Positions 1 to 52,133 of a DNA stretch of 52,133 nucleotides are shown here, piece after piece. The stretch covers positions 1 through 52,133 of IMG/VR virus record IMGVR_UViG_3300036791_000029; one strand, written 5' to 3'. Numbering within the stretch: position 1 is the first letter of the stretch; every line of letters begins with the position of its first letter. Under the pieces are notes generated by a model. The model did no database searches. It was not told where the DNA came from and worked only from the letters and a program-made list of their open reading frames with translations. The position numbers and the translations under genes are program-made. The stretch comes from a virus (lineage: Duplodnaviria; Caudoviricetes).

Positions 1-109
1 CGGCTGCACCTCCATATATGGCTATGTCAGCACTAGTAGACAAGAATTGTTCTTGTGGTCCAGGCTGCGGACCAATATCATTTTTAGTATCATCAAATCC
101 ATCATACAT
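1..109 (-). CDS. terL: Terminase large subunit, 5' fragment (duplicate, cut by window edge)
   Basis: MYDGFDDTKNDIGPQPGPQEQFLSTSADIAIYGGAA; same as the gene starting at 51303 plus one Lys codon. Confidence 0.85.
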   Translation of the reverse strand, partial: MYDGFDDTKNDIGPQPGPQEQFLSTSADIAIYGGAA

Positions 110-110
110 A

Positions 111-428
111 TTATGCCGCCTCCCCATCAATAATCTTGACGGGAGTATTCATGCGGCCATTGTCTGGTAAATATACTTTGACCCTACTAGAACTTTGGTT
201 CGCACTAGTATCGTCATTAATATACACTGTTTGGCGTGGCTTGCCATAAGCGCGATTAGACACAAACTCCATTAGACGAATGCGATCACCATGCGACATA
301 GATGGATCAGCAAACATCTCGTCAACTTGACGTAGGATCGTAGGTGTACGTTGACGACATTCAGTCATCATTTCGCGCAAGGTATAAATGCGCGCTAGCT
401 CAGTGTGTGGGTCGAAACCATCAGGCAT
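111..428 (-). CDS. Putative terminase small subunit (left copy)
   Basis: Immediately upstream of TerL; helical with RAYGKPRQ motif; protein identical to 51305..51622 despite synonymous SNPs. Confidence 0.6.
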   Translation of the reverse strand: MPDGFDPHTELARIYTLREMMTECRQRTPTILRQVDEMFADPSMSHGDRIRLMEFVSNRAYGKPRQTVYINDDTSANQSSSRVKVYLPDNGRMNTPVKIIDGEAA

Positions 429-477
429 TACATTGTGACGTCCACCAGATATACATTACGTACAAGAGACGTTAGCG

Positions 478-506
478 CGTATATACTAATACATCTACCG
501 CGTAAA
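478..506 (-). promoter_or_regulatory. Putative sigma70-like promoter for the terminase/late operon
   Basis: TTTACG-17nt-TATACG on the minus strand; the right-end copy has TAGACT-17nt-TATACG. Confidence 0.45.
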
Positions 507-536
507 GAGAGAAAATAAAACATTACGAAGATTTAA

Positions 537-785
537 TTAGTTTTTGTTTCGTAAATATCCTAATCCTATCCATCGACGAATATACAAAGAAATACCAACT
601 GATTTTATACTTTGCTGTAGATCATAATCATCTAAATACTCCACCAAATCCATTTCTTTAATCTGTTCAGCAATTTGTTTTATTGTATAAGCATCATATT
701 TATATGGTTCTATTCCATCATCTCGCAAATATTCAATAGCCAATTCAATCATTCCGTTTACAGTTTGTGGATGATCATTATACAT
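537..785 (-). CDS. Hypothetical acidic protein, present only in the left-end haplotype
   Basis: 82-aa ORF overlapping the stop of 778..1239, GGAG RBS; absent from the right copy. Confidence 0.65.
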   Translation of the reverse strand: MYNDHPQTVNGMIELAIEYLRDDGIEPYKYDAYTIKQIAEQIKEMDLVEYLDDYDLQQSIKSVGISLYIRRWIGLGYLRNKN

Positions 786-1239
786 TTGCTACTCCTGACG
801 CTGCTCTTGTAGCCTGCGGAACAAACAAATCTTTAAACCAGTCATATATCTCCCATTTATCTTCTGTGAACTTTACAAGCTGTTCAATTTTGATTGGATG
901 CTTAGGCACACTTAACCATGTTGACCAATTACCACAACGCAATACTCCAAACTTTGTTATCTCATCGCGATAATCATAAAAGCCAAGAAACAAAAAGCAA
1001 AATCCTCCTGATCGTTGCCATTTAGCTAACCAAGCAGCTTGATCAGCCGTTAGTTCTGAAACTCTAAATGTAGAAGCACCAAACTTATATTGTATAACCT
1101 TTAGTTCAAACCACACAATACGCGAGTTGTTGATTTGTATGCCTTTATCTGGCCAGCCGGCAAGGCGGTCGCTGGGCGTCCAGATTTGATATTCCTTGAA
1201 CATATCATTAAAATGTTTGGCTAATGTCTTCTCAAGCAT
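778..1239 (-). CDS. PD-(D/E)xK nuclease (VRR-NUC / Holliday-junction resolvase-like)
   Basis: GWPD...WFELK catalytic motif, LTADQAAWL and GG motifs. Confidence 0.7.
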   Translation of the reverse strand: MLEKTLAKHFNDMFKEYQIWTPSDRLAGWPDKGIQINNSRIVWFELKVIQYKFGASTFRVSELTADQAAWLAKWQRSGGFCFLFLGFYDYRDEITKFGVLRCGNWSTWLSVPKHPIKIEQLVKFTEDKWEIYDWFKDLFVPQATRAASGVANV

Positions 1240-1275
1240 ACTCCTGGCGCCCTCTCATATATCGTTACGCAGTCA

Positions 1276-1483
1276 AACCTAACTAACCTAAACCTAACTA
1301 ACCGTCGTTTCTCCCTATATCTACTCTAGAAAAAAAGACCCCTCCCTTGGCGTTTTTTCTTTGTTATAATTATTACAGTTAAATAGGTTAATACGGTTAG
1401 CGAAATGAGAAAATCTAACGATTTCAGCGACTTACATATTCATTCCGCTAACCTAACTAACTACATATACGATCGTATATACG
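1276..1483. repeat. Iteron-like CCTAACTAAC repeats, palindrome and IHF-like site; candidate replication origin
   Basis: AACCTAACTAAC twice at 1277-1302 and again at ~1450; palindrome ATATACGATCGTATAT ~1465-1480; A/T tracts; non-coding gap after the helicase gene. Confidence 0.4.
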
Positions 1484-1487
1484 TTGT

Positions 1488-3056
1488 CTATTTGTCCTTC
1501 CAGAACCACACTTTGCGTATCTTGCCATCAACCAGTCTAGCTTTATTGTCGTGTCTACTAAATCCATACTTAACAAGAGCAGCACCAAATGCTCTAGACT
1601 TCCTCATCAATTCTGGTTTCATCATATCCCAACTCGTTTGAGCGTGAGTATAAATCAAATCCAAATATACACCGCTCTCTTTACATATCTCTAATTGGTT
1701 AGCATCCTTAAAGAAATCACATACCAGTTCATATTCATCAGAAACAAATACAACATCACGTTCATTAACTTGGTCTCTTTGCAATTCAAATTCTGCAGCC
1801 AGAAGATAACAACTTATTCCTTGTCTATACATTCTAATTGCTTGAGCAAGTATCTTTGGATATTCCTTTGCAAATCCTTCCAAGTCCATAAACTCATTTT
1901 GCCCTAGTTCTGACCTCAAAGTAATTGCTCTAGTATCTCCACTTTCATCTCTACCAAGAAATTGCTTTTCATTAGTAGTCAGTATGATTATGTTACGTTT
2001 TGCATAATCAATTACATCATCAGATCGCATACGTCTAAATGTAGAATGAGTTTCAGTAACAACTCTTTTGAATAGGTTCTTTGACGCTCTATCAGTTCCT
2101 CCTAACTCAGCAAACTCTACTACAGCCTTATCATACGTTTGTCTATAGAATTCAACAATATCATCTCTTGCTGATAAAGCAGCACTTGAATACCAAAAGT
2201 TTGGCACTAATAATCTACATAGTTGAGTCTTTCCAATATTTTGTTCTCCCTCAATAGTGAAATAATAACGTTGGGGAAGGCCAGGGGAAAAGCATCGCCA
2301 CACAAGAGATAGCATTAATGTTCTAGACCATACAGCACTCCATTGTTCTTTAGGAGCGCCCATATATTTGACAGCAAAACAATTCTCCACACTAAATCTT
2401 TCTATTCCATCATCAGGATTTTCATTTTCAATATTAGTCATCCACAACTTATAAAAATCAATTTTGTTTCTCTTAGCAACATTTTGTTGAGCTTCCTTTA
2501 ATGCTCCCCAATTATGTTCTGATGGGAAACCATTTCTATTGAGCTTACGTTTTAATTCAGTTCCATGATACTCATTATGTTTATGATACTTTTGTGCTAT
2601 TCCAGGCAATTCAAATATAGGTTCATTGCTATCCCAGTCAATTACTGTGTAATATATGTTAGCTGACATTTCATCCCAAATGCATTTTATTCGTTTGGCC
2701 GCCAGAAGAATAAGATACAAATTGTCTTGTGTCGGAAATATACCAGTTTTGTTTAATGTTAGTTCATTCAATGGAACATCTGTAAACTCTTCAAATTTTG
2801 TTCTAATTTTTTCTTGCGATTTACCAAGAACATATTTATCAATTAAATCATCAATTGTTCCTTTGCGCTTAATGCCTCGAAATGTATCTGATATTCGGCC
2901 TTTTATATTTTCATATTCATATTGATCTGATATGTATAAATCAGCAAGATGGTTTAATAGCTCTTCATTTTGACCAAGTAAATATTCATATTTAGCATCA
3001 TACGAGTCAAGTTCATTTAATTGAAATATTACTTTATTGATTTCAGAATTGTCCAT
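1488..3056 (-). CDS. VirE/VapE-family P-loop helicase
   Basis: Walker A GEQNIGKT, Walker B VVEFAEL, TTN and TR motifs; start likely MDNSE (3056) after GAGGG, ORF open to 3098. Confidence 0.85.
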   Translation of the reverse strand: MDNSEINKVIFQLNELDSYDAKYEYLLGQNEELLNHLADLYISDQYEYENIKGRISDTFRGIKRKGTIDDLIDKYVLGKSQEKIRTKFEEFTDVPLNELTLNKTGIFPTQDNLYLILLAAKRIKCIWDEMSANIYYTVIDWDSNEPIFELPGIAQKYHKHNEYHGTELKRKLNRNGFPSEHNWGALKEAQQNVAKRNKIDFYKLWMTNIENENPDDGIERFSVENCFAVKYMGAPKEQWSAVWSRTLMLSLVWRCFSPGLPQRYYFTIEGEQNIGKTQLCRLLVPNFWYSSAALSARDDIVEFYRQTYDKAVVEFAELGGTDRASKNLFKRVVTETHSTFRRMRSDDVIDYAKRNIIILTTNEKQFLGRDESGDTRAITLRSELGQNEFMDLEGFAKEYPKILAQAIRMYRQGISCYLLAAEFELQRDQVNERDVVFVSDEYELVCDFFKDANQLEICKESGVYLDLIYTHAQTSWDMMKPELMRKSRAFGAALVKYGFSRHDNKARLVDGKIRKVWFWKDK

Positions 3057-4065
3057 TTCTGTTCCCCTCTGCATCATTGTAAGCGTCTTTGAAAGCATCT
3101 TCTATTGTATTTCTATCATTCTTAGCATTGCCGTGCCACCACATCATAGCAGCAGCAGCAAATTCATCTTTTATTATATCATCATCAAGTAATCCAGCAA
3201 TACAATACTTAGCTATCCAAACTGTATGCTTATACAACCATTTATGTCTTTCGCCATCATCAACATACTTCATTTCTCTAATAACTTTTTCCTTGGATGC
3301 TATAGCTTGCTTAAATGTAGCTGGATGATATTCTTGTTTGCTATCGTTATCAGTTATAATATGTCTTATATCTGTAAATTGACTTTCACCACCAATCCAT
3401 GTCCACCATTTACTACAAGGATCGCTACACCCTATAAATCTAGGACGCGCGGTATAGATAGGCTGGACCGGCCCAAATAACGCTGTATCTACAACATCTT
3501 TCGCACCAGCAAAATGTTTCTTAAGCGCAATACAACTAACCTTCACACTATTCCACAAAAACAGCCTGATATGAATACCAGGCTTTCGCAAATAACCAGC
3601 ACTAGGAATAGCAAAGGCTTCCACACCACTCAAATTGAGCGCCAGGAGCACACGAGTAGCATCATCCTTCAGATCACCAGATGACACCCCATATCCATCA
3701 ATATCTAATGCGAACCAATTTTGGTTCTGTTCAATAATGGTTGCGCGATCACCCGTCGCACGATCATCATGGAACAATCGTCTCTGCCGCACAGCATTGT
3801 CATCAATAGCAGTGCCGCGTATAACACAGCATTGTGGACGCGCCAGGAGATACTTGATTAGTTCAAACAAATCCTGTAGATGATATACAGGACGATTGAA
3901 GAAATTGTAGTATTTGACATTATCATAAGCAACTTCAGAGGTAGGATATATTGTTTTGCATAATACAAATCTACTACTGTATGACTTACACACAGTAATA
4001 TTATTAGGAGTTATAAAATCACTTGTAGATTTTTCGCCGTCGTTACTATATATAGGGTCCGACAT
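3043..4065 (-). CDS. AEP-superfamily primase(-polymerase) with PriCT-like C-terminus
   Basis: ALDIDG (DxD), SAG..KPGIHIRLF, DTALF..VQPIYTARP, GERH; overlaps helicase; ATG 4065 after GGAGG. Confidence 0.65.
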   Translation of the reverse strand: MSDPIYSNDGEKSTSDFITPNNITVCKSYSSRFVLCKTIYPTSEVAYDNVKYYNFFNRPVYHLQDLFELIKYLLARPQCCVIRGTAIDDNAVRQRRLFHDDRATGDRATIIEQNQNWFALDIDGYGVSSGDLKDDATRVLLALNLSGVEAFAIPSAGYLRKPGIHIRLFLWNSVKVSCIALKKHFAGAKDVVDTALFGPVQPIYTARPRFIGCSDPCSKWWTWIGGESQFTDIRHIITDNDSKQEYHPATFKQAIASKEKVIREMKYVDDGERHKWLYKHTVWIAKYCIAGLLDDDIIKDEFAAAAMMWWHGNAKNDRNTIEDAFKDAYNDAEGNRNGQF

Positions 4066-4176
4066 CGTGTTTCCTCCCCGAAAGGATTGATGTCCGCTGC
4101 CTGGTAACAACTCAATACTCAGCAAAGTATTGGTTATCAGGCAGCGTTTTTCTTCAAACAACGTAAACGAACCGTA

Positions 4177-4205
4177 ATACTACTCCCGCGCGTCGCCCGC
4201 GTAAA
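4177..4205 (-). promoter_or_regulatory. Putative promoter for primase-helicase operon
   Basis: TTTACG-17nt GC-rich spacer-TAGTAT, followed by a hairpin-rich leader. Confidence 0.55.
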
Positions 4206-4218
4206 GCCTTATTTCGCT

Positions 4219-4500
4219 ATGCTTAGATCACATAGTAAATCCATAACAGCAATTGATCGTGCTGTATACTTATGGATGCTGTGCACTATTGAATGGATGC
4301 ACGAAAACAATCAACTAATATCAAATAACAATCTCACAAGAATATTTGGAGAAGAAACAAAGAAGCGTTTCAACTTCTATCGTGAAATAGCCATTGATAA
4401 TCATGACTTAACGCCAGGAGGAATAATCCTTACACCCAAAGGACAAAGGATCGTTGACTCCTGGCGCCGGCATCAAGAACGCATATTCAGTATTGATTAG
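4219..4500 (+). CDS. Hypothetical protein, possible winged-helix DNA-binding protein
   Basis: 93-aa ORF filling the gap; LTPKGQRIV resembles the end of a wHTH wing; no clear RBS. Confidence 0.4.
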   Translation: MLRSHSKSITAIDRAVYLWMLCTIEWMHENNQLISNNNLTRIFGEETKKRFNFYREIAIDNHDLTPGGIILTPKGQRIVDSWRRHQERIFSID

Positions 4501-4700
4501 TCTGTTATCTCAGTATGATCGACAGACTCCAATTCTATATTATCCAAATATTTGCAGTCAACCATCATCTTATCTGTTAGTTGTTTCTCTGCCAATTGAT
4601 AGACTAGTTCCTCAATTTCATCTTCTGGTGTATCATCGTCAATATCCACATCAACTTCTGTAGTAAATGTTCCGTTGATGTCAACACTATACTTTGCCAT
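4497..4700 (-). CDS. Small highly acidic protein
   Basis: ATG 4700 after AGGAG; 67 aa with ~21 D/E. Confidence 0.75.
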   Translation of the reverse strand: MAKYSVDINGTFTTEVDVDIDDDTPEDEIEELVYQLAEKQLTDKMMVDCKYLDNIELESVDHTEITD

Positions 4701-4820
4701 TGTTACTCTCCTATCAAGTGACACAGTAACGAGTGGGGGAGCCACCCCCACTCGGCAGCAGCTATCGTTCCTTTATGGAACGGTAACACCTGGATTGGCT
4801 ATTTCCAGCACTGCTACTCG

Positions 4821-5771
4821 TTAGCGAGGATTATTGTTGACAGCCCAATACTTTGGATTTGGACTGCCATCCTCTAAGGTTTCATTCTCACCCTCATGGT
4901 ACAGAGCAATATAGCCATGGTTCAAGTCCCAATTCCAGTGGTCTAGTCTTGGGCCATTAAACTTTGAACCACTTCTGACGGATGTTGCCTCTGGGTAGTC
5001 CTTGGTTCCGATATACTCAGAATAGTTCATACCATCCCTGTATATATCCCAAGCATAGTAACCCATCACACCTTCAGCACGTGGGTTCTTGTCCACCATT
5101 TTCCTAAGCCGCAAGTCATTGGTCCATTTTGTGGACCGCCTTGGGCCAGGAGCGCGTGGCTCACCATTAATCTTTGTGGACTTTTGCTTTACAGACTTCT
5201 CACCTTTACTGGTTCCCTTAGCATAGAGATACATACCAATTTCGGTGAGCTTAAGGCCCACAATGGTCTTGGGTTCACCACCATACTCGGCAACAGCAAG
5301 ACCGCGCTGAAGGATGTTGCGTTCCGTCCCAACGTCAAAGAAACCTTTCTTGATTTCTTCTGGGATATGATCGAGCGGAATAACAACATCCGTCACACTA
5401 TCAGCAGACTTCAAGATATCCAAACTTAGAAGAATGCCAATAGCTTGCTTCTCACGTTCAGACAAACGACGCGGACCAGTTACGCGTTCTGCGCGTTTGA
5501 CCCGTTCCTTTGCTTCTGCTTCCTCCTGTGCTTTGTGAGTAGCCTCATCAGTCACTTTTGATTCTGGATACTCTGCACCTTCCTTGGGTTGCTCTTCACC
5601 AATTTGGACTGCATAATCCTCATTGGCTTCTGGCGCAGACCCAACTGCATCATGTTCTGCAGTGGGATCTTGGGCGCCAGGAGAATGCCCCGGATTGTAC
5701 GGCACAGGTTGCACGACATGTTCACTCACTGGTTTATTCCTCAGAGTATGTTTACGTGCCCGTTGTGACAT
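4821..5771 (-). CDS. Hypothetical protein, possibly DNA-binding
   Basis: 316-aa ORF; disordered N-terminus, wing-like LKLTEIG, C-terminal KNPRAEG..YRDGMNYSEY segment. Confidence 0.7.
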   Translation of the reverse strand: MSQRARKHTLRNKPVSEHVVQPVPYNPGHSPGAQDPTAEHDAVGSAPEANEDYAVQIGEEQPKEGAEYPESKVTDEATHKAQEEAEAKERVKRAERVTGPRRLSEREKQAIGILLSLDILKSADSVTDVVIPLDHIPEEIKKGFFDVGTERNILQRGLAVAEYGGEPKTIVGLKLTEIGMYLYAKGTSKGEKSVKQKSTKINGEPRAPGPRRSTKWTNDLRLRKMVDKNPRAEGVMGYYAWDIYRDGMNYSEYIGTKDYPEATSVRSGSKFNGPRLDHWNWDLNHGYIALYHEGENETLEDGSPNPKYWAVNNNPR

Positions 5772-5984
5772 ACTATGTTCCCTATGTTATTGTCAAAGAT
5801 CAATGTGAGAGGTATGGCAGTTCCAACTCACCCGAGTAGTCTACTCCACCTCGTGGCCGAGGTCTAGCCCACGACCCAGAAAGATATGCATCAGTAACAA
5901 TTGTGGTATATACGTTTATATATTGATTGATATATGCAATTGATTGATGAAACTAATCGTAACAAATTTGTTTCTTTGGTGGAC

Positions 5985-6013
5985 TAGACGTGTAACTCGA
6001 AATAGGCTATACT
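5985..6013 (+). promoter_or_regulatory. Putative sigma70-like promoter
   Basis: TAGACG-17nt-TATACT; same ACTAGAC/GCTATACT boxes as 10917..10945. Confidence 0.6.
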
Positions 6014-6127
6014 TAGGGACGATGGAACAGAAGCCGTCGGCCTACCCAAGATTGCCTGCTGCAAGAGAAATAACTATATGGTTTGTGATCTTGGTGATCT
6101 TTGTAAACTGTGAATAGGAGACTAAAG

Positions 6128-6877
6128 ATGACACCAAAACTATCGGTTGTCTCTGACAATACGAGTATGCCTCTGTATACAAATATGTGCAAGGCAATAC
6201 TTGAATGTCGTCGTGTAGATGAAGTTGCTAAACTACAAGACGATGTCAAGCGGCAATTGTATGGTCAGCAAGTAAAAGATGGCAATACAATGAAAGCTGC
6301 GCTCAATGAAATATACATTCGCGCTGAGCGCCAGCTAGGTGAATTATTGGCTGCTTTACCAAGAGCACCAACAAGGAGTCGTTACGATACCGGATTAGGT
6401 CGCGACACGCGACTTAATCCGGAGTCAAAACAAAAGGTTATGGCTGACAATGGCATTACTAAAGACAGAGCATCAAAAGCAGAACGCATTGCAAGAATAC
6501 CAAAAGCCGAATTTGAACAAGAAGTAGTTAAGCCCAAAGCCAGTATTAGAAGGTTGGCTGACTATGCAAGAAGCAAAGAACCACCAAAGCCCAAAAAGCC
6601 TGAGCCGAAGTGGTATGATCCTCATCTTGATTCCAAAGTGAGACTTACTGAGGGCCTTGAACGCATAGAACAAGGCCTGAAGATGGCTATACTGGGATTA
6701 AAGATTAAGGATTTGATCCTAGCGCGTATGCAAGACCAGGGCACAGAATTGCCTGAAGTAATGCATAGACTCAATAGGATCAGAAAACATATGGAAGCAC
6801 TGACTTTCATATGTCCTTGCCCATTACGAAATCAGAAGGCAATAACTCAACAAGTCAAGGAGACAATTGATGCCTGA
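6128..6877 (+). CDS. Hypothetical protein resembling the helical N-terminal domain of phage DNA methyltransferases, without an MTase domain
   Basis: ATG 6128 after AGGAG; VDEV...IRAERQLGELL...GITKDRASKAERIARIP..EFE pattern; no SAM-binding or DPPW motif. Confidence 0.6.
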   Translation: MTPKLSVVSDNTSMPLYTNMCKAILECRRVDEVAKLQDDVKRQLYGQQVKDGNTMKAALNEIYIRAERQLGELLAALPRAPTRSRYDTGLGRDTRLNPESKQKVMADNGITKDRASKAERIARIPKAEFEQEVVKPKASIRRLADYARSKEPPKPKKPEPKWYDPHLDSKVRLTEGLERIEQGLKMAILGLKIKDLILARMQDQGTELPEVMHRLNRIRKHMEALTFICPCPLRNQKAITQQVKETIDA

Positions 6878-7376
6878 GTACAATCCATATCGCAAAGTCA
6901 TAGACATGCTTATGCCCAAAATCCAGAATGGAGTTCTGTATCTGGATGAACTTGAAGAGACAATGATGGAGGTTGGGATACTACCATCAGACTACAAGAA
7001 GTATGATGGTATTCCCAAAAGACTTGTAGGCGCAATTGAACGTGATCATGATGAAACGTTCAAAAGAGCTTATGAGTCCTGGAAAAGACATCTCCATCAT
7101 TTTGAGCTTGTCTGTATTGGTGAACGGGCCAGTAGGTTCAAAACTAGGATAGCCTTGAGTTTTGAACCTCTGAAAGAGAATACTCAAGAGAAACAAAGAG
7201 ATGCTGGTGACAAGTATCTCAAAGCATTTCAAAGGCGAGCCAAGGTCATTTCTAGCACCTCAACATTTAATGAAGAGGATGCCAAGGAATTAGACGATTG
7301 GCATAAGCATGCGAAGATTGTACAAGAGAAAGCACAGCAACTAAGAGTCAGATACAATAGACGTAAAATCCAATAG
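6870..7376 (+). CDS. Hypothetical protein
   Basis: ~168-aa ORF, AGGAG RBS, overlaps upstream stop. Confidence 0.75.
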   Translation: MPEYNPYRKVIDMLMPKIQNGVLYLDELEETMMEVGILPSDYKKYDGIPKRLVGAIERDHDETFKRAYESWKRHLHHFELVCIGERASRFKTRIALSFEPLKENTQEKQRDAGDKYLKAFQRRAKVISSTSTFNEEDAKELDDWHKHAKIVQEKAQQLRVRYNRRKIQ

Positions 7377-7387
7377 GGTCTCAAACT

Positions 7388-7416
7388 AGGCTCCTGGCGC
7401 CCAAAAGCGCCAGGAG
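7388..7416. terminator. Hairpin after 6870..7376 made of two inverted octamer copies
   Basis: CTCCTGGCGC-CCAAAA-GCGCCAGGAG 10-bp stem; no clear U tract. Confidence 0.4.
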
Positions 7417-8486
7417 TATCCTTCCAGGATCAAAACCATCAATCATTTAAAAGAGAACATATCCAGAACTACCAATCAGTAGCCTGCGTTACAGATTAAC
7501 AAATGTTTAGCATTTTTGGCCCATAACCCATTGAAATCATTGAGCAGAACGTAACGGGAACAAGCAGGGTACAAACGCGAACGATTGCAGGGGCACTAGG
7601 GTAGTGCTGGGTCAACCCCTAGCGCACGCCTAGCACACATCCTAGGCTCGGGAAAGGGCAGGTCTCAAAAGGTAGCCTAGTCGGCCTGTTTGACCCGCCA
7701 AGGACTGCCGTCTAAAAACAAAGATCCGTCTAAAAATGAAGTCTTTCCCCAAGGACCAAATTGTGTTACCCTAATCCCTAGATCGGTGGACGACAGGAAG
7801 GCCCGATCGACTAGCGTAACAAAATCCTCCCGCGATCTTAGACAGGAGAATAGGACATCTCGGGAAGCCGGAAGGCCCACGCTAGGGCACTTCTAGGCGT
7901 CCCCTAGGCGCGTCTAGGCACCTCCCGATAGGGTAGGCACTAGGCTAGCGTCTAGGCTCTAAGCGCCCATAGGAGAGGCTTCTAAGCCTCTCCGCCAGGG
8001 TAGTCAGGGAAGCGATAAGGGCAGGTGACCGTCAAGGTTGCCTGGCGCGGGAATAGTAGCGAAAGCGAATGGATTTACCCGCCAGCTCAGACCAACTAGT
8101 TGGGTCGCGCTTAGAGCGTTTTGAACCTTGACCTCCAACGCTCACACGTTGAAACGGTATATCAGAAAGCATACGGGAAGCCACTAGAGTGGGCAGGATA
8201 TGCGCCCCTAGTTCGCGCAAGCCGGTATGTGAGTATGGTATATAGTGAATCAGGACTAATCCTTTCAAGGCTGAATACCTGGCGTAGATACGTTTATATC
8301 TACGCTGGCAAAACAGCGCACTGAAAGGATGATCCGTTGTTCCTTTCTAGGGGCAACGATGTATGTAGCCTCTGGCGGGATTGTACATCGTTGTTAATGC
8401 GGCCACGTATATGCATTTGTATATACGCGCTGGTGGGAAGCCCAGAAAACAAAACGCAGACCCAAACCCTAGTAAGGACACTTCAA

Positions 8487-8990
8487 ATGGCTAAGTTGAC
8501 TGCTTCCAAGGTTGCCTCTTTGCGTTCCTCCACAGCGCTGGCTACGCCAGTGTTTCACGTCTATGTTGTGGAGAACACTACTGATGGTGGCCGTTATGTG
8601 TCGGTGCGGAAGAACATTTCCGCCACGGCATTTTGGTCGTTGCTTTGTGTGGGTGCGCGCGATCCTAACTTTGATCAGCCTATCCACAACAGCATCCGTG
8701 TGATGGGTGATCAGAACTCATACCTTGAGGATTCACACCACAAGATCACTCGCGTCGCAACCTATACCTCCAAGACTGAGGCGCAGGTTGTTGCGGCCAA
8801 GATGATCGAGAACAACGCTATGAAGGCACGTGCCTACAACGCTACTCGGCCCAGCGCTGGGGCTTCCGCAGATTTTGAGTGGAAGTCAGAGGCTGAGTCA
8901 GCAGCGATGGTCAAGGCCGCAAAGGCCAAGACCCGCGCGCGCAAGAGCGCAAAGGTGACAGTTCCTGCTACCACAGAGGCTGTTGCCTAA
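8487..8990 (+). CDS. First early gene: degenerate GIY-YIG-like domain with Lys/Ala-rich tail
   Basis: ATG 8487 after TAAGGA; HVYVVENTTDGGRYVS, IHNSIRVMG and AYN echo GIY-YIG motifs; tail KAAKAKTRARKSAK. Confidence 0.6.
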   Translation: MAKLTASKVASLRSSTALATPVFHVYVVENTTDGGRYVSVRKNISATAFWSLLCVGARDPNFDQPIHNSIRVMGDQNSYLEDSHHKITRVATYTSKTEAQVVAAKMIENNAMKARAYNATRPSAGASADFEWKSEAESAAMVKAAKAKTRARKSAKVTVPATTEAVA

Positions 8991-8998
8991 GTCTACAA

Positions 8999-9109
8999 GT
9001 TGGGCGCCAGGAGTATATACGCTTCTGGCGCCCAGCGCCGTAGTGCGATGTGTGTCGCACCCGATGATTCCAAAAGGATGAAACGGCACTAGAAAGGAAT
9101 GGAACAATG
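8999..9109 (+). repeat. Early-cassette leader copy 1 (hairpin + hammerhead + RBS)
   Basis: TTGGGCGCCAGGAG/CTTCTGGCGCCCAG stem; ends CTAGAAAGGAATGGAACAATG. Confidence 0.85.
9037..9087 (+). ncRNA. Candidate type III hammerhead ribozyme (core variant)
   Basis: GCCGU-A-[GUGCGA ugugug UCGCAC]-CCGAUGA-[U UCC aaaa GGA U]-GAA-ACGGC: correct topology and GUA triplet; deviations U4C and a U.U pair at the base of stem II. Confidence 0.65.
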
Positions 9110-9280
9110 GAATACAACATAAAGCTATCTTGGCCGTCATACCAAGATACGCCCATCAAGGCAATAGACGAAATTGCCGATGCCTTCGCTGCCTTTCTCA
9201 AAGGACAATTCAGTATTGAATCCGAATTTGGTTTAACGGCAGAAGGAATCATCTTCACAATCTTGAAGGATGATGTTTGA
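9107..9280 (+). CDS. Small early hypothetical protein (57 aa, not in ORF track)
   Basis: MEYNIKLSWPSY...ILKDDV; strong RBS; TGATG overlap with next gene. Confidence 0.75.
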   Translation: MEYNIKLSWPSYQDTPIKAIDEIADAFAAFLKGQFSIESEFGLTAEGIIFTILKDDV

Positions 9281-9498
9281 TGGGATATGTTTTGGCAACG
9301 GGACATTGCATTTGCTGTGGACAAATCTTTAGCTTCAATCCACATCGAGTGCCGTCCACTTCAGCAATTACTGGTTCTCGCGAACCAGTATGTCTGAACT
9401 GCATGACCATCGTCAACCAGAAGCGAATTGCTGCTGGCGTCGCGCCTCATCCGATATACGATGATGCGTATGAGGCCATCAATGAGGATGAGTTGTAA
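9280..9498 (+). CDS. Small Zn-binding protein
   Basis: CICC...CLNC; translationally coupled start. Confidence 0.75.
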   Translation: MGYVLATGHCICCGQIFSFNPHRVPSTSAITGSREPVCLNCMTIVNQKRIAAGVAPHPIYDDAYEAINEDEL

Positions 9499-9589
9499 GC
9501 AACCTTAACGGAATGAGCGCCAGGAGTAACAAGCTTCTGGCGGCTCATTCCGCTAGCGTTGTGCTAGTCTAGAAAGGAATGGAACAATG
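9496..9589 (+). repeat. Early-cassette leader copy 2
   Basis: GCAACCTTAACGGAATGAGC...GCTCATTCCGCTAGCGTTGTGCTAG then AGAAAGGAATGGAACAATG. Confidence 0.9.
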
Positions 9590-10594
9590 GAAAACTACAG
9601 TCTCACAGACTTGAGTAATGTTTCGTTGGCAAAGATTACGCCAGCAAAATTTCGTGAGATGGCTCTAGCCAAGATGCTGAGTTCTGGACCAGGAATGGAC
9701 ATCAACTATATGCCAACTACAAAAGAGTTGGATGTTATGGTAGATATGCTTGCCACAGCTGTTGCTGCCGGTAGGTTTATTGATTTTGGTTTCTGGCCTA
9801 ACGAATTCATCATAAAGAGCAGCGAAAGGGCATCAAACCTATACTATGAGGGTGCTCTTGGTCATCCGTTTTCGCAACCTTGGGTATTCTTCCATACTTG
9901 GAGCGATCCAAAATTGGATGCTGCCTTTGGTCGTGATCACGACGCTGTTTCTATATACTTGGTGAATCCTTTCCCAGTCGATGGAAAGGCTGTTGCTTGT
10001 GACTTTGAGATCACAGCAATCGAGCCAATGAATGTCCTTGGAAAGCCAATGCTATGTGTTGGTGATCGTGGTGCGCTCTATTGCAAAATGGATCGCCCGC
10101 CTGGAGCGAAGTATGCTTGCTCGATAATTCCGGTCCAGTTTCGTTTTCCTATGCATTTCTGGAATGCATATGCAGACGAAATGGGTAAGGAACATGGAGC
10201 GCAAGCTGCCTTACAAGCGGCAGGTGCTAACATAATGGAGCCTGCGTTCTTGGCGCTTCAAATGCTCAATACTAGAGGCATACCTAAAGAGACGATGCGT
10301 GTTGATGATAGGTTAAATCGGGCACGTATCAAGAACAAAAAGCCACCGATACCACCTTACACAAAAGTGTCGAGCGAGGAATACATCACGACGTTTATGC
10401 GTTCTCCAACAGAGCGTCGTGCTAGCCAAGGTGGAACGCATGCTAGTCCAGTTGCCCATATCCGTATGGGTCATTGGCGGCATTATCAGAGCGGTGAACG
10501 AACGTTCATCAATGATACTCTAGTGAATGCTGATGAGAGTATGCGTAAAATCTTCAAGTCTAATCGTGCTGGGTATATAGTAAAGCAAGGTTGA
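9587..10594 (+). CDS. Early hypothetical protein with C-terminal HASP..H.R.GH.R motif
   Basis: 335-aa ORF; GGTHASPVAHIRMGHWRH basic His-rich segment. Confidence 0.8.
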   Translation: MENYSLTDLSNVSLAKITPAKFREMALAKMLSSGPGMDINYMPTTKELDVMVDMLATAVAAGRFIDFGFWPNEFIIKSSERASNLYYEGALGHPFSQPWVFFHTWSDPKLDAAFGRDHDAVSIYLVNPFPVDGKAVACDFEITAIEPMNVLGKPMLCVGDRGALYCKMDRPPGAKYACSIIPVQFRFPMHFWNAYADEMGKEHGAQAALQAAGANIMEPAFLALQMLNTRGIPKETMRVDDRLNRARIKNKKPPIPPYTKVSSEEYITTFMRSPTERRASQGGTHASPVAHIRMGHWRHYQSGERTFINDTLVNADESMRKIFKSNRAGYIVKQG

Positions 10595-10675
10595 CGGAAT
10601 GAGCGCCAGGAGTAATGACCTGGTTGCTCATTCCGCCAGCGATTATTGCTGGGTCTAGAAAGGAATGGAACAATG
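10582..10675 (+). repeat. Early-cassette leader copy 3
   Basis: TTGACGGAATGAGC...GCTCATTCCGCCAGC...GCTGG and same RBS. Confidence 0.9.
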
Positions 10676-10861
10676 GAGGATTTGCGGTATCACAAATGTG
10701 ATAAAGCAGAACAATTTGCACTAATAGATGCTCGTGGTATCTTTTGTTGCTATGTTTGCGATAAATGCAAAGCAGCAAAGATGACCAAGTATCGTCCAGA
10801 AATATTTACTGATCCGAACTATTGGCACGATGAGCCAATAGATATAGATGATGAAACGTAG
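10673..10861 (+). CDS. Small Cys-rich early protein
   Basis: ATG in the conserved RBS; CCYVCDKC; acidic tail. Confidence 0.75.
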   Translation: MEDLRYHKCDKAEQFALIDARGIFCCYVCDKCKAAKMTKYRPEIFTDPNYWHDEPIDIDDET

Positions 10862-10916
10862 ACACACATCTATAATGTTCCGATAACAAGATAATCTGTT
10901 TGAAGAAACAAGGAAC

Positions 10917-10945
10917 TAGACCAAAAGCCTAGGACGCGCTATACT
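10917..10945 (+). promoter_or_regulatory. Putative sigma70-like promoter inside the early array
   Basis: TAGACC-17nt-TATACT. Confidence 0.55.
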
Positions 10946-11032
10946 ATCGCTTACGGAATGGGCGCCAGGAGTAACATTCTGGTAGCCTATTCCGCCAGCA
11001 ATAGTGCTGGGCTAGAAAGGAATGGAACAATG
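10943..11032 (+). repeat. Early-cassette leader copy 4
   Basis: ACTATCGCTTACGGAATGGGC...GCCTATTCCGCCAGCAATAGTGCTGG and RBS. Confidence 0.9.
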
Positions 11033-11233
11033 GAAAGAAACAATATTGATGCTGCTGAAAGAATCATGCGCGAAAAGCGGTGTAGAATACATTCGTTTTT
11101 TGCAAGTGGTATTGCTCAATACGCGGTCAAAAAGGATCAATTGAGTATATCGCCAAGCTTCCGCAGTATTAAAGAACTGTGTGATTGGGTTGTTCTACAC
11201 CAAAATGCTATTGGAATGGAGGACCCAGAGTAA
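11030..11233 (+). CDS. Small early hypothetical protein
   Basis: MERNNIDAAE... from the conserved RBS. Confidence 0.7.
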   Translation: MERNNIDAAERIMREKRCRIHSFFASGIAQYAVKKDQLSISPSFRSIKELCDWVVLHQNAIGMEDPE

Positions 11234-11571
11234 TGGCGATCATAAAGATCAGTAAGCATCGCAAGTATCAAGGACCCAATGTTGTTGGTGTGAATGTTCC
11301 CAAGACCTGGCAAGGATTAGACAATATATTCTTGCATAGGTCCCAGGTAAAAATCGGCCTGCGACTAGTCAACTATGGCCGACTATACCACGGAACATTG
11401 TGGGAAGTTGTGGAAATCAAAACAGTATCTACTGGCGGCAGAGTGACTAAGGTTGATTCTGTGAAACGTTCAAATGATATTGTTGTATTACTGCGAGTTG
11501 GCAGTAATGAGACAACACAGCTGGGCTTTATCTACTTGTCCTATAGTGCAATATGGAGGACAACTGAGTGA
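11233..11571 (+). CDS. Early hypothetical basic protein
   Basis: TAATG overlap start, MAIIKISK... Confidence 0.7.
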   Translation: MAIIKISKHRKYQGPNVVGVNVPKTWQGLDNIFLHRSQVKIGLRLVNYGRLYHGTLWEVVEIKTVSTGGRVTKVDSVKRSNDIVVLLRVGSNETTQLGFIYLSYSAIWRTTE

Positions 11572-11753
11572 AGAAACCACAGAAGAGACCACCAACATTA
11601 TCAGAGAGATTGAAGAGACTTGAGAGTATTGTCAAGAAACAAGATCGAAAAATCAAAGAATTAGAGAAGAAAGTTGAACACGTATTGGATGAGGATGTAT
11701 CTGCGATACCCAATAATGATAAGTTGAACAGACCTACACAGCATCCTGAATAG
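11568..11753 (+). CDS. Small coiled-coil protein
   Basis: GTGA overlap, GGAGG RBS, heptad pattern. Confidence 0.65.
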   Translation: MKKPQKRPPTLSERLKRLESIVKKQDRKIKELEKKVEHVLDEDVSAIPNNDKLNRPTQHPE

Positions 11754-11844
11754 CAGCCTTGACGGATGGGCGCCAGAAGAACAATACTCCTGGCCGCCTA
11801 TCCGCCAGCGCTGTTGCTGGAACTAGAAAGGAAAAGGAACAATG
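11751..11844 (+). repeat. Early-cassette leader copy 5
   Basis: TAGCAGCCTTGACGGATGGGC...GCCTATCCGCCAGCGCTGTTGCTGG; RBS AGAAAGGAAAAGGAACAATG. Confidence 0.9.
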
Positions 11845-12153
11845 GCAATTGTATGGATACCTATGCATCCACGAGCGCATCCTGATATGCTTGGTTATCT
11901 CCCAACATTCTTACTTGAAAATGATCCTAGACCGGCCAAAGAACAATTCCAAGAAAGATATGTATTTGGTGGCTGGAGTTCATTTGCAGGTTTTGAATTA
12001 ATAGCAAATGACAAATTAAAGTATCCAGGTGATCCACCAATATTGCCGATCTATAGAACATATTTGCGTGATGAAGAAATAACGATGTATGAACATGCGT
12101 GGGTAATGATAAGACAAAAAGATGGAACTTGGGAAGTATCCAGAATGGATTAG
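11842..12153 (+). CDS. Early hypothetical protein
   Basis: 103-aa ORF from the conserved RBS. Confidence 0.8.
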   Translation: MAIVWIPMHPRAHPDMLGYLPTFLLENDPRPAKEQFQERYVFGGWSSFAGFELIANDKLKYPGDPPILPIYRTYLRDEEITMYEHAWVMIRQKDGTWEVSRMD

Positions 12154-12265
12154 CAGTATTGATGGAATATACGAACGTATCTACGTCGCGTATATACGAT
12201 CGTATATTCCACCAGCGCTGCGCTGGAAAGCCTAACTAACTCTGTCTAGAAAGGATGGAACAATG
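12151..12265 (+). repeat. Early-cassette leader copy 6 (apical stem replaced)
   Basis: TAGCAGTATTGATGGAATATACG...CGTATATTCCACCAGCGCTGCGCTGG; lacks the octamer but keeps the pairing. Confidence 0.85.
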
Positions 12266-12505
12266 GACGAAAAGTTCACTTTGATTGTGGAAGGCAAGAT
12301 GTCTCATGACATTACTGCCATAGCACCCCACGATCTAGAGTTGAATGGCCTTACTTGGCACAATGATTCGCCTCCAGATATTGTGGTCATGCATGATCTT
12401 ATACTTGTCAAAGTAGGCAAGTATACTTCGCATGAAAATAGATACCAATACAGGATAGCTGATGTTGCTCATCTTATTGGTGGTAGACTGGAGGCAGTGA
12501 GATGA
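12263..12505 (+). CDS. Early hypothetical protein
   Basis: 80-aa ORF from the conserved RBS. Confidence 0.7.
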   Translation: MDEKFTLIVEGKMSHDITAIAPHDLELNGLTWHNDSPPDIVVMHDLILVKVGKYTSHENRYQYRIADVAHLIGGRLEAVR

Positions 12506-12696
12506 GATGGAGAGAAACCCAGAAGGTGCCATTTAGATTAATACAAACACAATGCTGTGGAACTCAACTCTGTTGGGTAAATCCACGGCTGCCTATGCAT
12601 TGTCCTGAATGTGGTAAGTTTTGTTATCCAGCAGTAAAAGGCTGGGTAACAAATACATTTAACAATGCAATGCTTGTGTATGATGTAGAAAGATAG
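12502..12696 (+). CDS. Zn-ribbon protein
   Basis: CCG...CPECG; ATGA overlap. Confidence 0.7.
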   Translation: MRWRETQKVPFRLIQTQCCGTQLCWVNPRLPMHCPECGKFCYPAVKGWVTNTFNNAMLVYDVER

Positions 12697-12783
12697 CAGT
12701 ATTGACGGAATGGGCGCCAGGAGCAAATACTTCTGGCCGCCTATTCAGCCAGCACTGCGCTGGTGAAAGGAAAAGGAACAATG
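12694..12783 (+). repeat. Early-cassette leader copy 7
   Basis: TAGCAGTATTGACGGAATGGGC...GCCTATTCAGCCAGCACTGCGCTGG and RBS. Confidence 0.9.
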
Positions 12784-13248
12784 GAAAAGAATTATATGGG
12801 ATATGTATATGCATCAGCAGAACGCCATAAAGATACATTTAAGCGATATGAGGCTGGTGAATCTATAGAATCAATTGCCAAGAGTTATGGAGTGGTTCCT
12901 CAAACTATTCAACACCATCTCAAAAATATGGGTATCAAAACTAATTCAGAAACAAAAAGGCGATTGGTTGTATTAGCAAAGCAAAATGGTATTGATGTCG
13001 ATAGATGGCTAAGTATTTTACCAGAGAATATTGCATGGCAACAAATCTATTGGGAACGTCATCAATGCATGTTTAGAGCTGTGAATTTAGGCTTGCCTAT
13101 TAAAACAATTGAACATATATTCAATATATCTAGAGCACGTCTTTATCAACTAAGATTAGAACGTGAAAAAGGATATAGAAAACGACATCAGTCACCTGCT
13201 GAAAGATGGTTTTCATCTAGAAGATATTTGACTGATTTTGTGTCTTGA
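12781..13248 (+). CDS. HTH DNA-binding protein (two HTH-like segments)
   Basis: GESIESIAKSYGVVPQTIQHHL and GLPIKTIEHIFNISRARLYQL. Confidence 0.7.
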   Translation: MEKNYMGYVYASAERHKDTFKRYEAGESIESIAKSYGVVPQTIQHHLKNMGIKTNSETKRRLVVLAKQNGIDVDRWLSILPENIAWQQIYWERHQCMFRAVNLGLPIKTIEHIFNISRARLYQLRLEREKGYRKRHQSPAERWFSSRRYLTDFVS

Positions 13249-13275
13249 GAGAAAAACAACAGTAAAAACACCCTC

Positions 13276-13303
13276 TTTACTTCCCCGCGCGATCCGCTAT
13301 ACT
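13276..13303 (+). promoter_or_regulatory. Putative promoter of the replication operon
   Basis: TTTACT-16nt GC-rich spacer-TATACT; followed by palindrome TCGCTCGA-tg-TCGAGCGA. Confidence 0.55.
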
Positions 13304-13413
13304 CGCGTTTCGCTCGATGTCGAGCGAGTGCTCGTGTTTGTTCCCAGGGAGGTGGGCCTGGCAGGGTCCATCTCCCGTTACTGGAGGTTAACAATCAAAT
13401 AACAGGAGTAGAA

Positions 13414-13914
13414 ATGTCAGACAGTATACAAAATATAGTCAAACTAGCAGAAGAAATGGTAAAGATTGAAAGGCAAATAGAATCATTAAAGTCAGAATTA
13501 CAAGTTAAACAAGACCAGTTCAAACAAATATCCTCCATTGATCTCCCGACAATGATGGCCAGTATTGGCCTCAATAAGTTCTCATTGTCGAGTGGCTTTG
13601 ATATTGTAGTCAAGCCTGTCCTTATACTTAATAGACCACCACCAGAACGTATGGAGTTAGCCGATCAATGGCTAACGAAACACGGTCATGAAGGCATGGT
13701 CAAGACTACAATTGATATTTCGTTAGGTAAAGGATCAAGACGCATACCAGAGATCAAATATGTATTGGATAATTTGAAGATACAATATTTAGTCAAAAAG
13801 GATATCAATTACCAAACTCTCAATGCCTGGGGAAAGGAAATGGAAAGGGAAAACAAAGTAATACCTGAAGACATCTTCTCTGTACACAGATACAACATAA
13901 CGGTCATAGAATAG
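13414..13914 (+). CDS. Phage replication-module protein with N-terminal coiled coil
   Basis: AGGAG RBS; coiled coil then LPTMM..G..KFSL; directly before the SSB-like gene. Confidence 0.7.
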   Translation: MSDSIQNIVKLAEEMVKIERQIESLKSELQVKQDQFKQISSIDLPTMMASIGLNKFSLSSGFDIVVKPVLILNRPPPERMELADQWLTKHGHEGMVKTTIDISLGKGSRRIPEIKYVLDNLKIQYLVKKDINYQTLNAWGKEMERENKVIPEDIFSVHRYNITVIE

Positions 13915-13923
13915 GAGAACACA

Positions 13924-14772
13924 ATGGCAAAGCGTGTAATACGGCAAGACAGCGTGACTGAGAACCTTCCTGCTACTCTCACAGCAGAAGAGGAAATGCT
14001 GGCCAAGCTGGCACAAAAGAATACAGTATTTGATCGTAATGAACAAGTTGTTCCGCGTCTCAAGATACTACAGCCACTTAATCCTGAAGTTCAGGAAGGT
14101 GGCAGTGCCTATGTTCCTGGTGCGAAAGCAGGTATGTTTTATAATACCGCAAGTAACAAGTTGACTCCTGGCCAGGAGGGGATGATCATTTGTGTTATTG
14201 GTCATCAAAAACAGACTATTGAATGGGCAAGTAACAATCCTGGTTCTGGTCTCATAAAGATTTGGGGATCAGATGAAGGTTGGAAAGCATTGTGCGAACC
14301 AGCTCAGCGTGATGCTCTTAATCCTTTGACCAGGGAAGGTCATTATATAGATAAGCAGAGATCATTTCTTATCTTGGATATCAATACTCAGACTGGAGAG
14401 ACTGATCCTAGTTTCTTCAATCTGAGAAGCACAGGTAATCGTGTGGCTAATCTCCTGGCCACGATGTTGACACAAACCAGGATGAAGATGAGTAATGGTC
14501 AGACTATTACTCCACCATTCTATTACTTCACATACAAGATGACATTAGACTTGGTGCGTAATATTCAAGGTCAATCTTGGTGGTCTCCCAAGATCGTAAA
14601 GAATACCAATAAGGATAATATGCATGTAAAGACACAAGATATGCCGAAAGGTGATGCTATCTTTAAGCAGGCTATACTACTACAGGAACATTTCCTGGAA
14701 GGTGGTATTCAACAGAGCGATTGGGAACAGCCCAATGCTGATTTGGGTGGTGATAATATTCCTTCATTCTAA
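13924..14772 (+). CDS. Putative ssDNA-binding / recombination protein
   Basis: VPRLKILQ..PEV..PGAKAG..YN motif; SSB-style tail DLGGDNIPSF. Confidence 0.55.
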   Translation: MAKRVIRQDSVTENLPATLTAEEEMLAKLAQKNTVFDRNEQVVPRLKILQPLNPEVQEGGSAYVPGAKAGMFYNTASNKLTPGQEGMIICVIGHQKQTIEWASNNPGSGLIKIWGSDEGWKALCEPAQRDALNPLTREGHYIDKQRSFLILDINTQTGETDPSFFNLRSTGNRVANLLATMLTQTRMKMSNGQTITPPFYYFTYKMTLDLVRNIQGQSWWSPKIVKNTNKDNMHVKTQDMPKGDAIFKQAILLQEHFLEGGIQQSDWEQPNADLGGDNIPSF

Positions 14773-15000
14773 CGAGTAGAGGTTCCAGGCGGGTCTCCTT
14801 TCACATGATGGGCGCACATGGCGACATGACCATTCTCCCTAACAATAATGGGCCTCAATGGATTCACCCCTGTTATTGTATGGGTAAACTGTGCCTGGGT
14901 AAAGCGAAGACAGAAAGATTGGTCGCGGTATAGTATTGGGCAAACTATACAGGATGGCCTCCACCCATCCTCCCAATGCCCACTAATATAGGAGAGCAAA

Positions 15001-15489
15001 ATGAACAACACTTATATTCCTCTCAATCTAGCCAAAGAACTATTGGACAGATTGGATAGATACGAAACAAAATTAAACGTGATGGCAAAACAAATTGATA
15101 CAATATATCATGATGATTATGAACAATCATCAAATGTACAAGATATTCCAGATGAAGAATTGCCAATGGAAGAAAAGATCAAGAGGCTTGGACAGAAGAT
15201 ACCATATAATTTGATTAGTGACCCCATTGAAGTAATGAGATTCAAAGATTTTCTATATGAAGCCAAAAAGAAAGGTAGTCAGCTCAGTCAAATTGAACGA
15301 GACTTACTTGACATTGCTGATAAGAACTTTAATGATATTAGACTATCAAGTAAACATCTAAGTGTTTTGAAAAGCATATATCAGAGACTATATGGAAAGC
15401 AATGGCCTTTCAAGTATCAGCAAGGATACATGTATAAGTTGGAAGGCTATCAACCAGAATGGGAATTTTTTGAGGATCAGAGATCATGA
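15001..15489 (+). CDS. Hypothetical protein
   Basis: 162-aa ORF with AGGAG RBS. Confidence 0.75.
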   Translation: MNNTYIPLNLAKELLDRLDRYETKLNVMAKQIDTIYHDDYEQSSNVQDIPDEELPMEEKIKRLGQKIPYNLISDPIEVMRFKDFLYEAKKKGSQLSQIERDLLDIADKNFNDIRLSSKHLSVLKSIYQRLYGKQWPFKYQQGYMYKLEGYQPEWEFFEDQRS

Positions 15490-16427
15490 TTATTATAGGA
15501 GCAGGATTAGCTGGACTCCTGGCGGCCAGGAGATTAGCACATCATGACCCTATAGTATATGAACAGCAAGGATCGTTACCAAATAATCATAGTGCCTTGT
15601 TACGTTTTCGATCATCTATAGTTGGAGATGCTATAGGCATTCCATTTAAGCAAGTAACAGTATACAAAGGGGTTTTACTTGAAGATGAAACAATCACAAA
15701 TACTCCAACTATCAGAGAATTCAATTCTTATTCTATCAAATCAACTGGAGGTATCTATCAACGATCTATTGTTGATGTACACCCGGTTACACGCTTTATT
15801 GCACCAAACGACTTCGTGTACACCTGTAGTATTGGATCTACAATTCTATTCGCCCATGATGCTAAAGATTGTCTCTGCGGAATTGATAAAAAAGAACCTA
15901 TCATCTCAACAATCTCAATGCCCATCTTAATGAAGATAATCAATTATCCAGGTTGGTCGGAGTTTAATTTCCATACCAAAAAGATATGGACTATCAATTG
16001 TGATCTGGAAGATGTTGATGTATATCAAACACTATATGTTCCATATGGTGTTGATGAACCTTATAGAGTTAGCATTACTGGTAACAGAATGACATTAGAG
16101 TTTACTTTTAATCCTGCTGGAATAGGATCAAAAGATTTTATTGATCAATATCTTGACATTCTATTTGCTAATCATGGTATCATAGCTACCAACATAGTTC
16201 AAAAGGAACAAGACTATGGCAAGATTGTTCCAATAGACGAATATGAGCGCCAGAAGTTTATACTGTGGGCCACTGATAATTGGAACATCTATTCACTGGG
16301 ACGATACGCTACATGGAGACAAATACTACTTGATGATGTAATGAAAGACATAGGAGTAATAACCAAATTCATCGAACAACGCAACAACTATGCGCGACTG
16401 ATCAAAATAGGAGATAAAAATGCCTAA
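15486..16427 (+). CDS. FAD-dependent oxidoreductase (UDP-galactopyranose-mutase-like architecture)
   Basis: Rossmann IIIGAGLAG...VYE; C-terminal IYSLGRYATW flavin-binding motif. Confidence 0.75.
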   Translation: MIIIGAGLAGLLAARRLAHHDPIVYEQQGSLPNNHSALLRFRSSIVGDAIGIPFKQVTVYKGVLLEDETITNTPTIREFNSYSIKSTGGIYQRSIVDVHPVTRFIAPNDFVYTCSIGSTILFAHDAKDCLCGIDKKEPIISTISMPILMKIINYPGWSEFNFHTKKIWTINCDLEDVDVYQTLYVPYGVDEPYRVSITGNRMTLEFTFNPAGIGSKDFIDQYLDILFANHGIIATNIVQKEQDYGKIVPIDEYERQKFILWATDNWNIYSLGRYATWRQILLDDVMKDIGVITKFIEQRNNYARLIKIGDKNA

Positions 16428-16776
16428 AGTAAACTGGGCTGAACTATACTATCATGCTAAAAGATCAAGTGAAGAATTGAAGACTAGAGAAGGATTTAGT
16501 GATGGTATACAACATTTAGATGCATTCACAAATACTATTGAGAAGGATATTAATTCTGCTCTAAATAATCACAGCAATGTTACCAAAAATGAGATTAAAC
16601 ATAAACGAGCAAAGTCTAATTTCAATCCAAAACCGTGCAAGAATTGCGGTAAAATATTTCAACCTACTGGTAGTAGACATCTATGGTGTGAAAATTGTGA
16701 AACTCCATCCGATCAAAGACAAAAATTAATTGCTGAACTAATGAAGGATAATACTAAAGGAGGATACAATGCCTAA
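16420..16776 (+). CDS. Hypothetical Zn-finger protein
   Basis: CKNC...CENC. Confidence 0.65.
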   Translation: MPKVNWAELYYHAKRSSEELKTREGFSDGIQHLDAFTNTIEKDINSALNNHSNVTKNEIKHKRAKSNFNPKPCKNCGKIFQPTGSRHLWCENCETPSDQRQKLIAELMKDNTKGGYNA

Positions 16777-17515
16777 TGTAACACTACTGCATGCTACGCC
16801 AGAAGCCATCGAACTACTGATCTTCACCAAGAATACTAGGCTCAATATGGGCCCAAAAGGAATGGATGAGATATGCTCCTGGCCCATGGAGCGCAAGATG
16901 GAAGAACTCAGATATATGTCTACAACTATTCCTAGCAGTTGGGAGTTCGTTGATCTGATCTTTTGTATTGAGGGAGTATCAAGAGCATTTACTCATCAAT
17001 TAGTAAGAACAAGAACAGCAAGCTATGCGCAACAAGCTATGCGTATAGTTGATATGACTGGATTTGATTATCATGTTGGCCCTTCAATTAAAGGTAATCA
17101 TAAAGCAGAAGCGCGATATGAAGATGCTATGCACGATATTTCGGACACGTATCGTGAACTAATTGAGATGGGCGTCAAACCTGAAGATGCTCGTGGAGTA
17201 TTGCCCACAGATATACTCACCAATATTTGTATGAAGATTAACTTGCGTAATTTTTCTGATCTTGTCAAGAAACGTATGACACCACGAGTGCAAGATGAAT
17301 ATGCTGAAGTATTGACGCAAATGATTACTGTTGTTCTTATAGAATGGCCTTGGTCAGCACTATTCATTATGCCCCGTAATGTAGATGCTCATAAAAAACT
17401 AGCAGCATATCTCAAAGAACAACTAGACAAAGAGGTCAAATCAACAGGTAAATCCCAGAACGAAACAGAAGCTTGGGCAGCAATGAAGTATCTCGACATA
17501 CTGCGCCAGGAGTAA
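16769..17515 (+). CDS. thyX: Divergent flavin-dependent thymidylate synthase (ThyX) homolog
   Basis: FCIEGVSRAFTHQLVRTRTASYAQQAMR, EDARGVLP, NLRN..R..Q.E; RHR is RTR and the motif Ser is Ala. Confidence 0.85.
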   Translation: MPNVTLLHATPEAIELLIFTKNTRLNMGPKGMDEICSWPMERKMEELRYMSTTIPSSWEFVDLIFCIEGVSRAFTHQLVRTRTASYAQQAMRIVDMTGFDYHVGPSIKGNHKAEARYEDAMHDISDTYRELIEMGVKPEDARGVLPTDILTNICMKINLRNFSDLVKKRMTPRVQDEYAEVLTQMITVVLIEWPWSALFIMPRNVDAHKKLAAYLKEQLDKEVKSTGKSQNETEAWAAMKYLDILRQE

Positions 17516-17518
17516 TAA

Positions 17519-17836
17519 ATGTCAGACGAAACAATACGTCGAATGGCAGAAAACATCACTAAGACTTTAGCCAATGAAGGTAAACTACTAGAAGCAGGTT
17601 GGCAAACATATCGTTTGTTATGCTTGAAGAAAGGATTTCATGACCCTGCGGATGATTTACATGAAGCATTTGTTGCTGGAGCCGAACATCTATTTTCATC
17701 AATAATGAATATGCTTGATCCTGGACTAGAGGAAACTGATGGTGATATGCAACGAATGAATAATATTGCTAATGAAATAGAACCAATTAGAAAAATGTTA
17801 CAGCTTAAGTATGGTTTAGCAAAAGGGAGAGCGTGA
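17519..17836 (+). CDS. Hypothetical protein
   Basis: 105-aa ORF; RBS supplied by an octamer copy. Confidence 0.7.
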   Translation: MSDETIRRMAENITKTLANEGKLLEAGWQTYRLLCLKKGFHDPADDLHEAFVAGAEHLFSSIMNMLDPGLEETDGDMQRMNNIANEIEPIRKMLQLKYGLAKGRA

Positions 17837-18234
17837 TGCTCACAGATACAGATACCAATGGTTTTGTGATTACTGTAGATACATACTACAAGATGGGAGT
17901 AATGATCGAACAACTAGTAGCACAATGTCATGGAGCAGCAAGAGCAAATCATTGGTGGGATAAGGAACGCAATGTAGGAGAACTATTGTGCCTTATACAT
18001 AGTGAGATCAGTGAAGCAATGGAAGGGCATCGTAAAGATGCTAATGATGAACATATAAAGCTACAGAAATCAATTACAGTAGAATTGGCTGATGCTCTCA
18101 TACGCATATTTGATTTGGCAGGAGGATTGCGACTTAATTTGGGAACTTGTTTCGCAGAGAAATTCTATTACAATCAAGTAAGAGCAGATCATAAGATTGA
18201 ACACCGTATGGCGCCAGGAGGGAAGAAATACTGA
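17833..18234 (+). CDS. MazG-like nucleotide pyrophosphohydrolase
   Basis: LIHSEISEAME...ELADALIRIFD (ExxE...ExxD). Confidence 0.8.
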   Translation: MMLTDTDTNGFVITVDTYYKMGVMIEQLVAQCHGAARANHWWDKERNVGELLCLIHSEISEAMEGHRKDANDEHIKLQKSITVELADALIRIFDLAGGLRLNLGTCFAEKFYYNQVRADHKIEHRMAPGGKKY

Positions 18235-18524
18235 TGAGACCCAGCGAACAACTAGCACAACTAGCAAATCTATATGAAGAAAGAAACAAACAGTATGGAG
18301 ACAGTTACAAGGAAGCAGGAGCAGTATTAGGATCATTGTTTCCTAAAGGTGTCAACCTATCTGAGCATATTGACTTCAATAGGTTCTGTATTATAGTTCA
18401 TATGATAACAAAGCTATCCCGATACTGTAATAACTTTGAACATCCTAATCACGATGACCATCTCAAAGACATAGCTGTTTATGCAACTATGTTACTTGAA
18501 CTTGATGGAGTAAAAGAACAATGA
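18234..18524 (+). CDS. Nucleotide-modification-associated all-alpha protein (DUF1599/DUF6378-like)
   Basis: ERNKQYGDS...KLSR...DHLKDIAVYA pattern. Confidence 0.6.
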   Translation: MRPSEQLAQLANLYEERNKQYGDSYKEAGAVLGSLFPKGVNLSEHIDFNRFCIIVHMITKLSRYCNNFEHPNHDDHLKDIAVYATMLLELDGVKEQ

Positions 18525-19069
18525 TCATCTTCATGGATACAGAAACAACCTCACTCCTGGCGATCGAAGCTGCAGACCTTGCACACCAGCCTCACATCAT
18601 TGAGATTGCTTGCGTAAAGACTGATTATGATTTTAACATTACTGACATATATACTACATTAATTAAACCACCAATACGAATACCATTAGAGGTAATTAAC
18701 ATTCATGGTATTACTGATGAAGAGGTATCTGGCCAGAAGCCATTTGCTGGATACTATAGACAACTCTCTTCATTCTTTATTGGAGTAACACATCTCATAG
18801 GACACAATCTTCAATTTGATAAACGAATGTTAGAGAATGAATTGAAACGTATTAACAGAGTAACAAATTTTCCCTGGCCTCCCAAAAACATTTGTACTGT
18901 TGAAGAAATAATGAAGATCAAAGGGCATCGTATGTCTCTTAGTGATCTCCATTTTGAGTTGTTTGGTCAAGGATTTGAGGAAGCACATAGAGCAGAATCA
19001 GACACAATGGCATTAGTTAGTGTTTACAAAACTATGATCTATAGGAAAATGGTGGAGTTCAAACAATGA
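18521..19069 (+). CDS. DEDDh 3'-5' exonuclease (Pol III epsilon-like)
   Basis: MDTETT, GHNLQFD, AHRAESD. Confidence 0.9.
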   Translation: MIIFMDTETTSLLAIEAADLAHQPHIIEIACVKTDYDFNITDIYTTLIKPPIRIPLEVINIHGITDEEVSGQKPFAGYYRQLSSFFIGVTHLIGHNLQFDKRMLENELKRINRVTNFPWPPKNICTVEEIMKIKGHRMSLSDLHFELFGQGFEEAHRAESDTMALVSVYKTMIYRKMVEFKQ

Positions 19070-19407
19070 AAGCACCTACAACTATGGCAGAATTAGCACA
19101 GCACCGCCAAGAGCGTTATGAACATCGTAGGAGAGCAAGAATATTAGGTATGGCAATAGATCAAACTATACAAGGACTCAAAAACATAGCGGTGTATTCC
19201 AATCCCAAATTTTGGGAAGTAGATGATGAAGGATTAATGGATGTACAGAAATGGAAATCTATTCAATCTGATGCTGAAATAATATTAAATGATACAATAA
19301 GACTTGAGGAAAAATTGAGAACAATGGCTGACATCTATGCAAGTATGATGCCAACAAATAAAGAACTGGACATGTATCGTGATTACACAATTACAGATAA
19401 GGACTGA
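19066..19407 (+). CDS. Hypothetical protein
   Basis: 113-aa ORF, ATGA overlap. Confidence 0.65.
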   Translation: MKAPTTMAELAQHRQERYEHRRRARILGMAIDQTIQGLKNIAVYSNPKFWEVDDEGLMDVQKWKSIQSDAEIILNDTIRLEEKLRTMADIYASMMPTNKELDMYRDYTITDKD

Positions 19408-22282
19408 GTTTTCATTTGGGTGGGCATATGGGCCCATTCCCAAGGTCATAAGTAGACTACAAGAATTAGAATGTCAATCCGCCGCCATTACAGATCGCAA
19501 CTCTACCTTTGGTCATGTTCAATGGAGCAAGCAGTGTAAGACTGCGGGCATTAAGCCTCTATTTGGAATTGAGCTAGCTTTTGTTAAAGATGTCAACATT
19601 AGAGAACGTCGCCAAAACATATTTTGGATACCATTAATTGCAAGAACTAATGCAGGTCTCAAAGAGATATACTCTGCTGTTGAGGAAGCATCACGCAACT
19701 TTTACTTTGTTCCTAGATTACCCTTCATTAGACTTAATGGCTTCAGTAAAGACATCATAATTCTCAGCGGTAGTTCAGGACTAGGAGATGGACCTAGGCT
19801 CGGGTCACGTGTATTCCGGTCGGGTCATCCATCTACTAGGAGCTCAATTCTAGATGGAAAGGTTGTTGCTATATCTGATAATTATATGATTACTGCTAAT
19901 GATCGCTCCGCATATGAAATACTAGCTAGGAAATTCCGCAATGATCGACCATCCCCTATGTACATTATGGATGAATGGGGATTGCGTAACGAGATGGATA
20001 TTGCTGATGGAGCCTTTCTCCTGGCGGACAGGCTCGCAGAAGAATGTAATGCTACTATACAAACAGCAACCAATATCAAATATCAATCGGATAAATCATT
20101 ACGAGACATGTGCATATTGGGCGCCAGGAGCCGTGGTCTAGAATTAAACCAAATATACAATGATCGACTAGACTATGAACTCAAGCTCATCAATGATAAA
20201 GGATATGATGATTACTTCTATGTCATAACAGATATGGTGCGCTATGCTAAAGCTAACATGCTCGTTGGACCTGCTCGCGGAAGTAGCTGTGGTTCTCTTG
20301 TTTGTTATTTATTGGGTATTACTGATATTGATCCTCTCCCGCATGGTCTTATTTTTGAAAGATTTATTGATGTTACTCGTTATGACTTGCCCGACATAGA
20401 CATTGACTTTCAAGACAATAAGAGAGAAATGGTATTTGAGTATATCCAAGCCAAATATGGCCAGGAGAATGTGGCTAGACTTGGTACAGTTCTAAGATAC
20501 AAACCTAAATCCGCTATTGGAGAAACAGCGAAAGCACTAAAGATACCTGATGAAGATACTATAGCACTCAAAGACTCAATGCTCAAGAGATCAAGTGGAG
20601 ACTCAAGAGCAGGACTATGTATTCTTGATACGTTCAAAGAATTAGAAATTGGACAAAGATTTATTGAACAATATCCTGCTATGGTAATAGCTGGAGAAAT
20701 AGAGAATCATGCTCATACTACTGGAAAGCATGCAGCAGGCGTCATTATAACCAATGAGCCTCTCATCAATTATGTAGCCAAGGATGTCAGAACAAATACT
20801 GTTCACATTGATAAATATGATGCTGAGTTGATCAACCTAATGAAGATAGATGCATTAGGTCTCAAGACACTTACCATTATCAGCGATTGTCTAGATGCTA
20901 TTGGTTGGACATACGATCAATTGCTCAAGCATCCATTAGATGATGACAAAGCCTTTGAAGTATTGCGCAAGTTCCAGTTCTGTGGTATATTTCAGTTTGA
21001 AGGTCAAGCGTTACAAACTCTGGCCAGGAGACTAACTGTAGATCGTTTTGACGACATAGCTTGTCTAACAGCATTAGCTAGACCAGGACCATTTGCTTCT
21101 GGCGCCAGTGCCGAGTGGGTCCAATGTCGTATGGGCAAGAAACAAATTGAATACATTCATCCATCTATGGAACGTTATACCAAAGATACATATGGCGTCA
21201 TAGTCTATCAAGAACAAGTTATGAATTGTGTTCGCGAGATTGGCTTGCTATCATGGGAAGATACCTCAACATTACGCAAGGCTATGTCCAAGTCTTTTGG
21301 CATTGAATACTTTGATCGTTTCTGGCAACGGTTCAGGGAAGGTGCCATGTCACAAGGCATTGATGAGACCACGGCCAGGAGGATATGGGATAGTGTCAAT
21401 AAGATGGGGTCGTGGGCATTCAATAAGAGTCATGCAGTTGCTTACGGTATGCTGTCATATTTCTGCTGCGTATTGAAGGCTCATCATCCTATTGAGTTTG
21501 CTCTAGCCAATATTCGTAACACTAATTTTGAGGATAGCATTAAACGTTACTTGCGTGAACTTGATCGTGCTGGTTATACCTTCAAACCATATGATTTAGA
21601 CCATAGCAAAGTTACTTGGAGCTATGAAGATGGAGCATTTCTAGGAGGTCTCACAAACATTAAAGGTATTGGATTACGCAAAGCCAATGATATACTCCTG
21701 GCGCGCCGTGCTGGAGCACAATATAAATGGCCAAAGGAAATAACAACTCCATTTGATAACATATTTGAAGGCAGAGAACGTTTTGGTGAAGTAATTTTGA
21801 ATCCAAAGAAGTATAACATCATTCATATACCTCGCAGAGACTTAATTGATTTGCCTGATGACTATGAAGGTCCAATAACACTAATGGCAAAGATAGTGCA
21901 TCGAAACGAAAGGTCACTCAATGAAACTATGTTCTTAGTGCAACGAAACAATGTAATGGTTCCGATGGACACGTGGCTCAATCTATTGATTGAAGATGAT
22001 ACTGCAACTGCTTACGCGACAATATCAAGATTCAAATATCCATCATTGGGACTACAATTGATTAACGATTACAGCATTGGTGATTGGTTTATATTTGGTG
22101 GTATGGCACGCAATGGACGCAGAGTTTATGTTGATAGATTTAGGTTTCTAGGAGAGGGAACAAGAACACAAACAGAGAAATCTAACATGGGAACAAGATT
22201 GAATTATACAAGAAACAAGGCACAAGAGAATCATGCAATAGGGTCCGTCGGCTCTCCCGCGCGCGCGCTCGCGGCGGAGTAA
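19379..22282 (+). CDS. dnaE: DNA polymerase III alpha subunit-like (family C) polymerase
   Basis: PHP-like N-terminus (AITDRN), GPARGSSCGSLV, LPDIDIDF, GKHAAGV, KIDALGL, YQEQ, FNKSHAVAY, HhH IKGIG, OB fold. Confidence 0.95.
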   Translation: MITQLQIRTEFSFGWAYGPIPKVISRLQELECQSAAITDRNSTFGHVQWSKQCKTAGIKPLFGIELAFVKDVNIRERRQNIFWIPLIARTNAGLKEIYSAVEEASRNFYFVPRLPFIRLNGFSKDIIILSGSSGLGDGPRLGSRVFRSGHPSTRSSILDGKVVAISDNYMITANDRSAYEILARKFRNDRPSPMYIMDEWGLRNEMDIADGAFLLADRLAEECNATIQTATNIKYQSDKSLRDMCILGARSRGLELNQIYNDRLDYELKLINDKGYDDYFYVITDMVRYAKANMLVGPARGSSCGSLVCYLLGITDIDPLPHGLIFERFIDVTRYDLPDIDIDFQDNKREMVFEYIQAKYGQENVARLGTVLRYKPKSAIGETAKALKIPDEDTIALKDSMLKRSSGDSRAGLCILDTFKELEIGQRFIEQYPAMVIAGEIENHAHTTGKHAAGVIITNEPLINYVAKDVRTNTVHIDKYDAELINLMKIDALGLKTLTIISDCLDAIGWTYDQLLKHPLDDDKAFEVLRKFQFCGIFQFEGQALQTLARRLTVDRFDDIACLTALARPGPFASGASAEWVQCRMGKKQIEYIHPSMERYTKDTYGVIVYQEQVMNCVREIGLLSWEDTSTLRKAMSKSFGIEYFDRFWQRFREGAMSQGIDETTARRIWDSVNKMGSWAFNKSHAVAYGMLSYFCCVLKAHHPIEFALANIRNTNFEDSIKRYLRELDRAGYTFKPYDLDHSKVTWSYEDGAFLGGLTNIKGIGLRKANDILLARRAGAQYKWPKEITTPFDNIFEGRERFGEVILNPKKYNIIHIPRRDLIDLPDDYEGPITLMAKIVHRNERSLNETMFLVQRNNVMVPMDTWLNLLIEDDTATAYATISRFKYPSLGLQLINDYSIGDWFIFGGMARNGRRVYVDRFRFLGEGTRTQTEKSNMGTRLNYTRNKAQENHAIGSVGSPARALAAE

Positions 22283-22419
22283 ACATAGGCTTTCCCGCTC
22301 TTTCTACAGGTGCTAGGCGGCGCGTATAGGGGTAGTCGGTAGGGGAGTAGCGGGGTATAAATTACCGCTCTAGAAAGGCTTCTAAATCGAAAGTAGTAAC
22401 GGAAACGAGAGGCAATAGA

Positions 22420-23889
22420 ATGGACAGCATCAATGATCTAGTAATGTATACTGATCCCTATGATCATCAATTGGAGGCTCTACAACTAGCATGGGGTAAG
22501 ATAGGCTTCGCACTATTTCTAGAAATGGGAACTGGGAAGAGCAAAATAATTGTAGATGAAATAGTAAATCTGATTGAAAGAGATTTGATCAACTGTGCTA
22601 TCATCATAGCTCCAAACAATGTACATGTGAATTGGAAATCAGAATTTATAAAGCATGCCCCTCCAAATTATGATAAATGGGCGATACAAATATGGCGCTC
22701 TGGAGGTTCACTTGAAAAGAAAGAGGCAGAAACAAGATCAATACTAGCAACGAACAAAGTTCTAATATTCCTTATGAATATTGAAGCTTTATCAGTTGGT
22801 GGTGGCAAGGACTATGTGAAGCGAATACTCCTGGCGCGGCGCATGACCTATATGGCAGTAGACGAAAGCCACAAGATTAAAAATCCTACTGCTCAAAGAA
22901 CAAAAGCAATAATGGAACTAGGAGCATATGCAAAGATCAGACGGATTGCTACAGGGACAGAAGCAGAGGAAGGTCTTGAGGGTCTATACTCACAATTCAA
23001 ATTTCTTAATGAGAACATTATTGGATTACGTTCCTATACAGCATTCAAGAATATGTTTTGTATAGAAGATAGGAGACAAGTTGCGAGTGGTCAAATCTTC
23101 AAACAAATAGTTGGCTATCGTAATGAAGAATTGTTAGCTTCTAGGATCGCTCCATTTGCCTACCAGAAGCGCAAGAAGGATTGTCTAGACTTACCTGACA
23201 AAGTTTATGTCACTCATGAAATAGCTATGACCAAGGAACAAGAGCATATCTACAATAAGCTACAACAAGAGCTATTGTATGAACTAAAGACTGGTGAACT
23301 TGTAGATGCGACTATGGCAATAACAAAGATGATGCGATTGCAGCAAGTATTGTGCGGTCATGTGAATACATCCGATGATCCTAGAGCCACAGAGATCATA
23401 CCATCTCATAGAGCTGATTTTGTTTCAGAATTAGTTGAAGATGCTTCTGGTAAAGTAATCATATTCTGTCGCTTTATAATGGATGTAAACCTTATAGTTT
23501 CAGAACTAGCTAACGCGAACATCCGGGCAATAGGCGTCTCATCTGGAAGCGATGGGCCTAATAGGTTCTTGAATATAGACAAATGGCGCCAGGAGAAAGA
23601 TTGTAAAGCATTAGTAATCACAGTTGCTTCTGGCGGGACTGGGCTTACATTGAATGAAGCCTCAACCACAATATTCTATAGCAATACATGGTCATCAACA
23701 GATCGTATACAGGCTGAGGATCGCAATCATAGAATTGGCCAGGAGAATAAAGTGACATATCACGACATAATCGTGCCCAAAACAATAGATCATCGTTTGT
23801 TAAATGAATTGAAGAATAAACAGACCAAGTCACAATGGTTCCGTAGTCTAACAGATATACAAAGGTTCTTGACTGATCCTATTCAATAA
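22420..23889 (+). CDS. SNF2-family helicase
   Basis: EMGTGKS, VDESH, GGTGLTL, QAEDRNHRIGQ. Confidence 0.93.
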   Translation: MDSINDLVMYTDPYDHQLEALQLAWGKIGFALFLEMGTGKSKIIVDEIVNLIERDLINCAIIIAPNNVHVNWKSEFIKHAPPNYDKWAIQIWRSGGSLEKKEAETRSILATNKVLIFLMNIEALSVGGGKDYVKRILLARRMTYMAVDESHKIKNPTAQRTKAIMELGAYAKIRRIATGTEAEEGLEGLYSQFKFLNENIIGLRSYTAFKNMFCIEDRRQVASGQIFKQIVGYRNEELLASRIAPFAYQKRKKDCLDLPDKVYVTHEIAMTKEQEHIYNKLQQELLYELKTGELVDATMAITKMMRLQQVLCGHVNTSDDPRATEIIPSHRADFVSELVEDASGKVIIFCRFIMDVNLIVSELANANIRAIGVSSGSDGPNRFLNIDKWRQEKDCKALVITVASGGTGLTLNEASTTIFYSNTWSSTDRIQAEDRNHRIGQENKVTYHDIIVPKTIDHRLLNELKNKQTKSQWFRSLTDIQRFLTDPIQ

Positions 23890-24244
23890 CATAATATTGA
23901 TCACCATCATTAGCAGCAGAGCCTTTGCCATCACGAAACCATATTGTTCTTATGGAGACTGGATTGCCTATCCATTGATCATACACAATTAGACCTTCAG
24001 GCGTTTGGCCTAAATATACAGCACAATGACTAGCGCCATCTGTTCTATTCTCATATACACCATCTTTAGAGAATGTAGCTATGCATGTGCCTTTAGGTAT
24101 GCTGGTATTGTCTTTAACCTTTGCGCCTCGTTTCCATGAAACAGTAATAGGTAAATCTCCTGCTTCTTGCAAGAAACGAACACAATGACCATTATCTATT
24201 ATTTGATCTTCATGTTCTTCAACATTATCCACTATGTAGCTCAT
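23879..24244 (-). CDS. BPSL0067/Tae2-like Cys-His peptidoglycan hydrolase; probable endolysin
   Basis: GHCVRF...WKRG...KGTCIATF...SHCAVYLGQ...YDQW; last gene of late operon. Confidence 0.7.
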   Translation of the reverse strand: MSYIVDNVEEHEDQIIDNGHCVRFLQEAGDLPITVSWKRGAKVKDNTSIPKGTCIATFSKDGVYENRTDGASHCAVYLGQTPEGLIVYDQWIGNPVSIRTIWFRDGKGSAANDGDQYYVIE

Positions 24245-26367
24245 TCTACTGGCCCCGCTATTGCTCTGTTGCCGTCCATCTCTACACCATTCTCTGTTGC
24301 TGTAAGGATGGCATCCATTAGCCTAGTCAATGACTCTTCATTCTCTGTACAACCAGCTTGCCAAGCTATACTCATACCAGCACTCATATGAGTAAAGTAA
24401 TCAATTTCACCAGCACTAGGAACTGGGACCTGATCACTATATGGCCCCATAGTTCCAGTATTGCCATCCCAGCAAGCGCCCCATGAGGAATAGGCTGGTT
24501 GATTTTCAGCCGGAGCTACCTTTATGAAGTATGGTGCTGGAACGCTGAGCGACCACCCACTATTAGGATCAAGTCTAGCCATTGTTTGTTTGGCGTGCCA
24601 GTGTACAACTTCATCCCATTTAGTGCCAGGATGTAGTAATGATATCCAAGCTAATCCGCCATGAGCAATATCCTCTTGGTATCCTTGTATACTCGTTTCT
24701 GTGCCATCATCGCCGACAGCATAACTAGATGATACTAGATTCAATATTGCTCGATGATTACCAGTATTACCAACAGTTTCTTTGTAGAAGAATTTCTCAA
24801 CCCAATCATTGATTGCTTGTATATAAATGCTCCTAGGCAATAACCAAGATGGTGGGTCCTCTGGCGATACTTTAGCGCATGCTGCTAATGTTCTTGCTGA
24901 CCAGCCGCAAGCCCGAGGTTGAGCAACTCCATAAGAACGAACAGGCGCAGATGGGTTCTCCATAATGATAAATGAGACTTGTCGTTGTAGGTTCTCTAAA
25001 TGATATGGGTCTCCAGTAAGCAAAAATGGCAAATAAGAACAAGCAGGCATATGGGCAGTATCAAGTGTGATGCCGCTACCTGGAGTGTATGTGCCTTCAG
25101 TAATAGCGGCAACAACCTCTATCATAGTATTGCCGTTATTATCAAGTACAGTTGCATCGCCATATGCAGGTTCATTACTACCCAATAATTCAAATGTAGA
25201 GGTAACGGACCCATCAGCACCAATAGTCAAATCAACAGGAATGCGATACTGCTGATTGTTTCTATCCATTAAATAATTCCATGCTGGTGGAGAACCATCA
25301 GGAGACAATACTGTATTAGGAGGTCCAAAAATTGTTGCTTGAACATATGAGGCGCCAGGAGCATAAGTAATGAATGGATTACCTGCTGATGAACTATATT
25401 GTGTTGCTTGTGGATATTGACTAAGCGGATCAATCACAGCATTAGTATCTTTGTCACAGAAATCCCAAGTAAAGGTTCCTGCGGCTTCGCCTTGAGCTAA
25501 TACTGTGGCCAATGATTGTTCATCATCCTCATGACAAACATACCATCCTTGCCAACTAGTAAGATGGCCAATATCTCCACGCCCACCAGTTTGTGGCATG
25601 TAACCAGTAAAGCCAGCTAGACCCATAGGTGTATAGGTCTGATATCCATAATTGATTACATGACCTCGTGGCAATATTGGATTATAACGAGGCAATAGTT
25701 TCTTGTCATATAGTTCAGACATCTTGCGAATAGGCAATGGCCAATCTCCAGAAAGCCATCGTGTACGTTGATAAGCAGAATGTGATGGCACAGTCAATAA
25801 TTCTGGTTTACTTAATTCATCACCACTAATAGTTGCAGTATATTCTGGCAGATTGACATGATTTGTATTTTGCCAGAAACCTTGGCCAAATACTACACTA
25901 GTGCGTCCTTCCATACGCCTAAAGTCACAGCGTATTGGACAATCATCTCTTGTTACTCTAGTGCATCGTTCACTAAATCTACCATCTGGGTCTTGATATA
26001 TTCCAATATCAATACCATCAACCTCATTATAAACATATTGCTGACCACTCAACATTACTAATACTTGTAGTGTACCTGTTGGTGGAGGCTCTACAGGCTC
26101 AGGAGGAACTTCAATATCAGGTGGTTGCTCTGGTGGAATAACAATAGGATGCTCAGGTTGAGCATCTACTGGCGGCTGTTCAATTGGTGGTTGCTCTGGT
26201 GGAATAACAATAGGATGTTCTGGTTGAGCGTCTATTGGTGGTCTCTCTTGGCCAGGAGGTTTGCCGCCTTGCCCTGGCGGAGTTCCACCGTGACCTGGTG
26301 GTGTTCCTGGTGGCTTACGTTCACTCATAACAATCTCCACTGTTACTTTGATCGACTCAATATTCAT
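24241..26367 (-). CDS. Large late protein with Pro-rich N-terminus; possible polysaccharide-active alpha/alpha-barrel enzyme
   Basis: DAQPEHPIVIPPEQPP x2; MPQTGGRGDIG, AHMP..YLPFLLTGDPYHLENLQ, QPRACGWSAR. Confidence 0.55.
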   Translation of the reverse strand: MNIESIKVTVEIVMSERKPPGTPPGHGGTPPGQGGKPPGQERPPIDAQPEHPIVIPPEQPPIEQPPVDAQPEHPIVIPPEQPPDIEVPPEPVEPPPTGTLQVLVMLSGQQYVYNEVDGIDIGIYQDPDGRFSERCTRVTRDDCPIRCDFRRMEGRTSVVFGQGFWQNTNHVNLPEYTATISGDELSKPELLTVPSHSAYQRTRWLSGDWPLPIRKMSELYDKKLLPRYNPILPRGHVINYGYQTYTPMGLAGFTGYMPQTGGRGDIGHLTSWQGWYVCHEDDEQSLATVLAQGEAAGTFTWDFCDKDTNAVIDPLSQYPQATQYSSSAGNPFITYAPGASYVQATIFGPPNTVLSPDGSPPAWNYLMDRNNQQYRIPVDLTIGADGSVTSTFELLGSNEPAYGDATVLDNNGNTMIEVVAAITEGTYTPGSGITLDTAHMPACSYLPFLLTGDPYHLENLQRQVSFIIMENPSAPVRSYGVAQPRACGWSARTLAACAKVSPEDPPSWLLPRSIYIQAINDWVEKFFYKETVGNTGNHRAILNLVSSSYAVGDDGTETSIQGYQEDIAHGGLAWISLLHPGTKWDEVVHWHAKQTMARLDPNSGWSLSVPAPYFIKVAPAENQPAYSSWGACWDGNTGTMGPYSDQVPVPSAGEIDYFTHMSAGMSIAWQAGCTENEESLTRLMDAILTATENGVEMDGNRAIAGPVE

Positions 26368-26582
26368 GTCGCTCCTGGCGGCTTACGTGCTGCTATTAGC
26401 ACAGCAATAGCAGTAATCAATTCCAAGGTTACTTGTCCTATATTAGTTGGTCTTGTACATAATGTTTCTACTTTCAATACACATCCTGCAAATATCATTA
26501 GATTGGTTAATGCAATTAGACATATCAATCCGGCAATAAGTAAGAATGCGCCTCTGAGCGGATCGAATGGCTCCTTGTTCAT
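26364..26582 (-). CDS. Small membrane protein, holin candidate
   Basis: Two hydrophobic segments and a basic C-terminus; near the endolysin. Confidence 0.45.
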   Translation of the reverse strand: MNKEPFDPLRGAFLLIAGLICLIALTNLMIFAGCVLKVETLCTRPTNIGQVTLELITAIAVLIAARKPPGAT

Positions 26583-26593
26583 TTACCATTGCC

Positions 26594-28312
26594 TTATCCT
26601 TTCTCAACTTTAGACAAACGATCATTCAATTCTTTTATAGCATTGATCATAGTAACAAGGATTGGAGTATCGCATAGAGACAATATATCTTGGAACTCAC
26701 TTTCTTCCGGCAAGCCTTGCAATATAGACACAGCCTCAGGTATGGCCTTCCGAACCTCATCAGCAATTAGACCTATTTGCAATCTATCATTATCTTGACC
26801 AATATCTGTGCGCCGGAAACGACGTGGTTGTAGTTGTATAATTCTAGACAATCCACCATCATAATCATCAATATCAGATTTAAGTCGAATATCAGAAGCC
26901 TGATTTACTACACCTCTAACCCAAAAATCACCAGCAGCATTTGACTCCCAATTTAATGTTGGATTGTTCCAGTAATATCTCAGAGTAGCGGCTGCTTGGG
27001 AATATTCAATCTCTACCGTTGCACTTTGAAAATTAACGCCACGACCGCTATTTGCGGGATTTACATTGAGATAGAAATCACCTATGGATGGCCAACCAGC
27101 ATATAGCACGTTACAATAAGCACCACCACACGTCATATTACCACCAGCAGAAAGACCTCTAGCTGCAGCTATATCTTGAGCAGCATTAATATTGGCATTT
27201 GATGTTAATTGAGCAGCTGTAACTGTTCCACTACTAGCCCAAATGTTTCCAGTAGCTTGAACAGTAGCTCCAGTAATAGTTGCAGATGCATTAATGTTGC
27301 CGTTAGATGTTATACCATTAGCAACAACTGTATTGCCAGATAATTGAGCACCAGCAGAAATATTGGTTTTAGTCCATAAACTACCACCTCTCAATGTCAT
27401 AAGATATTCGGCGCCAGCACCAACATTACCTGCCCAATAACGGTCACCTGATGACTCTTGATATAGATCATACCAATCACTGCCGCCATGATATACAATC
27501 TGGTTCCCACCACCACGAACCATAGTGAATGGCGAGCCAGGGCCACCAATAAATAAACTGCCACCAACATAAATAGGACCAAGAGCATTCATATAACCAT
27601 TGGCAGTCATATTGCGGCTAGCATTAACATCCAGAGCACTAACCACGCTAGAAATATAAATGTTTTGTGCACTCATATTCCTACTGGCAACGACATCAAG
27701 ATCAGCATTTACGTTTCCAGTAGAATGAATAGTTGCAGCAGTAACAGTTCCAGCTGTAGCATTAATGTTACCACTAGCATTTAGTGTTACACCAGAAATT
27801 GTGCGACCAGCAGAAATGTCAAGGCCAGATGAGACGCTATTGGTTGCATAGACACTATTGCTGGCACCAAGGTTTAGACAGTTCATAGCATTGCCAGCAC
27901 TAATATTGCGCGTGGCACTTACATCTCTTTGAGATACTAAATCAAGAACAGAAGTAATAGTTTGAGCAGTAAGATTGCCTTTGAATGTTCCTCCACTTTG
28001 CCAAGCTAAATTGCCACGAGCATAAATTGTTCCGTCATTAGGAGCTTCAAACAAGAAACGAATTGATTTGAGTAACAATAATGGATCGTTCTCCACCATT
28101 GTATAATGAGCAGCAGTTATAACACCATTTAACTGGCCCCAAAGCCAATTGTCCTTTTGATCCCACCATGCGTGAACACTATTAAACTGTTCAACAGTTG
28201 GTGGGGCCTGTCCAATATAATCCCAACCAACAGCTGCTTGTGCTGGCGTAGGATCATCGAGAGGGCCAGAAGATGCCCAACTTTGATTGAATCGGTCCCA
28301 CCAAGCTGACAT
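26594..28312 (-). CDS. Tail fibre with foldon-like motif and C-terminal peptidase S74 chaperone
   Basis: PPTVEQFN attachment region, EAPNDGTIYARGNLAW, G/N/A-rich beta repeats, SDIRLKSDI...GLIADEV, terminal coiled coil. Confidence 0.88.
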   Translation of the reverse strand: MSAWWDRFNQSWASSGPLDDPTPAQAAVGWDYIGQAPPTVEQFNSVHAWWDQKDNWLWGQLNGVITAAHYTMVENDPLLLLKSIRFLFEAPNDGTIYARGNLAWQSGGTFKGNLTAQTITSVLDLVSQRDVSATRNISAGNAMNCLNLGASNSVYATNSVSSGLDISAGRTISGVTLNASGNINATAGTVTAATIHSTGNVNADLDVVASRNMSAQNIYISSVVSALDVNASRNMTANGYMNALGPIYVGGSLFIGGPGSPFTMVRGGGNQIVYHGGSDWYDLYQESSGDRYWAGNVGAGAEYLMTLRGGSLWTKTNISAGAQLSGNTVVANGITSNGNINASATITGATVQATGNIWASSGTVTAAQLTSNANINAAQDIAAARGLSAGGNMTCGGAYCNVLYAGWPSIGDFYLNVNPANSGRGVNFQSATVEIEYSQAAATLRYYWNNPTLNWESNAAGDFWVRGVVNQASDIRLKSDIDDYDGGLSRIIQLQPRRFRRTDIGQDNDRLQIGLIADEVRKAIPEAVSILQGLPEESEFQDILSLCDTPILVTMINAIKELNDRLSKVEKG

Positions 28313-28314
28313 AA

Positions 28315-28512
28315 TTAGTTATTACCTCCTGGCGCATGAAGCTCACCATTGGCCTTCATTTGAGGCATTGGTGGCTGCTGTTGCTGCTGCATTTGTGGAA
28401 CAAGTTGTTGCTGTAGGTTTTGGATAAGTGGAGCCACTCTCTTGTATGGATAATCAGCAAGTATTTCCAGCACTTTGATCCAGTCATCCTGAACCATATT
28501 AACAGTAAGCAT
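28315..28512 (-). CDS. Small Gln-rich hypothetical protein
   Basis: 65-aa ORF tightly packed, GGAGG RBS. Confidence 0.65.
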   Translation of the reverse strand: MLTVNMVQDDWIKVLEILADYPYKRVAPLIQNLQQQLVPQMQQQQQPPMPQMKANGELHAPGGNN

Positions 28513-29133
28513 TTAGACCTCCTGGGTTGCGGGTGGATCAGGTAACGTTTGTATATTGAGTTTAACGCCAGCTGCTTTTGGTATCATATAGTTATACAAC
28601 TGAGACCTAGGATCATTCTCAGGAATATAATCATTTATGACAACATTAGCATTTGCATTGCCAGCATCATTGACTATTGTTCCTTGTACATTCAAAGTCA
28701 AATTATACACAGCCATTATTTCCTCAGCAGTGCCATGTCCATTATTCAAAGCTATCTTGAGTCTGATTATAGTTCTATACTCAGCATCTGCTAGAACAGA
28801 ACTCTTTGACCATGGCTCACCTTTGTGTCGCATTCTTGCTACTCCAAATGCTCGACCAGCTATTTGAGTAGCAAATCCAAAGAATGCTAAATAAACTGAA
28901 CCTTGAATAACTCGTGATATGCCTACAATATAACCAATACCATTAAGTTGTTCTCCAGTTGCAGTATCAATCCATCTCTTAGCATACAAATCCCATAATG
29001 CTTGATCAAGTATATTGAGTGGAGGATAAAATGATGTAACAAAATTCTCTGTATTGATCTTGTCGAAATGCTGGGCAAGAAAATGCCCCCAAGCAATCGC
29101 AGCATGATCATTAGGAAATAATGTATCGCTCAT
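28513..29133 (-). CDS. Baseplate wedge protein (DUF2612-like)
   Basis: IDTATGEQLNGIGYIVG, L.D.EYR..I, PKAAGV; follows baseplate J. Confidence 0.8.
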   Translation of the reverse strand: MSDTLFPNDHAAIAWGHFLAQHFDKINTENFVTSFYPPLNILDQALWDLYAKRWIDTATGEQLNGIGYIVGISRVIQGSVYLAFFGFATQIAGRAFGVARMRHKGEPWSKSSVLADAEYRTIIRLKIALNNGHGTAEEIMAVYNLTLNVQGTIVNDAGNANANVVINDYIPENDPRSQLYNYMIPKAAGVKLNIQTLPDPPATQEV

Positions 29134-30596
29134 GCGTTTGTCGTCACTGTAATATGGGCCTCAGTAAAGGATGATAATTCTCTTGGTGATATAGGAATAT
29201 TATTAGCAGTATAATCTCCTGGCGCTGGAACTGTATCTGGATCATCAACTCTAGCAACAGTAATATCCATCTTGCCTATACCATCTACATCTGCATATAT
29301 TGGACCGTATAAACGTTGTACAATTACATCTTTGCCAATACCAAAAGAATTACCAGTATTAGCAACAATTGACTGAATAAGTTGACCACCATTATCTGGG
29401 AAGGTTTCCTCATCATATAATGTTACTTGAATATCAACCCAAATATAAACTGGAGTTGCTCTACTGAAATTAATAGCATGTATAGTGCCTATACTGTCTG
29501 TTACTGGAACAGTTATAGAACCAAATGTATCAATACCTGCTGCTTTGTATAACCATATTTGATTAGCTATGTCTTGTGGATTGCCGCCTTGAGCAATTAT
29601 TTCAATACTATGTGGTGGGCGGCCATCAGCATCAACAGTATCTTCTTGGTTCTCATATACTTGAACAGCAGTTATTCCTTGAACATTTTGCTGAATGTTA
29701 GCGCGTATGGCCTCTAATGTAGTAGCACCAAGTCTAAATACACCAAGATCATATCTCAGTCTAAGTTCATCATCAGTTTCTAAATTGCGTCCTAATTGTC
29801 CATCTACAATATTATTGACACCAGTCCAACCAGTTTGAGTAGAAACAATCATAGTCAAATGATTAGCCAATACATCAATTGGTCCGAAATACTCCGCAGT
29901 AAAATTACCCAGCGATCCTATCTGGTTTATTTGTATGTTAGTGGATATCTGAAGAGCAAATTGAACAGCTTCAATACTATACATGCGAAGGAAATTAACA
30001 TCAAGTTCAACAGTCAATGGTGTATTCAGTAATTGATTATACAAAGCCAATGCAATAGAAGCAGTTGTATCTCCCGCAATACAAGTATAAGTAAATGTAA
30101 CAGCATTAATTTGTATCCAATATTGATTCCCTACTACAGCATCCATTACTGATAAGTTTACATCAATTGTATTTTGTCTAGAGATCGTTACATCTTTGTC
30201 TAATATCAAATTGTCTTGAGTATTGTTGTTGCGTATAATGGCACCAGCAGGAATGGGTGTAGTTTCTATTCCATAACATGCACACCAAGCAGTAGATCGT
30301 TCAGCAAATAGTCTACGGACACCAGCAAACGCAACTGAGTTGTCTAAACTAATGCCAGTAGCAGTGTTAGGATACATAGCATGATAGACTGCTTCTGCTA
30401 GTTCCCACATTGTAGCTTCACGTTCTGCAAAAGTATCAATGAATTGACCTGTGATTGAATCAGTTCTAGTTTCAAATGTAAGGCCAGTTTTAGCTTGAAG
30501 AGTATCAATGATTTGTTGTCTAATTTCTGGAAAGCGCATACGCGAAAATCCAGTAGACAGCAAACCATAATCAGCAGGATTGATCGTATCAGACAC
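29130..30596 (-). CDS. Baseplate J-like protein
   Basis: ATGISLD, GRNLETDDELRLR, PPHSIEII..GG. Confidence 0.9.
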   Translation of the reverse strand: MSDTINPADYGLLSTGFSRMRFPEIRQQIIDTLQAKTGLTFETRTDSITGQFIDTFAEREATMWELAEAVYHAMYPNTATGISLDNSVAFAGVRRLFAERSTAWCACYGIETTPIPAGAIIRNNNTQDNLILDKDVTISRQNTIDVNLSVMDAVVGNQYWIQINAVTFTYTCIAGDTTASIALALYNQLLNTPLTVELDVNFLRMYSIEAVQFALQISTNIQINQIGSLGNFTAEYFGPIDVLANHLTMIVSTQTGWTGVNNIVDGQLGRNLETDDELRLRYDLGVFRLGATTLEAIRANIQQNVQGITAVQVYENQEDTVDADGRPPHSIEIIAQGGNPQDIANQIWLYKAAGIDTFGSITVPVTDSIGTIHAINFSRATPVYIWVDIQVTLYDEETFPDNGGQLIQSIVANTGNSFGIGKDVIVQRLYGPIYADVDGIGKMDITVARVDDPDTVPAPGDYTANNIPISPRELSSFTEAHITVTTNA

Positions 30597-31014
30597 GCGG
30601 AAACACCTCCAACTTTACACTTTCTTGGATTGGCCCCAAATCAGTATCGCAGGCAAATTCCACAGAAAGAGTGCGCTTCTGGCGGTCCCAACCAAGACCA
30701 AAACTAGTGATGCGTATAACGTTAGGCACAGAAGAAATATGATTCCTAAGTATAGTTTCAACACTTGCCATGCGAGGGTTCTTAATGAGTATTTCCTCAA
30801 GGTATGGAACGCCCAGGGTGCTGTCAAGAAACCATTCTCCTAAGAATGTTAGTAGATTAATTTTTATTTGTTGAGCAACTTTATCTGCACCTTCAATTAA
30901 CCATATCTCATACTTTTGCACTACAACAGACAAAGGATTAACCATCAATACTTGTGGTATGGGATGCCACATCAAATCATGATCTACTCTATTGAGTGCT
31001 AGATCATCTGCCAT
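30589..31014 (-). CDS. Baseplate wedge / sheath initiator (gp25/DUF2634-like)
   Basis: LLTFLGEWFLDSTLGVPY motif; position. Confidence 0.8.
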   Translation of the reverse strand: MADDLALNRVDHDLMWHPIPQVLMVNPLSVVVQKYEIWLIEGADKVAQQIKINLLTFLGEWFLDSTLGVPYLEEILIKNPRMASVETILRNHISSVPNVIRITSFGLGWDRQKRTLSVEFACDTDLGPIQESVKLEVFPRV

Positions 31015-31197
31015 TTACCAATATCCCCACCAGCCATATCTAGGTCCAGCAAATATAGCCAACAGCAACATTATAATGATGATGACAAATAAGATACCTA
31101 CAGGACTATACGGGTTATATGGTGTGGGTCCTGACCTATAGTAGTAGCCTCCACCGAATAGGAGGAATATGATTAATAGTATAAGTATGAGTGTCAT
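31015..31197 (-). CDS. Small two-TM membrane protein (DUF3309-like)
   Basis: MTLILILLIIFLLFGGGYYY...GILFVIIIIMLLL. Confidence 0.65.
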   Translation of the reverse strand: MTLILILLIIFLLFGGGYYYRSGPTPYNPYSPVGILFVIIIIMLLLAIFAGPRYGWWGYW

Positions 31198-31205
31198 AGT
31201 CTACC

Positions 31206-31529
31206 TCACATTGACATTTGGCCATTATCTAGTGCAGCTAGATAAGGCTGAGCAGTTGCCCAGAAAGCATCCCAAGCTTGAGCTAGACTATCCATAGCAT
31301 AGGAGTATTCAGTGCCCTTCTGGCCAGGAGCATCTGGATTAGCAGTAATACCAAAATTGTTATTCATGCCTTCAAATTGAGTGCCAGGAGTTCCTTCATA
31401 TCCAGAAGATGCTGTGGCAATTGCCTCTTTGAGTCTAATCATATTTGTATTGTTACTAATCAAACTAGCAACAACGCGATTTGTCATACCTCCAAAAGCA
31501 GTATGGTTAGGAATTTGAATTGAAGACAT
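31206..31529 (-). CDS. Hypothetical protein
   Basis: 107-aa ORF, AGGAG RBS. Confidence 0.7.
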   Translation of the reverse strand: MSSIQIPNHTAFGGMTNRVVASLISNNTNMIRLKEAIATASSGYEGTPGTQFEGMNNNFGITANPDAPGQKGTEYSYAMDSLAQAWDAFWATAQPYLAALDNGQMSM

Positions 31530-31538
31530 ATTGTTCTC

Positions 31539-34355
31539 CTAGTGAATGGTTGGACGTTCTAGTTCTGCTACTCTAGCAGACAGTTCCTTTACTGCATTAA
31601 CTAGAGCAGCAATAATTGGAGTTGTAGCAACACCAAGTGATGGCTCTTCATCTTCTATTTCATCACGACCCAAAGTCATACCGAATGGTGATACTGCCTC
31701 AGGCAATACATCACGTATTTGCTGAGCACCAAAACCTATTTCAATTTTATCTAGTCCCTTCAGCCTGCGGAACTTGATTGGATTAATTTTCATAATTTCT
31801 TTCAGTCCGACATCTGATGATTCAATATCAAATTTAGAACGTTCATCAGAATAGTCTTGATACGGTCCATATCCTCCAACAGTTCCAAGACCATTATAAA
31901 CGCGATTCATAGTAACATCCATCATCCACAAACTGCCATTCGGAGTTATCCAATTTAGATTACCATTACTAGCATTCCAATTCCAATACCAGTTGCCAGC
32001 AAATTGCATAATGCGACCAGCACCACCAGAACCAATAACCATGCTATCATCTGACCATAGATACATAATATTGCCGCGTGCATAGATGGGACCATATGAC
32101 AAGACGTAAGTGCTAGCTTGAATGACGCCTCCAAATATATTTCCCCTGGCTGTTATGGTGCCAGCAGTATCAATAGTAAAATTGATAGTGCCATTCTCAA
32201 CAAATCGCCAGTATCCATCAGCACTGCTGCGACCCATGTAGTAGTTGCCATTATCAGCCACATACATGATGCCTGTGACATTCATAATGCTGTTGGTAGC
32301 GCGTATCCGCCCAGCCGTCATGCCGCCGCTGGCGTTGCTGTCGCCGTCCGCTTGTATGCTACCTGTCGAATGAATATATGCACCTGTCAATGTATTAACA
32401 GAAGTAATATTTCCATAAACCCATAAATTACACGAACCATCTAATGTCATATTCTGACCATTATTAGCGCAATACCAACCACGTAGACCGTCTGAGATAC
32501 GCCACCAATCATACCAACCAGCTTGCCAATTGAAATAGCGGTTGCTGGCATCAGCACTTAATCCAAAGTCAGTGCGGCCCATAGCATAGACGCCAAGACC
32601 GCCAAGTATATTACTGGCAACAGTTAAAACAGAACTAACTGTTAAACTTTGACCAATCGTTACTAATCCAGAAGCTCGATTAATTGATATTGGAGCACCA
32701 AGATAATTACTGGCATCATCATACCTATTAATATTAAAATTGGAACCAGCGTTGCTTCCACTTTCAGCAACACTATCGCCAATTTCAACATCCCAACGCA
32801 AACTAGAGCCAGTATAACTTAAAATTCTCCTGCCATTTCCAGAAGCACTTTGCATTTGAAAAGTAGCAAAACCAGATGTAGCATTGGCGACAAAAGTTGC
32901 ACTAACCGCACTGACGTTAACATTACCACTTAATACACCACCAGTCAAAGGCAAATAAGGACCACCAAGAGGCTGATGGTTATCTACATATTGCTTAGTC
33001 ACAGCCATCAATGCAGAAGTAGGATCAGCATTAAGTAATAATGGTCCTGTTAAAGTTCCACCAGCTAACAATAATACTCTTTGCCACGCAGCATTATAAC
33101 GACCATAAGCAAAACTATCTAATGGTGCTTCTGGAACTTCTCCTGGCGCGCCTTGTGGGCCAACTGGGCCTTGCGGTCCAGTATTACCAACATCACCTTT
33201 TATACCTTGTGGTCCTTGTTGTCCTTGAGGACCAGTATTACCTATTGGTCCTTGCGGTCCAATTGGTCCAACATTACCTTGTGGACCTTGCGGTCCGATT
33301 GGTCCTGGCACTGTGCTGTCTGCGCCTGTAGCACCAATTGGGCCTTGTGGTCCAACATCACCTTGTGGACCTGTAGGACCAGTATTACCTATTGGTCCTT
33401 GCGGTCCAGTATCACCAGTATTACCTATTGGTCCTTGCGGTCCAGTATTACCTGTAGCACCAATTGGACCTTGTGGACCGGATGGGCCCATAGGACCAAC
33501 ATCACCTTGAGCACCAGTATTACCTCTTGGGCCTTGCGGTCCAGTTGGTCCGACTGGACCAGGAACTGTACTTGCCGCACCAGTATCACCTTTTGGTCCT
33601 TGCGGGCCTGGTGGACCTACATCGCCTTGTGGTCCCTGTGGACCAGTTGGGCCTGGTGGTCCTTGAACTCCACTACTAGCTACACTATCAACATAAGTTT
33701 TGGTTGTTGCCTCCATTGGAGAAACAGGAGGTTGCGTTAGCATTAAATGAGATGCTGCAGTAATAATTCCAGGAGCGCGTGCTGAACCTCCTAAAGTAAT
33801 TGATGGAGAGTCAACAGTAAATGCTTGCTGTGCTTGCTGGACTATATTACCATTCTGATCTATAGTTACAGTGCTCTTATCATTACCAGTAACAATATTG
33901 TTATCTTTAGTTATCGTCAAATGAGACTTGTCAAACTTCATTACTACATCGTCAGAATTGCCCACAATACCAGTAGGTTGGCATCCAGGTATAAACACAC
34001 TATCAGAAAGGTCGAACTGTCGAGGATCATCAGGCATTTCGTTTTTGCCATCAAGCCAACCTTCCAAAGATCGTTGCTGAACAGCAAGCATTCCTCCATC
34101 ACCAGGTTGAAGAGGAAATGTCATACTAGCTTTACCACCACCAGAAGCAGTAAAGATAACTGGCACTTCTACAATTTGTGGTGGTTCTAATGGCTCCTCA
34201 CTAGACAACCTTTTAGGCAATACTGGTTTTACAACAGCACGATTTGTTTGTGCATTATAACTAACAATAGTGGCAGGCAAATTGGTATTTAGAGTATTAC
34301 CAAGTTGGACCTCTATTTGCTGTTCGATTAGTTCAGTGAGATCAATTCTAAGCAT
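31539..34355 (-). CDS. Baseplate central spike (Gp138/gpV-like N-terminus) fused to collagen, foldon, fibre and S74 chaperone
   Basis: LPATIVSY...VPVIF...FPLQPGD...[13 protein letters not shown]; ~57 Gly-X-Y; [17 protein letters not shown]; SDERSKFDI...GFGAQQ. Confidence 0.85.
33135..33671 (-). repeat. Collagen-like Gly-X-Y coding repeats
   Basis: Runs of 11, 27 and 19 triplets separated by two STVP interruptions. Confidence 0.95.
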
Positions 34356-35332
34356 TAGACAAACCCCGCATCTTCCTCAGCAACATCAACTTCAGTCGTT
34401 CTATTTGCGACACCACCTTTAGATTTCTTAGCATCCAAAGGTTTCCTGGGATCAACAACTCTCAAATCTGATTGCCAATTGCCAGAAGCATCACTATCAC
34501 CTTCATGCTTTACTTGCTCTATTCTATACACACCAGTAACAAATTGTCCTTCCAATCTAATTCTATCACCAGGATTAAGCATAGGCATCAACAATGATTT
34601 GACTCTCCATCCATCATAGTCTGGTTCAATTTGAGCCTGTCCAGTTTCACCGCCAGGAGTTTTACTTTGCTTATGTGTATGAGCTTTAGCAAGACGTTCC
34701 CGTTCTGGAGAACCAATCATTCCACTATCTTGTGTAATCAATATGCCTTGTCTAGTTGTTACCATACCATGTTCAATTACTTGTAGATTGCCATTCTGTA
34801 TTGACCATTCTAGTCCAGTTCCCTTTGTTACTTTATCAAGTAAAGTTCTAGCAGGTCCATGAAATGATAGACCATTATTCCAAACTCTACTTGGAGCATT
34901 ACTTGGCAATGTTAACGGCAATCCCATTTTCTTCGATACATCATTAAGCACTTGCGTTGATTTAACACCTTTGCTATAGCCCACTGATATTGTCGTATCA
35001 CGTATTTCTGTAGCGCCATCTCCAAGCTCAAATTCCGTAATGATGTCCGCTCCATCTTTCTTTGACCAGGCATAACTAACATCACCTTGAAATATTAATA
35101 ATGCTCCTGCATCATCTTTATAACCAGCATATAACACTACTCTCGTATTGGGTTTTTCCACTTCTGCTCTTGTTTCTTTCCTCATATTATAAACTTCAAT
35201 CTTGCTCTTGTTTGGGTTTTTCTTAGCAGTCTTTTCAATTTCAAATTTAATGCGCAACGAATCAGTAATCTCTATTCCTTGAGATTGTCCTTTCTTTCCT
35301 ATCAACAAACGATATGTCCGATCATATAACAA
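34355..35332 (-). CDS. Baseplate hub protein
   Basis: [26 protein letters not shown] motifs; precedes spike. Confidence 0.8.
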
Positions 35333-35693
35333 TTGGTGATGTCTCGCCGTATTCAGGCATTACATTTAGAGCAACTAAATCAGCATATTCTTGATAGACT
35401 AATTGATATATGCCGCTACTAAATCCATCGCGAGGCACAGGACCACTTCTATAATATTCAGACAATACTTGTAATTCTCCTGGCGGCATGTCCTCATATC
35501 TATATTGCCAAGTCAAAGGATAATTAGCAGATACTGATATACCAGAGATCAAAGTTTGATATGCTGAATTGCGGATACTCATAGTCCAATAGCCTCCACT
35601 ATCGTTCCAATTTAGAATTATGTAAAAAATAATACCATCTAGTTCAGCTTCAAGAGATTGACTGTTTAAGTCTTGCACTGGAATAACAAACAT
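35322..35693 (-). CDS. Baseplate-associated small protein
   Basis: MFVIP...LNWN....WTMSI; between tube initiator and hub. Confidence 0.65.
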   Translation of the reverse strand: MFVIPVQDLNSQSLEAELDGIIFYIILNWNDSGGYWTMSIRNSAYQTLISGISVSANYPLTWQYRYEDMPPGELQVLSEYYRSGPVPRDGFSSGIYQLVYQEYADLVALNVMPEYGETSPIVI

Positions 35694-35694
35694 A

Positions 35695-36312
35695 TCAAAA
35701 ACCTTTATACGGCCCAACAGTTGTTTGCTGTCCAATTTTAGCATCTATATTATGGCCGGCATTATAAGCCACACTCCCGCCAGGAGTAGTTGTATCTGTA
35801 GACTTACTAACCTTTTGTTCTGTCTTTCCTGTCTTGCCTTTTGTATTAGCATTAGCATTATCTGGTAGATCAGTAGTTTTGAGCGTAACCTTTATGATCT
35901 TTCTAAGTCCAGCATTGATCGTTAGCCATTGTCCTCCAGTAGTAGCATTATTTGATCTCTCAATTGAAAGATCAGTAAATGCCATATCTTCATATTTGCC
36001 TAATCCGGTAATGATTGTTACAGTTGTTCTTTCCTTATGCATCTTACGCAATTGGTCTATAGCATCAATCAGCTTAGAATAACAAAGTGGACCGAACTCC
36101 ATTCCAAAACTAGATGATGAAGAAATCATCCCTGATATCTTGAGTTCTTCATTATGTGCTGTTATATGATCAGTAAAATCTCCACTTCCATCTTCAATAG
36201 GATACTTTGTTACATCACTCGGCAAGCTGAGACTTTCCGTCACTAGAACGTCTAGCGCCAGATAGCTTATATAACTTTGCGGTGCGCTCTGGAACAATCC
36301 GAATAGTGCCAT
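35695..36312 (-). CDS. Tail tube initiator / baseplate protein
   Basis: VTKYPIEDG...DH, TGLGKYEDM; follows tape measure. Confidence 0.75.
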   Translation of the reverse strand: MALFGLFQSAPQSYISYLALDVLVTESLSLPSDVTKYPIEDGSGDFTDHITAHNEELKISGMISSSSSFGMEFGPLCYSKLIDAIDQLRKMHKERTTVTIITGLGKYEDMAFTDLSIERSNNATTGGQWLTINAGLRKIIKVTLKTTDLPDNANANTKGKTGKTEQKVSKSTDTTTPGGSVAYNAGHNIDAKIGQQTTVGPYKGF

Positions 36313-36398
36313 CTACAAACTCACATATTGTAGTTTGTTTCTCAATACATTCTCTACAATTACCTCCATTATAATAGTTGCCATGTCTTATACAATAG

Positions 36399-38444
36399 TT
36401 ACTGAGTCGCTGCTTCTGTTCTTGGACTGGAGCGTCCCAAGTCGCGCGCGATACCACTGAACATCTCCCCAGCATAGTCACCCATTGCTTTACCTATTCT
36501 AGCAGCAAGACCACTATCATCTTGCACTTGTACATTCACAGAATTAGACTGATTGAATGTTATTTGTTTATTATCATTATTAGTTGTGGGTCCAGGCACA
36601 GTTGGTCCTAATGCTCCTGGCGCTACATATGGCTGTACTCCTAATCCACCACCGCCGGGAGTTCCAAACAAACCAGTTTTAGGATCAACTCTCGCACCAC
36701 CATAAGATGGATTTAGATATTCACCAGCAGCACCCATACCAGGAGTAAGATATGAAAGTTTATCCTTAAGCCATTTAATACCACCTTCAGTTGCTCTACC
36801 TAGACCACCAAACGCAGATGGCGTTTCACCAGGATGCGCTTTATTCCATTCTTCTCTTTTCCTTTTGGCTTCATCTATTTGTGGTTGCTGATCTTCAGTA
36901 GCATCACCAGGACCAGTTAGATTTCCAATTACTGCTTTTCCTAATTCATAAGCAATCCAGGCTTTACCTAACCATCCTAAAACACCAGCAGTTCTTCCAC
37001 CTTTAGCAGCAGTAGCACCAGCGCCAGCAGCACCTGCTGCACCAGCACCGACAGCAGCACCAGCTTTGCCTTTTTCTACAGCAGCAACAGCAACTTCTGC
37101 TTCTACTGCTGCTGTCTTTACTCCACGAATAGCATTTATCAAACCTCTAATAGCACCAATGATGCCACTAAACTTAAGTAAATTCCAACCAACAAATGCT
37201 GCTGTTACAAGAGCAATTGTGGCACTTAATTCTAATACAATAGCTTGTGTATTTGTTAGAGCAATCCCTAAATCTGCGATTGCTTTCTTCCAATCACCTT
37301 TCATCAAATCATCAAAGACACGAAAGCCAGCAAATATATCTAGATTGGCAAAGTTAGATTTTAGATCTTTGAACGAACCAACCCAAGTTCCAATTAGACT
37401 TGGCTTGCCTTGTATCCAATATACTAGGTCTTGTATTGCTATAGCTACAGCTGCAACAGCAGCAGCCATTGCTATCCATGGAGCCACAGCAGCCCAATTA
37501 GCTGCAGTAAATCTCCACATCCATGCTACCATGTCGATTAGATATGCTAGCATTCTTGGCCCTAATACTAGAGCCATTGCTATACCTAATACTTCAATAG
37601 CATTCTTCAATCCGCCAATAGCTTGGAAGAATGACTTGAACATATTGACTATTAGATCAGTCAATCGCTTAAGTGCTGTACCAAATATAATGGAAAGTCT
37701 TGTTACCTTTAAGAATTCAGCAGCAGCTAACACCAATTGATTACGAGCATAAATCCATGCTCGACCAACAGTCCAAGGAACCTTAGCAAACTTAGCTTCT
37801 AGGTCTGGACTTACTGTGCCTAGTGCTTTAGTGAATTCTTCAAATGTAATTTTACCTGCTTTTGCTAATGCTCTTAAGCCATCTTCATCTGTTTTGAAAT
37901 ATTGTTCTAACAATCTCAAAGATGAGATTGATGTATTCTGTAACATGCCAATCATACGTGGACTGGCTTTACCTATTACATCAACACGATTTATAATAGC
38001 AAATAAACGGTCTTGTTGTTCTTGAGTTGCTCTGTCTACCTTTAATGCTTTGAATACATTTTCAGTAACACCTAGCAATTCTTCTTGTGATATCTTAGCA
38101 TCTTTAGATGATTGTAGAAACTCTCTAAATGTATCTGCTACTCCAGTATAAGCAACACCGATTTCTTGCGCGATATCAAAAGTGCGATCCATTGCCGCAT
38201 TGACATCATCCATTGGGCGCGCAACGTTCTCAATTTGCGCCCTAATCTTTTTGATTTCTGCGCCACTCTCAAGTAGACCATCAATAAACTCACCAATCTT
38301 TTCTACTGAGAAAACAATACCAATAGCGCCAGCAGCCTCAAGAGCAATATCCTTTATTCTACCAATACCACGTTCGTATTCTTGTACACCTTTCGGGTCA
38401 AATTCAGTTCCAAGTATAGTGATGAGTTCACGAACAACAGCCAA
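36399..38444 (-). CDS. Tape measure protein
   Basis: 681 aa, Ala/Gly-rich helical with hydrophobic segments; TTG start after CCAGGAG; follows chaperones. Confidence 0.85.
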   Translation of the reverse strand: MAVVRELITILGTEFDPKGVQEYERGIGRIKDIALEAAGAIGIVFSVEKIGEFIDGLLESGAEIKKIRAQIENVARPMDDVNAAMDRTFDIAQEIGVAYTGVADTFREFLQSSKDAKISQEELLGVTENVFKALKVDRATQEQQDRLFAIINRVDVIGKASPRMIGMLQNTSISSLRLLEQYFKTDEDGLRALAKAGKITFEEFTKALGTVSPDLEAKFAKVPWTVGRAWIYARNQLVLAAAEFLKVTRLSIIFGTALKRLTDLIVNMFKSFFQAIGGLKNAIEVLGIAMALVLGPRMLAYLIDMVAWMWRFTAANWAAVAPWIAMAAAVAAVAIAIQDLVYWIQGKPSLIGTWVGSFKDLKSNFANLDIFAGFRVFDDLMKGDWKKAIADLGIALTNTQAIVLELSATIALVTAAFVGWNLLKFSGIIGAIRGLINAIRGVKTAAVEAEVAVAAVEKGKAGAAVGAGAAGAAGAGATAAKGGRTAGVLGWLGKAWIAYELGKAVIGNLTGPGDATEDQQPQIDEAKRKREEWNKAHPGETPSAFGGLGRATEGGIKWLKDKLSYLTPGMGAAGEYLNPSYGGARVDPKTGLFGTPGGGGLGVQPYVAPGALGPTVPGPTTNNDNKQITFNQSNSVNVQVQDDSGLAARIGKAMGDYAGEMFSGIARDLGRSSPRTEAATQ

Positions 38445-38461
38445 TTATATTACTCCTGGCG

Positions 38462-38596
38462 CTATTTGCGCTTACGAGCAGGCAAATGTTTAGTGCCTCG
38501 TTTCTTATCTGCTTTGTGCCATTCCTTTGCCCATTTAGATCCTTGTTTTGCTTTCATAGCAACAAATCTAGCCTGAGCTTTACTGTGACTTGGCAT
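38462..38596 (-). CDS. Small basic protein (44 aa, not in ORF track)
   Basis: MPSHSKAQARFVAMKAKQGSKWAKEWHKADKKRGTKHLPARKRK; fills the gap before the TMP gene. Confidence 0.6.
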   Translation of the reverse strand: MPSHSKAQARFVAMKAKQGSKWAKEWHKADKKRGTKHLPARKRK

Positions 38597-38828
38597 TGTT
38601 TTCCATTGCCCTTTGTTCTAGAGCAGATTTCATATCAAGCAAAGCATTCAACTTCAGCAAATCTATTATGTCTACATATCCTGTTTTTACTTCTGCTATT
38701 GTAACCAAACCTTCCATTATTGGTCTCCAGATAATTAGTTCGCCTGCCAAATCATCTCGCAGAACACCTATTGGGCTGCCATACTCTCTCGGGCCTGTCC
38801 AAAAAGGGTTCTGCCTTTCGTAAAAAGG
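38580..38828 (-). CDS. Tail assembly chaperone 'T' segment, probably expressed by -1 frameshift
   Basis: -1 frame opens at CCTTTTT (38828) and reads ...GVLRDDLAGELIIWRPIMEGLVTIAEVK...DLLKLNALLDMK; no good independent start. Confidence 0.65.
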   Translation of the reverse strand, partial: PFYERQNPFWTGPREYGSPIGVLRDDLAGELIIWRPIMEGLVTIAEVKTGYVDIIDLLKLNALLDMKSALEQRAMENNAKSQ

Positions 38829-39211
38829 TCAGTATAGTTATACTTCAAAACCTCCACAACTAGAGCAATAACATCAGACACATCATTAATGGCAAGATTC
38901 AACATACCTTCATCAAACTTTTCTGGCTCATGACCTTCAACTACCACAGTAACAAATTCAGGGTGACATACTTTCTTGACTAAATCAACGAGTAAATCGC
39001 CATCCAAATTACGTGATAGTTTATCTACAGCGTCGCCAAAATGATCAATGCCATTAGCTGGTTGGTCACGGTTCTCTATCATTTGAACAAATGGAGCCAG
39101 AAATCGTTTCTGAATTTCTCCAAGTATCTTCAATGATAGAAAGGCATCATATCGTCGTATGAGGAATTTGTTTCCATTGTCCAATACAAATTCATATCTA
39201 GTAACAGCCAT
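38768..39211 (-). CDS. Tail assembly chaperone
   Basis: Between tail tube and TMP genes. Confidence 0.75.
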   Translation of the reverse strand: MAVTRYEFVLDNGNKFLIRRYDAFLSLKILGEIQKRFLAPFVQMIENRDQPANGIDHFGDAVDKLSRNLDGDLLVDLVKKVCHPEFVTVVVEGHEPEKFDEGMLNLAINDVSDVIALVVEVLKYNYTDLFTKGRTLFGQARESMAAQ

Positions 39212-39218
39212 AATTCAC

Positions 39219-39659
39219 CTATGAGTTAAGGACACTACCACCAATGTTATAAGTTGCTGGCGCTCCTGTATGAATAGCCCATGCTCTAGTCAAAATCTCT
39301 TTACCGAATTCAGCATCAGCTGGCTTAACAATCCAGGCTTCTGATGCTGCAAATAGAGTTGTTCCGCACAAATCTTGAACTAGGATCGGACCAACTCGCC
39401 CACCACAAGTAAGAACATCAATGCTAAACATAGTAGAAAGAAAGTCATTTGCCGGCGATGTCTGCTGAAGAGTAACAGTAACGGTGCAACGCCGATCAGT
39501 ATTAACAGCGCGAGCAATTTCGCCATCAGCGCCCACTTGTGTTGTAATACCGTCATTCTGCATTACAATACCCACAAATGTTCCGTCGGCAAATCCAGTA
39601 AGTTGGAAGCCATCAAAGATAACTATAACCTTAGAAGAATTATAGGACCGCATTGCCAT
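39219..39659 (-). CDS. Tail tube protein (DUF3277-like)
   Basis: GFADG, VGADGE, LQQTSPANDFL. Confidence 0.85.
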   Translation of the reverse strand: MAMRSYNSSKVIVIFDGFQLTGFADGTFVGIVMQNDGITTQVGADGEIARAVNTDRRCTVTVTLQQTSPANDFLSTMFSIDVLTCGGRVGPILVQDLCGTTLFAASEAWIVKPADAEFGKEILTRAWAIHTGAPATYNIGGSVLNS

Positions 39660-39671
39660 TGAACTTTACTC

Positions 39672-40844
39672 CTATGCCCGAACGTTATTGCGATTAGCCA
39701 TACGCGCGCGTCTCTGTTGTTCAGCTACCATTGCCACATTTACTGCGCTAGTAGGAGTAGCAATAGGCAATGATTCATAAGTCAGAACACCTTGTATTTG
39801 CACAACATGGATTGCACCAGCGAGCCTTGCAGTAAAGTATACATCTCGCAAGATACGATTTGCTTTATCATTAACAGAAACTGATTGAGAAAGAGGAACA
39901 TCAATAGTATAGCTAGGAACCAAATTACCATCCGTATCAACTTCAGCCGGAGCAATACCACCTCTAGTGACTCCAAAGTCAAGAGCCTGTTGTACTCTTG
40001 TGCGGATAATCGCAATACCAGGATCAGTGTAAGGAATACGATTATCAACCATTTGAAGGAATACACGCGTCTTGATTTCTTCGCAGAGCCAATCTCTAAA
40101 CCTAATTACATCAATCCATTCTCCACCAGCAACTTTACCATTCTGGGTAATAGCAATATTGCGGAATGGCTCGAATGTATTACCGTTCTTAGCAAAGAGA
40201 TTGTTGAATGTTGTTTCATTAATGTAGTTATAATCAACATTACTCAAACGCTGATTAGCCCATGTCTCCTGGCCAGGATATTTGGTGAAGCTTTTGGACG
40301 CAATAGCAACATCAGGAAAGTTTTGAATGTTAGGATCATACCACCAAGCAGTTCTAAACAATTGGGCTTGCATAAGACTATGAGCTACAGATGTGGTATC
40401 GCCAGCAGCAGGTGTAGTATTATCAATATCACTCAACACAGTAATGAAAAGTTTCTCTTGGGATTCAATCCAGGTGCCAATGTCCAATGCTCTATTCTCA
40501 TCGTGAGTTGAATCACACAATGCCCACCAATCACTATTCTCGTCATTAATAGCGGACAGATCATCATCAACGTTAGCAGCACCGCTATCAAAACCAATAT
40601 ACAATTGTGGAGGATGCGGTATCTGACTAAAGAATACTTGGGCAGCTAGATACATAGCATCTGTTGCTTGGCAACCATAAGTATCTAACAGTTCATCTGG
40701 ATCAGTAATAATGTATACATTTGCTGTATCTGTGCTAGGTTTTACAAATGTTCCAAACAACAACAGATCACTGAATGTTGCTTGAGTAATACCAGCAGTT
40801 CGCAGAGAGATAGATACTTGAACGATACGGTCGATGTTTGCCAT
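39672..40844 (-). CDS. Tail sheath protein (DUF3383-like)
   Basis: PGQETW, GEWIDVIRFRDWL, IPYTDPG, LAGAIH. Confidence 0.9.
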   Translation of the reverse strand: MANIDRIVQVSISLRTAGITQATFSDLLLFGTFVKPSTDTANVYIITDPDELLDTYGCQATDAMYLAAQVFFSQIPHPPQLYIGFDSGAANVDDDLSAINDENSDWWALCDSTHDENRALDIGTWIESQEKLFITVLSDIDNTTPAAGDTTSVAHSLMQAQLFRTAWWYDPNIQNFPDVAIASKSFTKYPGQETWANQRLSNVDYNYINETTFNNLFAKNGNTFEPFRNIAITQNGKVAGGEWIDVIRFRDWLCEEIKTRVFLQMVDNRIPYTDPGIAIIRTRVQQALDFGVTRGGIAPAEVDTDGNLVPSYTIDVPLSQSVSVNDKANRILRDVYFTARLAGAIHVVQIQGVLTYESLPIATPTSAVNVAMVAEQQRRARMANRNNVRA

Positions 40845-41078
40845 TTACTCTGCCCCTCTAGTTGTTCCCAAGTTAGCTGTAACCATTCTAGTAACAGCAG
40901 CTTCTAGTGCTGCTACTCTATCTTGTAGATTAGTAATTTCATCCGATGCTGTTTGAAAGTTAGCACGCACATCAGCAGTCTTTGCCATTCCTTCTGGTGG
41001 AATAGTCACATCTATATTACTGGGCACCAGTGTAATCCCATACTGTTTGACCATTATCCCAGCCTGTATTCCAGTCAT
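40845..41078 (-). CDS. Small coiled-coil virion-region protein
   Basis: VRANFQTASDEITNLQDRVAALE; start uncertain. Confidence 0.55.
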   Translation of the reverse strand: MTGIQAGIMVKQYGITLVPSNIDVTIPPEGMAKTADVRANFQTASDEITNLQDRVAALEAAVTRMVTANLGTTRGAE

Positions 41079-41664
41079 CCCAATTGGTTAATTCTTCCAA
41101 TATAATTAGTTCTTCACAGGATTGTTCGGTCAAAGAACCAAGATATGTTCCTTTAATATCTACAGTAGCAATCCAACTTATCCATTCTTCAAACTCTTCT
41201 GTATAGTAAAAGTCAAATTGATATATGGCTCTCTCTTCAAATTGAGAGGTATTAAGCATGGCAGGCATACGTGAAAGAAACAGCCTATTACCAACAGATA
41301 CATTTAGTTCTGTTTCTTTCTGTAATACTCTTTCACTAGAGAACATAGATGCTAGCCAACTAGCTATCTTCAAAGAGTCAGTGCCACAATAAAATTGCAT
41401 GTCTACTGTGGCTTTTCTCCAAGATGATATCTTTCTAAATCCAGGAACATCAACTTCGCTATAGTATTCATGATCCGGTATATCGTTTGTTGTATAGTCT
41501 AATACAATATATGGCTTGCCTATTCTGGCAGCATTTTGATATGACCAGATAACATCTATAGTGTTCGGATTTACTATTGGCTGAGTAGGAGTAGGATTGT
41601 CAGGAATGCCCAATCTTACAGCATTGATAGTATAGTCTGTCAATTCCCACAGACCTGGTATCAA
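41017..41664 (-). CDS. Tail terminator / neck protein
   Basis: Position before sheath; FEERAIYQFDF. Confidence 0.65.
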   Translation of the reverse strand: MIPGLWELTDYTINAVRLGIPDNPTPTQPIVNPNTIDVIWSYQNAARIGKPYIVLDYTTNDIPDHEYYSEVDVPGFRKISSWRKATVDMQFYCGTDSLKIASWLASMFSSERVLQKETELNVSVGNRLFLSRMPAMLNTSQFEERAIYQFDFYYTEEFEEWISWIATVDIKGTYLGSLTEQSCEELIILEELTNWDDWNTGWDNGQTVWDYTGAQ

Positions 41665-42074
41665 GCTACATTCTCCATTCCAAATCCTTCAATCAATTCG
41701 CAAGCATAATAACGATAATGTGATACTTGTGTATGTCTTGTTTGACTAAGCATAGTAAAATCGGCTTCACCAAATAACAAATATTGCGATCCATCGTAAC
41801 AAACTATGTCACCAGGATACGTTTGTCTCATTCCCTCTATTGTTTGATTTACACACCGCAATCTAGTCTCTGTGTATATTTTGATGTATCTAGCTGCTCT
41901 TTTACCCCAAGGCATCAATTCTATTTTCATCATGTCGCCAGTAGAAGGCTGCTGTATAGTCATCATTACTTGCTGTTCAATACCTACATTATCAGAAGGA
42001 TGATATACACCCTCCTGCCAATAGCCCATTTCGCGCTTTATGACTTTGAAAGCTTTACGAAACGATGTGCTCAT
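41661..42074 (-). CDS. Head closure / head-tail joining protein
   Basis: GYWQEG, IQQP, IKIYT, GDIVCYDG pattern; position. Confidence 0.65.
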   Translation of the reverse strand: MSTSFRKAFKVIKREMGYWQEGVYHPSDNVGIEQQVMMTIQQPSTGDMMKIELMPWGKRAARYIKIYTETRLRCVNQTIEGMRQTYPGDIVCYDGSQYLLFGEADFTMLSQTRHTQVSHYRYYACELIEGFGMENVA

Positions 42075-42532
42075 TCAACTTCATACCTTACAGAACCCAC
42101 CATTCTTCCAGTATCTATCAACGGTGAACTTGATCCTTTTGCTTTTATAGTTGCTGGATTATTAGGAACAGCCCATTCCTTCGCATTACGAATAGTCATC
42201 TGGACTTTAGCCTGATACCAAGCGCCAAGTCTTGCCAACATAGTGTCTACATTATATTTGCGATCAATTACATTTCCTATCATTACTTCAGCGATCTTAA
42301 CTACTGCAACTCTATTCTGATCTGCTGTAGTAGCCATAAATGGCCGAGCAGGTATACCTCTGCTAGTTCCAAATTCATTGTATATAGCATAGTCAACTAC
42401 TGAGGTTCCTTCCACACTTTCGTTTCCCATAATACCAATTTTGACCCTGCGTCCTTTGAGTTGTTTGATGTTCAATTCTATTTGTTGCCATCCCATATCT
42501 TTATCTTTGAATGCTACCATATTGGATACCAA
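42071..42532 (-). CDS. Neck / tail completion protein
   Basis: YNEFGT..IPARPFM, NNPATIKAKGSSSPLIDTG; start may be 42520. Confidence 0.75.
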   Translation of the reverse strand: MVSNMVAFKDKDMGWQQIELNIKQLKGRRVKIGIMGNESVEGTSVVDYAIYNEFGTSRGIPARPFMATTADQNRVAVVKIAEVMIGNVIDRKYNVDTMLARLGAWYQAKVQMTIRNAKEWAVPNNPATIKAKGSSSPLIDTGRMVGSVRYEVE

Positions 42533-43026
42533 ACATTCAAAGCTAATGGGTTAATGTAGTTTGTTAGAGCAATTCCAGACTTGCAAGGATCACCAAATCT
42601 AGTTACAATAGCTCCAGCAGCACATCGCATATACAATCTATTCCAAGTATCCCAAGCATCAGATGGTGGGCGTTTAGACATAGTTGATACATTCGCAGAT
42701 GTAGAAGCTGCATACGTTACAGATATATCACCTTCCTTTTCTGATTGTATAGGACCAATTGTAGGCACTTGAGTTGTGCCAGATGAAGTCTCATTACGCA
42801 AAGAAACAAGATATGCAGTAAAGGCTGCTTGTGCTAAGTCTTGCTGGCCAGAAGGTAGACACCAAGGTCTTGTTTCTTCCGCAAGAGTAGCAAGTTGAAT
42901 TAGAATGTTTGAATCGACGTATTGTGGACTATTAGGATCAAAGAATTGTGGATAAAACAACATCAACAGAGCCTGAACCTCAGTCCAGTGCTCAGGCTCT
43001 GTTGGTGATGTCCGAACGTCAGACAA
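42514..43026 (-). CDS. Head-tail adaptor (DUF4054-like)
   Basis: YPQF, SEKEGDISVTY; position. Confidence 0.7.
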   Translation of the reverse strand: MSDVRTSPTEPEHWTEVQALLMLFYPQFFDPNSPQYVDSNILIQLATLAEETRPWCLPSGQQDLAQAAFTAYLVSLRNETSSGTTQVPTIGPIQSEKEGDISVTYAASTSANVSTMSKRPPSDAWDTWNRLYMRCAAGAIVTRFGDPCKSGIALTNYINPLALNVWYPIW

Positions 43027-43027
43027 T

Positions 43028-43690
43028 TTAGGCTACCATCTCCTGGCTGGGCTTGCCCCGATACTTGATCGCGCCAAGAAGAATAATGCCCAAACCAATT
43101 ATGGCGAGGCCAGCAGGCTCAGATGCTGGAACTGCATTAGAGGATGCATTACCAGCTACAGTCGCAGTAAAACTATTAATAGTTGAGCCTGCGATAGTGA
43201 TAGGCGGAGATACGTTCGTCAAGCCAAACGTCAAAGCAGAAGGATTGACCAACTGTGATGCTGGGATCACAGAAGATGTCAAGTTGAGAGTATCAGGTGG
43301 AGCACCGATAGCAAGAGTAAGTGCCTGGCCTACTCCAAGAGCGGCATCAGTAAACGATCCTGACAGCAAGTTAGTTCCACCACCACCAGCAGCAGAGGTG
43401 ATAGAGAATGTTCCACTATAATGCTGAAGTGCGCCCGTCCCTACAGGAACAGCAGCATCAACACTAGTAGCATTAATGTTGAAGAACTCAGAACCAAGAA
43501 TACCACACAGACACTGAGTTACATCAACAGCAATGTTACTGCCAGAGATGGTTGTGGCTGTATCAGATCCATTTGCTGTAGCAGTAATGGTATTACTACC
43601 ACTAGTCTGAGCAAACTGGATTATCGGTACAGCATAGGCAGCAATAGGAAAGAACAAGGCGCCGACAACAAGAGCCATTAGTTTCTTCAT
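43028..43690 (-). CDS. Secreted protein with PEP-CTERM-like sorting signal
   Basis: Signal peptide ending AYA; Ser/Thr/Gly-rich body; VPASEPAGLAIIGLGIILLG then KYRGK. Confidence 0.75.
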   Translation of the reverse strand: MKKLMALVVGALFFPIAAYAVPIIQFAQTSGSNTITATANGSDTATTISGSNIAVDVTQCLCGILGSEFFNINATSVDAAVPVGTGALQHYSGTFSITSAAGGGGTNLLSGSFTDAALGVGQALTLAIGAPPDTLNLTSSVIPASQLVNPSALTFGLTNVSPPITIAGSTINSFTATVAGNASSNAVPASEPAGLAIIGLGIILLGAIKYRGKPSQEMVA

Positions 43691-43721
43691 AACTATCTCC
43701 AGGTTACAGTGGTAGGCTAGT

Positions 43722-43747
43722 CCGTGGGCCTATCTCTAGACCCACGG
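43722..43747 (-). terminator. 11-bp hairpin with GNRA loop (stabiliser or weak terminator)
   Basis: CCGTGGGTCTA-GAGA-TAGGCCCACGG; no U tract. Confidence 0.45.
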
Positions 43748-43759
43748 TGTAGTATTGTA

Positions 43760-44344
43760 TTATCGTTTAGTCTGCTGCTGTGGAGTAGGCTGACCACCTG
43801 GCTCTGTTGGATGACCGGGCTGCCCACCAGGATCAATAGGATTAGCAGGCCGATTACCTGAACCACCGCCAGGAGCAATTGGATGGGATGGATGACCAGG
43901 TAAAGGCATACCAACATCAAGACTAGGATCAACTACTGTGTAGCCAATTACCTTAAGCCCACCAGCAGCACTTGCCGCAACTATAGCAACCAAGAATTTT
44001 TGACTTGGCAATCCTTGACCTGGACGGCCAGGTTGACTCGGCAAACCTTGATCTGGATGCGGTTGACTACCAGGCAAATCTTGATTTGGTCTTCCAGGTT
44101 GACTTGGCAAAGTATTATCAAGTACAGGCGGCCAAATAGAACCTGGAGGCATTGGATAACCTGGAGGCAATTGTACTGGTGGCCAAATACCAACAGGTGG
44201 TGGCCAAATGCCAGGAGGTGGTGGAGGCAAAGTATTATCTACAAATGGTGGAGCACCTCCCCAAATGCCTGGAGGCATTCCAGGCAAACTATTATCAGGT
44301 CCACCACCACTAGTAATAATCATAGCAGGTGTGCTTACAGCCAT
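43760..44344 (-). CDS. Pro/Gly-rich low-complexity protein
   Basis: GIWPP repeats and DNSLP/DNTLP/DQGLP repeats. Confidence 0.75.
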   Translation of the reverse strand: MAVSTPAMIITSGGGPDNSLPGMPPGIWGGAPPFVDNTLPPPPPGIWPPPVGIWPPVQLPPGYPMPPGSIWPPVLDNTLPSQPGRPNQDLPGSQPHPDQGLPSQPGRPGQGLPSQKFLVAIVAASAAGGLKVIGYTVVDPSLDVGMPLPGHPSHPIAPGGGSGNRPANPIDPGGQPGHPTEPGGQPTPQQQTKR

Positions 44345-44538
44345 TACGCATTGTCCTTTTCTGTCTGATCTTCAACAATGACGAGAACAGGCACGTTACG
44401 TTCAGTCACATCTTTCATTATGCGCTGAACACCAGGATGATTTAGATAATCATCCTCTACCTCAGTAGGCTGGCCAGGAGTAAGCATAGTATCAATGAGC
44501 GTTATTACTCGCTCACTGTTGTTGACCATTAGCACCAT
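44344..44538 (-). CDS. Small hypothetical protein after major capsid
   Basis: 64-aa ORF abutting both neighbours. Confidence 0.65.
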   Translation of the reverse strand: MVLMVNNSERVITLIDTMLTPGQPTEVEDDYLNHPGVQRIMKDVTERNVPVLVIVEDQTEKDNA

Positions 44539-45531
44539 TTAGGTTGTATAACCTTTCAGCAGAGCTAATGGGTAATACACTGTAACACCTGCGCTCCTGG
44601 CCAGGCAATCCACAACGATCTCAAGATTGCGAGCATCAGGAGGAAGCTGCGAGAATGGCATTACGTATTCATGAGCGAGGTTATTGATGTTACGCTCATA
44701 GAGCAGAGCCACATCCTTACCTGCATTTGCGCCTTGGCCAGCACCAGTGCATTCCCAGATATTCTCTACAGTCAAGCCTGGGTAATTAGACAGAAACAAA
44801 CCCAAAGCAGAAATGGGCAATCCACCAGGCCCAGTAACAAACTGAGTCGTGGCTGCCACATATGCTTTAGTTGACAATTCTAGATGGTCTGCTGTATGAA
44901 CCCCAAGGTTCTGCGTAATGTAAGCAGAAACCATTCCGACTAGATTGGCATAGATTTGAGCGCCAGTAAGAGTTGACCAATCACCAGGATTAGGAAACAC
45001 ATATTCTGGAACGTTTGGATGAGTAAACAATCCATACAATCCAAAATCAGGATCACCTTTCAACTTAATGCTGGCGATCTTAAGATCCATTGCGCGTCTA
45101 GCAGCATCTGCTTTTCGCGTATCCAGACCAATTCCAGTCGCTCTACTGGCCCGCAATTCGTTTACATTGTAACCGTAACTGTTGCCAAGTGTCTTAACTT
45201 GGACTGTTTTACCAGCACCAGTCACATCCGCGCGCGGGAGATCATCAGCATAGTTGGCAATTACCTTAGCCATTCCAACTGCATCGAACATTCGGATTGT
45301 AATAGTCTCAACCCATTCCGGCACCGAAGTGTCATCAGGAACAAGACGATCAGCGTTTATTCCTGGCAGCAAACGATCGTATGTTTGCGCTTTAATAAAG
45401 TTGAGTTGCTGTGCTAGCCAAATGCCAGTAGTGGTGGTTGGCAATTGATCTTCACGCAAATTTCGTTCAACAAAGTCCATGACAGGACCAATGTCGGCCT
45501 CATCATAGGTAGCTTGATTATCAAGTAGCAT
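44539..45531 (-). CDS. Major capsid protein (DUF2184-like)
   Basis: GMAKVIANYADDLPRAD, YGYNVNELRA, GLFTHPN, GVTVYYP. Confidence 0.92.
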   Translation of the reverse strand: MLLDNQATYDEADIGPVMDFVERNLREDQLPTTTTGIWLAQQLNFIKAQTYDRLLPGINADRLVPDDTSVPEWVETITIRMFDAVGMAKVIANYADDLPRADVTGAGKTVQVKTLGNSYGYNVNELRASRATGIGLDTRKADAARRAMDLKIASIKLKGDPDFGLYGLFTHPNVPEYVFPNPGDWSTLTGAQIYANLVGMVSAYITQNLGVHTADHLELSTKAYVAATTQFVTGPGGLPISALGLFLSNYPGLTVENIWECTGAGQGANAGKDVALLYERNINNLAHEYVMPFSQLPPDARNLEIVVDCLARSAGVTVYYPLALLKGYTT

Positions 45532-45558
45532 GATCCTGTCCCCTATTCTGTATTTGTA

Positions 45559-46098
45559 TTACACCAAAGGATAGTGGAGTTCAATTTCAGCAATATTGAC
45601 TGTTGTGCCATCAATATAGCTGTAGAAGCCAGTCATTACTCCACGGAATACAGCGTGGGGAATAGCGGTGCCAGTTGAGTTAACCTTGCCATTACCAACA
45701 GCAGGATTAAAACAAGCCGGAACACCTTCAGCAATACCAGCACCAGCACCATCAACTGCACACCAGATACGACCACGAGTCATTACTGATACAGCTGATC
45801 CTGCTATATAATGACCATACGTAGCAGCAATATGATCATGTACAGCAATACCAGCAACAGCGCCAGCACCACCAGAAGAAACAACCAAAGCACCAGTTCC
45901 AGCGCTACTGATACCTTTAGTTACTACTGTGCCGAAATCACATTCAGCACCTGCTGGCCAGGACTCAACATTGTCGTCCATGGCCGTTGCCTTCATACCT
46001 GGGAAGGCAGGAGAGAGAAATGTTAGTGAGCTATACGGTCCATAGACCAATTGCTCAGGGCCAGTATCACCAGGCTTTTGTTCTGGAGTATCACTCAT
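45559..46098 (-). CDS. Capsid decoration / cement protein
   Basis: VSVMTRGRIW motif; precedes MCP. Confidence 0.7.
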   Translation of the reverse strand: MSDTPEQKPGDTGPEQLVYGPYSSLTFLSPAFPGMKATAMDDNVESWPAGAECDFGTVVTKGISSAGTGALVVSSGGAGAVAGIAVHDHIAATYGHYIAGSAVSVMTRGRIWCAVDGAGAGIAEGVPACFNPAVGNGKVNSTGTAIPHAVFRGVMTGFYSYIDGTTVNIAEIELHYPLV

Positions 46099-46124
46099 TT
46101 GCTTATCCTTTCACGAAATGTTAT

Positions 46125-47201
46125 TTACGCAGCAGTCTTGTCGTCAACCTTTTCGCCACGCAAACGAGCAATGTATTTCTGCCTAGCAATAGCAGATGAA
46201 CTCTGAGGTATAGTCTCTACATTGTCGCCAGAACGATCAAACCTAGAAAGTTGATTTGTTACTTTCTTGGTCTTGTCTTTCTGCGCCTCAATAGTCAGAT
46301 CGAAAGCAGAATCAATATAATCTTCTGACTTCCCATCCAACTTTAGTTCTGGACGTAACTTGCTCAGAATATTGGTCTTGATTACTTGGTCAGCATCATC
46401 ATCGTCAAACTTGACCTTGTGCTGTCTAGCAACATCTTCTAGGTCAAGTCTAACTTTGACCACCGCTCTCCCAGCTTCTCGCGCAGCCTTGAGTTCTTTG
46501 TCGAAATTAACAGTAGTATTCTTGAGCGTATCACGCTCAGCCTCTACAGTATCAAATCGTTTCTGTAGAGCGACTAAAGCATCTTGTGCTTTAGTCAAAG
46601 CATTATTGACTTCAGGTGAGGCTTGATAGTCAATGCCATCCAGCCTTACAGTAACAAGCTTAGTCTCAGTCATTTCGTTCTCCAGTTCAAACGATCCATG
46701 GACGGCATCAGTAGAGTCAAGCCTAAGTCGGGCATTACCAGCACGACCTTTTTTAACAACGGCAAGATGATTATATCGTATGTTCTTTTGTATAGAATCA
46801 TATCGTTTGCCGTCAATTTCTCCCGGTGTGTTATCAACGTCACATTCGTAGCCAAGTGATAGTTCCCGTTTGTCTCCAAGTCTTGAAGGATTATGGATGA
46901 TAACATCTGCTACTACATTCGTTTCATCTTGTGTACCTGGACTAGTAACGGTGCCAACAATACCATCAACATTTGAACTATTAACCAAGCCACGATGGCT
47001 ATCAGTAATAGGTATCCCAGCAGCACTAGAAAGACTTTCAGCCGCGAATACTTCACTGTCTGGTCTATATTCTCTTGTTACTTTACCATTCACATCTCGA
47101 TATTCAAAGATGCCTGACCGAGTAATGACTGGACGATCACGTATCCATCCTTCCTTTGATATTGCTGCTTTAATTTCTATTACATCATATCTAGTTGTCA
47201 T
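46125..47201 (-). CDS. DUF2213 prohead protease-scaffold
   Basis: GIFEY, PITDSH, ELSLGY, NHLAVVKKGRAG; coiled-coil C-terminus. Confidence 0.9.
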   Translation of the reverse strand: MTTRYDVIEIKAAISKEGWIRDRPVITRSGIFEYRDVNGKVTREYRPDSEVFAAESLSSAAGIPITDSHRGLVNSSNVDGIVGTVTSPGTQDETNVVADVIIHNPSRLGDKRELSLGYECDVDNTPGEIDGKRYDSIQKNIRYNHLAVVKKGRAGNARLRLDSTDAVHGSFELENEMTETKLVTVRLDGIDYQASPEVNNALTKAQDALVALQKRFDTVEAERDTLKNTTVNFDKELKAAREAGRAVVKVRLDLEDVARQHKVKFDDDDADQVIKTNILSKLRPELKLDGKSEDYIDSAFDLTIEAQKDKTKKVTNQLSRFDRSGDNVETIPQSSSAIARQKYIARLRGEKVDDKTAA

Positions 47202-47377
47202 TGATTTCGTCCTATTTGTCTAACAGCATTCCAAAATTTCTGCGCAGCCTCAGTCAAAGTCAAATCATCTGGTATATTTACTTCACCAGTTTTCATATTA
47301 ATTTGAATGCCACTACCACCAAATGTCAACCATGACATATCGGTTATTGCTACTAAACCAGTAGATTCATGCGTCAT
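47198..47377 (-). CDS. Small hypothetical protein (59 aa, not in ORF track)
   Basis: MTHESTGL...AAQKFWNAVRQIGRNQ; GAGGA RBS; ATGA overlap with next gene. Confidence 0.6.
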   Translation of the reverse strand: MTHESTGLVAITDMSWLTFGGSGIQINMKTGEVNIPDDLTLTEAAQKFWNAVRQIGRNQ

Positions 47378-47543
47378 TTATAAATGTCCTCATTTCTTCA
47401 TCAGTAACAGGCAATCCTTTATCTCTCTTTTCCCAATCATGCATAGCGATATAGAATGGCATATTCAATTTAGATGCACACTCCAGCTTTAACCATCCAC
47501 TAGGCCATTTCTCTAATGGAATATTTGAAGGATGTCTAAGCAT
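47367..47543 (-). CDS. Small hypothetical protein (58 aa, not in ORF track)
   Basis: MLRHPSNIPLEKWP...FINDA; overlaps both neighbours. Confidence 0.55.
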   Translation of the reverse strand: MLRHPSNIPLEKWPSGWLKLECASKLNMPFYIAMHDWEKRDKGLPVTDEEMRTFINDA

Positions 47544-48390
47544 CTTCCGTTTCCATTAGACTAGCTTCAACACCAATAGCCTCAGGCAATACTGGTTCTG
47601 CCCAACAACGACATTGATAGTCTTCACCAGGTTCATTAAAGTCAGTATCTCCTGGCGGATTACCCCATTGGAATGTTTGCCCATCTACCTCTGCGTGAGT
47701 TTCTCTAACGCGCTCATCTCCTACTGTGCGCCATACATAACTATCAACACCAATATCTTGTTGTCTTTCACTAGTAAGTTTGCCATTCAATTTAGCAACT
47801 TGATCTCTAGCAATAAGGTCACATCTACTATCAGTAACATCTAGTCTTTCATCAAATACATCGTATATGTCTGAGGATAAATCCTCCTGAGTTTGACCAC
47901 TCATTAATGCCTCTCTGGTCATATCAGATATTTGTCGTAACGTCTTTGCTGGTATATCTTTTATGAGCGCAGCATTATTGAATGACCAATGATCCAATAG
48001 ATCACGATAAGCAGCAGGGTCTTCAGCAGTAGGATTAACACCATATTGCGATCGTATCAGTTTCGTCCATTCTGATTTATTGTATTGATTTACGCGCGGA
48101 CCAATTGCACTCATACGCTTAATAGTTGCGTTAGTAGGCTTAACCATATCCTTGGCTATATCAGTCAAAGCTTTATTCAAATCATCTTGCCAAGCATCTT
48201 GCCTAATATGTCCACCCGCAGGATGAGATGTATCAGTAATTTCTTTGGTAGCATCTTCAACAATTGGATGTAGATAATGTTTGACAGCCTTCCGCATTTG
48301 GGCATTAAGCCAACGCAGATTGCGCCGATACTCATATTCCACTCCTATGGGATACTTCATAGGAACAATCTTTTTGCGTTTGCGTGGCAT
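47536..48390 (-). CDS. Head morphogenesis protein (SPP1 gp7 / Mu gpF family)
   Basis: LIARDQ, YVWRTVGDERVRETH, PGEDYQCRC. Confidence 0.92.
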   Translation of the reverse strand: MPRKRKKIVPMKYPIGVEYEYRRNLRWLNAQMRKAVKHYLHPIVEDATKEITDTSHPAGGHIRQDAWQDDLNKALTDIAKDMVKPTNATIKRMSAIGPRVNQYNKSEWTKLIRSQYGVNPTAEDPAAYRDLLDHWSFNNAALIKDIPAKTLRQISDMTREALMSGQTQEDLSSDIYDVFDERLDVTDSRCDLIARDQVAKLNGKLTSERQQDIGVDSYVWRTVGDERVRETHAEVDGQTFQWGNPPGDTDFNEPGEDYQCRCWAEPVLPEAIGVEASLMETEDA

Positions 48391-48479
48391 CAATGATAAA
48401 CTTTAGTTGTTACTACACAAAGCCAAACAGCAAAGACGCCGATCGCTATACCTCCAATAATTGATAAAGCATACCACAT
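48390..48479 (-). CDS. 29-aa transmembrane microprotein
   Basis: MWYALSIIGGIAIGVFAVWLCVVTTKVYH; TGATG overlaps at both ends. Confidence 0.55.
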   Translation of the reverse strand: MWYALSIIGGIAIGVFAVWLCVVTTKVYH

Positions 48480-49915
48480 CATTTTACTGGAACTTGTAGA
48501 GTTGTAGTATTTACTCCTGGCGGCTGTGACGGATCAGTTGGAACATCCATCTGTGTTACATCTACATTAGCACTATAGTTCAGTTCCTCTGGGAATGTAG
48601 GCAACTCAGGATCAAACTCATACTCAGCATACATATCCTCTACAACAATCTGTCTAACCTCTTCTGGAGACAATATTTGATTATCCATAAATGCTACTAG
48701 TGTTTGCTGTCTAAAGTTATCAGCTTGCTCTTCAACTAAGTCTTTGTCTGCTTCCTCTTTGGCTGTCGGCACCCACAATGGATTAAATGTAATGTGCCAA
48801 TCATCAGGTATGCTATTCTTGAGCTCTTTCTGAAGCCACAATATAGATGTTAGCTTTTCCAAAGGTGGTCTAACAATTACCTCTTGAATATGAGCGACCA
48901 TTACATAATGAGACTCAAGATCACCAGCATTAGTTTGATTAAGTCCTTTTGTTGACTTACCAAATAACATGTTCTCTTGGAAGCCAGTAGATGCTGCTAA
49001 TGCTGTTTGGAACTCTTGTAGAGCAGCTTGTATACCATCAATACCTGGACTTTGTACTGCGTAAGTATCATCTTTATCTACAACCACAGAGTTCAAATTA
49101 CCTCTGACCTGGTCTACCATATTGATACGTTTAATGGCCATAGCATCATCACCATTAGCCAACATTTCACCTAGACCAGACATATTGTATACTGCTTGTT
49201 GTTTCCTTTCCAACAGACGTTCTGTCCAATCTAGAGCGCGCTCATATCGTCCAATATCTTTGGCACAGCTTTCTAATACTGATCTACCAGCCCATGGGAT
49301 ACGATTATACTTCATCATATTGGGTGGCATAGGCTCACCAGGCACTGGTATTAGTCTAGTTTCATGTATCTCAAAAGTTTGTCCTTCTGATGGCGTAATC
49401 TGATAGAACTCTGGTTTCCCAAATGTATCAGGATCATTTTGATCTGTATAGTATTTCTCTGTGCCATGTATACTTGTTATATCATACACTCTAATTTCAT
49501 TAATTGTATCTAGATTGTCTGTATTAAGCGGATCAGTAAAGTCACCACCATCTTGGGCAATAAGGATTAGAGCAGCACCACCGTATAGACGCGACCATCT
49601 AATAGCATCAGCCATTCTTGTTAGTACAGACAAACGATCATATTCATCTTGCATTACTTCATCTTCATCATTCTCTATTTCAATGCCGCGCTGAAACGAG
49701 TCATCAGCAGGCTTATCAACTATCTTTTGTGCTAATCCACTAGTGATATATAGATTTGTTAGTTCAAATACTGACCATCGCAAAGACCAATAACGAGATA
49801 GTCCACGCCCCAACCAATTGCTTGTTTGGAACGTTGTAGATGTTCTATCAAGACTTGGAACACCAAGTCCAGACAATAGATTAGCATAGCCATCTTGGCG
49901 TCTAATAGCATTCAT
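48479..49915 (-). CDS. Portal protein (DUF1073-like)
   Basis: WSRLYGGA, IHETRL, LFGKSTKGLN, FNPLW; follows TerL. Confidence 0.9.
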   Translation of the reverse strand: MNAIRRQDGYANLLSGLGVPSLDRTSTTFQTSNWLGRGLSRYWSLRWSVFELTNLYITSGLAQKIVDKPADDSFQRGIEIENDEDEVMQDEYDRLSVLTRMADAIRWSRLYGGAALILIAQDGGDFTDPLNTDNLDTINEIRVYDITSIHGTEKYYTDQNDPDTFGKPEFYQITPSEGQTFEIHETRLIPVPGEPMPPNMMKYNRIPWAGRSVLESCAKDIGRYERALDWTERLLERKQQAVYNMSGLGEMLANGDDAMAIKRINMVDQVRGNLNSVVVDKDDTYAVQSPGIDGIQAALQEFQTALAASTGFQENMLFGKSTKGLNQTNAGDLESHYVMVAHIQEVIVRPPLEKLTSILWLQKELKNSIPDDWHITFNPLWVPTAKEEADKDLVEEQADNFRQQTLVAFMDNQILSPEEVRQIVVEDMYAEYEFDPELPTFPEELNYSANVDVTQMDVPTDPSQPPGVNTTTLQVPVK

Positions 49916-51303
49916 GACGATAATGCCAAGTAACGTTCATATTGCGATACACCAGCGATACATTCTAGATAGGCACCACTACTGGCGTCAATATAATCAT
50001 CATGATCACCCTCAGGAAAAACAGCCATTTCCTTCAAGTAATCATTCACCCACTGGCCTTCAACTATGTCAATATTACCAGCTTGCCATTGCGCAGATAG
50101 TGGTTCTGCCCTCGTTTCTTTTGGTCCAGTTTCTCTTACTGACTTAGCCTTGAAGCCGGCAAGATGAGAGATGAGACTTGCTGATTGATCCTTTCCAGCC
50201 TGTCCTGGATCTTGTGGCACGACCGTTGTAACTCGTTTATACTTGTTACGATCCTGCCAAGCAGTATTAAGCAATATATCACGAACAATAGAAGCATTAT
50301 GTCTAATGCTAATACCATCAGCAATACATATGCGGCCATTCTCTCTGCGACCCATTAATACTGAAGCTGTAGCACTAGGCGAAGGATTAACTTCACTAGG
50401 TTCTGTGGCAGCCAAATCCCAGCGACGCACCCACATCTTCACATCAGTAGGAACAGCAGGAATAATCTTGGCCATTACTTGAGGGAAATAAGAACCAGCA
50501 CTAGGTCTAATCTTCCAATTACCATGTAACAGACGTTCACGCTCAACTCTAGTCATCATCTCTAGGTTGGCACGATAGTCTGGGTCTTGTTCGTTCAGAA
50601 TAACATTATCTTCTAATGTTGCCGGAATGAATGTAAATGACTTAGGCAACGACGCAGGGAATTTATTGAGTAACTCCTGGCGCGTGTCAGCCCAAAACAT
50701 TTTATCATCAAATCTGACAAAGTAACGAATAATGCCACTTCGTTCTAATATTGGGTAACCAGTATCTTGATCAATCCACCAAGAGACTAGATCAGCAACC
50801 CAAGAGTCAGCATCAGGATTGCAAGTAGCACGTATATACGGTCTAACACCACACATCGAACGATTACGAGACAGCATATACCAAAATTGCTTCTCGGTGA
50901 AGTGAGTAAGCTCATCATATCCAATGAGTGGTATCTGCGAGCCTTGCCAATCCAGCACATCCTTTTCTTGGTTGAGATGGCCAAACGTTATTGTCGATCC
51001 ACTAGGGAAAGACCATGAACGATATGGACTTTGTTTTGGTATACCATCTATACGCACATATATGCCGAAACTTGTATCAAACAAACCACCTTCTGAGGTT
51101 ATTTGTACAGCTTCACGACGGAATATGACTGCTCCAAAGTCACTATTGTCGAGGTGTCGGCATGGTTCTAACAGTAATGCGTATGTTTTGCCGCCTCCGG
51201 CTGCACCTCCATATATGGCTATGTCAGCACTAGTAGACAAGAATTGTTCTTGTGGTCCAGGTTGCGGACCAATATCATTAGTATCATCAAATCCATCATA
51301 CAT
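49912..51303 (-). CDS. terL: Terminase large subunit
   Basis: GGAAGGGKT, IGYDE, ATCNP, WDLAA, HDDYIDA; ORF open to 51324. Confidence 0.95.
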   Translation of the reverse strand: MYDGFDDTNDIGPQPGPQEQFLSTSADIAIYGGAAGGGKTYALLLEPCRHLDNSDFGAVIFRREAVQITSEGGLFDTSFGIYVRIDGIPKQSPYRSWSFPSGSTITFGHLNQEKDVLDWQGSQIPLIGYDELTHFTEKQFWYMLSRNRSMCGVRPYIRATCNPDADSWVADLVSWWIDQDTGYPILERSGIIRYFVRFDDKMFWADTRQELLNKFPASLPKSFTFIPATLEDNVILNEQDPDYRANLEMMTRVERERLLHGNWKIRPSAGSYFPQVMAKIIPAVPTDVKMWVRRWDLAATEPSEVNPSPSATASVLMGRRENGRICIADGISIRHNASIVRDILLNTAWQDRNKYKRVTTVVPQDPGQAGKDQSASLISHLAGFKAKSVRETGPKETRAEPLSAQWQAGNIDIVEGQWVNDYLKEMAVFPEGDHDDYIDASSGAYLECIAGVSQYERYLALSS

Positions 51304-51304
51304 A

Positions 51305-51622
51305 TTATGCCGCTTCCCCATCAATAATTTTGACAGGAGTATTCATGCGGCCATTGTCTGGTAAATATACTTTGACCCTACTAGAACTTTGGTTCGCACT
51401 AGTATCGTCATTAATGTACACTGTTTGACGTGGCTTGCCATATGCGCGATTAGACACAAACTCCATTAGACGAATGCGATCACCATGTGACATAGATGGA
51501 TCAGCAAACATCTCGTCAACTTGGCGAAGGATTGTGGGTGTGCGTTGACGACATTCAGTCATCATTTCGCGCAAGGTATAAATGCGCGCTAGCTCAGTGT
51601 GAGGATCGAAACCATCAGGCAT
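51305..51622 (-). CDS. Putative terminase small subunit
   Basis: Upstream of TerL; identical protein to 111..428. Confidence 0.6.
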   Translation of the reverse strand: MPDGFDPHTELARIYTLREMMTECRQRTPTILRQVDEMFADPSMSHGDRIRLMEFVSNRAYGKPRQTVYINDDTSANQSSSRVKVYLPDNGRMNTPVKIIDGEAA

Positions 51623-51671
51623 TACATTGTGACGTCCACCAGAATAACATTACGTACAAGAGACGTTAGCG

Positions 51672-51700
51672 CGTATATACCATCGTAGTTGCGCAGTCTA
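51672..51700 (-). promoter_or_regulatory. Putative late promoter (right haplotype)
   Basis: TAGACT-17nt-TATACG. Confidence 0.45.
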
Positions 51701-51770
51701 GTCACTAACTTTATTCTCGCGATAAGTTTACCTATTCCTAATTCGTTCTCTATAGTTACTGACGAAACTA

Positions 51771-52133
51771 TCACGTAGATACGTTCGTAGCTACGTTGTT
51801 TTTAGCCTGCGGAACAAACAAATCCTTAAACCAGTCATATATCTCCCATTTATCTTCTGTGAACTTTACAAGTTGTTCAATTTTTATTGGATGCTTAGGC
51901 ACACTTAACCATGTTGACCAATTACCACAACGCAATACTCCAAACTTTGTTATCTCATCGCGATAATCATAAAAGCCAAGAAACAAAAAACAAAAGCCTC
52001 CTGATCGTTGCCACTTAGCTAACCAAGCAGCTTGATCAGCTGTTAGTTCTGAAACTCTAAATGTTGTAGCTCTAAATCTATGTTCTATAACTTTGAGTTC
52101 AAACCATACAATACGCGAGTTGTTGATTTGTAT
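51771..52133 (-). CDS. PD-(D/E)xK nuclease allele, 5'-truncated by window edge
   Basis: Homolog of 778..1239 with IEHRFRAT in place of IQYKFGAS and a different C-terminus. Confidence 0.75.
   Translation of the reverse strand: MQINNSRIVWFELKVIEHRFRATTFRVSELTADQAAWLAKWQRSGGFCFLFLGFYDYRDEITKFGVLRCGNWSTWLSVPKHPIKIEQLVKFTEDKWEIYDWFKDLFVPQAKNNVATNVST

Follow-up and report, generated by a model that had tools for sequence, protein, structure and literature searches.

A highly iterated, polar octamer in a clade of soil myoviruses as a candidate Chi-type signal

The window, that is, the whole stretch of DNA analysed here, is the complete ~51.2-kb record of a myovirus, a soil phage. Besides the large terminase TerL, it encodes a VapE-like replicative helicase, a polymerase, a tape-measure protein, a collagen-like fibre protein, an SNF2-family ATPase and a small protein with a weak match to HTH domains (Table 1). 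The ORF at 778-1239 shows a weak RecU/resolvase-like match. Neither a recombinase nor a Gam/Abc-type inhibitor was detected among the window ORFs scanned (PHROGs and/or Pfam), many of which have no family match.

The most frequent octamer of the window is GCCAGGAG (or CTCCTGGC on the opposite strand), with 55 perfect copies, 30 on the plus strand and 25 on the minus strand (1.07 per kb). The original prediction had estimated about 55 copies on both strands where chance would give about one or fewer, and every position that it listed was confirmed; in dinucleotide-preserving shuffles (n=100), the mean is 1.07 copies and the maximum 5, with 0/100 reaching 55, and an order-3 Markov model predicts 2.4 copies. 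The sixth position of the octamer is degenerate: the one-mismatch words GCCAGAAG, GCCAGTAG and GCCAGCAG are found 17, 11 and 7 times, respectively, whereas the remaining 21 have only 0-4 copies each, and mismatches at other positions are neither enriched nor depleted. The words GCGCCAGGAG and GCGCCAGGAGTA are found 25 and 10 times, respectively, and 52 of the 55 octamers are preceded (position -1) by C or G. Inverted pairs, also noticed previously, comprise two spaced pairs (7391/7409 and 15516/15525) and a single overlapping palindrome, CTCCTGGCCAGGAG. The copies are spaced somewhat more evenly than random (CV 0.75 vs 0.97), with 1.9% of random placements being as even.

Table 1. Octamer copies and other features of the window. 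Away and toward refer to the direction in which the octamer points relative to the orientation-switch region; SD, Shine-Dalgarno; G001, a relative of the phage.
Coordinates	Strand	Feature	Direction	Conserved in G001	Remarks
1240..1487	.	orientation-switch region, non-coding			conserved core CGATTTCAGCGACTTA, AT-rich DNA, lineage-specific short iterons
1241..1248	-	octamer, left arm	away		doubles as SD of ORF 778-1239
1488..3098	-	VapE-like (SF3) replicative helicase			adjoins switch; PF05272, 3.6e-31
3641..3648	+	octamer	away	yes	right arm; antisense in minus-strand gene (LLA)
3842..3849	+	octamer	away	yes	antisense in gene
4413..4420	+	octamer	away	yes	intergenic
4458..4465	-	octamer	toward	yes	partner of 4413
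5145..5152	+	octamer	away	no
5676..5683	+	octamer	away	yes
7391..7416	.	inverted octamer pair (7391 minus, 7409 plus)			11-bp hairpin stem; -23.2 kcal/mol, z -6.4
8999..9036	+	intergenic hairpin			5' arm contains octamer 9006 (plus); -32.2 kcal/mol, z -6.4
9509..9552	+	intergenic hairpin			octamer 9519 (plus); -32.9 kcal/mol
10590..10640	+	intergenic hairpin			octamer 10605 (plus); -33.0 kcal/mol
10954..10994	+	hairpin		yes	octamer 10964 (plus); -27.2 kcal/mol
11755..11812	+	hairpin			GCCAGAAG in 5' arm, octamer 11787 (minus) in 3' arm; -31.2 kcal/mol
12702..12752	+	hairpin			octamer 12716 (plus); -26.1 kcal/mol
12763-13248		small HTH protein			weak match
14165..14178	.	overlapping octamer pair		both	palindrome CTCCTGGCCAGGAG
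14452..14459	-	octamer	toward	no
15516..15532	.	inverted octamer pair		both	15516 minus, 15525 plus
16876..16883	-	octamer	toward	yes
17505..17512	+	octamer	away		doubles as SD of ORF 17519-17836
18213..18220	+	octamer	away		doubles as SD of ORF 18234-18524
18554..18561	-	octamer	toward	yes
20018..20025	-	octamer	toward	yes	in polymerase gene
20123..20130	+	octamer	away	yes
20460..20467	+	octamer	away	no
21023..21030	+	octamer	away	yes
21374..21381	+	octamer	away	yes
21695..21702	-	octamer	toward	yes
22420-23889		SNF2-family ATPase
22828..22835	-	octamer	toward	yes
23588..23595	+	octamer	away	yes
23738..23745	+	octamer	away	yes
25354..25361	+	octamer	away		region unaligned to G001
26251..26258	+	octamer			at peak of cumulative orientation skew
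26372..26379	-	octamer			doubles as SD of ORF 24241-26367
28326..28333	-	octamer, left arm	away		doubles as SD of ORF 26594-28312
29216..29223	-	octamer	away	yes
31323..31330	+	octamer	toward	no
31383..31390	+	octamer	toward	no
33140..33147	-	octamer	away		in collagen-like fibre gene
34652..34659	+	octamer	toward	no
35477..35484	-	octamer	away	yes
35779..35786	+	octamer	toward	no
36614..36621	-	octamer	away	yes
38453..38460	-	octamer	away		doubles as SD of tape-measure gene 36399-38444
40266..40273	-	octamer	away	yes
43040..43047	-	octamer	away		doubles as SD of ORF 42514-43026
43868..43875	+	octamer	toward	yes
44210..44217	+	octamer	toward	no
44473..44480	+	octamer	toward	no
44594..44601	-	octamer	away	no
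47649..47656	-	octamer	away	yes
48514..48521	-	octamer	away	yes
49912..51324	-	large terminase TerL			anchor for locus comparison; phrog_979, 1.6e-157
50674..50681	-	octamer in TerL			codons CGC CAG GAG; common to 11/15 clade loci

The evidence strongly supports maintenance of the octamer by selection on the DNA itself. Within called ORFs, where 44 of the copies lie (11 are intergenic), five of the six reading frames are used, yielding the peptides PG (21), LLA (8), xQE (8), AR[RS] (6) and SW (1), with 23 copies sense and 21 antisense relative to the gene strand. Synonymous shuffling that keeps the proteins intact leaves 3.4 copies when performed within genes (maximum 9, n=200) and 2.2 when pooled (maximum 6, n=200), compared to the 44 real ones. 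The octamer occupies 44 of the 108 places where it is synonymously possible, and such motif-compatible peptide places are themselves in excess (62.6 +/- 8.1 in shuffled proteins). In G001, which is 77% identical to the window, 33 of the 44 aligned octamer sites are identical, as against 18.1% of background 8-mers, and third codon positions match in 91 of 108 cases (84%) inside the word but in 437 of 761 (57%) in the 30-nt flanks; the corresponding counts are 25/29 and 109/197 for the relative G002, and 33/42 and 163/329 for G003. The codon-shuffle excess, the site identity in G001, the third-position conservation and the surplus of peptide places together indicate a DNA-level signal. This had been proposed from the start, along with the location of most copies in coding sequence in several frames, and the two tests named beforehand as capable of refuting it, protein-preserving shuffles and conservation at synonymous positions, both failed to do so.

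Occurrence of the octamer at about one copy per kb is a trait of the clade: there are 57 copies in 52.3 kb of G001, 39 in 35.3 kb of G002 and 33 in 32.8 kb of G003, with 0 matches to a reversed control word in these three genomes. One lineage, L009, uses a dialect, with seven copies of CCCAGGAG and none of GCCAGGAG, and all seven have the same polarity (see below). At the site orthologous to the TerL octamer, L009 has CCC CAG GAG instead of CGC CAG GAG, so that an Arg-to-Pro replacement is found alongside the dialect.

The orientation of GCCAGGAG flips at the non-coding region 1240-1487 (hereinafter, the switch), and on both arms of the genome most copies point away from it. The ratio of copies pointing away to those pointing toward it is 36:19 in the window, 39:18 in G001, 27:12 in G002 and 25:8 in G003, and the away-pointing fraction changes with distance, from 14/14 in the nearest 2.5 kb to 18/23 at 2.5-5 kb and 61-72% thereafter. 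When distinct sites were counted in 15 loci anchored on TerL, the upstream side (-5000 to -1300 from the anchor) contained 2 plus and 21 minus sites, and the downstream side (-1300 to +5000) contained 22 plus and 3 minus sites (Fisher p = 3.7e-8), with the flip falling in the interval from -1528 to -1121 relative to the start of TerL. Opposite the switch, at 26251, the cumulative skew in orientation reaches its maximum. Because the genes flanking the switch are on the same strand on both sides, transcription or coding fails to explain the polarity, and sub-words of the octamer found outside it, CCAGG included, show no such polarity. Among the right-arm copies that point toward the switch, 8 of 9 are conserved in G001.

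The iterons of the switch in the window are AACCTAACTAACC at 1276, 1291 and 1450, and inverted GGTTA copies are also present. TAACC-type iterons are shared by the window and G002, with 67% identity of the helicases, whereas G001 and the L002 lineage have different iterons and helicase identities of 37% and 34%, respectively. Even close relatives have markedly different helicase alleles, and these differences parallel those in iteron type; the small ORFs adjoining TerL show no such covariation. Since iteron type seems to covary with the helicase allele in these four lineages, the region 1240-1487 is a candidate replication origin or pac/cos packaging site.

A word oriented oppositely on two arms about one non-coding region is what would be expected if it controlled an enzyme that processes DNA ends. 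The original prediction offered three options, and of these a Chi-like site is the best fit, given that the polarity reverses at a single non-coding region and that phages saturated with Chi have been described as a class, whereas a HIP1-like, methylation-linked word is disfavored and a lattice for a phage protein is at odds with the polarity. The octamer might act as a Chi-type signal that controls a RecBCD/AddAB-class helicase-nuclease, most probably the host's own; we consider this the best explanation, at somewhat under an even chance, and we infer the enzyme, the host and the strand read. In the window, G001, G002 and G003, the octamer is, like Chi, a short, asymmetric, over-represented word with biased orientation; for Chi, the bias is relative to DNA ends or replication direction, and for the octamer, it is relative to the switch. 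The enzyme would enter phage DNA at a double-strand end, such as the injected genome end, a rolling-circle tail, a broken fork or a restriction cut, and would unwind and degrade the DNA until it met the octamer in the correct orientation on the 3'-ended strand, where degradation would stop and RecA would be loaded. Phage DNA would be spared in this way for the recombination needed for circularisation or concatemers. A phage with neither a recombinase nor a RecBCD inhibitor of its own would benefit from each correctly placed copy, and copies would therefore build up in genes, by synonymous changes or by amino-acid replacements that are tolerated, as well as in hairpin stems and ribosome-binding sites, with their orientation set relative to the sites where ends arise. 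The active strand would be 5'-CTCCTGGC-3' in the case of ends arising at the switch, and the G-rich 5'-GCCAGGAG-3' in the case of an origin at the switch combined with the broken-fork logic of bacteria.

Chi-rich phages, namely LLS, P1 and Pseudomonas MD8, have been described as devoid of recombination modules, with one Chi per 1.9 kb in LLS and P1 and about one per 4.6 kb in E. coli (Zheng, Casjens, Davidson, Amundsen and Smith, 2025; PMC12315714). According to that account, the top octamer of these phages is, as in the window, short, non-palindromic, located within genes, far above chance and orientation-biased (in P1, we counted 31 plus and 19 minus copies), and no recombination module or RecBCD inhibitor is detectable. 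As described there, however, they are lambdoid or P1-like phages that carry a known Chi in one direction, toward the right cos end, whereas the window and its relatives are uncultured soil myoviruses with two arms about an internal non-coding region and an octamer that matches no known Chi and is about twice as dense. Bacterial Chi sequences (GCTGGTGG in E. coli; GCTGGCGC in Pseudomonas syringae, about one per 3 kb; PMC5959072) are likewise 8-base, strand-specific and over-represented, with lineage variants that differ at one end of the word, and the reverse complement of the commonest extended form of the octamer (CTCCTGGCGC), which includes CTCCTGGC, shares CTGGCGC with GCTGGCGC. Several observations speak against a Chi-type signal: this likeness depends on two flank positions that are 65% and 51% conserved, the invariant CTCC of the octamer has no counterpart in known Chi sequences, about one third of the copies are in the opposite orientation and, in the right arm, these are no less conserved than the others, the density is about twice that of Chi in LLS or P1 and several-fold higher than in bacteria, and none of 905 bacterial genomes scanned (see below) has the octamer as a dominant word. 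In addition, a recombinase or inhibitor may be hidden among the many ORFs that lack a family match. Unlike bacterial Chi, the octamer has a degenerate position 6.

The features of the switch, namely iterons, AT-rich DNA, a conserved core and an adjoining helicase gene whose allele the iterons track, unlike the small ORFs next to TerL, are also compatible with a replisome signal, an unlikely alternative that nevertheless deserves consideration. Under this scenario, the switch would be a bidirectional origin, so that the majority orientation would fall on the lagging-strand template on both arms, and 5'-GCCAGGAG-3' on that template would start Okazaki fragments; copies in the majority orientation have a fairly even spacing, with roughly one every 1.4 kb. 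The primase would be phage-encoded, perhaps the product of ORF 3043-4161 working with the VapE-like helicase, and priming at an 8-base word would make replication specific to the DNA of the phage. However, minority-strand copies are also enriched ~40-fold (19 vs roughly 0.5 expected) and many are conserved, the drop of polarity from 100% beside the switch to ~65% far out is not predicted by a fixed direction of replication, ORF 3043-4161 matches no family, and the covariation of helicase and iterons involves only four lineages. To our knowledge, known primases recognise three bases, not eight.

The skew of the two arms, centered on 1240-1487 and strongest beside it, and the single degenerate inner position of an 8-mer are reminiscent of KOPS and SRS, polar words of bacterial chromosomes that guide the host septal motors FtsK and SpoIIIE, respectively, and have a skew that is strongest near the target locus. 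A guide of this type could send a directional dsDNA motor, whether phage-encoded (the SNF2-family ATPase or the terminase) or supplied by the host, either to the switch or away from it, for concatemer resolution or the finding of a packaging site. We regard such a function as improbable: the ~65% polarity seen across most of the genome is low for a guiding word, KOPS are much less dense than the octamer, and the ORFs scanned include an SNF2-family ATPase but no FtsK/SpoIIIE-like gene. We know of no motor-guide system of the KOPS type in tailed phages.

The octamer could also be read in double-stranded DNA, regardless of orientation, by a phage DNA-binding protein that forms a nucleoid-like coat, acts as a global regulator or marks the phage's own DNA. 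The high and fairly even density, the conserved sites, the information in the flank at position -1 and the small HTH protein are consistent with such a lattice, and co-evolution with a protein of the phage could account for the dialect. Yet a binder blind to orientation does not predict a sharp polarity, which makes this reading improbable as well. Three ORFs had been named as candidates, and nothing ties any of them to the octamer; only the one at 12763-13248 has even a weak HTH match, and this protein yielded no tblastn match in G001, G002 or G003, all of which carry the octamer.

HIP1 of cyanobacteria is a palindromic octamer of a cell genome that recurs about once per kb, in every frame and at conserved positions. 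The octamer, which contains CCAGG, has a similar density, lies in all usable frames and is also positionally conserved, and a repair drive linked to methylation, of the very-short-patch type and centered on the CCAGG core, would spread the octamer and explain the conservation without selection and without any function for the phage. This origin is, in our estimation, highly improbable. The octamer differs from its own reverse complement and is polar, whereas HIP1 lacks polarity and a repair drive is not expected to reverse orientation at a single locus; the many CCAGG sites outside the octamer are non-polar; the transition neighbor GCCAGAAG is enriched rather than depleted, and the other neighbors are flat except at position 6. 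The window ORFs scanned (PHROGs and/or Pfam) yielded neither a methyltransferase nor a Vsr-like gene, and HIP1 itself (GCGATCGC) has 0 copies in the window.

Finally, in its density, its dialect, its occurrence on both strands and its inverted pairs within hairpins, the octamer resembles the DUS of Neisseria and the USS of Pasteurellaceae, which occur at ~1 per kb in competent host genomes; a passive copy of a host uptake signal or another host-wide iterated word is, however, scarcely credible, given that uptake sequences are non-polar, that a phage has no obvious gain from being taken up, and that none of 905 bacterial genomes scanned exceeds 0.26 copies per kb. These genomes (401 from the class of a Planococcus, 301 from the class of an Enterobacter, 201 from the phylum of a cyanobacterium and 2 others) include none with the octamer as the dominant word or near the phage density, and where the maximum is reached, the control word is also common; in one genome that was followed up (62% G+C), the octamer ranks about 870th in the 385 kb sampled. 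Stoperators of cluster A mycobacteriophages are likewise dozens of asymmetric short sites across a phage genome, but these 13-14 bp repressor sites are mostly intergenic and oriented with transcription, so that stoperator-type sites are rejected by the predominance of in-gene copies and the independence of octamer orientation from the gene strand.

The hairpin context of intergenic copies (Table 1) was absent from the original prediction, as were the polarity, the degenerate sixth position and the dialect of one lineage. In the hairpin at 8999..9036, the 3' arm holds CTTCTGGC, with a G.U pair.

The original prediction had reported the abundance of the octamer GCCAGGAG (reverse complement CTCCTGGC); its polarity along the genome is the new finding of this analysis. 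When six genomes were placed on one shared map, 132 distinct octamer sites were obtained; plus sites outnumber minus sites 56 to 28 in the part up to 25.6 kb, and beyond that point the balance is 17 plus to 31 minus (p = 0.001). The first 5.8 kb, occupied by minus-strand genes, side with the plus-gene block in this respect (17 plus, 8 minus). The pattern is sharper in 15 loci aligned on the large terminase (TerL), where the distinct sites comprise 2 plus and 21 minus between -5000 and -1300 but 22 plus and 3 minus between -1300 and +5000 (p = 3.7e-8), with the effective n being lower to the extent that some upstream 'distinct' sites are one orthologous site moved by indels. The flip is located -1528 to -1121 from the TerL anchor, which in the window corresponds to a non-coding region (hereafter, the switch), and the gene strand is identical on both sides of it; this position was derived from the same data and is repeated in independent lineages. 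Among site instances in four genomes, all 14 within 2.5 kb of the switch point away from it; the share is 18 of 23 in the 2.5-5 kb interval and 61-72% at greater distances. The away:toward totals for these genomes are 36:19, 39:18, 27:12 and 25:8. Octamer sites that are absent from the window follow the same trend, and no comparable polarity is seen for CCAGG, GCCAGG or CCAGGAG outside the octamer. By our reading of the alignment with G001, a related whole record, 24 of 28 majority-orientation sites are kept compared to 9 of 16 others. A gradient and a step model of the polarity fit the mapped sites equally well and are indistinguishable.

The switch contains a conserved core, CGATTTCAGCGACTTA, within AT-rich DNA, with short lineage-specific repeats on both sides (AACCTAACTAACC in the window, ATAACCG in G002, CTCTACCG or GTAGAA in G001, and AATTACCG in the IMG/VR contig L002). 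The adjoining gene encodes a VapE-like helicase that is 67% identical between the window and G002 and only 37% identical between the window and G001, which otherwise is the closest genome (86% identity for TerL and 88% for the polymerase). More generally, the helicase shows 34-39% identity to most relatives (G001, G003 and L002), whereas the other genes are 70-88% identical. Judging from sequence comparison, this difference looks like an allele replacement in step with the adjoining iterons, and the apparent tracking of the helicase allele by the repeat type across four lineages is suggestive only; the small ORFs beside TerL do not track the repeat type. We lean toward the switch being a candidate origin of replication, and a candidate pac/cos site is possible.

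The original count of about 55 copies was accurate, with 55 exact copies (30 plus, 25 minus) found against 1.07 expected in shuffles, none of 100 of which reached 55, and 2.4 expected under an order-3 Markov model. In 52 of these copies the octamer is preceded by C or G. The sixth position is soft (GCCAGNAG; G, A, T and C in 55, 17, 11 and 7 copies in the window), and likewise in relatives, with 0-4 copies for each of the remaining 21 one-mismatch words in the window. The 44 copies within ORFs (23 sense, 21 antisense) use 5 of the 6 frames. Protein-preserving synonymous codon shuffles keep only 3.4 copies within genes (maximum 9 in 200), in agreement with the proposal that the signal acts at the DNA level, and the pooled synonymous shuffle gives 2.2 (maximum 6). 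Of 108 places that the proteins permit synonymously, the octamer occupies 44 (41%), and these places are themselves in excess over the 62.6 +/- 8.1 found in residue-shuffled proteins (maximum 88 in 300 shuffles), so that the protein sequences are bent toward the octamer. A protein or codon artefact is thus ruled out by frame use and by the codon and residue shuffles. Together with the Arg-to-Pro change described below, this use of 41% of the permitted places is unusually clean evidence that a short DNA signal can take precedence over codon choice, and even over amino-acid sequence, throughout the genome of a virus. Seven sense copies coincide with ribosome-binding sites, and in 7 intergenic elements the octamer is held in the stems of strong hairpins (-23 to -33 kcal/mol, z -4.8 to -6.7). 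The facing arm in these hairpins is often CTTCTGGC, with G.U pairing, which accounts for part of the excess of GCCAGAAG.

The octamer occurs at about 1 per kb in IMG/VR contigs with TerL 68-87% identical to that of the window, and is not found at that density in relatives with TerL about 50% identical. Copy numbers in the related whole records are 57 for G001 (52.3 kb), 39 for G002 (35.3 kb) and 33 for G003 (32.8 kb), all with 0 copies of the reversed control word; given the shared ancestry, site counts across these genomes are not independent. In the alignment of the window with G001 (38.4 kb, 76.8% identity), 33 of 44 aligned octamer sites are identical compared to 18.1% of all aligned 8-mers, and third codon positions match at 91 of 108 positions inside the octamer, as against 437 of 761 within 30 nt on either side and 7297 of 12011 outside both; the third-position pattern is alike in G002 and G003. 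The 7-kb contig L009 (TerL 73% identical) contains no GCCAGGAG and 7 copies of CCCAGGAG, all 7 of which obey the polarity. At a TerL-internal octamer site common to 11 of the 15 loci, the window has ACG CGC CAG GAG and L009 has TCG CCC CAG GAG; Arg is replaced by Pro and the local dialect is retained. Beyond this contig itself, the search for further members of the CCCAGGAG lineage returned just a 2.6-kb piece that is 99.9% identical. Among the distant relatives (about 50% TerL identity), no analogous word emerged beyond the checks of two genomes, both rejected: the frequent words of G005 are tandem coding repeats, and the excess of GGCCAAGGCC-type words in L032 (TerL 49% identical, 62% G+C) is modest, with 12 copies on both strands in 11.9 kb against 2.7 expected, and probably reflects Ala-Lys-Ala codons in a G+C-rich genome.

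The octamer is selected everywhere and on both strands, but its preferred orientation reverses at a single locus and is almost absolute next to it. This combination points to a process moving along the DNA from or toward the switch. The best-documented case of this kind in phages is Chi, which, as shown by Zheng et al. (2025, PMC12315714), is oriented for RecBCD entry and occurs in phages without recombination modules. In the ORFs of the window, profile scans found no recombinase, inhibitor or methyltransferase. By our own count, P1 carries 31 plus and 19 minus Chi sites. The commonest extension of CTCCTGGC in the window contains CTGGCGC, as does the Pseudomonas Chi reported in PMC5959072. If the switch is an end, the active strand would be 5'-CTCCTGGC-3', whereas an origin at the switch together with broken-fork logic would make the G-rich strand, 5'-GCCAGGAG-3', the active one; a rolling-circle tail starting at the origin might reconcile an origin with end-directed polarity. 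Several observations weigh against a Chi-type signal. The octamer is about twice as dense as Chi in the Chi-rich phages known so far, one third of the copies have the opposite orientation, with conservation seen for many of them, and octamer counts in 905 bacterial genomes (401 + 301 + 201 + 2), which cover a minority of phyla and include G449, G551 and G706, flagged as unpublished, revealed no stand-out host. Should the signal nevertheless be of the Chi type, this clade would supply a new candidate Chi sequence from an as yet uncultured bacterium, and its over-representation could be used to locate that host. It would also extend Chi saturation beyond the lambdoid, P1 and Pseudomonas phages of the 2025 description to uncultured soil myoviruses, with the highest density yet and a two-armed layout.

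The Chi reading is also weakened by the possibility of a reader owned by the phage, such as a primase, motor or binder, to which the origin-like switch gives some weight. The word would then be the phage's and not the host's, a virus-encoded self-mark consisting of a polar 8-mer arranged outward from the phage's origin and recognised by a phage protein; we regard this as rather unlikely. Candidate readers would be the diverged VapE-type helicase with a putative primase partner, the SNF2-family motor, or one of the many ORFs without a family. With such marking, only phage DNA would be primed for replication, protected at its ends or used to guide a motor, and the G-to-C dialect would mirror co-evolution of reader and word inside the virus. 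If replication or motor proteins of the phage itself were the readers, this would represent a new kind of viral self-recognition. The originally proposed HIP1-like motif and an uptake signal are both disfavored by the polarity, and the window has 0 copies of HIP1 and uptake sequences.

Other word and host searches yielded little. The words AGCGG, GCGCGTG and GAAGCGG are not enriched in the window. The E. coli Chi word GCTGGTGG has 9 copies, mostly on the sense strand of structural genes, and most of these, like the frequent words CCACCA and TGCTGGTG, stem from collagen-like Gly-X-Y repeats in a fibre gene. Full-text literature searches retrieved primers for the octamer alone and nothing relevant in combination with RecBCD/AddAB. 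A closer look at genome G427 as a host was negative. A search of genome contigs for the inverted-pair pattern gave scattered high-G+C genomes with no stand-out locus among the matches listed, which were swamped by high-G+C chance matches. In many cyanobacterial genomes (the phylum of G007), GCCAGGAG is 20-100 times more common than the reversed control word (e.g., 261 vs 3) at low densities of under 0.1 per kb, which is likely a dinucleotide effect since the control word contains CG.

Features of the window and their coordinates
Feature	Coordinates	Strand	Description
Switch	1240-1487		non-coding; octamer orientation flips
VapE-like helicase	1488-3098	minus	
Overlapping contig ends	1-936, 51198-52133		direct repeat
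Start-associated repeat CTAGAAAGGAATGGAACAATGG	9081-9113, 9561-9593, 10647-10679, 11004-11036, 12250-12270, 12755-12787		at ribosome-binding site and start of small early genes
CGTATATACG / CGTAGATACG palindromes	474-498, 5905-5929, 8283-8307, 8406-8430, 12153-12221, 51774-51798		non-coding DNA; 12153-12221 is a 33-nt inverted repeat
Pam3 gp33- and gp34-type genes	13414-14772		two neighbouring genes with Pfam matches
ORF of 708 residues	24241-26367		end of tail-fibre block; no PHROG or Pfam match
Near-tandem duplication	26120-26175, 26186-26241		56 nt, within the 708-residue ORF
Collagen-like Gly-X-Y repeats	33149-33662		9-nt period, in 938-residue fibre gene

The record is a complete virus record on one contig of 52,133 bases, and since its first 936 or so bases recur at its end with only about 94-96% identity, the unit measures about 51.2 kb. 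The repeat looks as if the assembly of a circular or permuted genome had continued past its starting point into another strain variant, and not like a true terminal repeat. By our own greedy ORF calls, the gene set is that of a myovirus, with the large terminase, portal, protease, capsid, sheath, tape measure, baseplate and collagen-like fibres on the minus strand, and a Pol III alpha-type polymerase, a separate proofreading exonuclease, ThyX, a pyrophosphatase and an SNF2-family ATPase on the plus strand. Megablast returned no match and no close isolate phage relative was found; the best TerL matches are to an unannotated gut phage (53%) and Rhizobium phages (52%), and the polymerase, the Pam3 gp34-like protein and the capsid have distant matches only. 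Proteins of the types named for cyanophage Pam3 gp33 and gp34 are also present in PB1-like Pseudomonas phages and thus are no pointer to a cyanobacterial host. Searches of the window for tRNAs and Rfam families gave no match. Three runs contain the phage, all of them soil metagenomes, and two public runs contain most of the sequence.

Two further repeat families were observed. An octamer hairpin precedes most copies of CTAGAAAGGAATGGAACAATGG by about 40 nt, the two together forming a repeated inter-gene cassette that could be a candidate processing site or promoter. The CGTATATACG/CGTAGATACG palindromes may be operators or promoters, and CGTATATA is frequent in relatives too, with 19 copies in the IMG/VR contig L013.

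Follow-up and report, generated by a model that had tools for sequence, protein, structure and literature searches.

Excerpts of the T7 literature describe five RNase III signals in the early mRNA of that phage, and RNase III sites with mismatches or loops at which single-strand cuts leave 3′ hairpins (PMC3867540). Prophage genes flanked by several hammerheads have been described in part of another account, which proposes the ribozymes as cutters of long phage transcripts (PMC3088659), and passages on prophage ribozyme clusters propose the same role (PMC3088659, PMC6765202).

A sequence-only reading of the window, the whole 52,133-nt stretch of tailed-phage DNA analysed here, had proposed a seven-copy structured leader at 8999–12783. 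All seven leaders lie where that reading placed them. Six of them (copies 2–7) form a single RNA family, named LH here, and copy 1 is a separate module built of a hairpin and a hammerhead-like fold, not another LH. The leader modules begin at, or adjoin, the stop codon of the preceding gene, and every one ends in a ribosome-binding site (RBS) module, CTAGAAAGGAATGGAACAATG. The RBS 18-mer GAAAGGAATGGAACAATG occurs exactly four times on the + strand (9092, 9572, 10658 and 11015) against 0.05 expected, and the remaining three ATGs are preceded by diverged forms of it. The modules are as follows.

8999–9036, + strand: copy 1 stable hairpin, from folding; GGGCGCCAGGAG ... CTTCTGGCGCCC
9035–9089, + strand: copy 1 hammerhead-like fold of type III, with CCGAUGA as its core (C in place of U4)
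9496–9567, + strand: LH copy 2; 101.9 bits; X GCAAC, X′ GTTGT; boxes TTAA / CTAGC / GCTAG
Through ATG 9587–9589, + strand: RBS module of LH copy 2
10582–10652, + strand: LH copy 3; 85.3 bits; minimum free energy (MFE) fold is the small-hairpin form
Through ATG 10673–10675, + strand: RBS module of LH copy 3
10941–11010, + strand: LH copy 4; 86.7 bits; X ACTAT, X′ ATAGT
Through ATG 11030–11032, + strand: RBS module of LH copy 4
11750–11820, + strand: LH copy 5; 81.3 bits; X GCAGC, X′ GCTGT
Through ATG 11842–11844, + strand: RBS module of LH copy 5
12150–12226, + strand: LH copy 6; 34.1 bits; basal pairing now TGGA/TCCA
Through ATG 12263–12265, + strand: RBS module of LH copy 6
12693–12763, + strand: LH copy 7; 98 bits; X GCAGT, X′ ACTGC
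Through ATG 12781–12783, + strand: RBS module of LH copy 7

LH comprises an outer 5-bp helix (X/X′), a 3-bp helix (UUG/CAG or GCU/AGC), an invariant A·C mismatch, a stable inner hairpin that is free in sequence and length, and a competing small hairpin (CCAGC/GCUGG), with the fixed RBS module 3′ of each copy. The fold is a near-continuous helix of ~26 bp with fixed mismatches, two of them 1×1, and its lower part is short (5+3 bp, two mismatches). The outer-stem pairs reported from the letters alone (GCAAC/GTTGT, GCAGC/GCTGT, GCAGT/GCTGC, GCAGT/ACTGC and ACTAT/ATAGT) can be read directly in the sequence and in the folds, the change from CGGA/TCCG to TGGA/TCCA is confirmed in copy 6, and the triple change of copy 2 (TTAA, CTAGC, GCTAG) is present. 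The A·C mismatch, which had been called fixed, is kept in 27/27 sense copies from the window and its relatives. The ORF before copy 3 terminates at the TGA within TTGACGG, and copy 6, whose homologue is L017:358–466, has a CGTATATACG-type palindrome in place of the inner hairpin.

When the window leaders were folded, every one was more stable than its own shuffles (z from −3.99 to −6.72). The MFE structure is the long hairpin in copies 2, 4, 5, 6 and 7 and the small-hairpin form in copy 3; the two are near-isoenergetic (mean difference −1.5 kcal/mol), and neither predicted fold reaches the RBS. Covariation was scored at 26 pairs in 25 distinct LH copies. In this alignment, which was fitted to the model structure and is biased in its favour, 90.7% of cells are paired versus 32–53% with slid partners; both sides change in 21/26 pairs, and 0/500 shuffles equal the observed values. 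The outer helix X/X′ is just 69.5% paired because its register shifts from copy to copy. In the small hairpin 90.1% of cells are paired, but its sequence hardly varies and double changes are confined to 4 cells. Further metagenome copies have unrelated inner hairpins and retain X/X′ and the junction. Several pairs are mostly G–U, the + strand folds better in 22/27 copies (3.7 kcal/mol on average), and the model scores 34–102 bits on the sense strand against 25–33 bits on the antisense. Because of the G–U pairs and the better + strand folding, the comparison supports the view that LH acts as an RNA of the sense strand. LH has no match among Rfam families or the models of known ribozyme classes, and its own model had zero matches on 693 kb of unrelated viral DNA.

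The hammerhead claimed for copy 1 is hammerhead-like by our search, with an RF00008 score of 25.7 bits, below the gathering threshold of 48.5 (E 7.7e-4, 131-nt search), and a C at U4. Its relatives are canonical: the core is CUGAUGA in 8/9 aligned homologues, and the alignment has 94.8% of cells paired and double changes in 11/15 pairs. The order of hairpin then hammerhead also occurs in L013, L011, L010 and L009. The substitution of C for U4 may disable the window's hammerhead.

The leaders occupy 8999–12783 as proposed, but the array begins earlier, at a twister-P1-like element. These upstream features and an internal promoter-like site are listed here.

5985–6013, + strand: TAGAC-N18-TATACT, a promoter-like site heading the rightward early operon
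7377–8390, + strand: conserved stretch of ~1 kb without a long ORF, upstream of the array
8391–8467, + strand: twister-P1-like ribozyme, RF03160, 25.4 bits, below the gathering score of 67.2
8487–8990, + strand: first gene after the twister-like element, 167 aa; ATG 8487, with TAAGGA upstream
10917–10945, + strand: internal promoter-like site; TATACT overlaps X (ACTAT) of LH copy 4

The twister-P1-like element (E 0.0019, 281-nt search) has its loop triplet GGG and 3′ triplet CCC swapped together, and these triplets, read by eye, are complementary in 15/15 twister-P1-like copies. TTG 8337 was rejected as the start of the following gene, as the ORF would cross the element. The ~1-kb stretch has 70–73% nucleotide identity to L014 and L017 across about 950–1000 nt, with indels that are not multiples of 3 and compensatory change in 38/248 predicted pairs among three sequences; it has no match in Rfam and is a candidate large structured RNA. 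The TAGAC-N18-TATACT motif matches twice in the window against 0.05 expected and recurs in L014, L017, L023 and L018, with the LH-overlapping arrangement repeated at L023:14166–14283. Both sites are putative promoters, and from the usual spacing transcripts from 10917–10945 would begin near the base of the inner hairpin.

The main new result of our analysis is that LH and ribozymes exchange in one slot. Twister-P5, twister-P1 or a type III hammerhead occupies the slot of LH in about 15 related contigs. Across 132 kb from relatives, a set that includes some near-duplicate contigs, 28/28 Rfam matches with E ≤ 0.05 belong to self-cleaving ribozymes and lie in the same cassette arrays; ten Twister-P5 matches exceed the gathering score. 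Among homologues of the gene at 11030, LH precedes 5/11, plus one cut copy, and others have Twister-P5 (L011), twister-P1 (L016) or a hairpin plus hammerhead (L010). LH precedes the gene at 11842 in the window, and twister-P1 does so in L151. In ribozyme leaders a stable hairpin comes before the ribozyme, and a similar hairpin is enclosed by X/X′ in LH. The stem-I 3′ strand of a type I hammerhead (L013:811–960), read by eye, is able to re-pair with a downstream copy, a refolding that parallels the three-way logic of LH. Because the slot is shared with self-cleaving ribozymes, orthologous genes included, a role in cleavage or processing is the natural reading of LH. Cassette order, compared as the earlier reading had suggested, differs among relatives: cassettes share 65–85% identity and are rearranged (c3, c4, c6, c5, c2 in L017), and homology blocks frequently start at leaders.

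Since related phages hold self-cutting ribozymes in this slot, the repeated LH hairpin most likely marks cut points that would turn a long mRNA into single-gene pieces. We put at about even the prospect that the leaders are intercistronic RNA-processing modules in which a host RNase III-type endonuclease cuts LH, with cleavage, site and enzyme all predicted. The processing switch of the sequence-only reading is supported in part, by slot equivalence and sense-strand RNA, its cleavage step staying a prediction. The polycistronic early transcript of this roughly 51-kb tailed phage would carry leaders between cistrons, in a slot accepting either a ribozyme (twister-P1-like at 8391–8467, hammerhead-like in copy 1) or LH (copies 2–7). 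The double-strand-specific enzyme would cut at the mismatch-interrupted base, immediately 3′ of the stable hairpin. This 3′ hairpin would remain on the upstream mRNA, and on the downstream mRNA CCAGC-X′-GCUGG would re-pair as a small hairpin at the 5′ end, ahead of the RBS. The products would match those expected from ribozyme modules, whose cuts are placed at the hammerhead and twister cleavage sites.

With its ~26-bp helix and fixed mismatches, LH fits an RNase III site. A Pfam scan of 30 ORFs found no phage-encoded endoribonuclease domain, and a PHROGs scan of 10 small cassette ORFs gave weak matches only, none annotated as RNase, so the nuclease would have to be the host's. Against an RNase III-type cut, the inner hairpin spans about 10 to 40 bp, a range that sits poorly with an enzyme gauging the length of its helix; a plain double-stranded site needs less sequence conservation than the invariant A·C and nearly invariant CCAGC/GCUGG show, and we know of no competing second fold at T7 RNase III sites. 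The ~14 nucleotides conserved around the invariant mismatch, with covarying stems, would instead suit a new self-cleaving class, already raised in the earlier reading, with the junction (UUGAY, A·C mismatch, CCAGC, GCUGG) as active site, the variable hairpin as peripheral stem and the small hairpin as post-cleavage fold. Alternation with three ribozyme types, including before orthologous genes, and the lack of an Rfam match favour this reading, as do excerpts describing how earlier classes were discovered through such neighbourhoods (PMC5737381, PMC6765202). We nevertheless consider it unlikely: LH is an almost continuous helix in which no multi-helix junction was found, it fits no known class model, and if X/X′ and CCAGC/GCUGG formed a pseudoknot the linkers would be 0–1 nt, probably too short. 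To our knowledge, most motifs near twister and hammerhead failed to cleave in tests.

That LH is uncut, serving as a decay barrier, an intercistronic insulator or a ribosome-set switch, we find distinctly unlikely, as it leaves unexplained the cutting ribozymes that replace LH before the same genes. The stop codon adjoins or overlaps X in 5/6 window copies, and ribosomes terminating there could melt X/X′ so that the small hairpin forms; the folds are near-isoenergetic. The RBS module contains GGAAUGG, the complement of the 3′ arm CCUAUUCC, so masking would be possible if the arm's own partner were lost; such a switch has no obvious output, however, because the predicted folds leave the RBS untouched. 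The reordered cassettes, the leaders that open homology blocks and the 21-nt RBS module, identical at many genes on many contigs, would also be expected if the repeats acted mainly as DNA, as homology or hairpin recombination sites like integron attC or the PeSL cassettes of T4-type phages; excerpts report PeSL elements to mediate such shuffling (PMC2839356, PMC4122927). G–U-rich pairs and strand asymmetry indicate RNA, shuffling can arise as a by-product of repeated RNA modules, and the outer stems vary and match no attC core site. No integrase family matched in Pfam among the 30 ORFs scanned, a subset of all ORFs, and a promoter-like match, weak at that, is found in just 2/7 leaders, the region's total of 25 being a modest excess over the shuffled mean of 16.7 (sd 4.0); a role mainly as DNA is improbable. 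A substrate mimic for RNase P, a long hairpin with R-CCA after it that is cut at the hairpin's 5′ base, would yield a downstream mRNA flush with a stable 5′ hairpin. CCA follows the inner hairpin in 26–27/27 copies, with R before it in 26, and transcripts from 10917–10945 would start at about the same base. But CCA is base-paired in both predicted folds, the position preceding it covaries as a base pair, and ribozyme leaders keep the stable hairpin on the upstream fragment; RNase P mimicry is the least probable of these readings.

RAGATH is the name for RNA motifs near twister- and hammerhead-associated genes. Like LH, these are uncharacterised structured RNAs in twister and hammerhead neighbourhoods; LH matched none of the families in Rfam, though a counterpart that is unpublished or unregistered may exist. 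The T7 signals R0.3 to R1.3 resemble LH as repeated hairpins between early cistrons whose helix is broken by non-paired positions. In T7, by the account excerpted, such positions guide a cut in one strand only, and the upstream mRNA is left with a 3′ hairpin (PMC3867540). The two share no sequence similarity, cleavage of LH is predicted, and LH differs in its invariant A·C, freely variable upper hairpin, conserved competing small hairpin and alternation with ribozymes. Prophage hammerhead and twister clusters place self-cleaving ribozymes between single genes or short blocks of phage operons; such ribozymes are present in this phage's clade, with weakened forms in the window, whereas LH fits no ribozyme model. 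The available portions of the prophage accounts describe no fixed RBS module, preceding stable hairpin or swapping of modules before orthologous genes (PMC3088659, PMC6765202). In T4-type phages, excerpts describe PeSL (promoter-early stem-loop) elements as repeated regulatory motifs with a stem-loop that bound small early genes and accompany modular shuffling (PMC2839356, PMC4122927); LH differs from them in having no consistent promoter, RNA-type covariation and a slot in common with ribozymes.

All seven leaders, the intergenic elements at 8999-12783 of the window, terminate in one and the same ribosome-binding (RBS) module, and every one folds far more stably than its own shuffles (z scores of -4.0 to -6.7). 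The sequence-only reading had described a single seven-copy structured leader; the shared module and folding bear this out across the array, but only copies 2-7 belong to one RNA family, hereafter LH. From 5' to 3', LH is organized as an outer helix (strands X and X'), a 3-bp helix (UUG/CAG or GCU/AGC), an A.C mismatch, a stable inner hairpin, CCAGC, X' and GCUGG. All 27 sense copies keep both mismatch bases (A 27/27, C 27/27), and the sequence bears out every compensatory pairing previously listed, the copy 2 triple change among them. Copies 2, 4, 5, 6 and 7 have about 26 predicted pairs, or about two turns of double-stranded RNA; the inner hairpin is shorter in some relatives' copies, and in copy 6 it is a quite different CGTATATACG-type palindrome within an unchanged LH frame. 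A small hairpin, CCAGC/GCUGG, competes with the long fold: the mean energy difference between the two forms is only 1.5 kcal/mol, and the minimum-free-energy structure is of the long-hairpin type in 24/27 copies. We set aside a pseudoknot combining X/X' with CCAGC/GCUGG, because its linkers would be only 0-1 nt long.

Pattern scans placed the module in approximately 15 viral contigs related to the window, and in some metagenome contigs as well. Searching with a covariance model built from five window copies, we obtained 29 matches for the window and its relatives together (E<=1e-6); 693 kb from unrelated viral loci yielded none (E<=1e-3). This negative control comprises 80 of 115 stretches in unrelated viral contigs that contain TTCCGCCAGC-N-GCTGG, a pattern that is too loose for the family. 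Matches to the RBS 18-mer in two high-GC records of 1.9 and 2.5 Mb (L021 and L022) lie inside coding sequence and were discarded as chance.

An alignment of 25 distinct copies, fitted to the model, has 90.7% of cells paired in the long fold, against 32-53% with slid partners; two-sided changes occur in 21/26 pairs, and 0/500 shuffles reach the observed values. The outer helix is 69.5% paired, being imperfectly aligned because its register varies between copies, and the small hairpin is 90% paired and nearly invariant, with four compensated cells. Many LH pairs are G-U, the + strand gives the more stable fold in 22/27 copies and sense matches score above antisense matches, which argues, at the level of sequence, that LH pairing acts in the sense RNA.

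Comparison with Rfam, the check by which the sequence-only reading proposed to judge novelty, found no known family for LH. The search of the window at gathering score returned no match for it, nor did any covariance model of the self-cleaving classes in Rfam (twister, twister-sister, pistol, hatchet, hairpin, HDV and others). At E<=10 over 4 kb, the matches were miRNA and snoRNA precursor models and one weak, partial sul1 riboswitch match; copy 7 alone drew miRNA-type matches only. LH is an RNA family without a curated counterpart, and the supplementary lists of motifs near twister and hammerhead ribozymes (PMC5737381, the 2015 ribozyme-neighbourhood paper) may hold an unregistered equivalent. 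No phage or operon content was found in the part consulted of a 2026 preprint on new ribozyme classes.

The first leader carries a stable hairpin and a hammerhead-like fold (9035-9089), in which three helices meet at a junction, two of them (stems I and II) capped and the third (stem III) open. Aligned with its relatives, it covaries in all three stems (nine homologues; 94.8% of cells paired, double changes in 11/15 pairs). GAAAC and GUA are present, and the core-adjacent pair of stem II is U.U in 7/9 hammerheads. The relatives' hammerheads score 31-38 bits against RF00008, and canonical-core hammerheads missed by the filters were read by eye in L011, L010 and L009. The window core is CCGAUGA, against CUGAUGA in 8/9 homologues, and thus departs from CUGANGA; U4 is important in the hammerhead core. 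The hammerhead previously noticed in copy 1 is therefore right in kind, as its fold and covarying homologues attest, but with a C at U4, alone among the nine, and a score of 25.7 bits, below the gathering threshold of 48.5, it may be disabled in this phage, as judged from its core.

A twister-P1-like element lies at 8391-8467, upstream of the range covered by the sequence-only reading. It scores 25.4 bits against RF03160 (gathering threshold 67.2; E 0.0019 in 281 nt), and the whole-record Rfam search gave no match there. Its loop triplet, GGG, is complementary to the 3' triplet CCC, the pairing that forms the twister pseudoknot, and this swapped triplet pair partly explains the low score; read by eye, the two triplets are complementary in 15/15 copies, with 7 different triplet pairs. 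Given this element, a start at TTG 8337 makes the called ORF too long; the gene that follows the element begins at ATG 8487.

The approximately 1 kb at 7377-8390 is bounded by a hairpin (7391-7416) and the twister-like element. It is without a long ORF and 70-73% conserved in two relatives; the indels have lengths not divisible by three, and the stretch includes a near-identical block of about 60 nt. Compensatory changes fall in 38/248 predicted pairs (three sequences), and Rfam gave no match for the region, which on its predicted fold is a candidate large structured RNA.

In the relatives, Rfam at E<=0.05 returned self-cleaving ribozymes (14/14 in 64 kb and 14/14 in 68 kb, some contigs being near-duplicates), of which Twister-P5 passes the gathering score and twister-P1 and type III hammerheads fall short of it. 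They occupy the same cassette arrays, directly 5' of the same RBS module in the examined leaders, and are usually preceded by a stable hairpin of the same kind as the LH inner hairpin. At orthologous genes, the leader position, or slot, is filled by different RNAs; several of the leader and twister-triplet classifications were made by eye.

Leaders of orthologous cassette genes in the window and in related loci (genes named by start coordinate).
Gene 11030, window: LH; among 11 homologues, five LH and a sixth interrupted at the locus end
Gene 11030 homologue, L011: Twister-P5
Gene 11030 homologue, L016: twister-P1
Gene 11030 homologue, L010: hairpin and hammerhead
Gene 11030 homologue, L020: another long hairpin
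Gene 11030 homologue, L013: leader of uncertain type
Gene 11842, window: LH; L151: twister-P1
Gene 9280, window: no leader; L011: Twister-P5; L013: type I hammerhead

Two further modules occur in the slot. One is a stable hairpin followed by a GCUUUGCCCGAUUAAGGG-like sequence (L016:4229-4324, L017:1193-1282, L149:992-1076); the other is a second long hairpin with a conserved base, UGAUCUAUGGAGGG...CCCUGGAGAUCA, and a variable top (L010:9023-9114, L020:1068-1217, L020:153-302).

An 8-mer, GCCAGGAG, is the building block of the leaders' stable hairpins; the window has 55 copies of it (30 on the + and 25 on the - strand) against approximately 1.6 expected, for example at 1241, 3641, 7391/7409, 14165/14171, 15516/15525 and 50674. 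Copies fall in every reading frame and point either way relative to genes, some of them forming the palindrome CTCCTGGCCAGGAG, and the density of the 8-mer is 0.7-1.9 per kb in all related contigs, compared with 0.048 per kb in the 693 kb of unrelated viral loci. A literature search found nothing on it as a phage motif; it may be a DNA motif of the host or the phage. The palindrome CGTATATACG recurs, together with close variants, at 1474, 5905, 8283, 8406-8427, 12164-12210, 50831 and 51774, with many more in L014 and L017; counted by the 9-mer CGTATATAC, there are 11 in the window and 19-25 in the loci of two relatives. They often form hairpins, and in some LH and twister copies they make up the inner hairpin.

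Megablast found no close cultured relative of the phage, and its best terminase match is 53.5% identical. The record, at 52,133 bases the whole IMG/VR entry, is 94% complete by CheckV. Its ends, 1-1100 and 51198-52133, repeat each other at approximately 94-96% identity, 51.2 kb or so apart, probably because two variants of a circularly permuted or terminally redundant genome were assembled into a terminal overlap. Its encoded proteins include terminase, portal, tape measure proteins and tail fibres with collagen repeats, alongside a Pol III alpha subunit, an SNF2 helicase, a VapE-like protein, ThyX and an RNase T-type exonuclease. Cassette proteins have only weak Pfam or PHROG matches, with an HTH in the protein at 12781-13248; these searches found no RNase-like domain among them, and a 335-aa cassette protein has no phage match. 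A scan of genome contigs for the host gave only a 51% terminase match in a Lachnospiraceae MAG, which is uninformative for the host. Two proteins in 13414-14772 match Pfam 'Pam3 gp33-like' (E 4.5e-23) and 'Pam3 gp34-like' (E 2.3e-24); Pam3 is a cyanophage, and this gives no evidence on the host.

The leader array lies inside a block, approximately 6,000-24,000, for whose genes the + strand is the coding strand. We rejected a promoter or terminator reading of the leaders after a site scan. A PeSL-type early promoter in each repeat is absent, with a 9/12 match only in copies 5 and 7, and the array region has 25 promoter-like sites against 16.7 +/- 4.0 in shuffles. No leader has a + strand intrinsic terminator (GC-rich hairpin with a U tract), and the sequence 3' of the leader stems is without a T run. 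LH sits between same-strand ORFs, and since the leaders hold no terminator-like site and the window has only two promoter-like sites of one conserved type, long transcripts spanning several cassettes are likely. The motif of these two sites, TAGAC-N17-19-TATACT, occurs at 5985-6013 and 10917-10945 (2 against 0.05 expected), as well as at L014:4444-4472, L017:2829-2857 and L023:14255-14283. The site at 10917-10945 overlaps strand X of LH copy 4; on its sequence, transcripts from it would lack X and start approximately at the inner-hairpin base.

In the ribozyme leaders, the cleavage positions of twister and hammerhead presumably place the cut just 3' of the stable hairpin. The upstream RNA would then end in a hairpin and the downstream RNA begin with a structured end; in the type I hammerhead leader, a downstream copy of the stem-I strand, seen by eye, allows a post-cleavage 5' hairpin. 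By analogy, LH would be cut between the inner hairpin and CCAGC, after which the downstream RNA would fold as CCAGC-X'-GCUGG. As to what makes that cut, the LH helix, about 26 bp long, almost unbroken and with mismatches at fixed positions, fits a T7-type RNase III site, and this reading by analogy has, in our view, about an even chance of being right. Mismatches or loops at T7 RNase III sites lead to single-strand cuts and a protective 3' hairpin, according to the portion of PMC3867540 consulted.

LH could instead be a new small self-cleaving ribozyme class, with the near-continuous hairpin housing a catalytic centre made of the invariant A.C mismatch and the UUGA/CCAGC junction, and with the cleavage product refolding into the CCAGC/GCUGG hairpin; none of the Rfam self-cleaving models recognizes it, and we consider this unlikely. 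Were it so, at least four cleaving RNAs would stand in for each other in the arrays, making them a natural 'ribozyme exchange', and the GCUUUGCCCGAUUAAGGG motif and the UGAUCUAUGGAGGG long hairpin would become further ribozyme candidates. Somewhat less likely still is that LH stays uncut and serves as a structural or ribosome-sensed switch. The cassette order does differ from that of the window, as the comparison proposed by the sequence-only reading revealed (c3, c4, c6, c5, c2 in L017), and shuffling of these 1-3-gene units is real; that the repeats act mainly at the DNA level, in recombination, is nevertheless improbable, as shuffling is equally well explained as a by-product of repeated modules. 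An RNase P-type site, to which the R-CCA following the LH hairpin would speak, is the faintest prospect.

Under the RNase III reading, the slot of this clade, a fixed place between a stop codon and an identical RBS module that is filled by a twister, a hammerhead or a plain covarying hairpin, suggests two alternative ways of cutting mRNA, by a ribozyme or by a nuclease-dependent hairpin. Exchange at orthologous genes argues directly, by comparison, that the leaders serve to divide polycistronic mRNA into pieces whose ends are defined and protected by hairpins. What self-cleaving ribozymes do for bacteria and phages is still described as largely elusive in the portion consulted of one account (PMC6765202), and the LH system makes this question approachable with a small reporter set, while supplying a new RNA family, perhaps a new ribozyme, and natural parts that could insulate genes in synthetic operons. 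In 2011, clusters of hammerheads were reported on the flanks of phage genes, with the proposal that they cut long phage transcripts (PMC3088659, in the part consulted). LH is thus a new RNA family in an arrangement of a known type, to which it adds the mutual replacement of ribozymes and a plain hairpin in front of orthologous genes.

Follow-up and report, generated by a model that had tools for sequence, protein, structure and literature searches.

A core-variant homolog of the type III hammerhead ribozyme, predicted to cut between early genes of a soil phage

Introduction

Hammerhead and twister ribozymes have been known to lie between phage genes since 2011, and it is established chemistry that the ends made by hammerheads alter the stability and the translation of the RNAs that bear them. 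In the parts of Perreault et al. (PMC3088659) that deal with phages, clustered hammerheads are described as flanking prophage and phage genes and are proposed to cut long transcripts into gene-length mRNAs, and the haloviruses HF1 and HF2 are described as carrying a hammerhead (HHphage) 13 nt upstream of the start codon of an early helicase gene. The biological role of such intergenic ribozymes is still called unresolved in reviews (PMC6765202).

The same source, in its section 13, includes U4 in the consensus by which matches were disqualified, any core mutation leading to rejection. Its discussion states that U4C "considerably decreases activity in vitro" and also cites a viroid with a natural U4C hammerhead that stays infectious, its activity in vivo being sufficient (Ambros & Flores 1998, cited in PMC3088659). 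Its section 8 presents the U10.1-U11.1 mismatch as active in natural hammerheads and as the mispair supporting the highest activity. Comprehensive mutagenesis of a type III hammerhead showed that changing one or two letters of the CUGA U-turn leaves little activity, except for a C:G swap (PMC9901934).

Here we analyse a stretch of 52,133 nt (the window), an IMG/VR viral record that is about 94% complete and has soil metagenomes as its source. An earlier note on this DNA had pointed to a variant type III hammerhead at 9037-9087, just upstream of an RBS. What we describe is a new copy of a known lineage: the literature already describes phage intergenic ribozymes and the interchange of hammerhead and twister, as well as the U.U mismatch and a natural U4C.

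Results

The window encodes a DNA polymerase, a helicase, a thymidylate synthase, a portal protein, a large terminase and a head protease, and small early genes occupy its + strand from about 6 to 24 kb. The element lies in this early block, between the gene 8487-8990, which is without a PHROG family, and a 57-aa ORF (Table 1). Homologs of the former were found by tblastn in five related loci (L013, L014, L015/L021, L017 and L018); a homolog of the 57-aa ORF was absent from the related loci searched. The transcript had been presented earlier as the first early mRNA, a claim that finds no support: upstream of gene 8487-8990, the + strand carries two ORFs (6110-7376), a GCGCCAGGAG hairpin and a 1.1-kb ORF-free stretch. 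That stretch (7377-8486), which has no ORF longer than about 80 aa, contains many short repeats of the CTAGGC/CCTAGG type and CGTATATACG-like palindromes at 8283-8307 and 8406-8430. Scans for consensus promoters and terminators gave results no better than shuffles.

Two further observations concern the record as a whole. Its ends (1-1106 and 51198-52133) repeat each other with 94-96% identity only, not 100%, and so do not form a clean terminal repeat; they may be the join of two strain variants. Inside the ORF 31539-34355, positions 33149-33662 (- strand) hold long repeats with a 9-nt period; read on the - strand they give Gly-X-Y, the predicted collagen-like tract of a 938-aa late protein.

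Table 1. Positions of the features described in the window and in related phage loci.
Feature	Position	Strand	Remarks
Upstream gene	8487..8990	+	167 aa from ATG 8487; stop 8988-8990
Hairpin	8999..9036	+	16 bp, bears GCGCCAGGAG; predicted to form a protective 3' end on the upstream product
Hammerhead homolog	9037-9087	+	GCCG-UA-GUGCGAU-GUGU-GUCGCAC-CCGAUGA-U-UCC-AAAA-GGA-U-GAAA-CGGC
Stem III	9037-9041 with 9083-9087	+	GCCGU/ACGGC, U16.1-A15.1 (U9041-A9083) included
H17	A9042	+	predicted cut between 9042 and 9043
Stem-loop I	9043-9049 with 9054-9060	+	7 bp GUGCGAU/GUCGCAC, loop GUGU; matches subclass consensus
Core strand C3-A9	9061-9067	+	CCGAUGA; C9062 in place of consensus U4
Stem-loop II	9068-9079	+	U9068.U9079 (U10.1.U11.1) mismatch, then 3 bp UCC/GGA, loop AAAA
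G12 A13 A14 A15.1 (GAAA)	9080-9083	+	stem III 3' strand CGGC follows, to 9087
Cassette leader CTAGAAAGGAATGGAACAATG	9089..9109	+	Shine-Dalgarno AAGGA, ATG at 9107; conserved
Downstream 57-aa ORF	9107..9280	+	first gene of the predicted 3' cleavage product
GCGCCAGGAG / CTCCTGGCGC hairpins	1237, 5671, 7392-7417, 9001, 9514, 10600, 10959, 11766, 12711, 16244, 35473		
L013	gene 3060-3431; ribozyme 3505-3559		gene homologous to 8487-8990; ribozyme 76 bits
L014	gene 6942-7268; ribozyme 7404-7458		gene homologous to 8487-8990; ribozyme 65.5 bits
L015/L021	gene 6300-6776; ribozyme 6815-6869		gene homologous to 8487-8990; ribozyme 66.2 bits
Twister matches in cassette slots	L014 7859-7921; L015 7091-7165, 7705-7765, 9371-9435; L016 463-521		
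Twister matches, P5 and P1-like together	L018 2108-2166, 782-838, 1117-1171		

When the region 8990-9110 was folded, the MFE and centroid structures both consisted of the hammerhead three-way junction and the 8999-9036 hairpin, with an energy of -50.4 kcal/mol (z -5.4) that 0 of 200 shuffles equalled; the RBS and the ATG at 9107 were unpaired in the MFE fold. The stems, the core strands, the type III order and the predicted site that the earlier note had described were all found where it had placed them. The three helices, the loops closing stems I and II and the open stem III of a type III hammerhead are seen in the MFE fold and in the covariation reported below. G12, A13 and A14 are present together with the A15.1-U16.1 pair, and A9042 at H17 is not a G. 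When the other core strand is compared with C3 U4 G5 A6 N7 G8 A9, six of the seven positions fit, position 4 being a C, and the Watson-Crick pair 10.1-11.1, usually G-C, is replaced by U9068.U9079. These two departures from the consensus, already pointed out in the earlier note, are both real.

A relaxed hammerhead descriptor gave one match in the window, at 9037-9087, and matched none of 100 shuffled windows. At the gathering score, an Rfam cmscan of the entire window returned 0 matches, Twister-P5 included. At E<=10, Rfam on 8900-9200 reported no hammerhead and noise only (CRISPR-DR25, snoRNAs, HOTTIP), and on 5600-13000 at E<=1 the single match was miRNA noise. The earlier note had said that a strict search could miss the element, and it is missed at both settings. 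Rfam at E<=10 also missed the hammerhead with a canonical CUGAUGA core at 8868-8923 of the relative L015; its silence thus reflects the models and not the C4 change.

We then looked for other copies in IMG/VR with the pattern CYGATGATTCCNAAAGGATGAAA, which covers only the core, stem II and GAAA, stems I and III not being part of it. It was present in 84 viral stretches that correspond to 66 distinct sequences, window included: 59 are type III, 2 are cut by the end of the locus (L046, L067), and the remaining 5 (L030, L035, L039, L040, L079) we read as type I. Alignment A2 was made from 58 type III copies, the window being excluded. Standard pairs fill 98.5% of its 870 cells, compared with 32-46% in slid controls, and both sides change in 10 of the 15 pairs (6 of 7 in stem I, which is 100% paired, and 4 of 5 in stem III), the stem II pairs being invariant by construction. 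The covariation score was reached by 0 of 500 shuffles.

These copies define a subclass with a stem II of the form U-UCC-NAAA-GGA-U, a 7-bp stem I with a GNGU loop and a short stem III; conservation extends to loop I GNGU with its U-R closing pair and to the NAAA of loop II. Among the 57 U4 copies, H17 is A in 49, U in 6, C in 2 and never G, and the commonest cleavage-site triplet is GUA (35/57). The U10.1.U11.1 mismatch is found in 58 of 58 copies of A2 and is kept in the alignment of close relatives (A4); in the close relatives found with the covariance model described below, stem II itself covaries (UCC/GGA, CCC/GGG, CGC/GCG, UGC/GCA) and U10.1.U11.1 is unchanged. The earlier note had listed this mismatch as a departure of the window copy: it is real there, but not special to it, being invariant in the subclass and published as an active natural variant. 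The idea of a defect peculiar to the window copy was thus rejected in favour of a subclass-wide trait.

With the same pattern, species-representative genomes gave 58 stretches and 60 distinct matches, 55 of which parse as type III; according to the record titles they come mostly from Patescibacteria MAGs (Saccharibacteria, Paceibacterota/Parcubacteria). The genome contigs (L120-L177) sometimes hold two subclass copies in a span of a few hundred bases (L143, L173, L174). The subclass, which Rfam does not report, is well defined and numbers over 100 distinct natural sequences from phages and from genomes of Patescibacteria. A literal text search for the stem II and core strings found no ribozyme paper, and none for CUGAUGAUUCC, the matches to DNA strings being unrelated primers. 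Since figures and supplements lie outside a text search, this result does not make the subclass an unpublished one, and the supplementary alignments of Perreault et al. may already contain it.

A covariance model (R1) was built from 58 homologs, leaving the window out. On the window, it aligned to 9035-9089 over its full length (1-55) with 70.5 bits (E 5.6e-17), the next best match having 12.5 bits. The homologs had been gathered by a pattern derived from the core and stem II of the window copy itself, and the fit of these two parts to R1 is by construction; what counts as independent evidence is therefore how well stems I and III, loop I and H17 fit. The window copy has the stem II U-NNN-NAAA-NNN-U, the 7-bp stem I and the GNGU loop of the subclass. 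We take 9037-9087 to be a genuine type III hammerhead homolog, on the grounds of the MFE fold, the score against a model made without it and the orthologs in the same slot described below.

The surroundings of the element are also those of the subclass. A same-strand ORF ends at a median of 34 nt upstream in 51 of 70 copies, the 44 nt upstream fold at -8 kcal/mol or better and abut the ribozyme in 45 of 68, and an ORF of at least 40 codons begins at a median of 21.5 nt downstream in 60 of 70. In the window, the 44 nt upstream of the hammerhead fold at -31 kcal/mol (z -8.1) and the ATG is found 19 nt downstream. The norm of the subclass is thus a stop codon, a hairpin and the hammerhead, with a start codon some 20 nt further on, and the window conforms to it.

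Relatives of this locus were not reached by the usual routes: blastn of 8300-10600 against the phage collection gave no match, a related-locus search with the 8487-8990 protein gave none, and one with the 9587-10594 protein gave only 3 distant loci. They were reached instead through the RBS leader. Its 19-nt form GAAAGGAATGGAACAATGG is present in 4 exact copies in the window (9092, 9572, 10658, 11015), for about 0.01 expected by chance, and hairpins precede each of them. A search of IMG/VR with the leader led to 12 stretches from related phages, whose early genes are shared at 30-65% protein identity in a shuffled order. In L013, L014 and L015/L021, the homolog of gene 8487-8990 is directly followed by a U4 hammerhead of the subclass (Table 1), and in L016 a U4 copy comes after the same upstream hairpin arm. 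The aligned relatives and the window share one layout, made of a stop codon, the GCGCCAGGAG hairpin, the hammerhead and CTAGAAAGGAATGGAACAATG. The closest relatives' elements have U4 in all six cases, and their stems I and III differ from those of the window by compensated changes. As all six have U4, the C4 of the window copy is a derived state of this conserved ribozyme. We regard the window element, from its sequence and place, as the ortholog of canonical-core hammerheads that occupy the same intercistronic slot in related soil phages.

Other cassette slots of these relatives hold twister ribozymes. Eleven Twister-P5 matches at the Rfam gathering score were found in such slots of L014, L015, L016, L018, L020 and L021, and two twister-P1-like matches below the gathering score in L018. 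Rfam on 1330-1600 of L017 gave nothing, twister-like strings being seen there by eye. Upstream of the leader at about 947 in L016, a canonical type I hammerhead can also be read by eye. A hammerhead or a twister filling the same cassette position is a clear case of slot conservation and agrees with the idea that the cutting counts, whichever motif performs it.

In four other cassettes of the window (9508-9571, 10594-10657, 10953-11014, 12705-12767), the slot of the hammerhead is occupied by a conserved double hairpin. It has an outer stem CGGAAUGRGCG...CGCCUAUUCCG with a variable inside, then CCAGC-N5-GCUGG and then the RBS leader, and its 3' arm is CCUAUUCC, a sequence complementary to GGAAUGG in the RBS. 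Further copies were seen in L014, L015, L017, L018 and L019. No Rfam family matched the double-hairpin cassettes, and the double hairpin may be an RNA of a type yet to be classified, with a part in processing or regulation. The GCGCCAGGAG / CTCCTGGCGC hairpins recur at gene ends, with the motif in either arm, in the window and in related phages, and none is followed by a U-run.

The change of U4 to C at 9062 is the only departure special to the window copy. When positions 4-6 of the pattern were freed and the rest kept fixed, the search of IMG/VR gave the same 84 stretches, in which position 4 was only U or C and positions 5 and 6 were invariant. When G8, A9, G12, A13 and A14 were freed, no single variant appeared in IMG/VR; the 4 extra matches differed at 4-5 of the 5 positions and had no stems. 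This comparison of C4 with seven other core positions holds for IMG/VR and takes no account of kinship.

Besides the window, C4 is present in 2 of 65 distinct IMG/VR sequences, namely L028 (type III, identical to L069) and L040, which we read as type I from its longer copy L113, and in 2 of 60 distinct matches of the species genomes, that is, in about 3% of the copies of these two sets, a small count. Metagenome contigs gave 14 stretches with C4, which reduce to 11 distinct type III sequences plus one of type I. Of the 195 cells in the 13 C4 type III copies, window included, 99% are paired, and covariation is seen in 10 of the 15 pairs. Compensatory differences separate the stems I and III of L103 and L108, both of which have C4, and their relative L098 has U4. 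The pair 1.1-2.1 is G-C or C-G in 9 of 13 C4 copies compared with 15 of 57 U4 copies (Fisher p 0.007, kinship ignored), which is a lead only. The subclass offers a natural experiment on core plasticity, U4 to C being the sole core substitution seen and recurring with the structure intact.

A contig from a second soil metagenome, one base different from the window over 8439-9800, also has C at 9062; as this is a nearly identical strain, it lends weak support to the C. An assembly error at 9062 was rejected on the strength of this same letter, with the reservation that the strain is nearly identical and that one of the two runs may be the source. The runs listed for this sequence are two sets of DNA contigs, with no RNA run among them.

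Discussion

We propose the following scheme for the processing of the early transcript. The + strand RNA would fold into the three-way junction during its synthesis and cleave itself at the step from A9042 to G9043. An upstream RNA with gene 8487-8990 would then end in the 8999-9036 hairpin followed by GCCGUA with a 2',3'-cyclic phosphate, and the downstream RNA would have a 5'-OH, stem-loops I and II, the free leader CTAGAAAGGAAUGGAACAAUG and, behind it, the 57-aa ORF and later cassettes. Stem III, with its 5 bp, would be short enough for both products to part. Such a cut would uncouple the stability and the translation of the neighbouring cistrons, and the new RNA ends would be expected to act on both in this phage. 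The idea that the 8999-9036 hairpin forms the 3' end of the upstream RNA had been put forward in the earlier note; it fits the architecture of the subclass and its stable upstream folds abutting the ribozyme (45/68).

The window element is predicted to cut after A9042 still, probably, if possibly slowly, since U4 to C would lower the rate and probably not abolish cutting. We lean towards the reading that it self-cleaves there at a useful rate. Homology, structure, covariation, the conserved place and the recurrence of C4 are observed, whereas cleavage, the RNA ends and their effects on the mRNAs are inferred. By the strict published consensus, C4 disqualifies a match unless it is shown to be active, and we have therefore filed the element as a core-variant hammerhead homolog and not among the proven active ones.

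The reading most opposed to cleavage keeps the homology and gives up the catalysis: U4 to C would have crippled a true hammerhead, leaving a relic, or an element whose fold would only space or stabilise what lies from the hairpin to the RBS, in a transcript that stays uncut at this site. We hold this to be quite conceivable, if on the doubtful side. U4 is a nucleotide of the consensus core and is present in all six copies of close relatives, the discussion of PMC3088659 gives U4C as lowering activity in vitro considerably, the U-turn mutants reported in PMC9901934 are low in activity in a type III hammerhead, and the window's other cassettes use plain hairpins with no detectable ribozyme. A relic would nevertheless have to account for the company that C4 keeps. 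It is the only variant among 8 core positions scanned in IMG/VR, three collections together contain at least 15 distinct copies that have it and whose stems are unbroken and covary, and it persists across diverged orthologs with compensatory stem changes (L103 versus L108). In the window copy itself, the other core nucleotides and the three stems are all intact, and the natural U4C hammerhead of the viroid cited in PMC3088659 works in vivo. The C4 of the window could all the same be a recent decay. An opposite view of the change, in which C4 is a selected, rate-tuned "slow" state of the hammerhead that arose repeatedly in the phage/CPR subclass as the sole core change tolerated and is not decay, is on balance unlikely. 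On this view a stronger G-C pair at 1.1-2.1 might offset the change in part, and how many early mRNAs stay joined and how many are separated would depend on incomplete cleavage.

Two other readings leave out the hammerhead function or the hammerhead altogether. The fold could be non-catalytic, either a recognition site for a protein or an RNase or a device of translational control in which AUUCC of stem II (9067-9071) pairs with GGAAU of the RBS (9096-9100). These strings are indeed complementary, as is the double-hairpin arm CCUAUUCC of the neighbouring cassettes to the RBS. The MFE and centroid folds retain the hammerhead and leave the RBS unpaired, for which reason masking of the RBS by stem II was rejected; the same stem II occurs in copies whose leaders have a very different Shine-Dalgarno or none, and the pattern of conservation (CUGAUGA, GAAA, an H17 that is never G) is that of catalytic hammerheads. 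We consider a non-catalytic role very improbable. A resemblance by mere chance, for which one could invoke the lack of any Rfam match and the two departures from the textbook core, is hardly credible and was rejected, given the 70.5 bits against a model made without the window, the relaxed descriptor that matches 0 of 100 shuffles and the orthologous canonical copies that related phages hold in the same slot.

The preferred reading, a core-variant hammerhead that still cuts, can be set against the systems described so far. With the type III hammerhead (RF00008) the element shares the three-way junction, the closed stems I and II, the open stem III, and C3, G5, A6, N7, G8, A9, G12, A13, A14, the A15.1-U16.1 pair and an A at H17; it differs by C for U4, by U.U for G10.1-C11.1 and by a stem II of only 3 standard pairs. 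Twister-P5 (RF02684) has an unrelated fold and catalytic core, but takes in the relatives the same cassette place as the hammerhead of the window (hairpin, ribozyme, CTAGAAAGGAATGGAACAATG) and presumably does the same job. As in the phage clusters and HHphage, insofar as PMC3088659 describes them, the element lies between cistrons on the sense strand, close to the start codon that follows, and its neighbours are small early genes that differ in identity from one relative to another. Unlike the clusters, the window has a single hammerhead and plain hairpins in its other cassettes, and the slot of the relatives holds a hammerhead or a twister. The natural U10.1-U11.1 hammerheads of section 8 of PMC3088659 likewise open stem II with U.U, which is invariant in the subclass of the window. 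The viroid U4C hammerhead, as cited there, carries the same core substitution, but in an RNA replicon and not in a phage mRNA, and within the single phage/CPR subclass studied here C4 is found again and again, in many independent copies.
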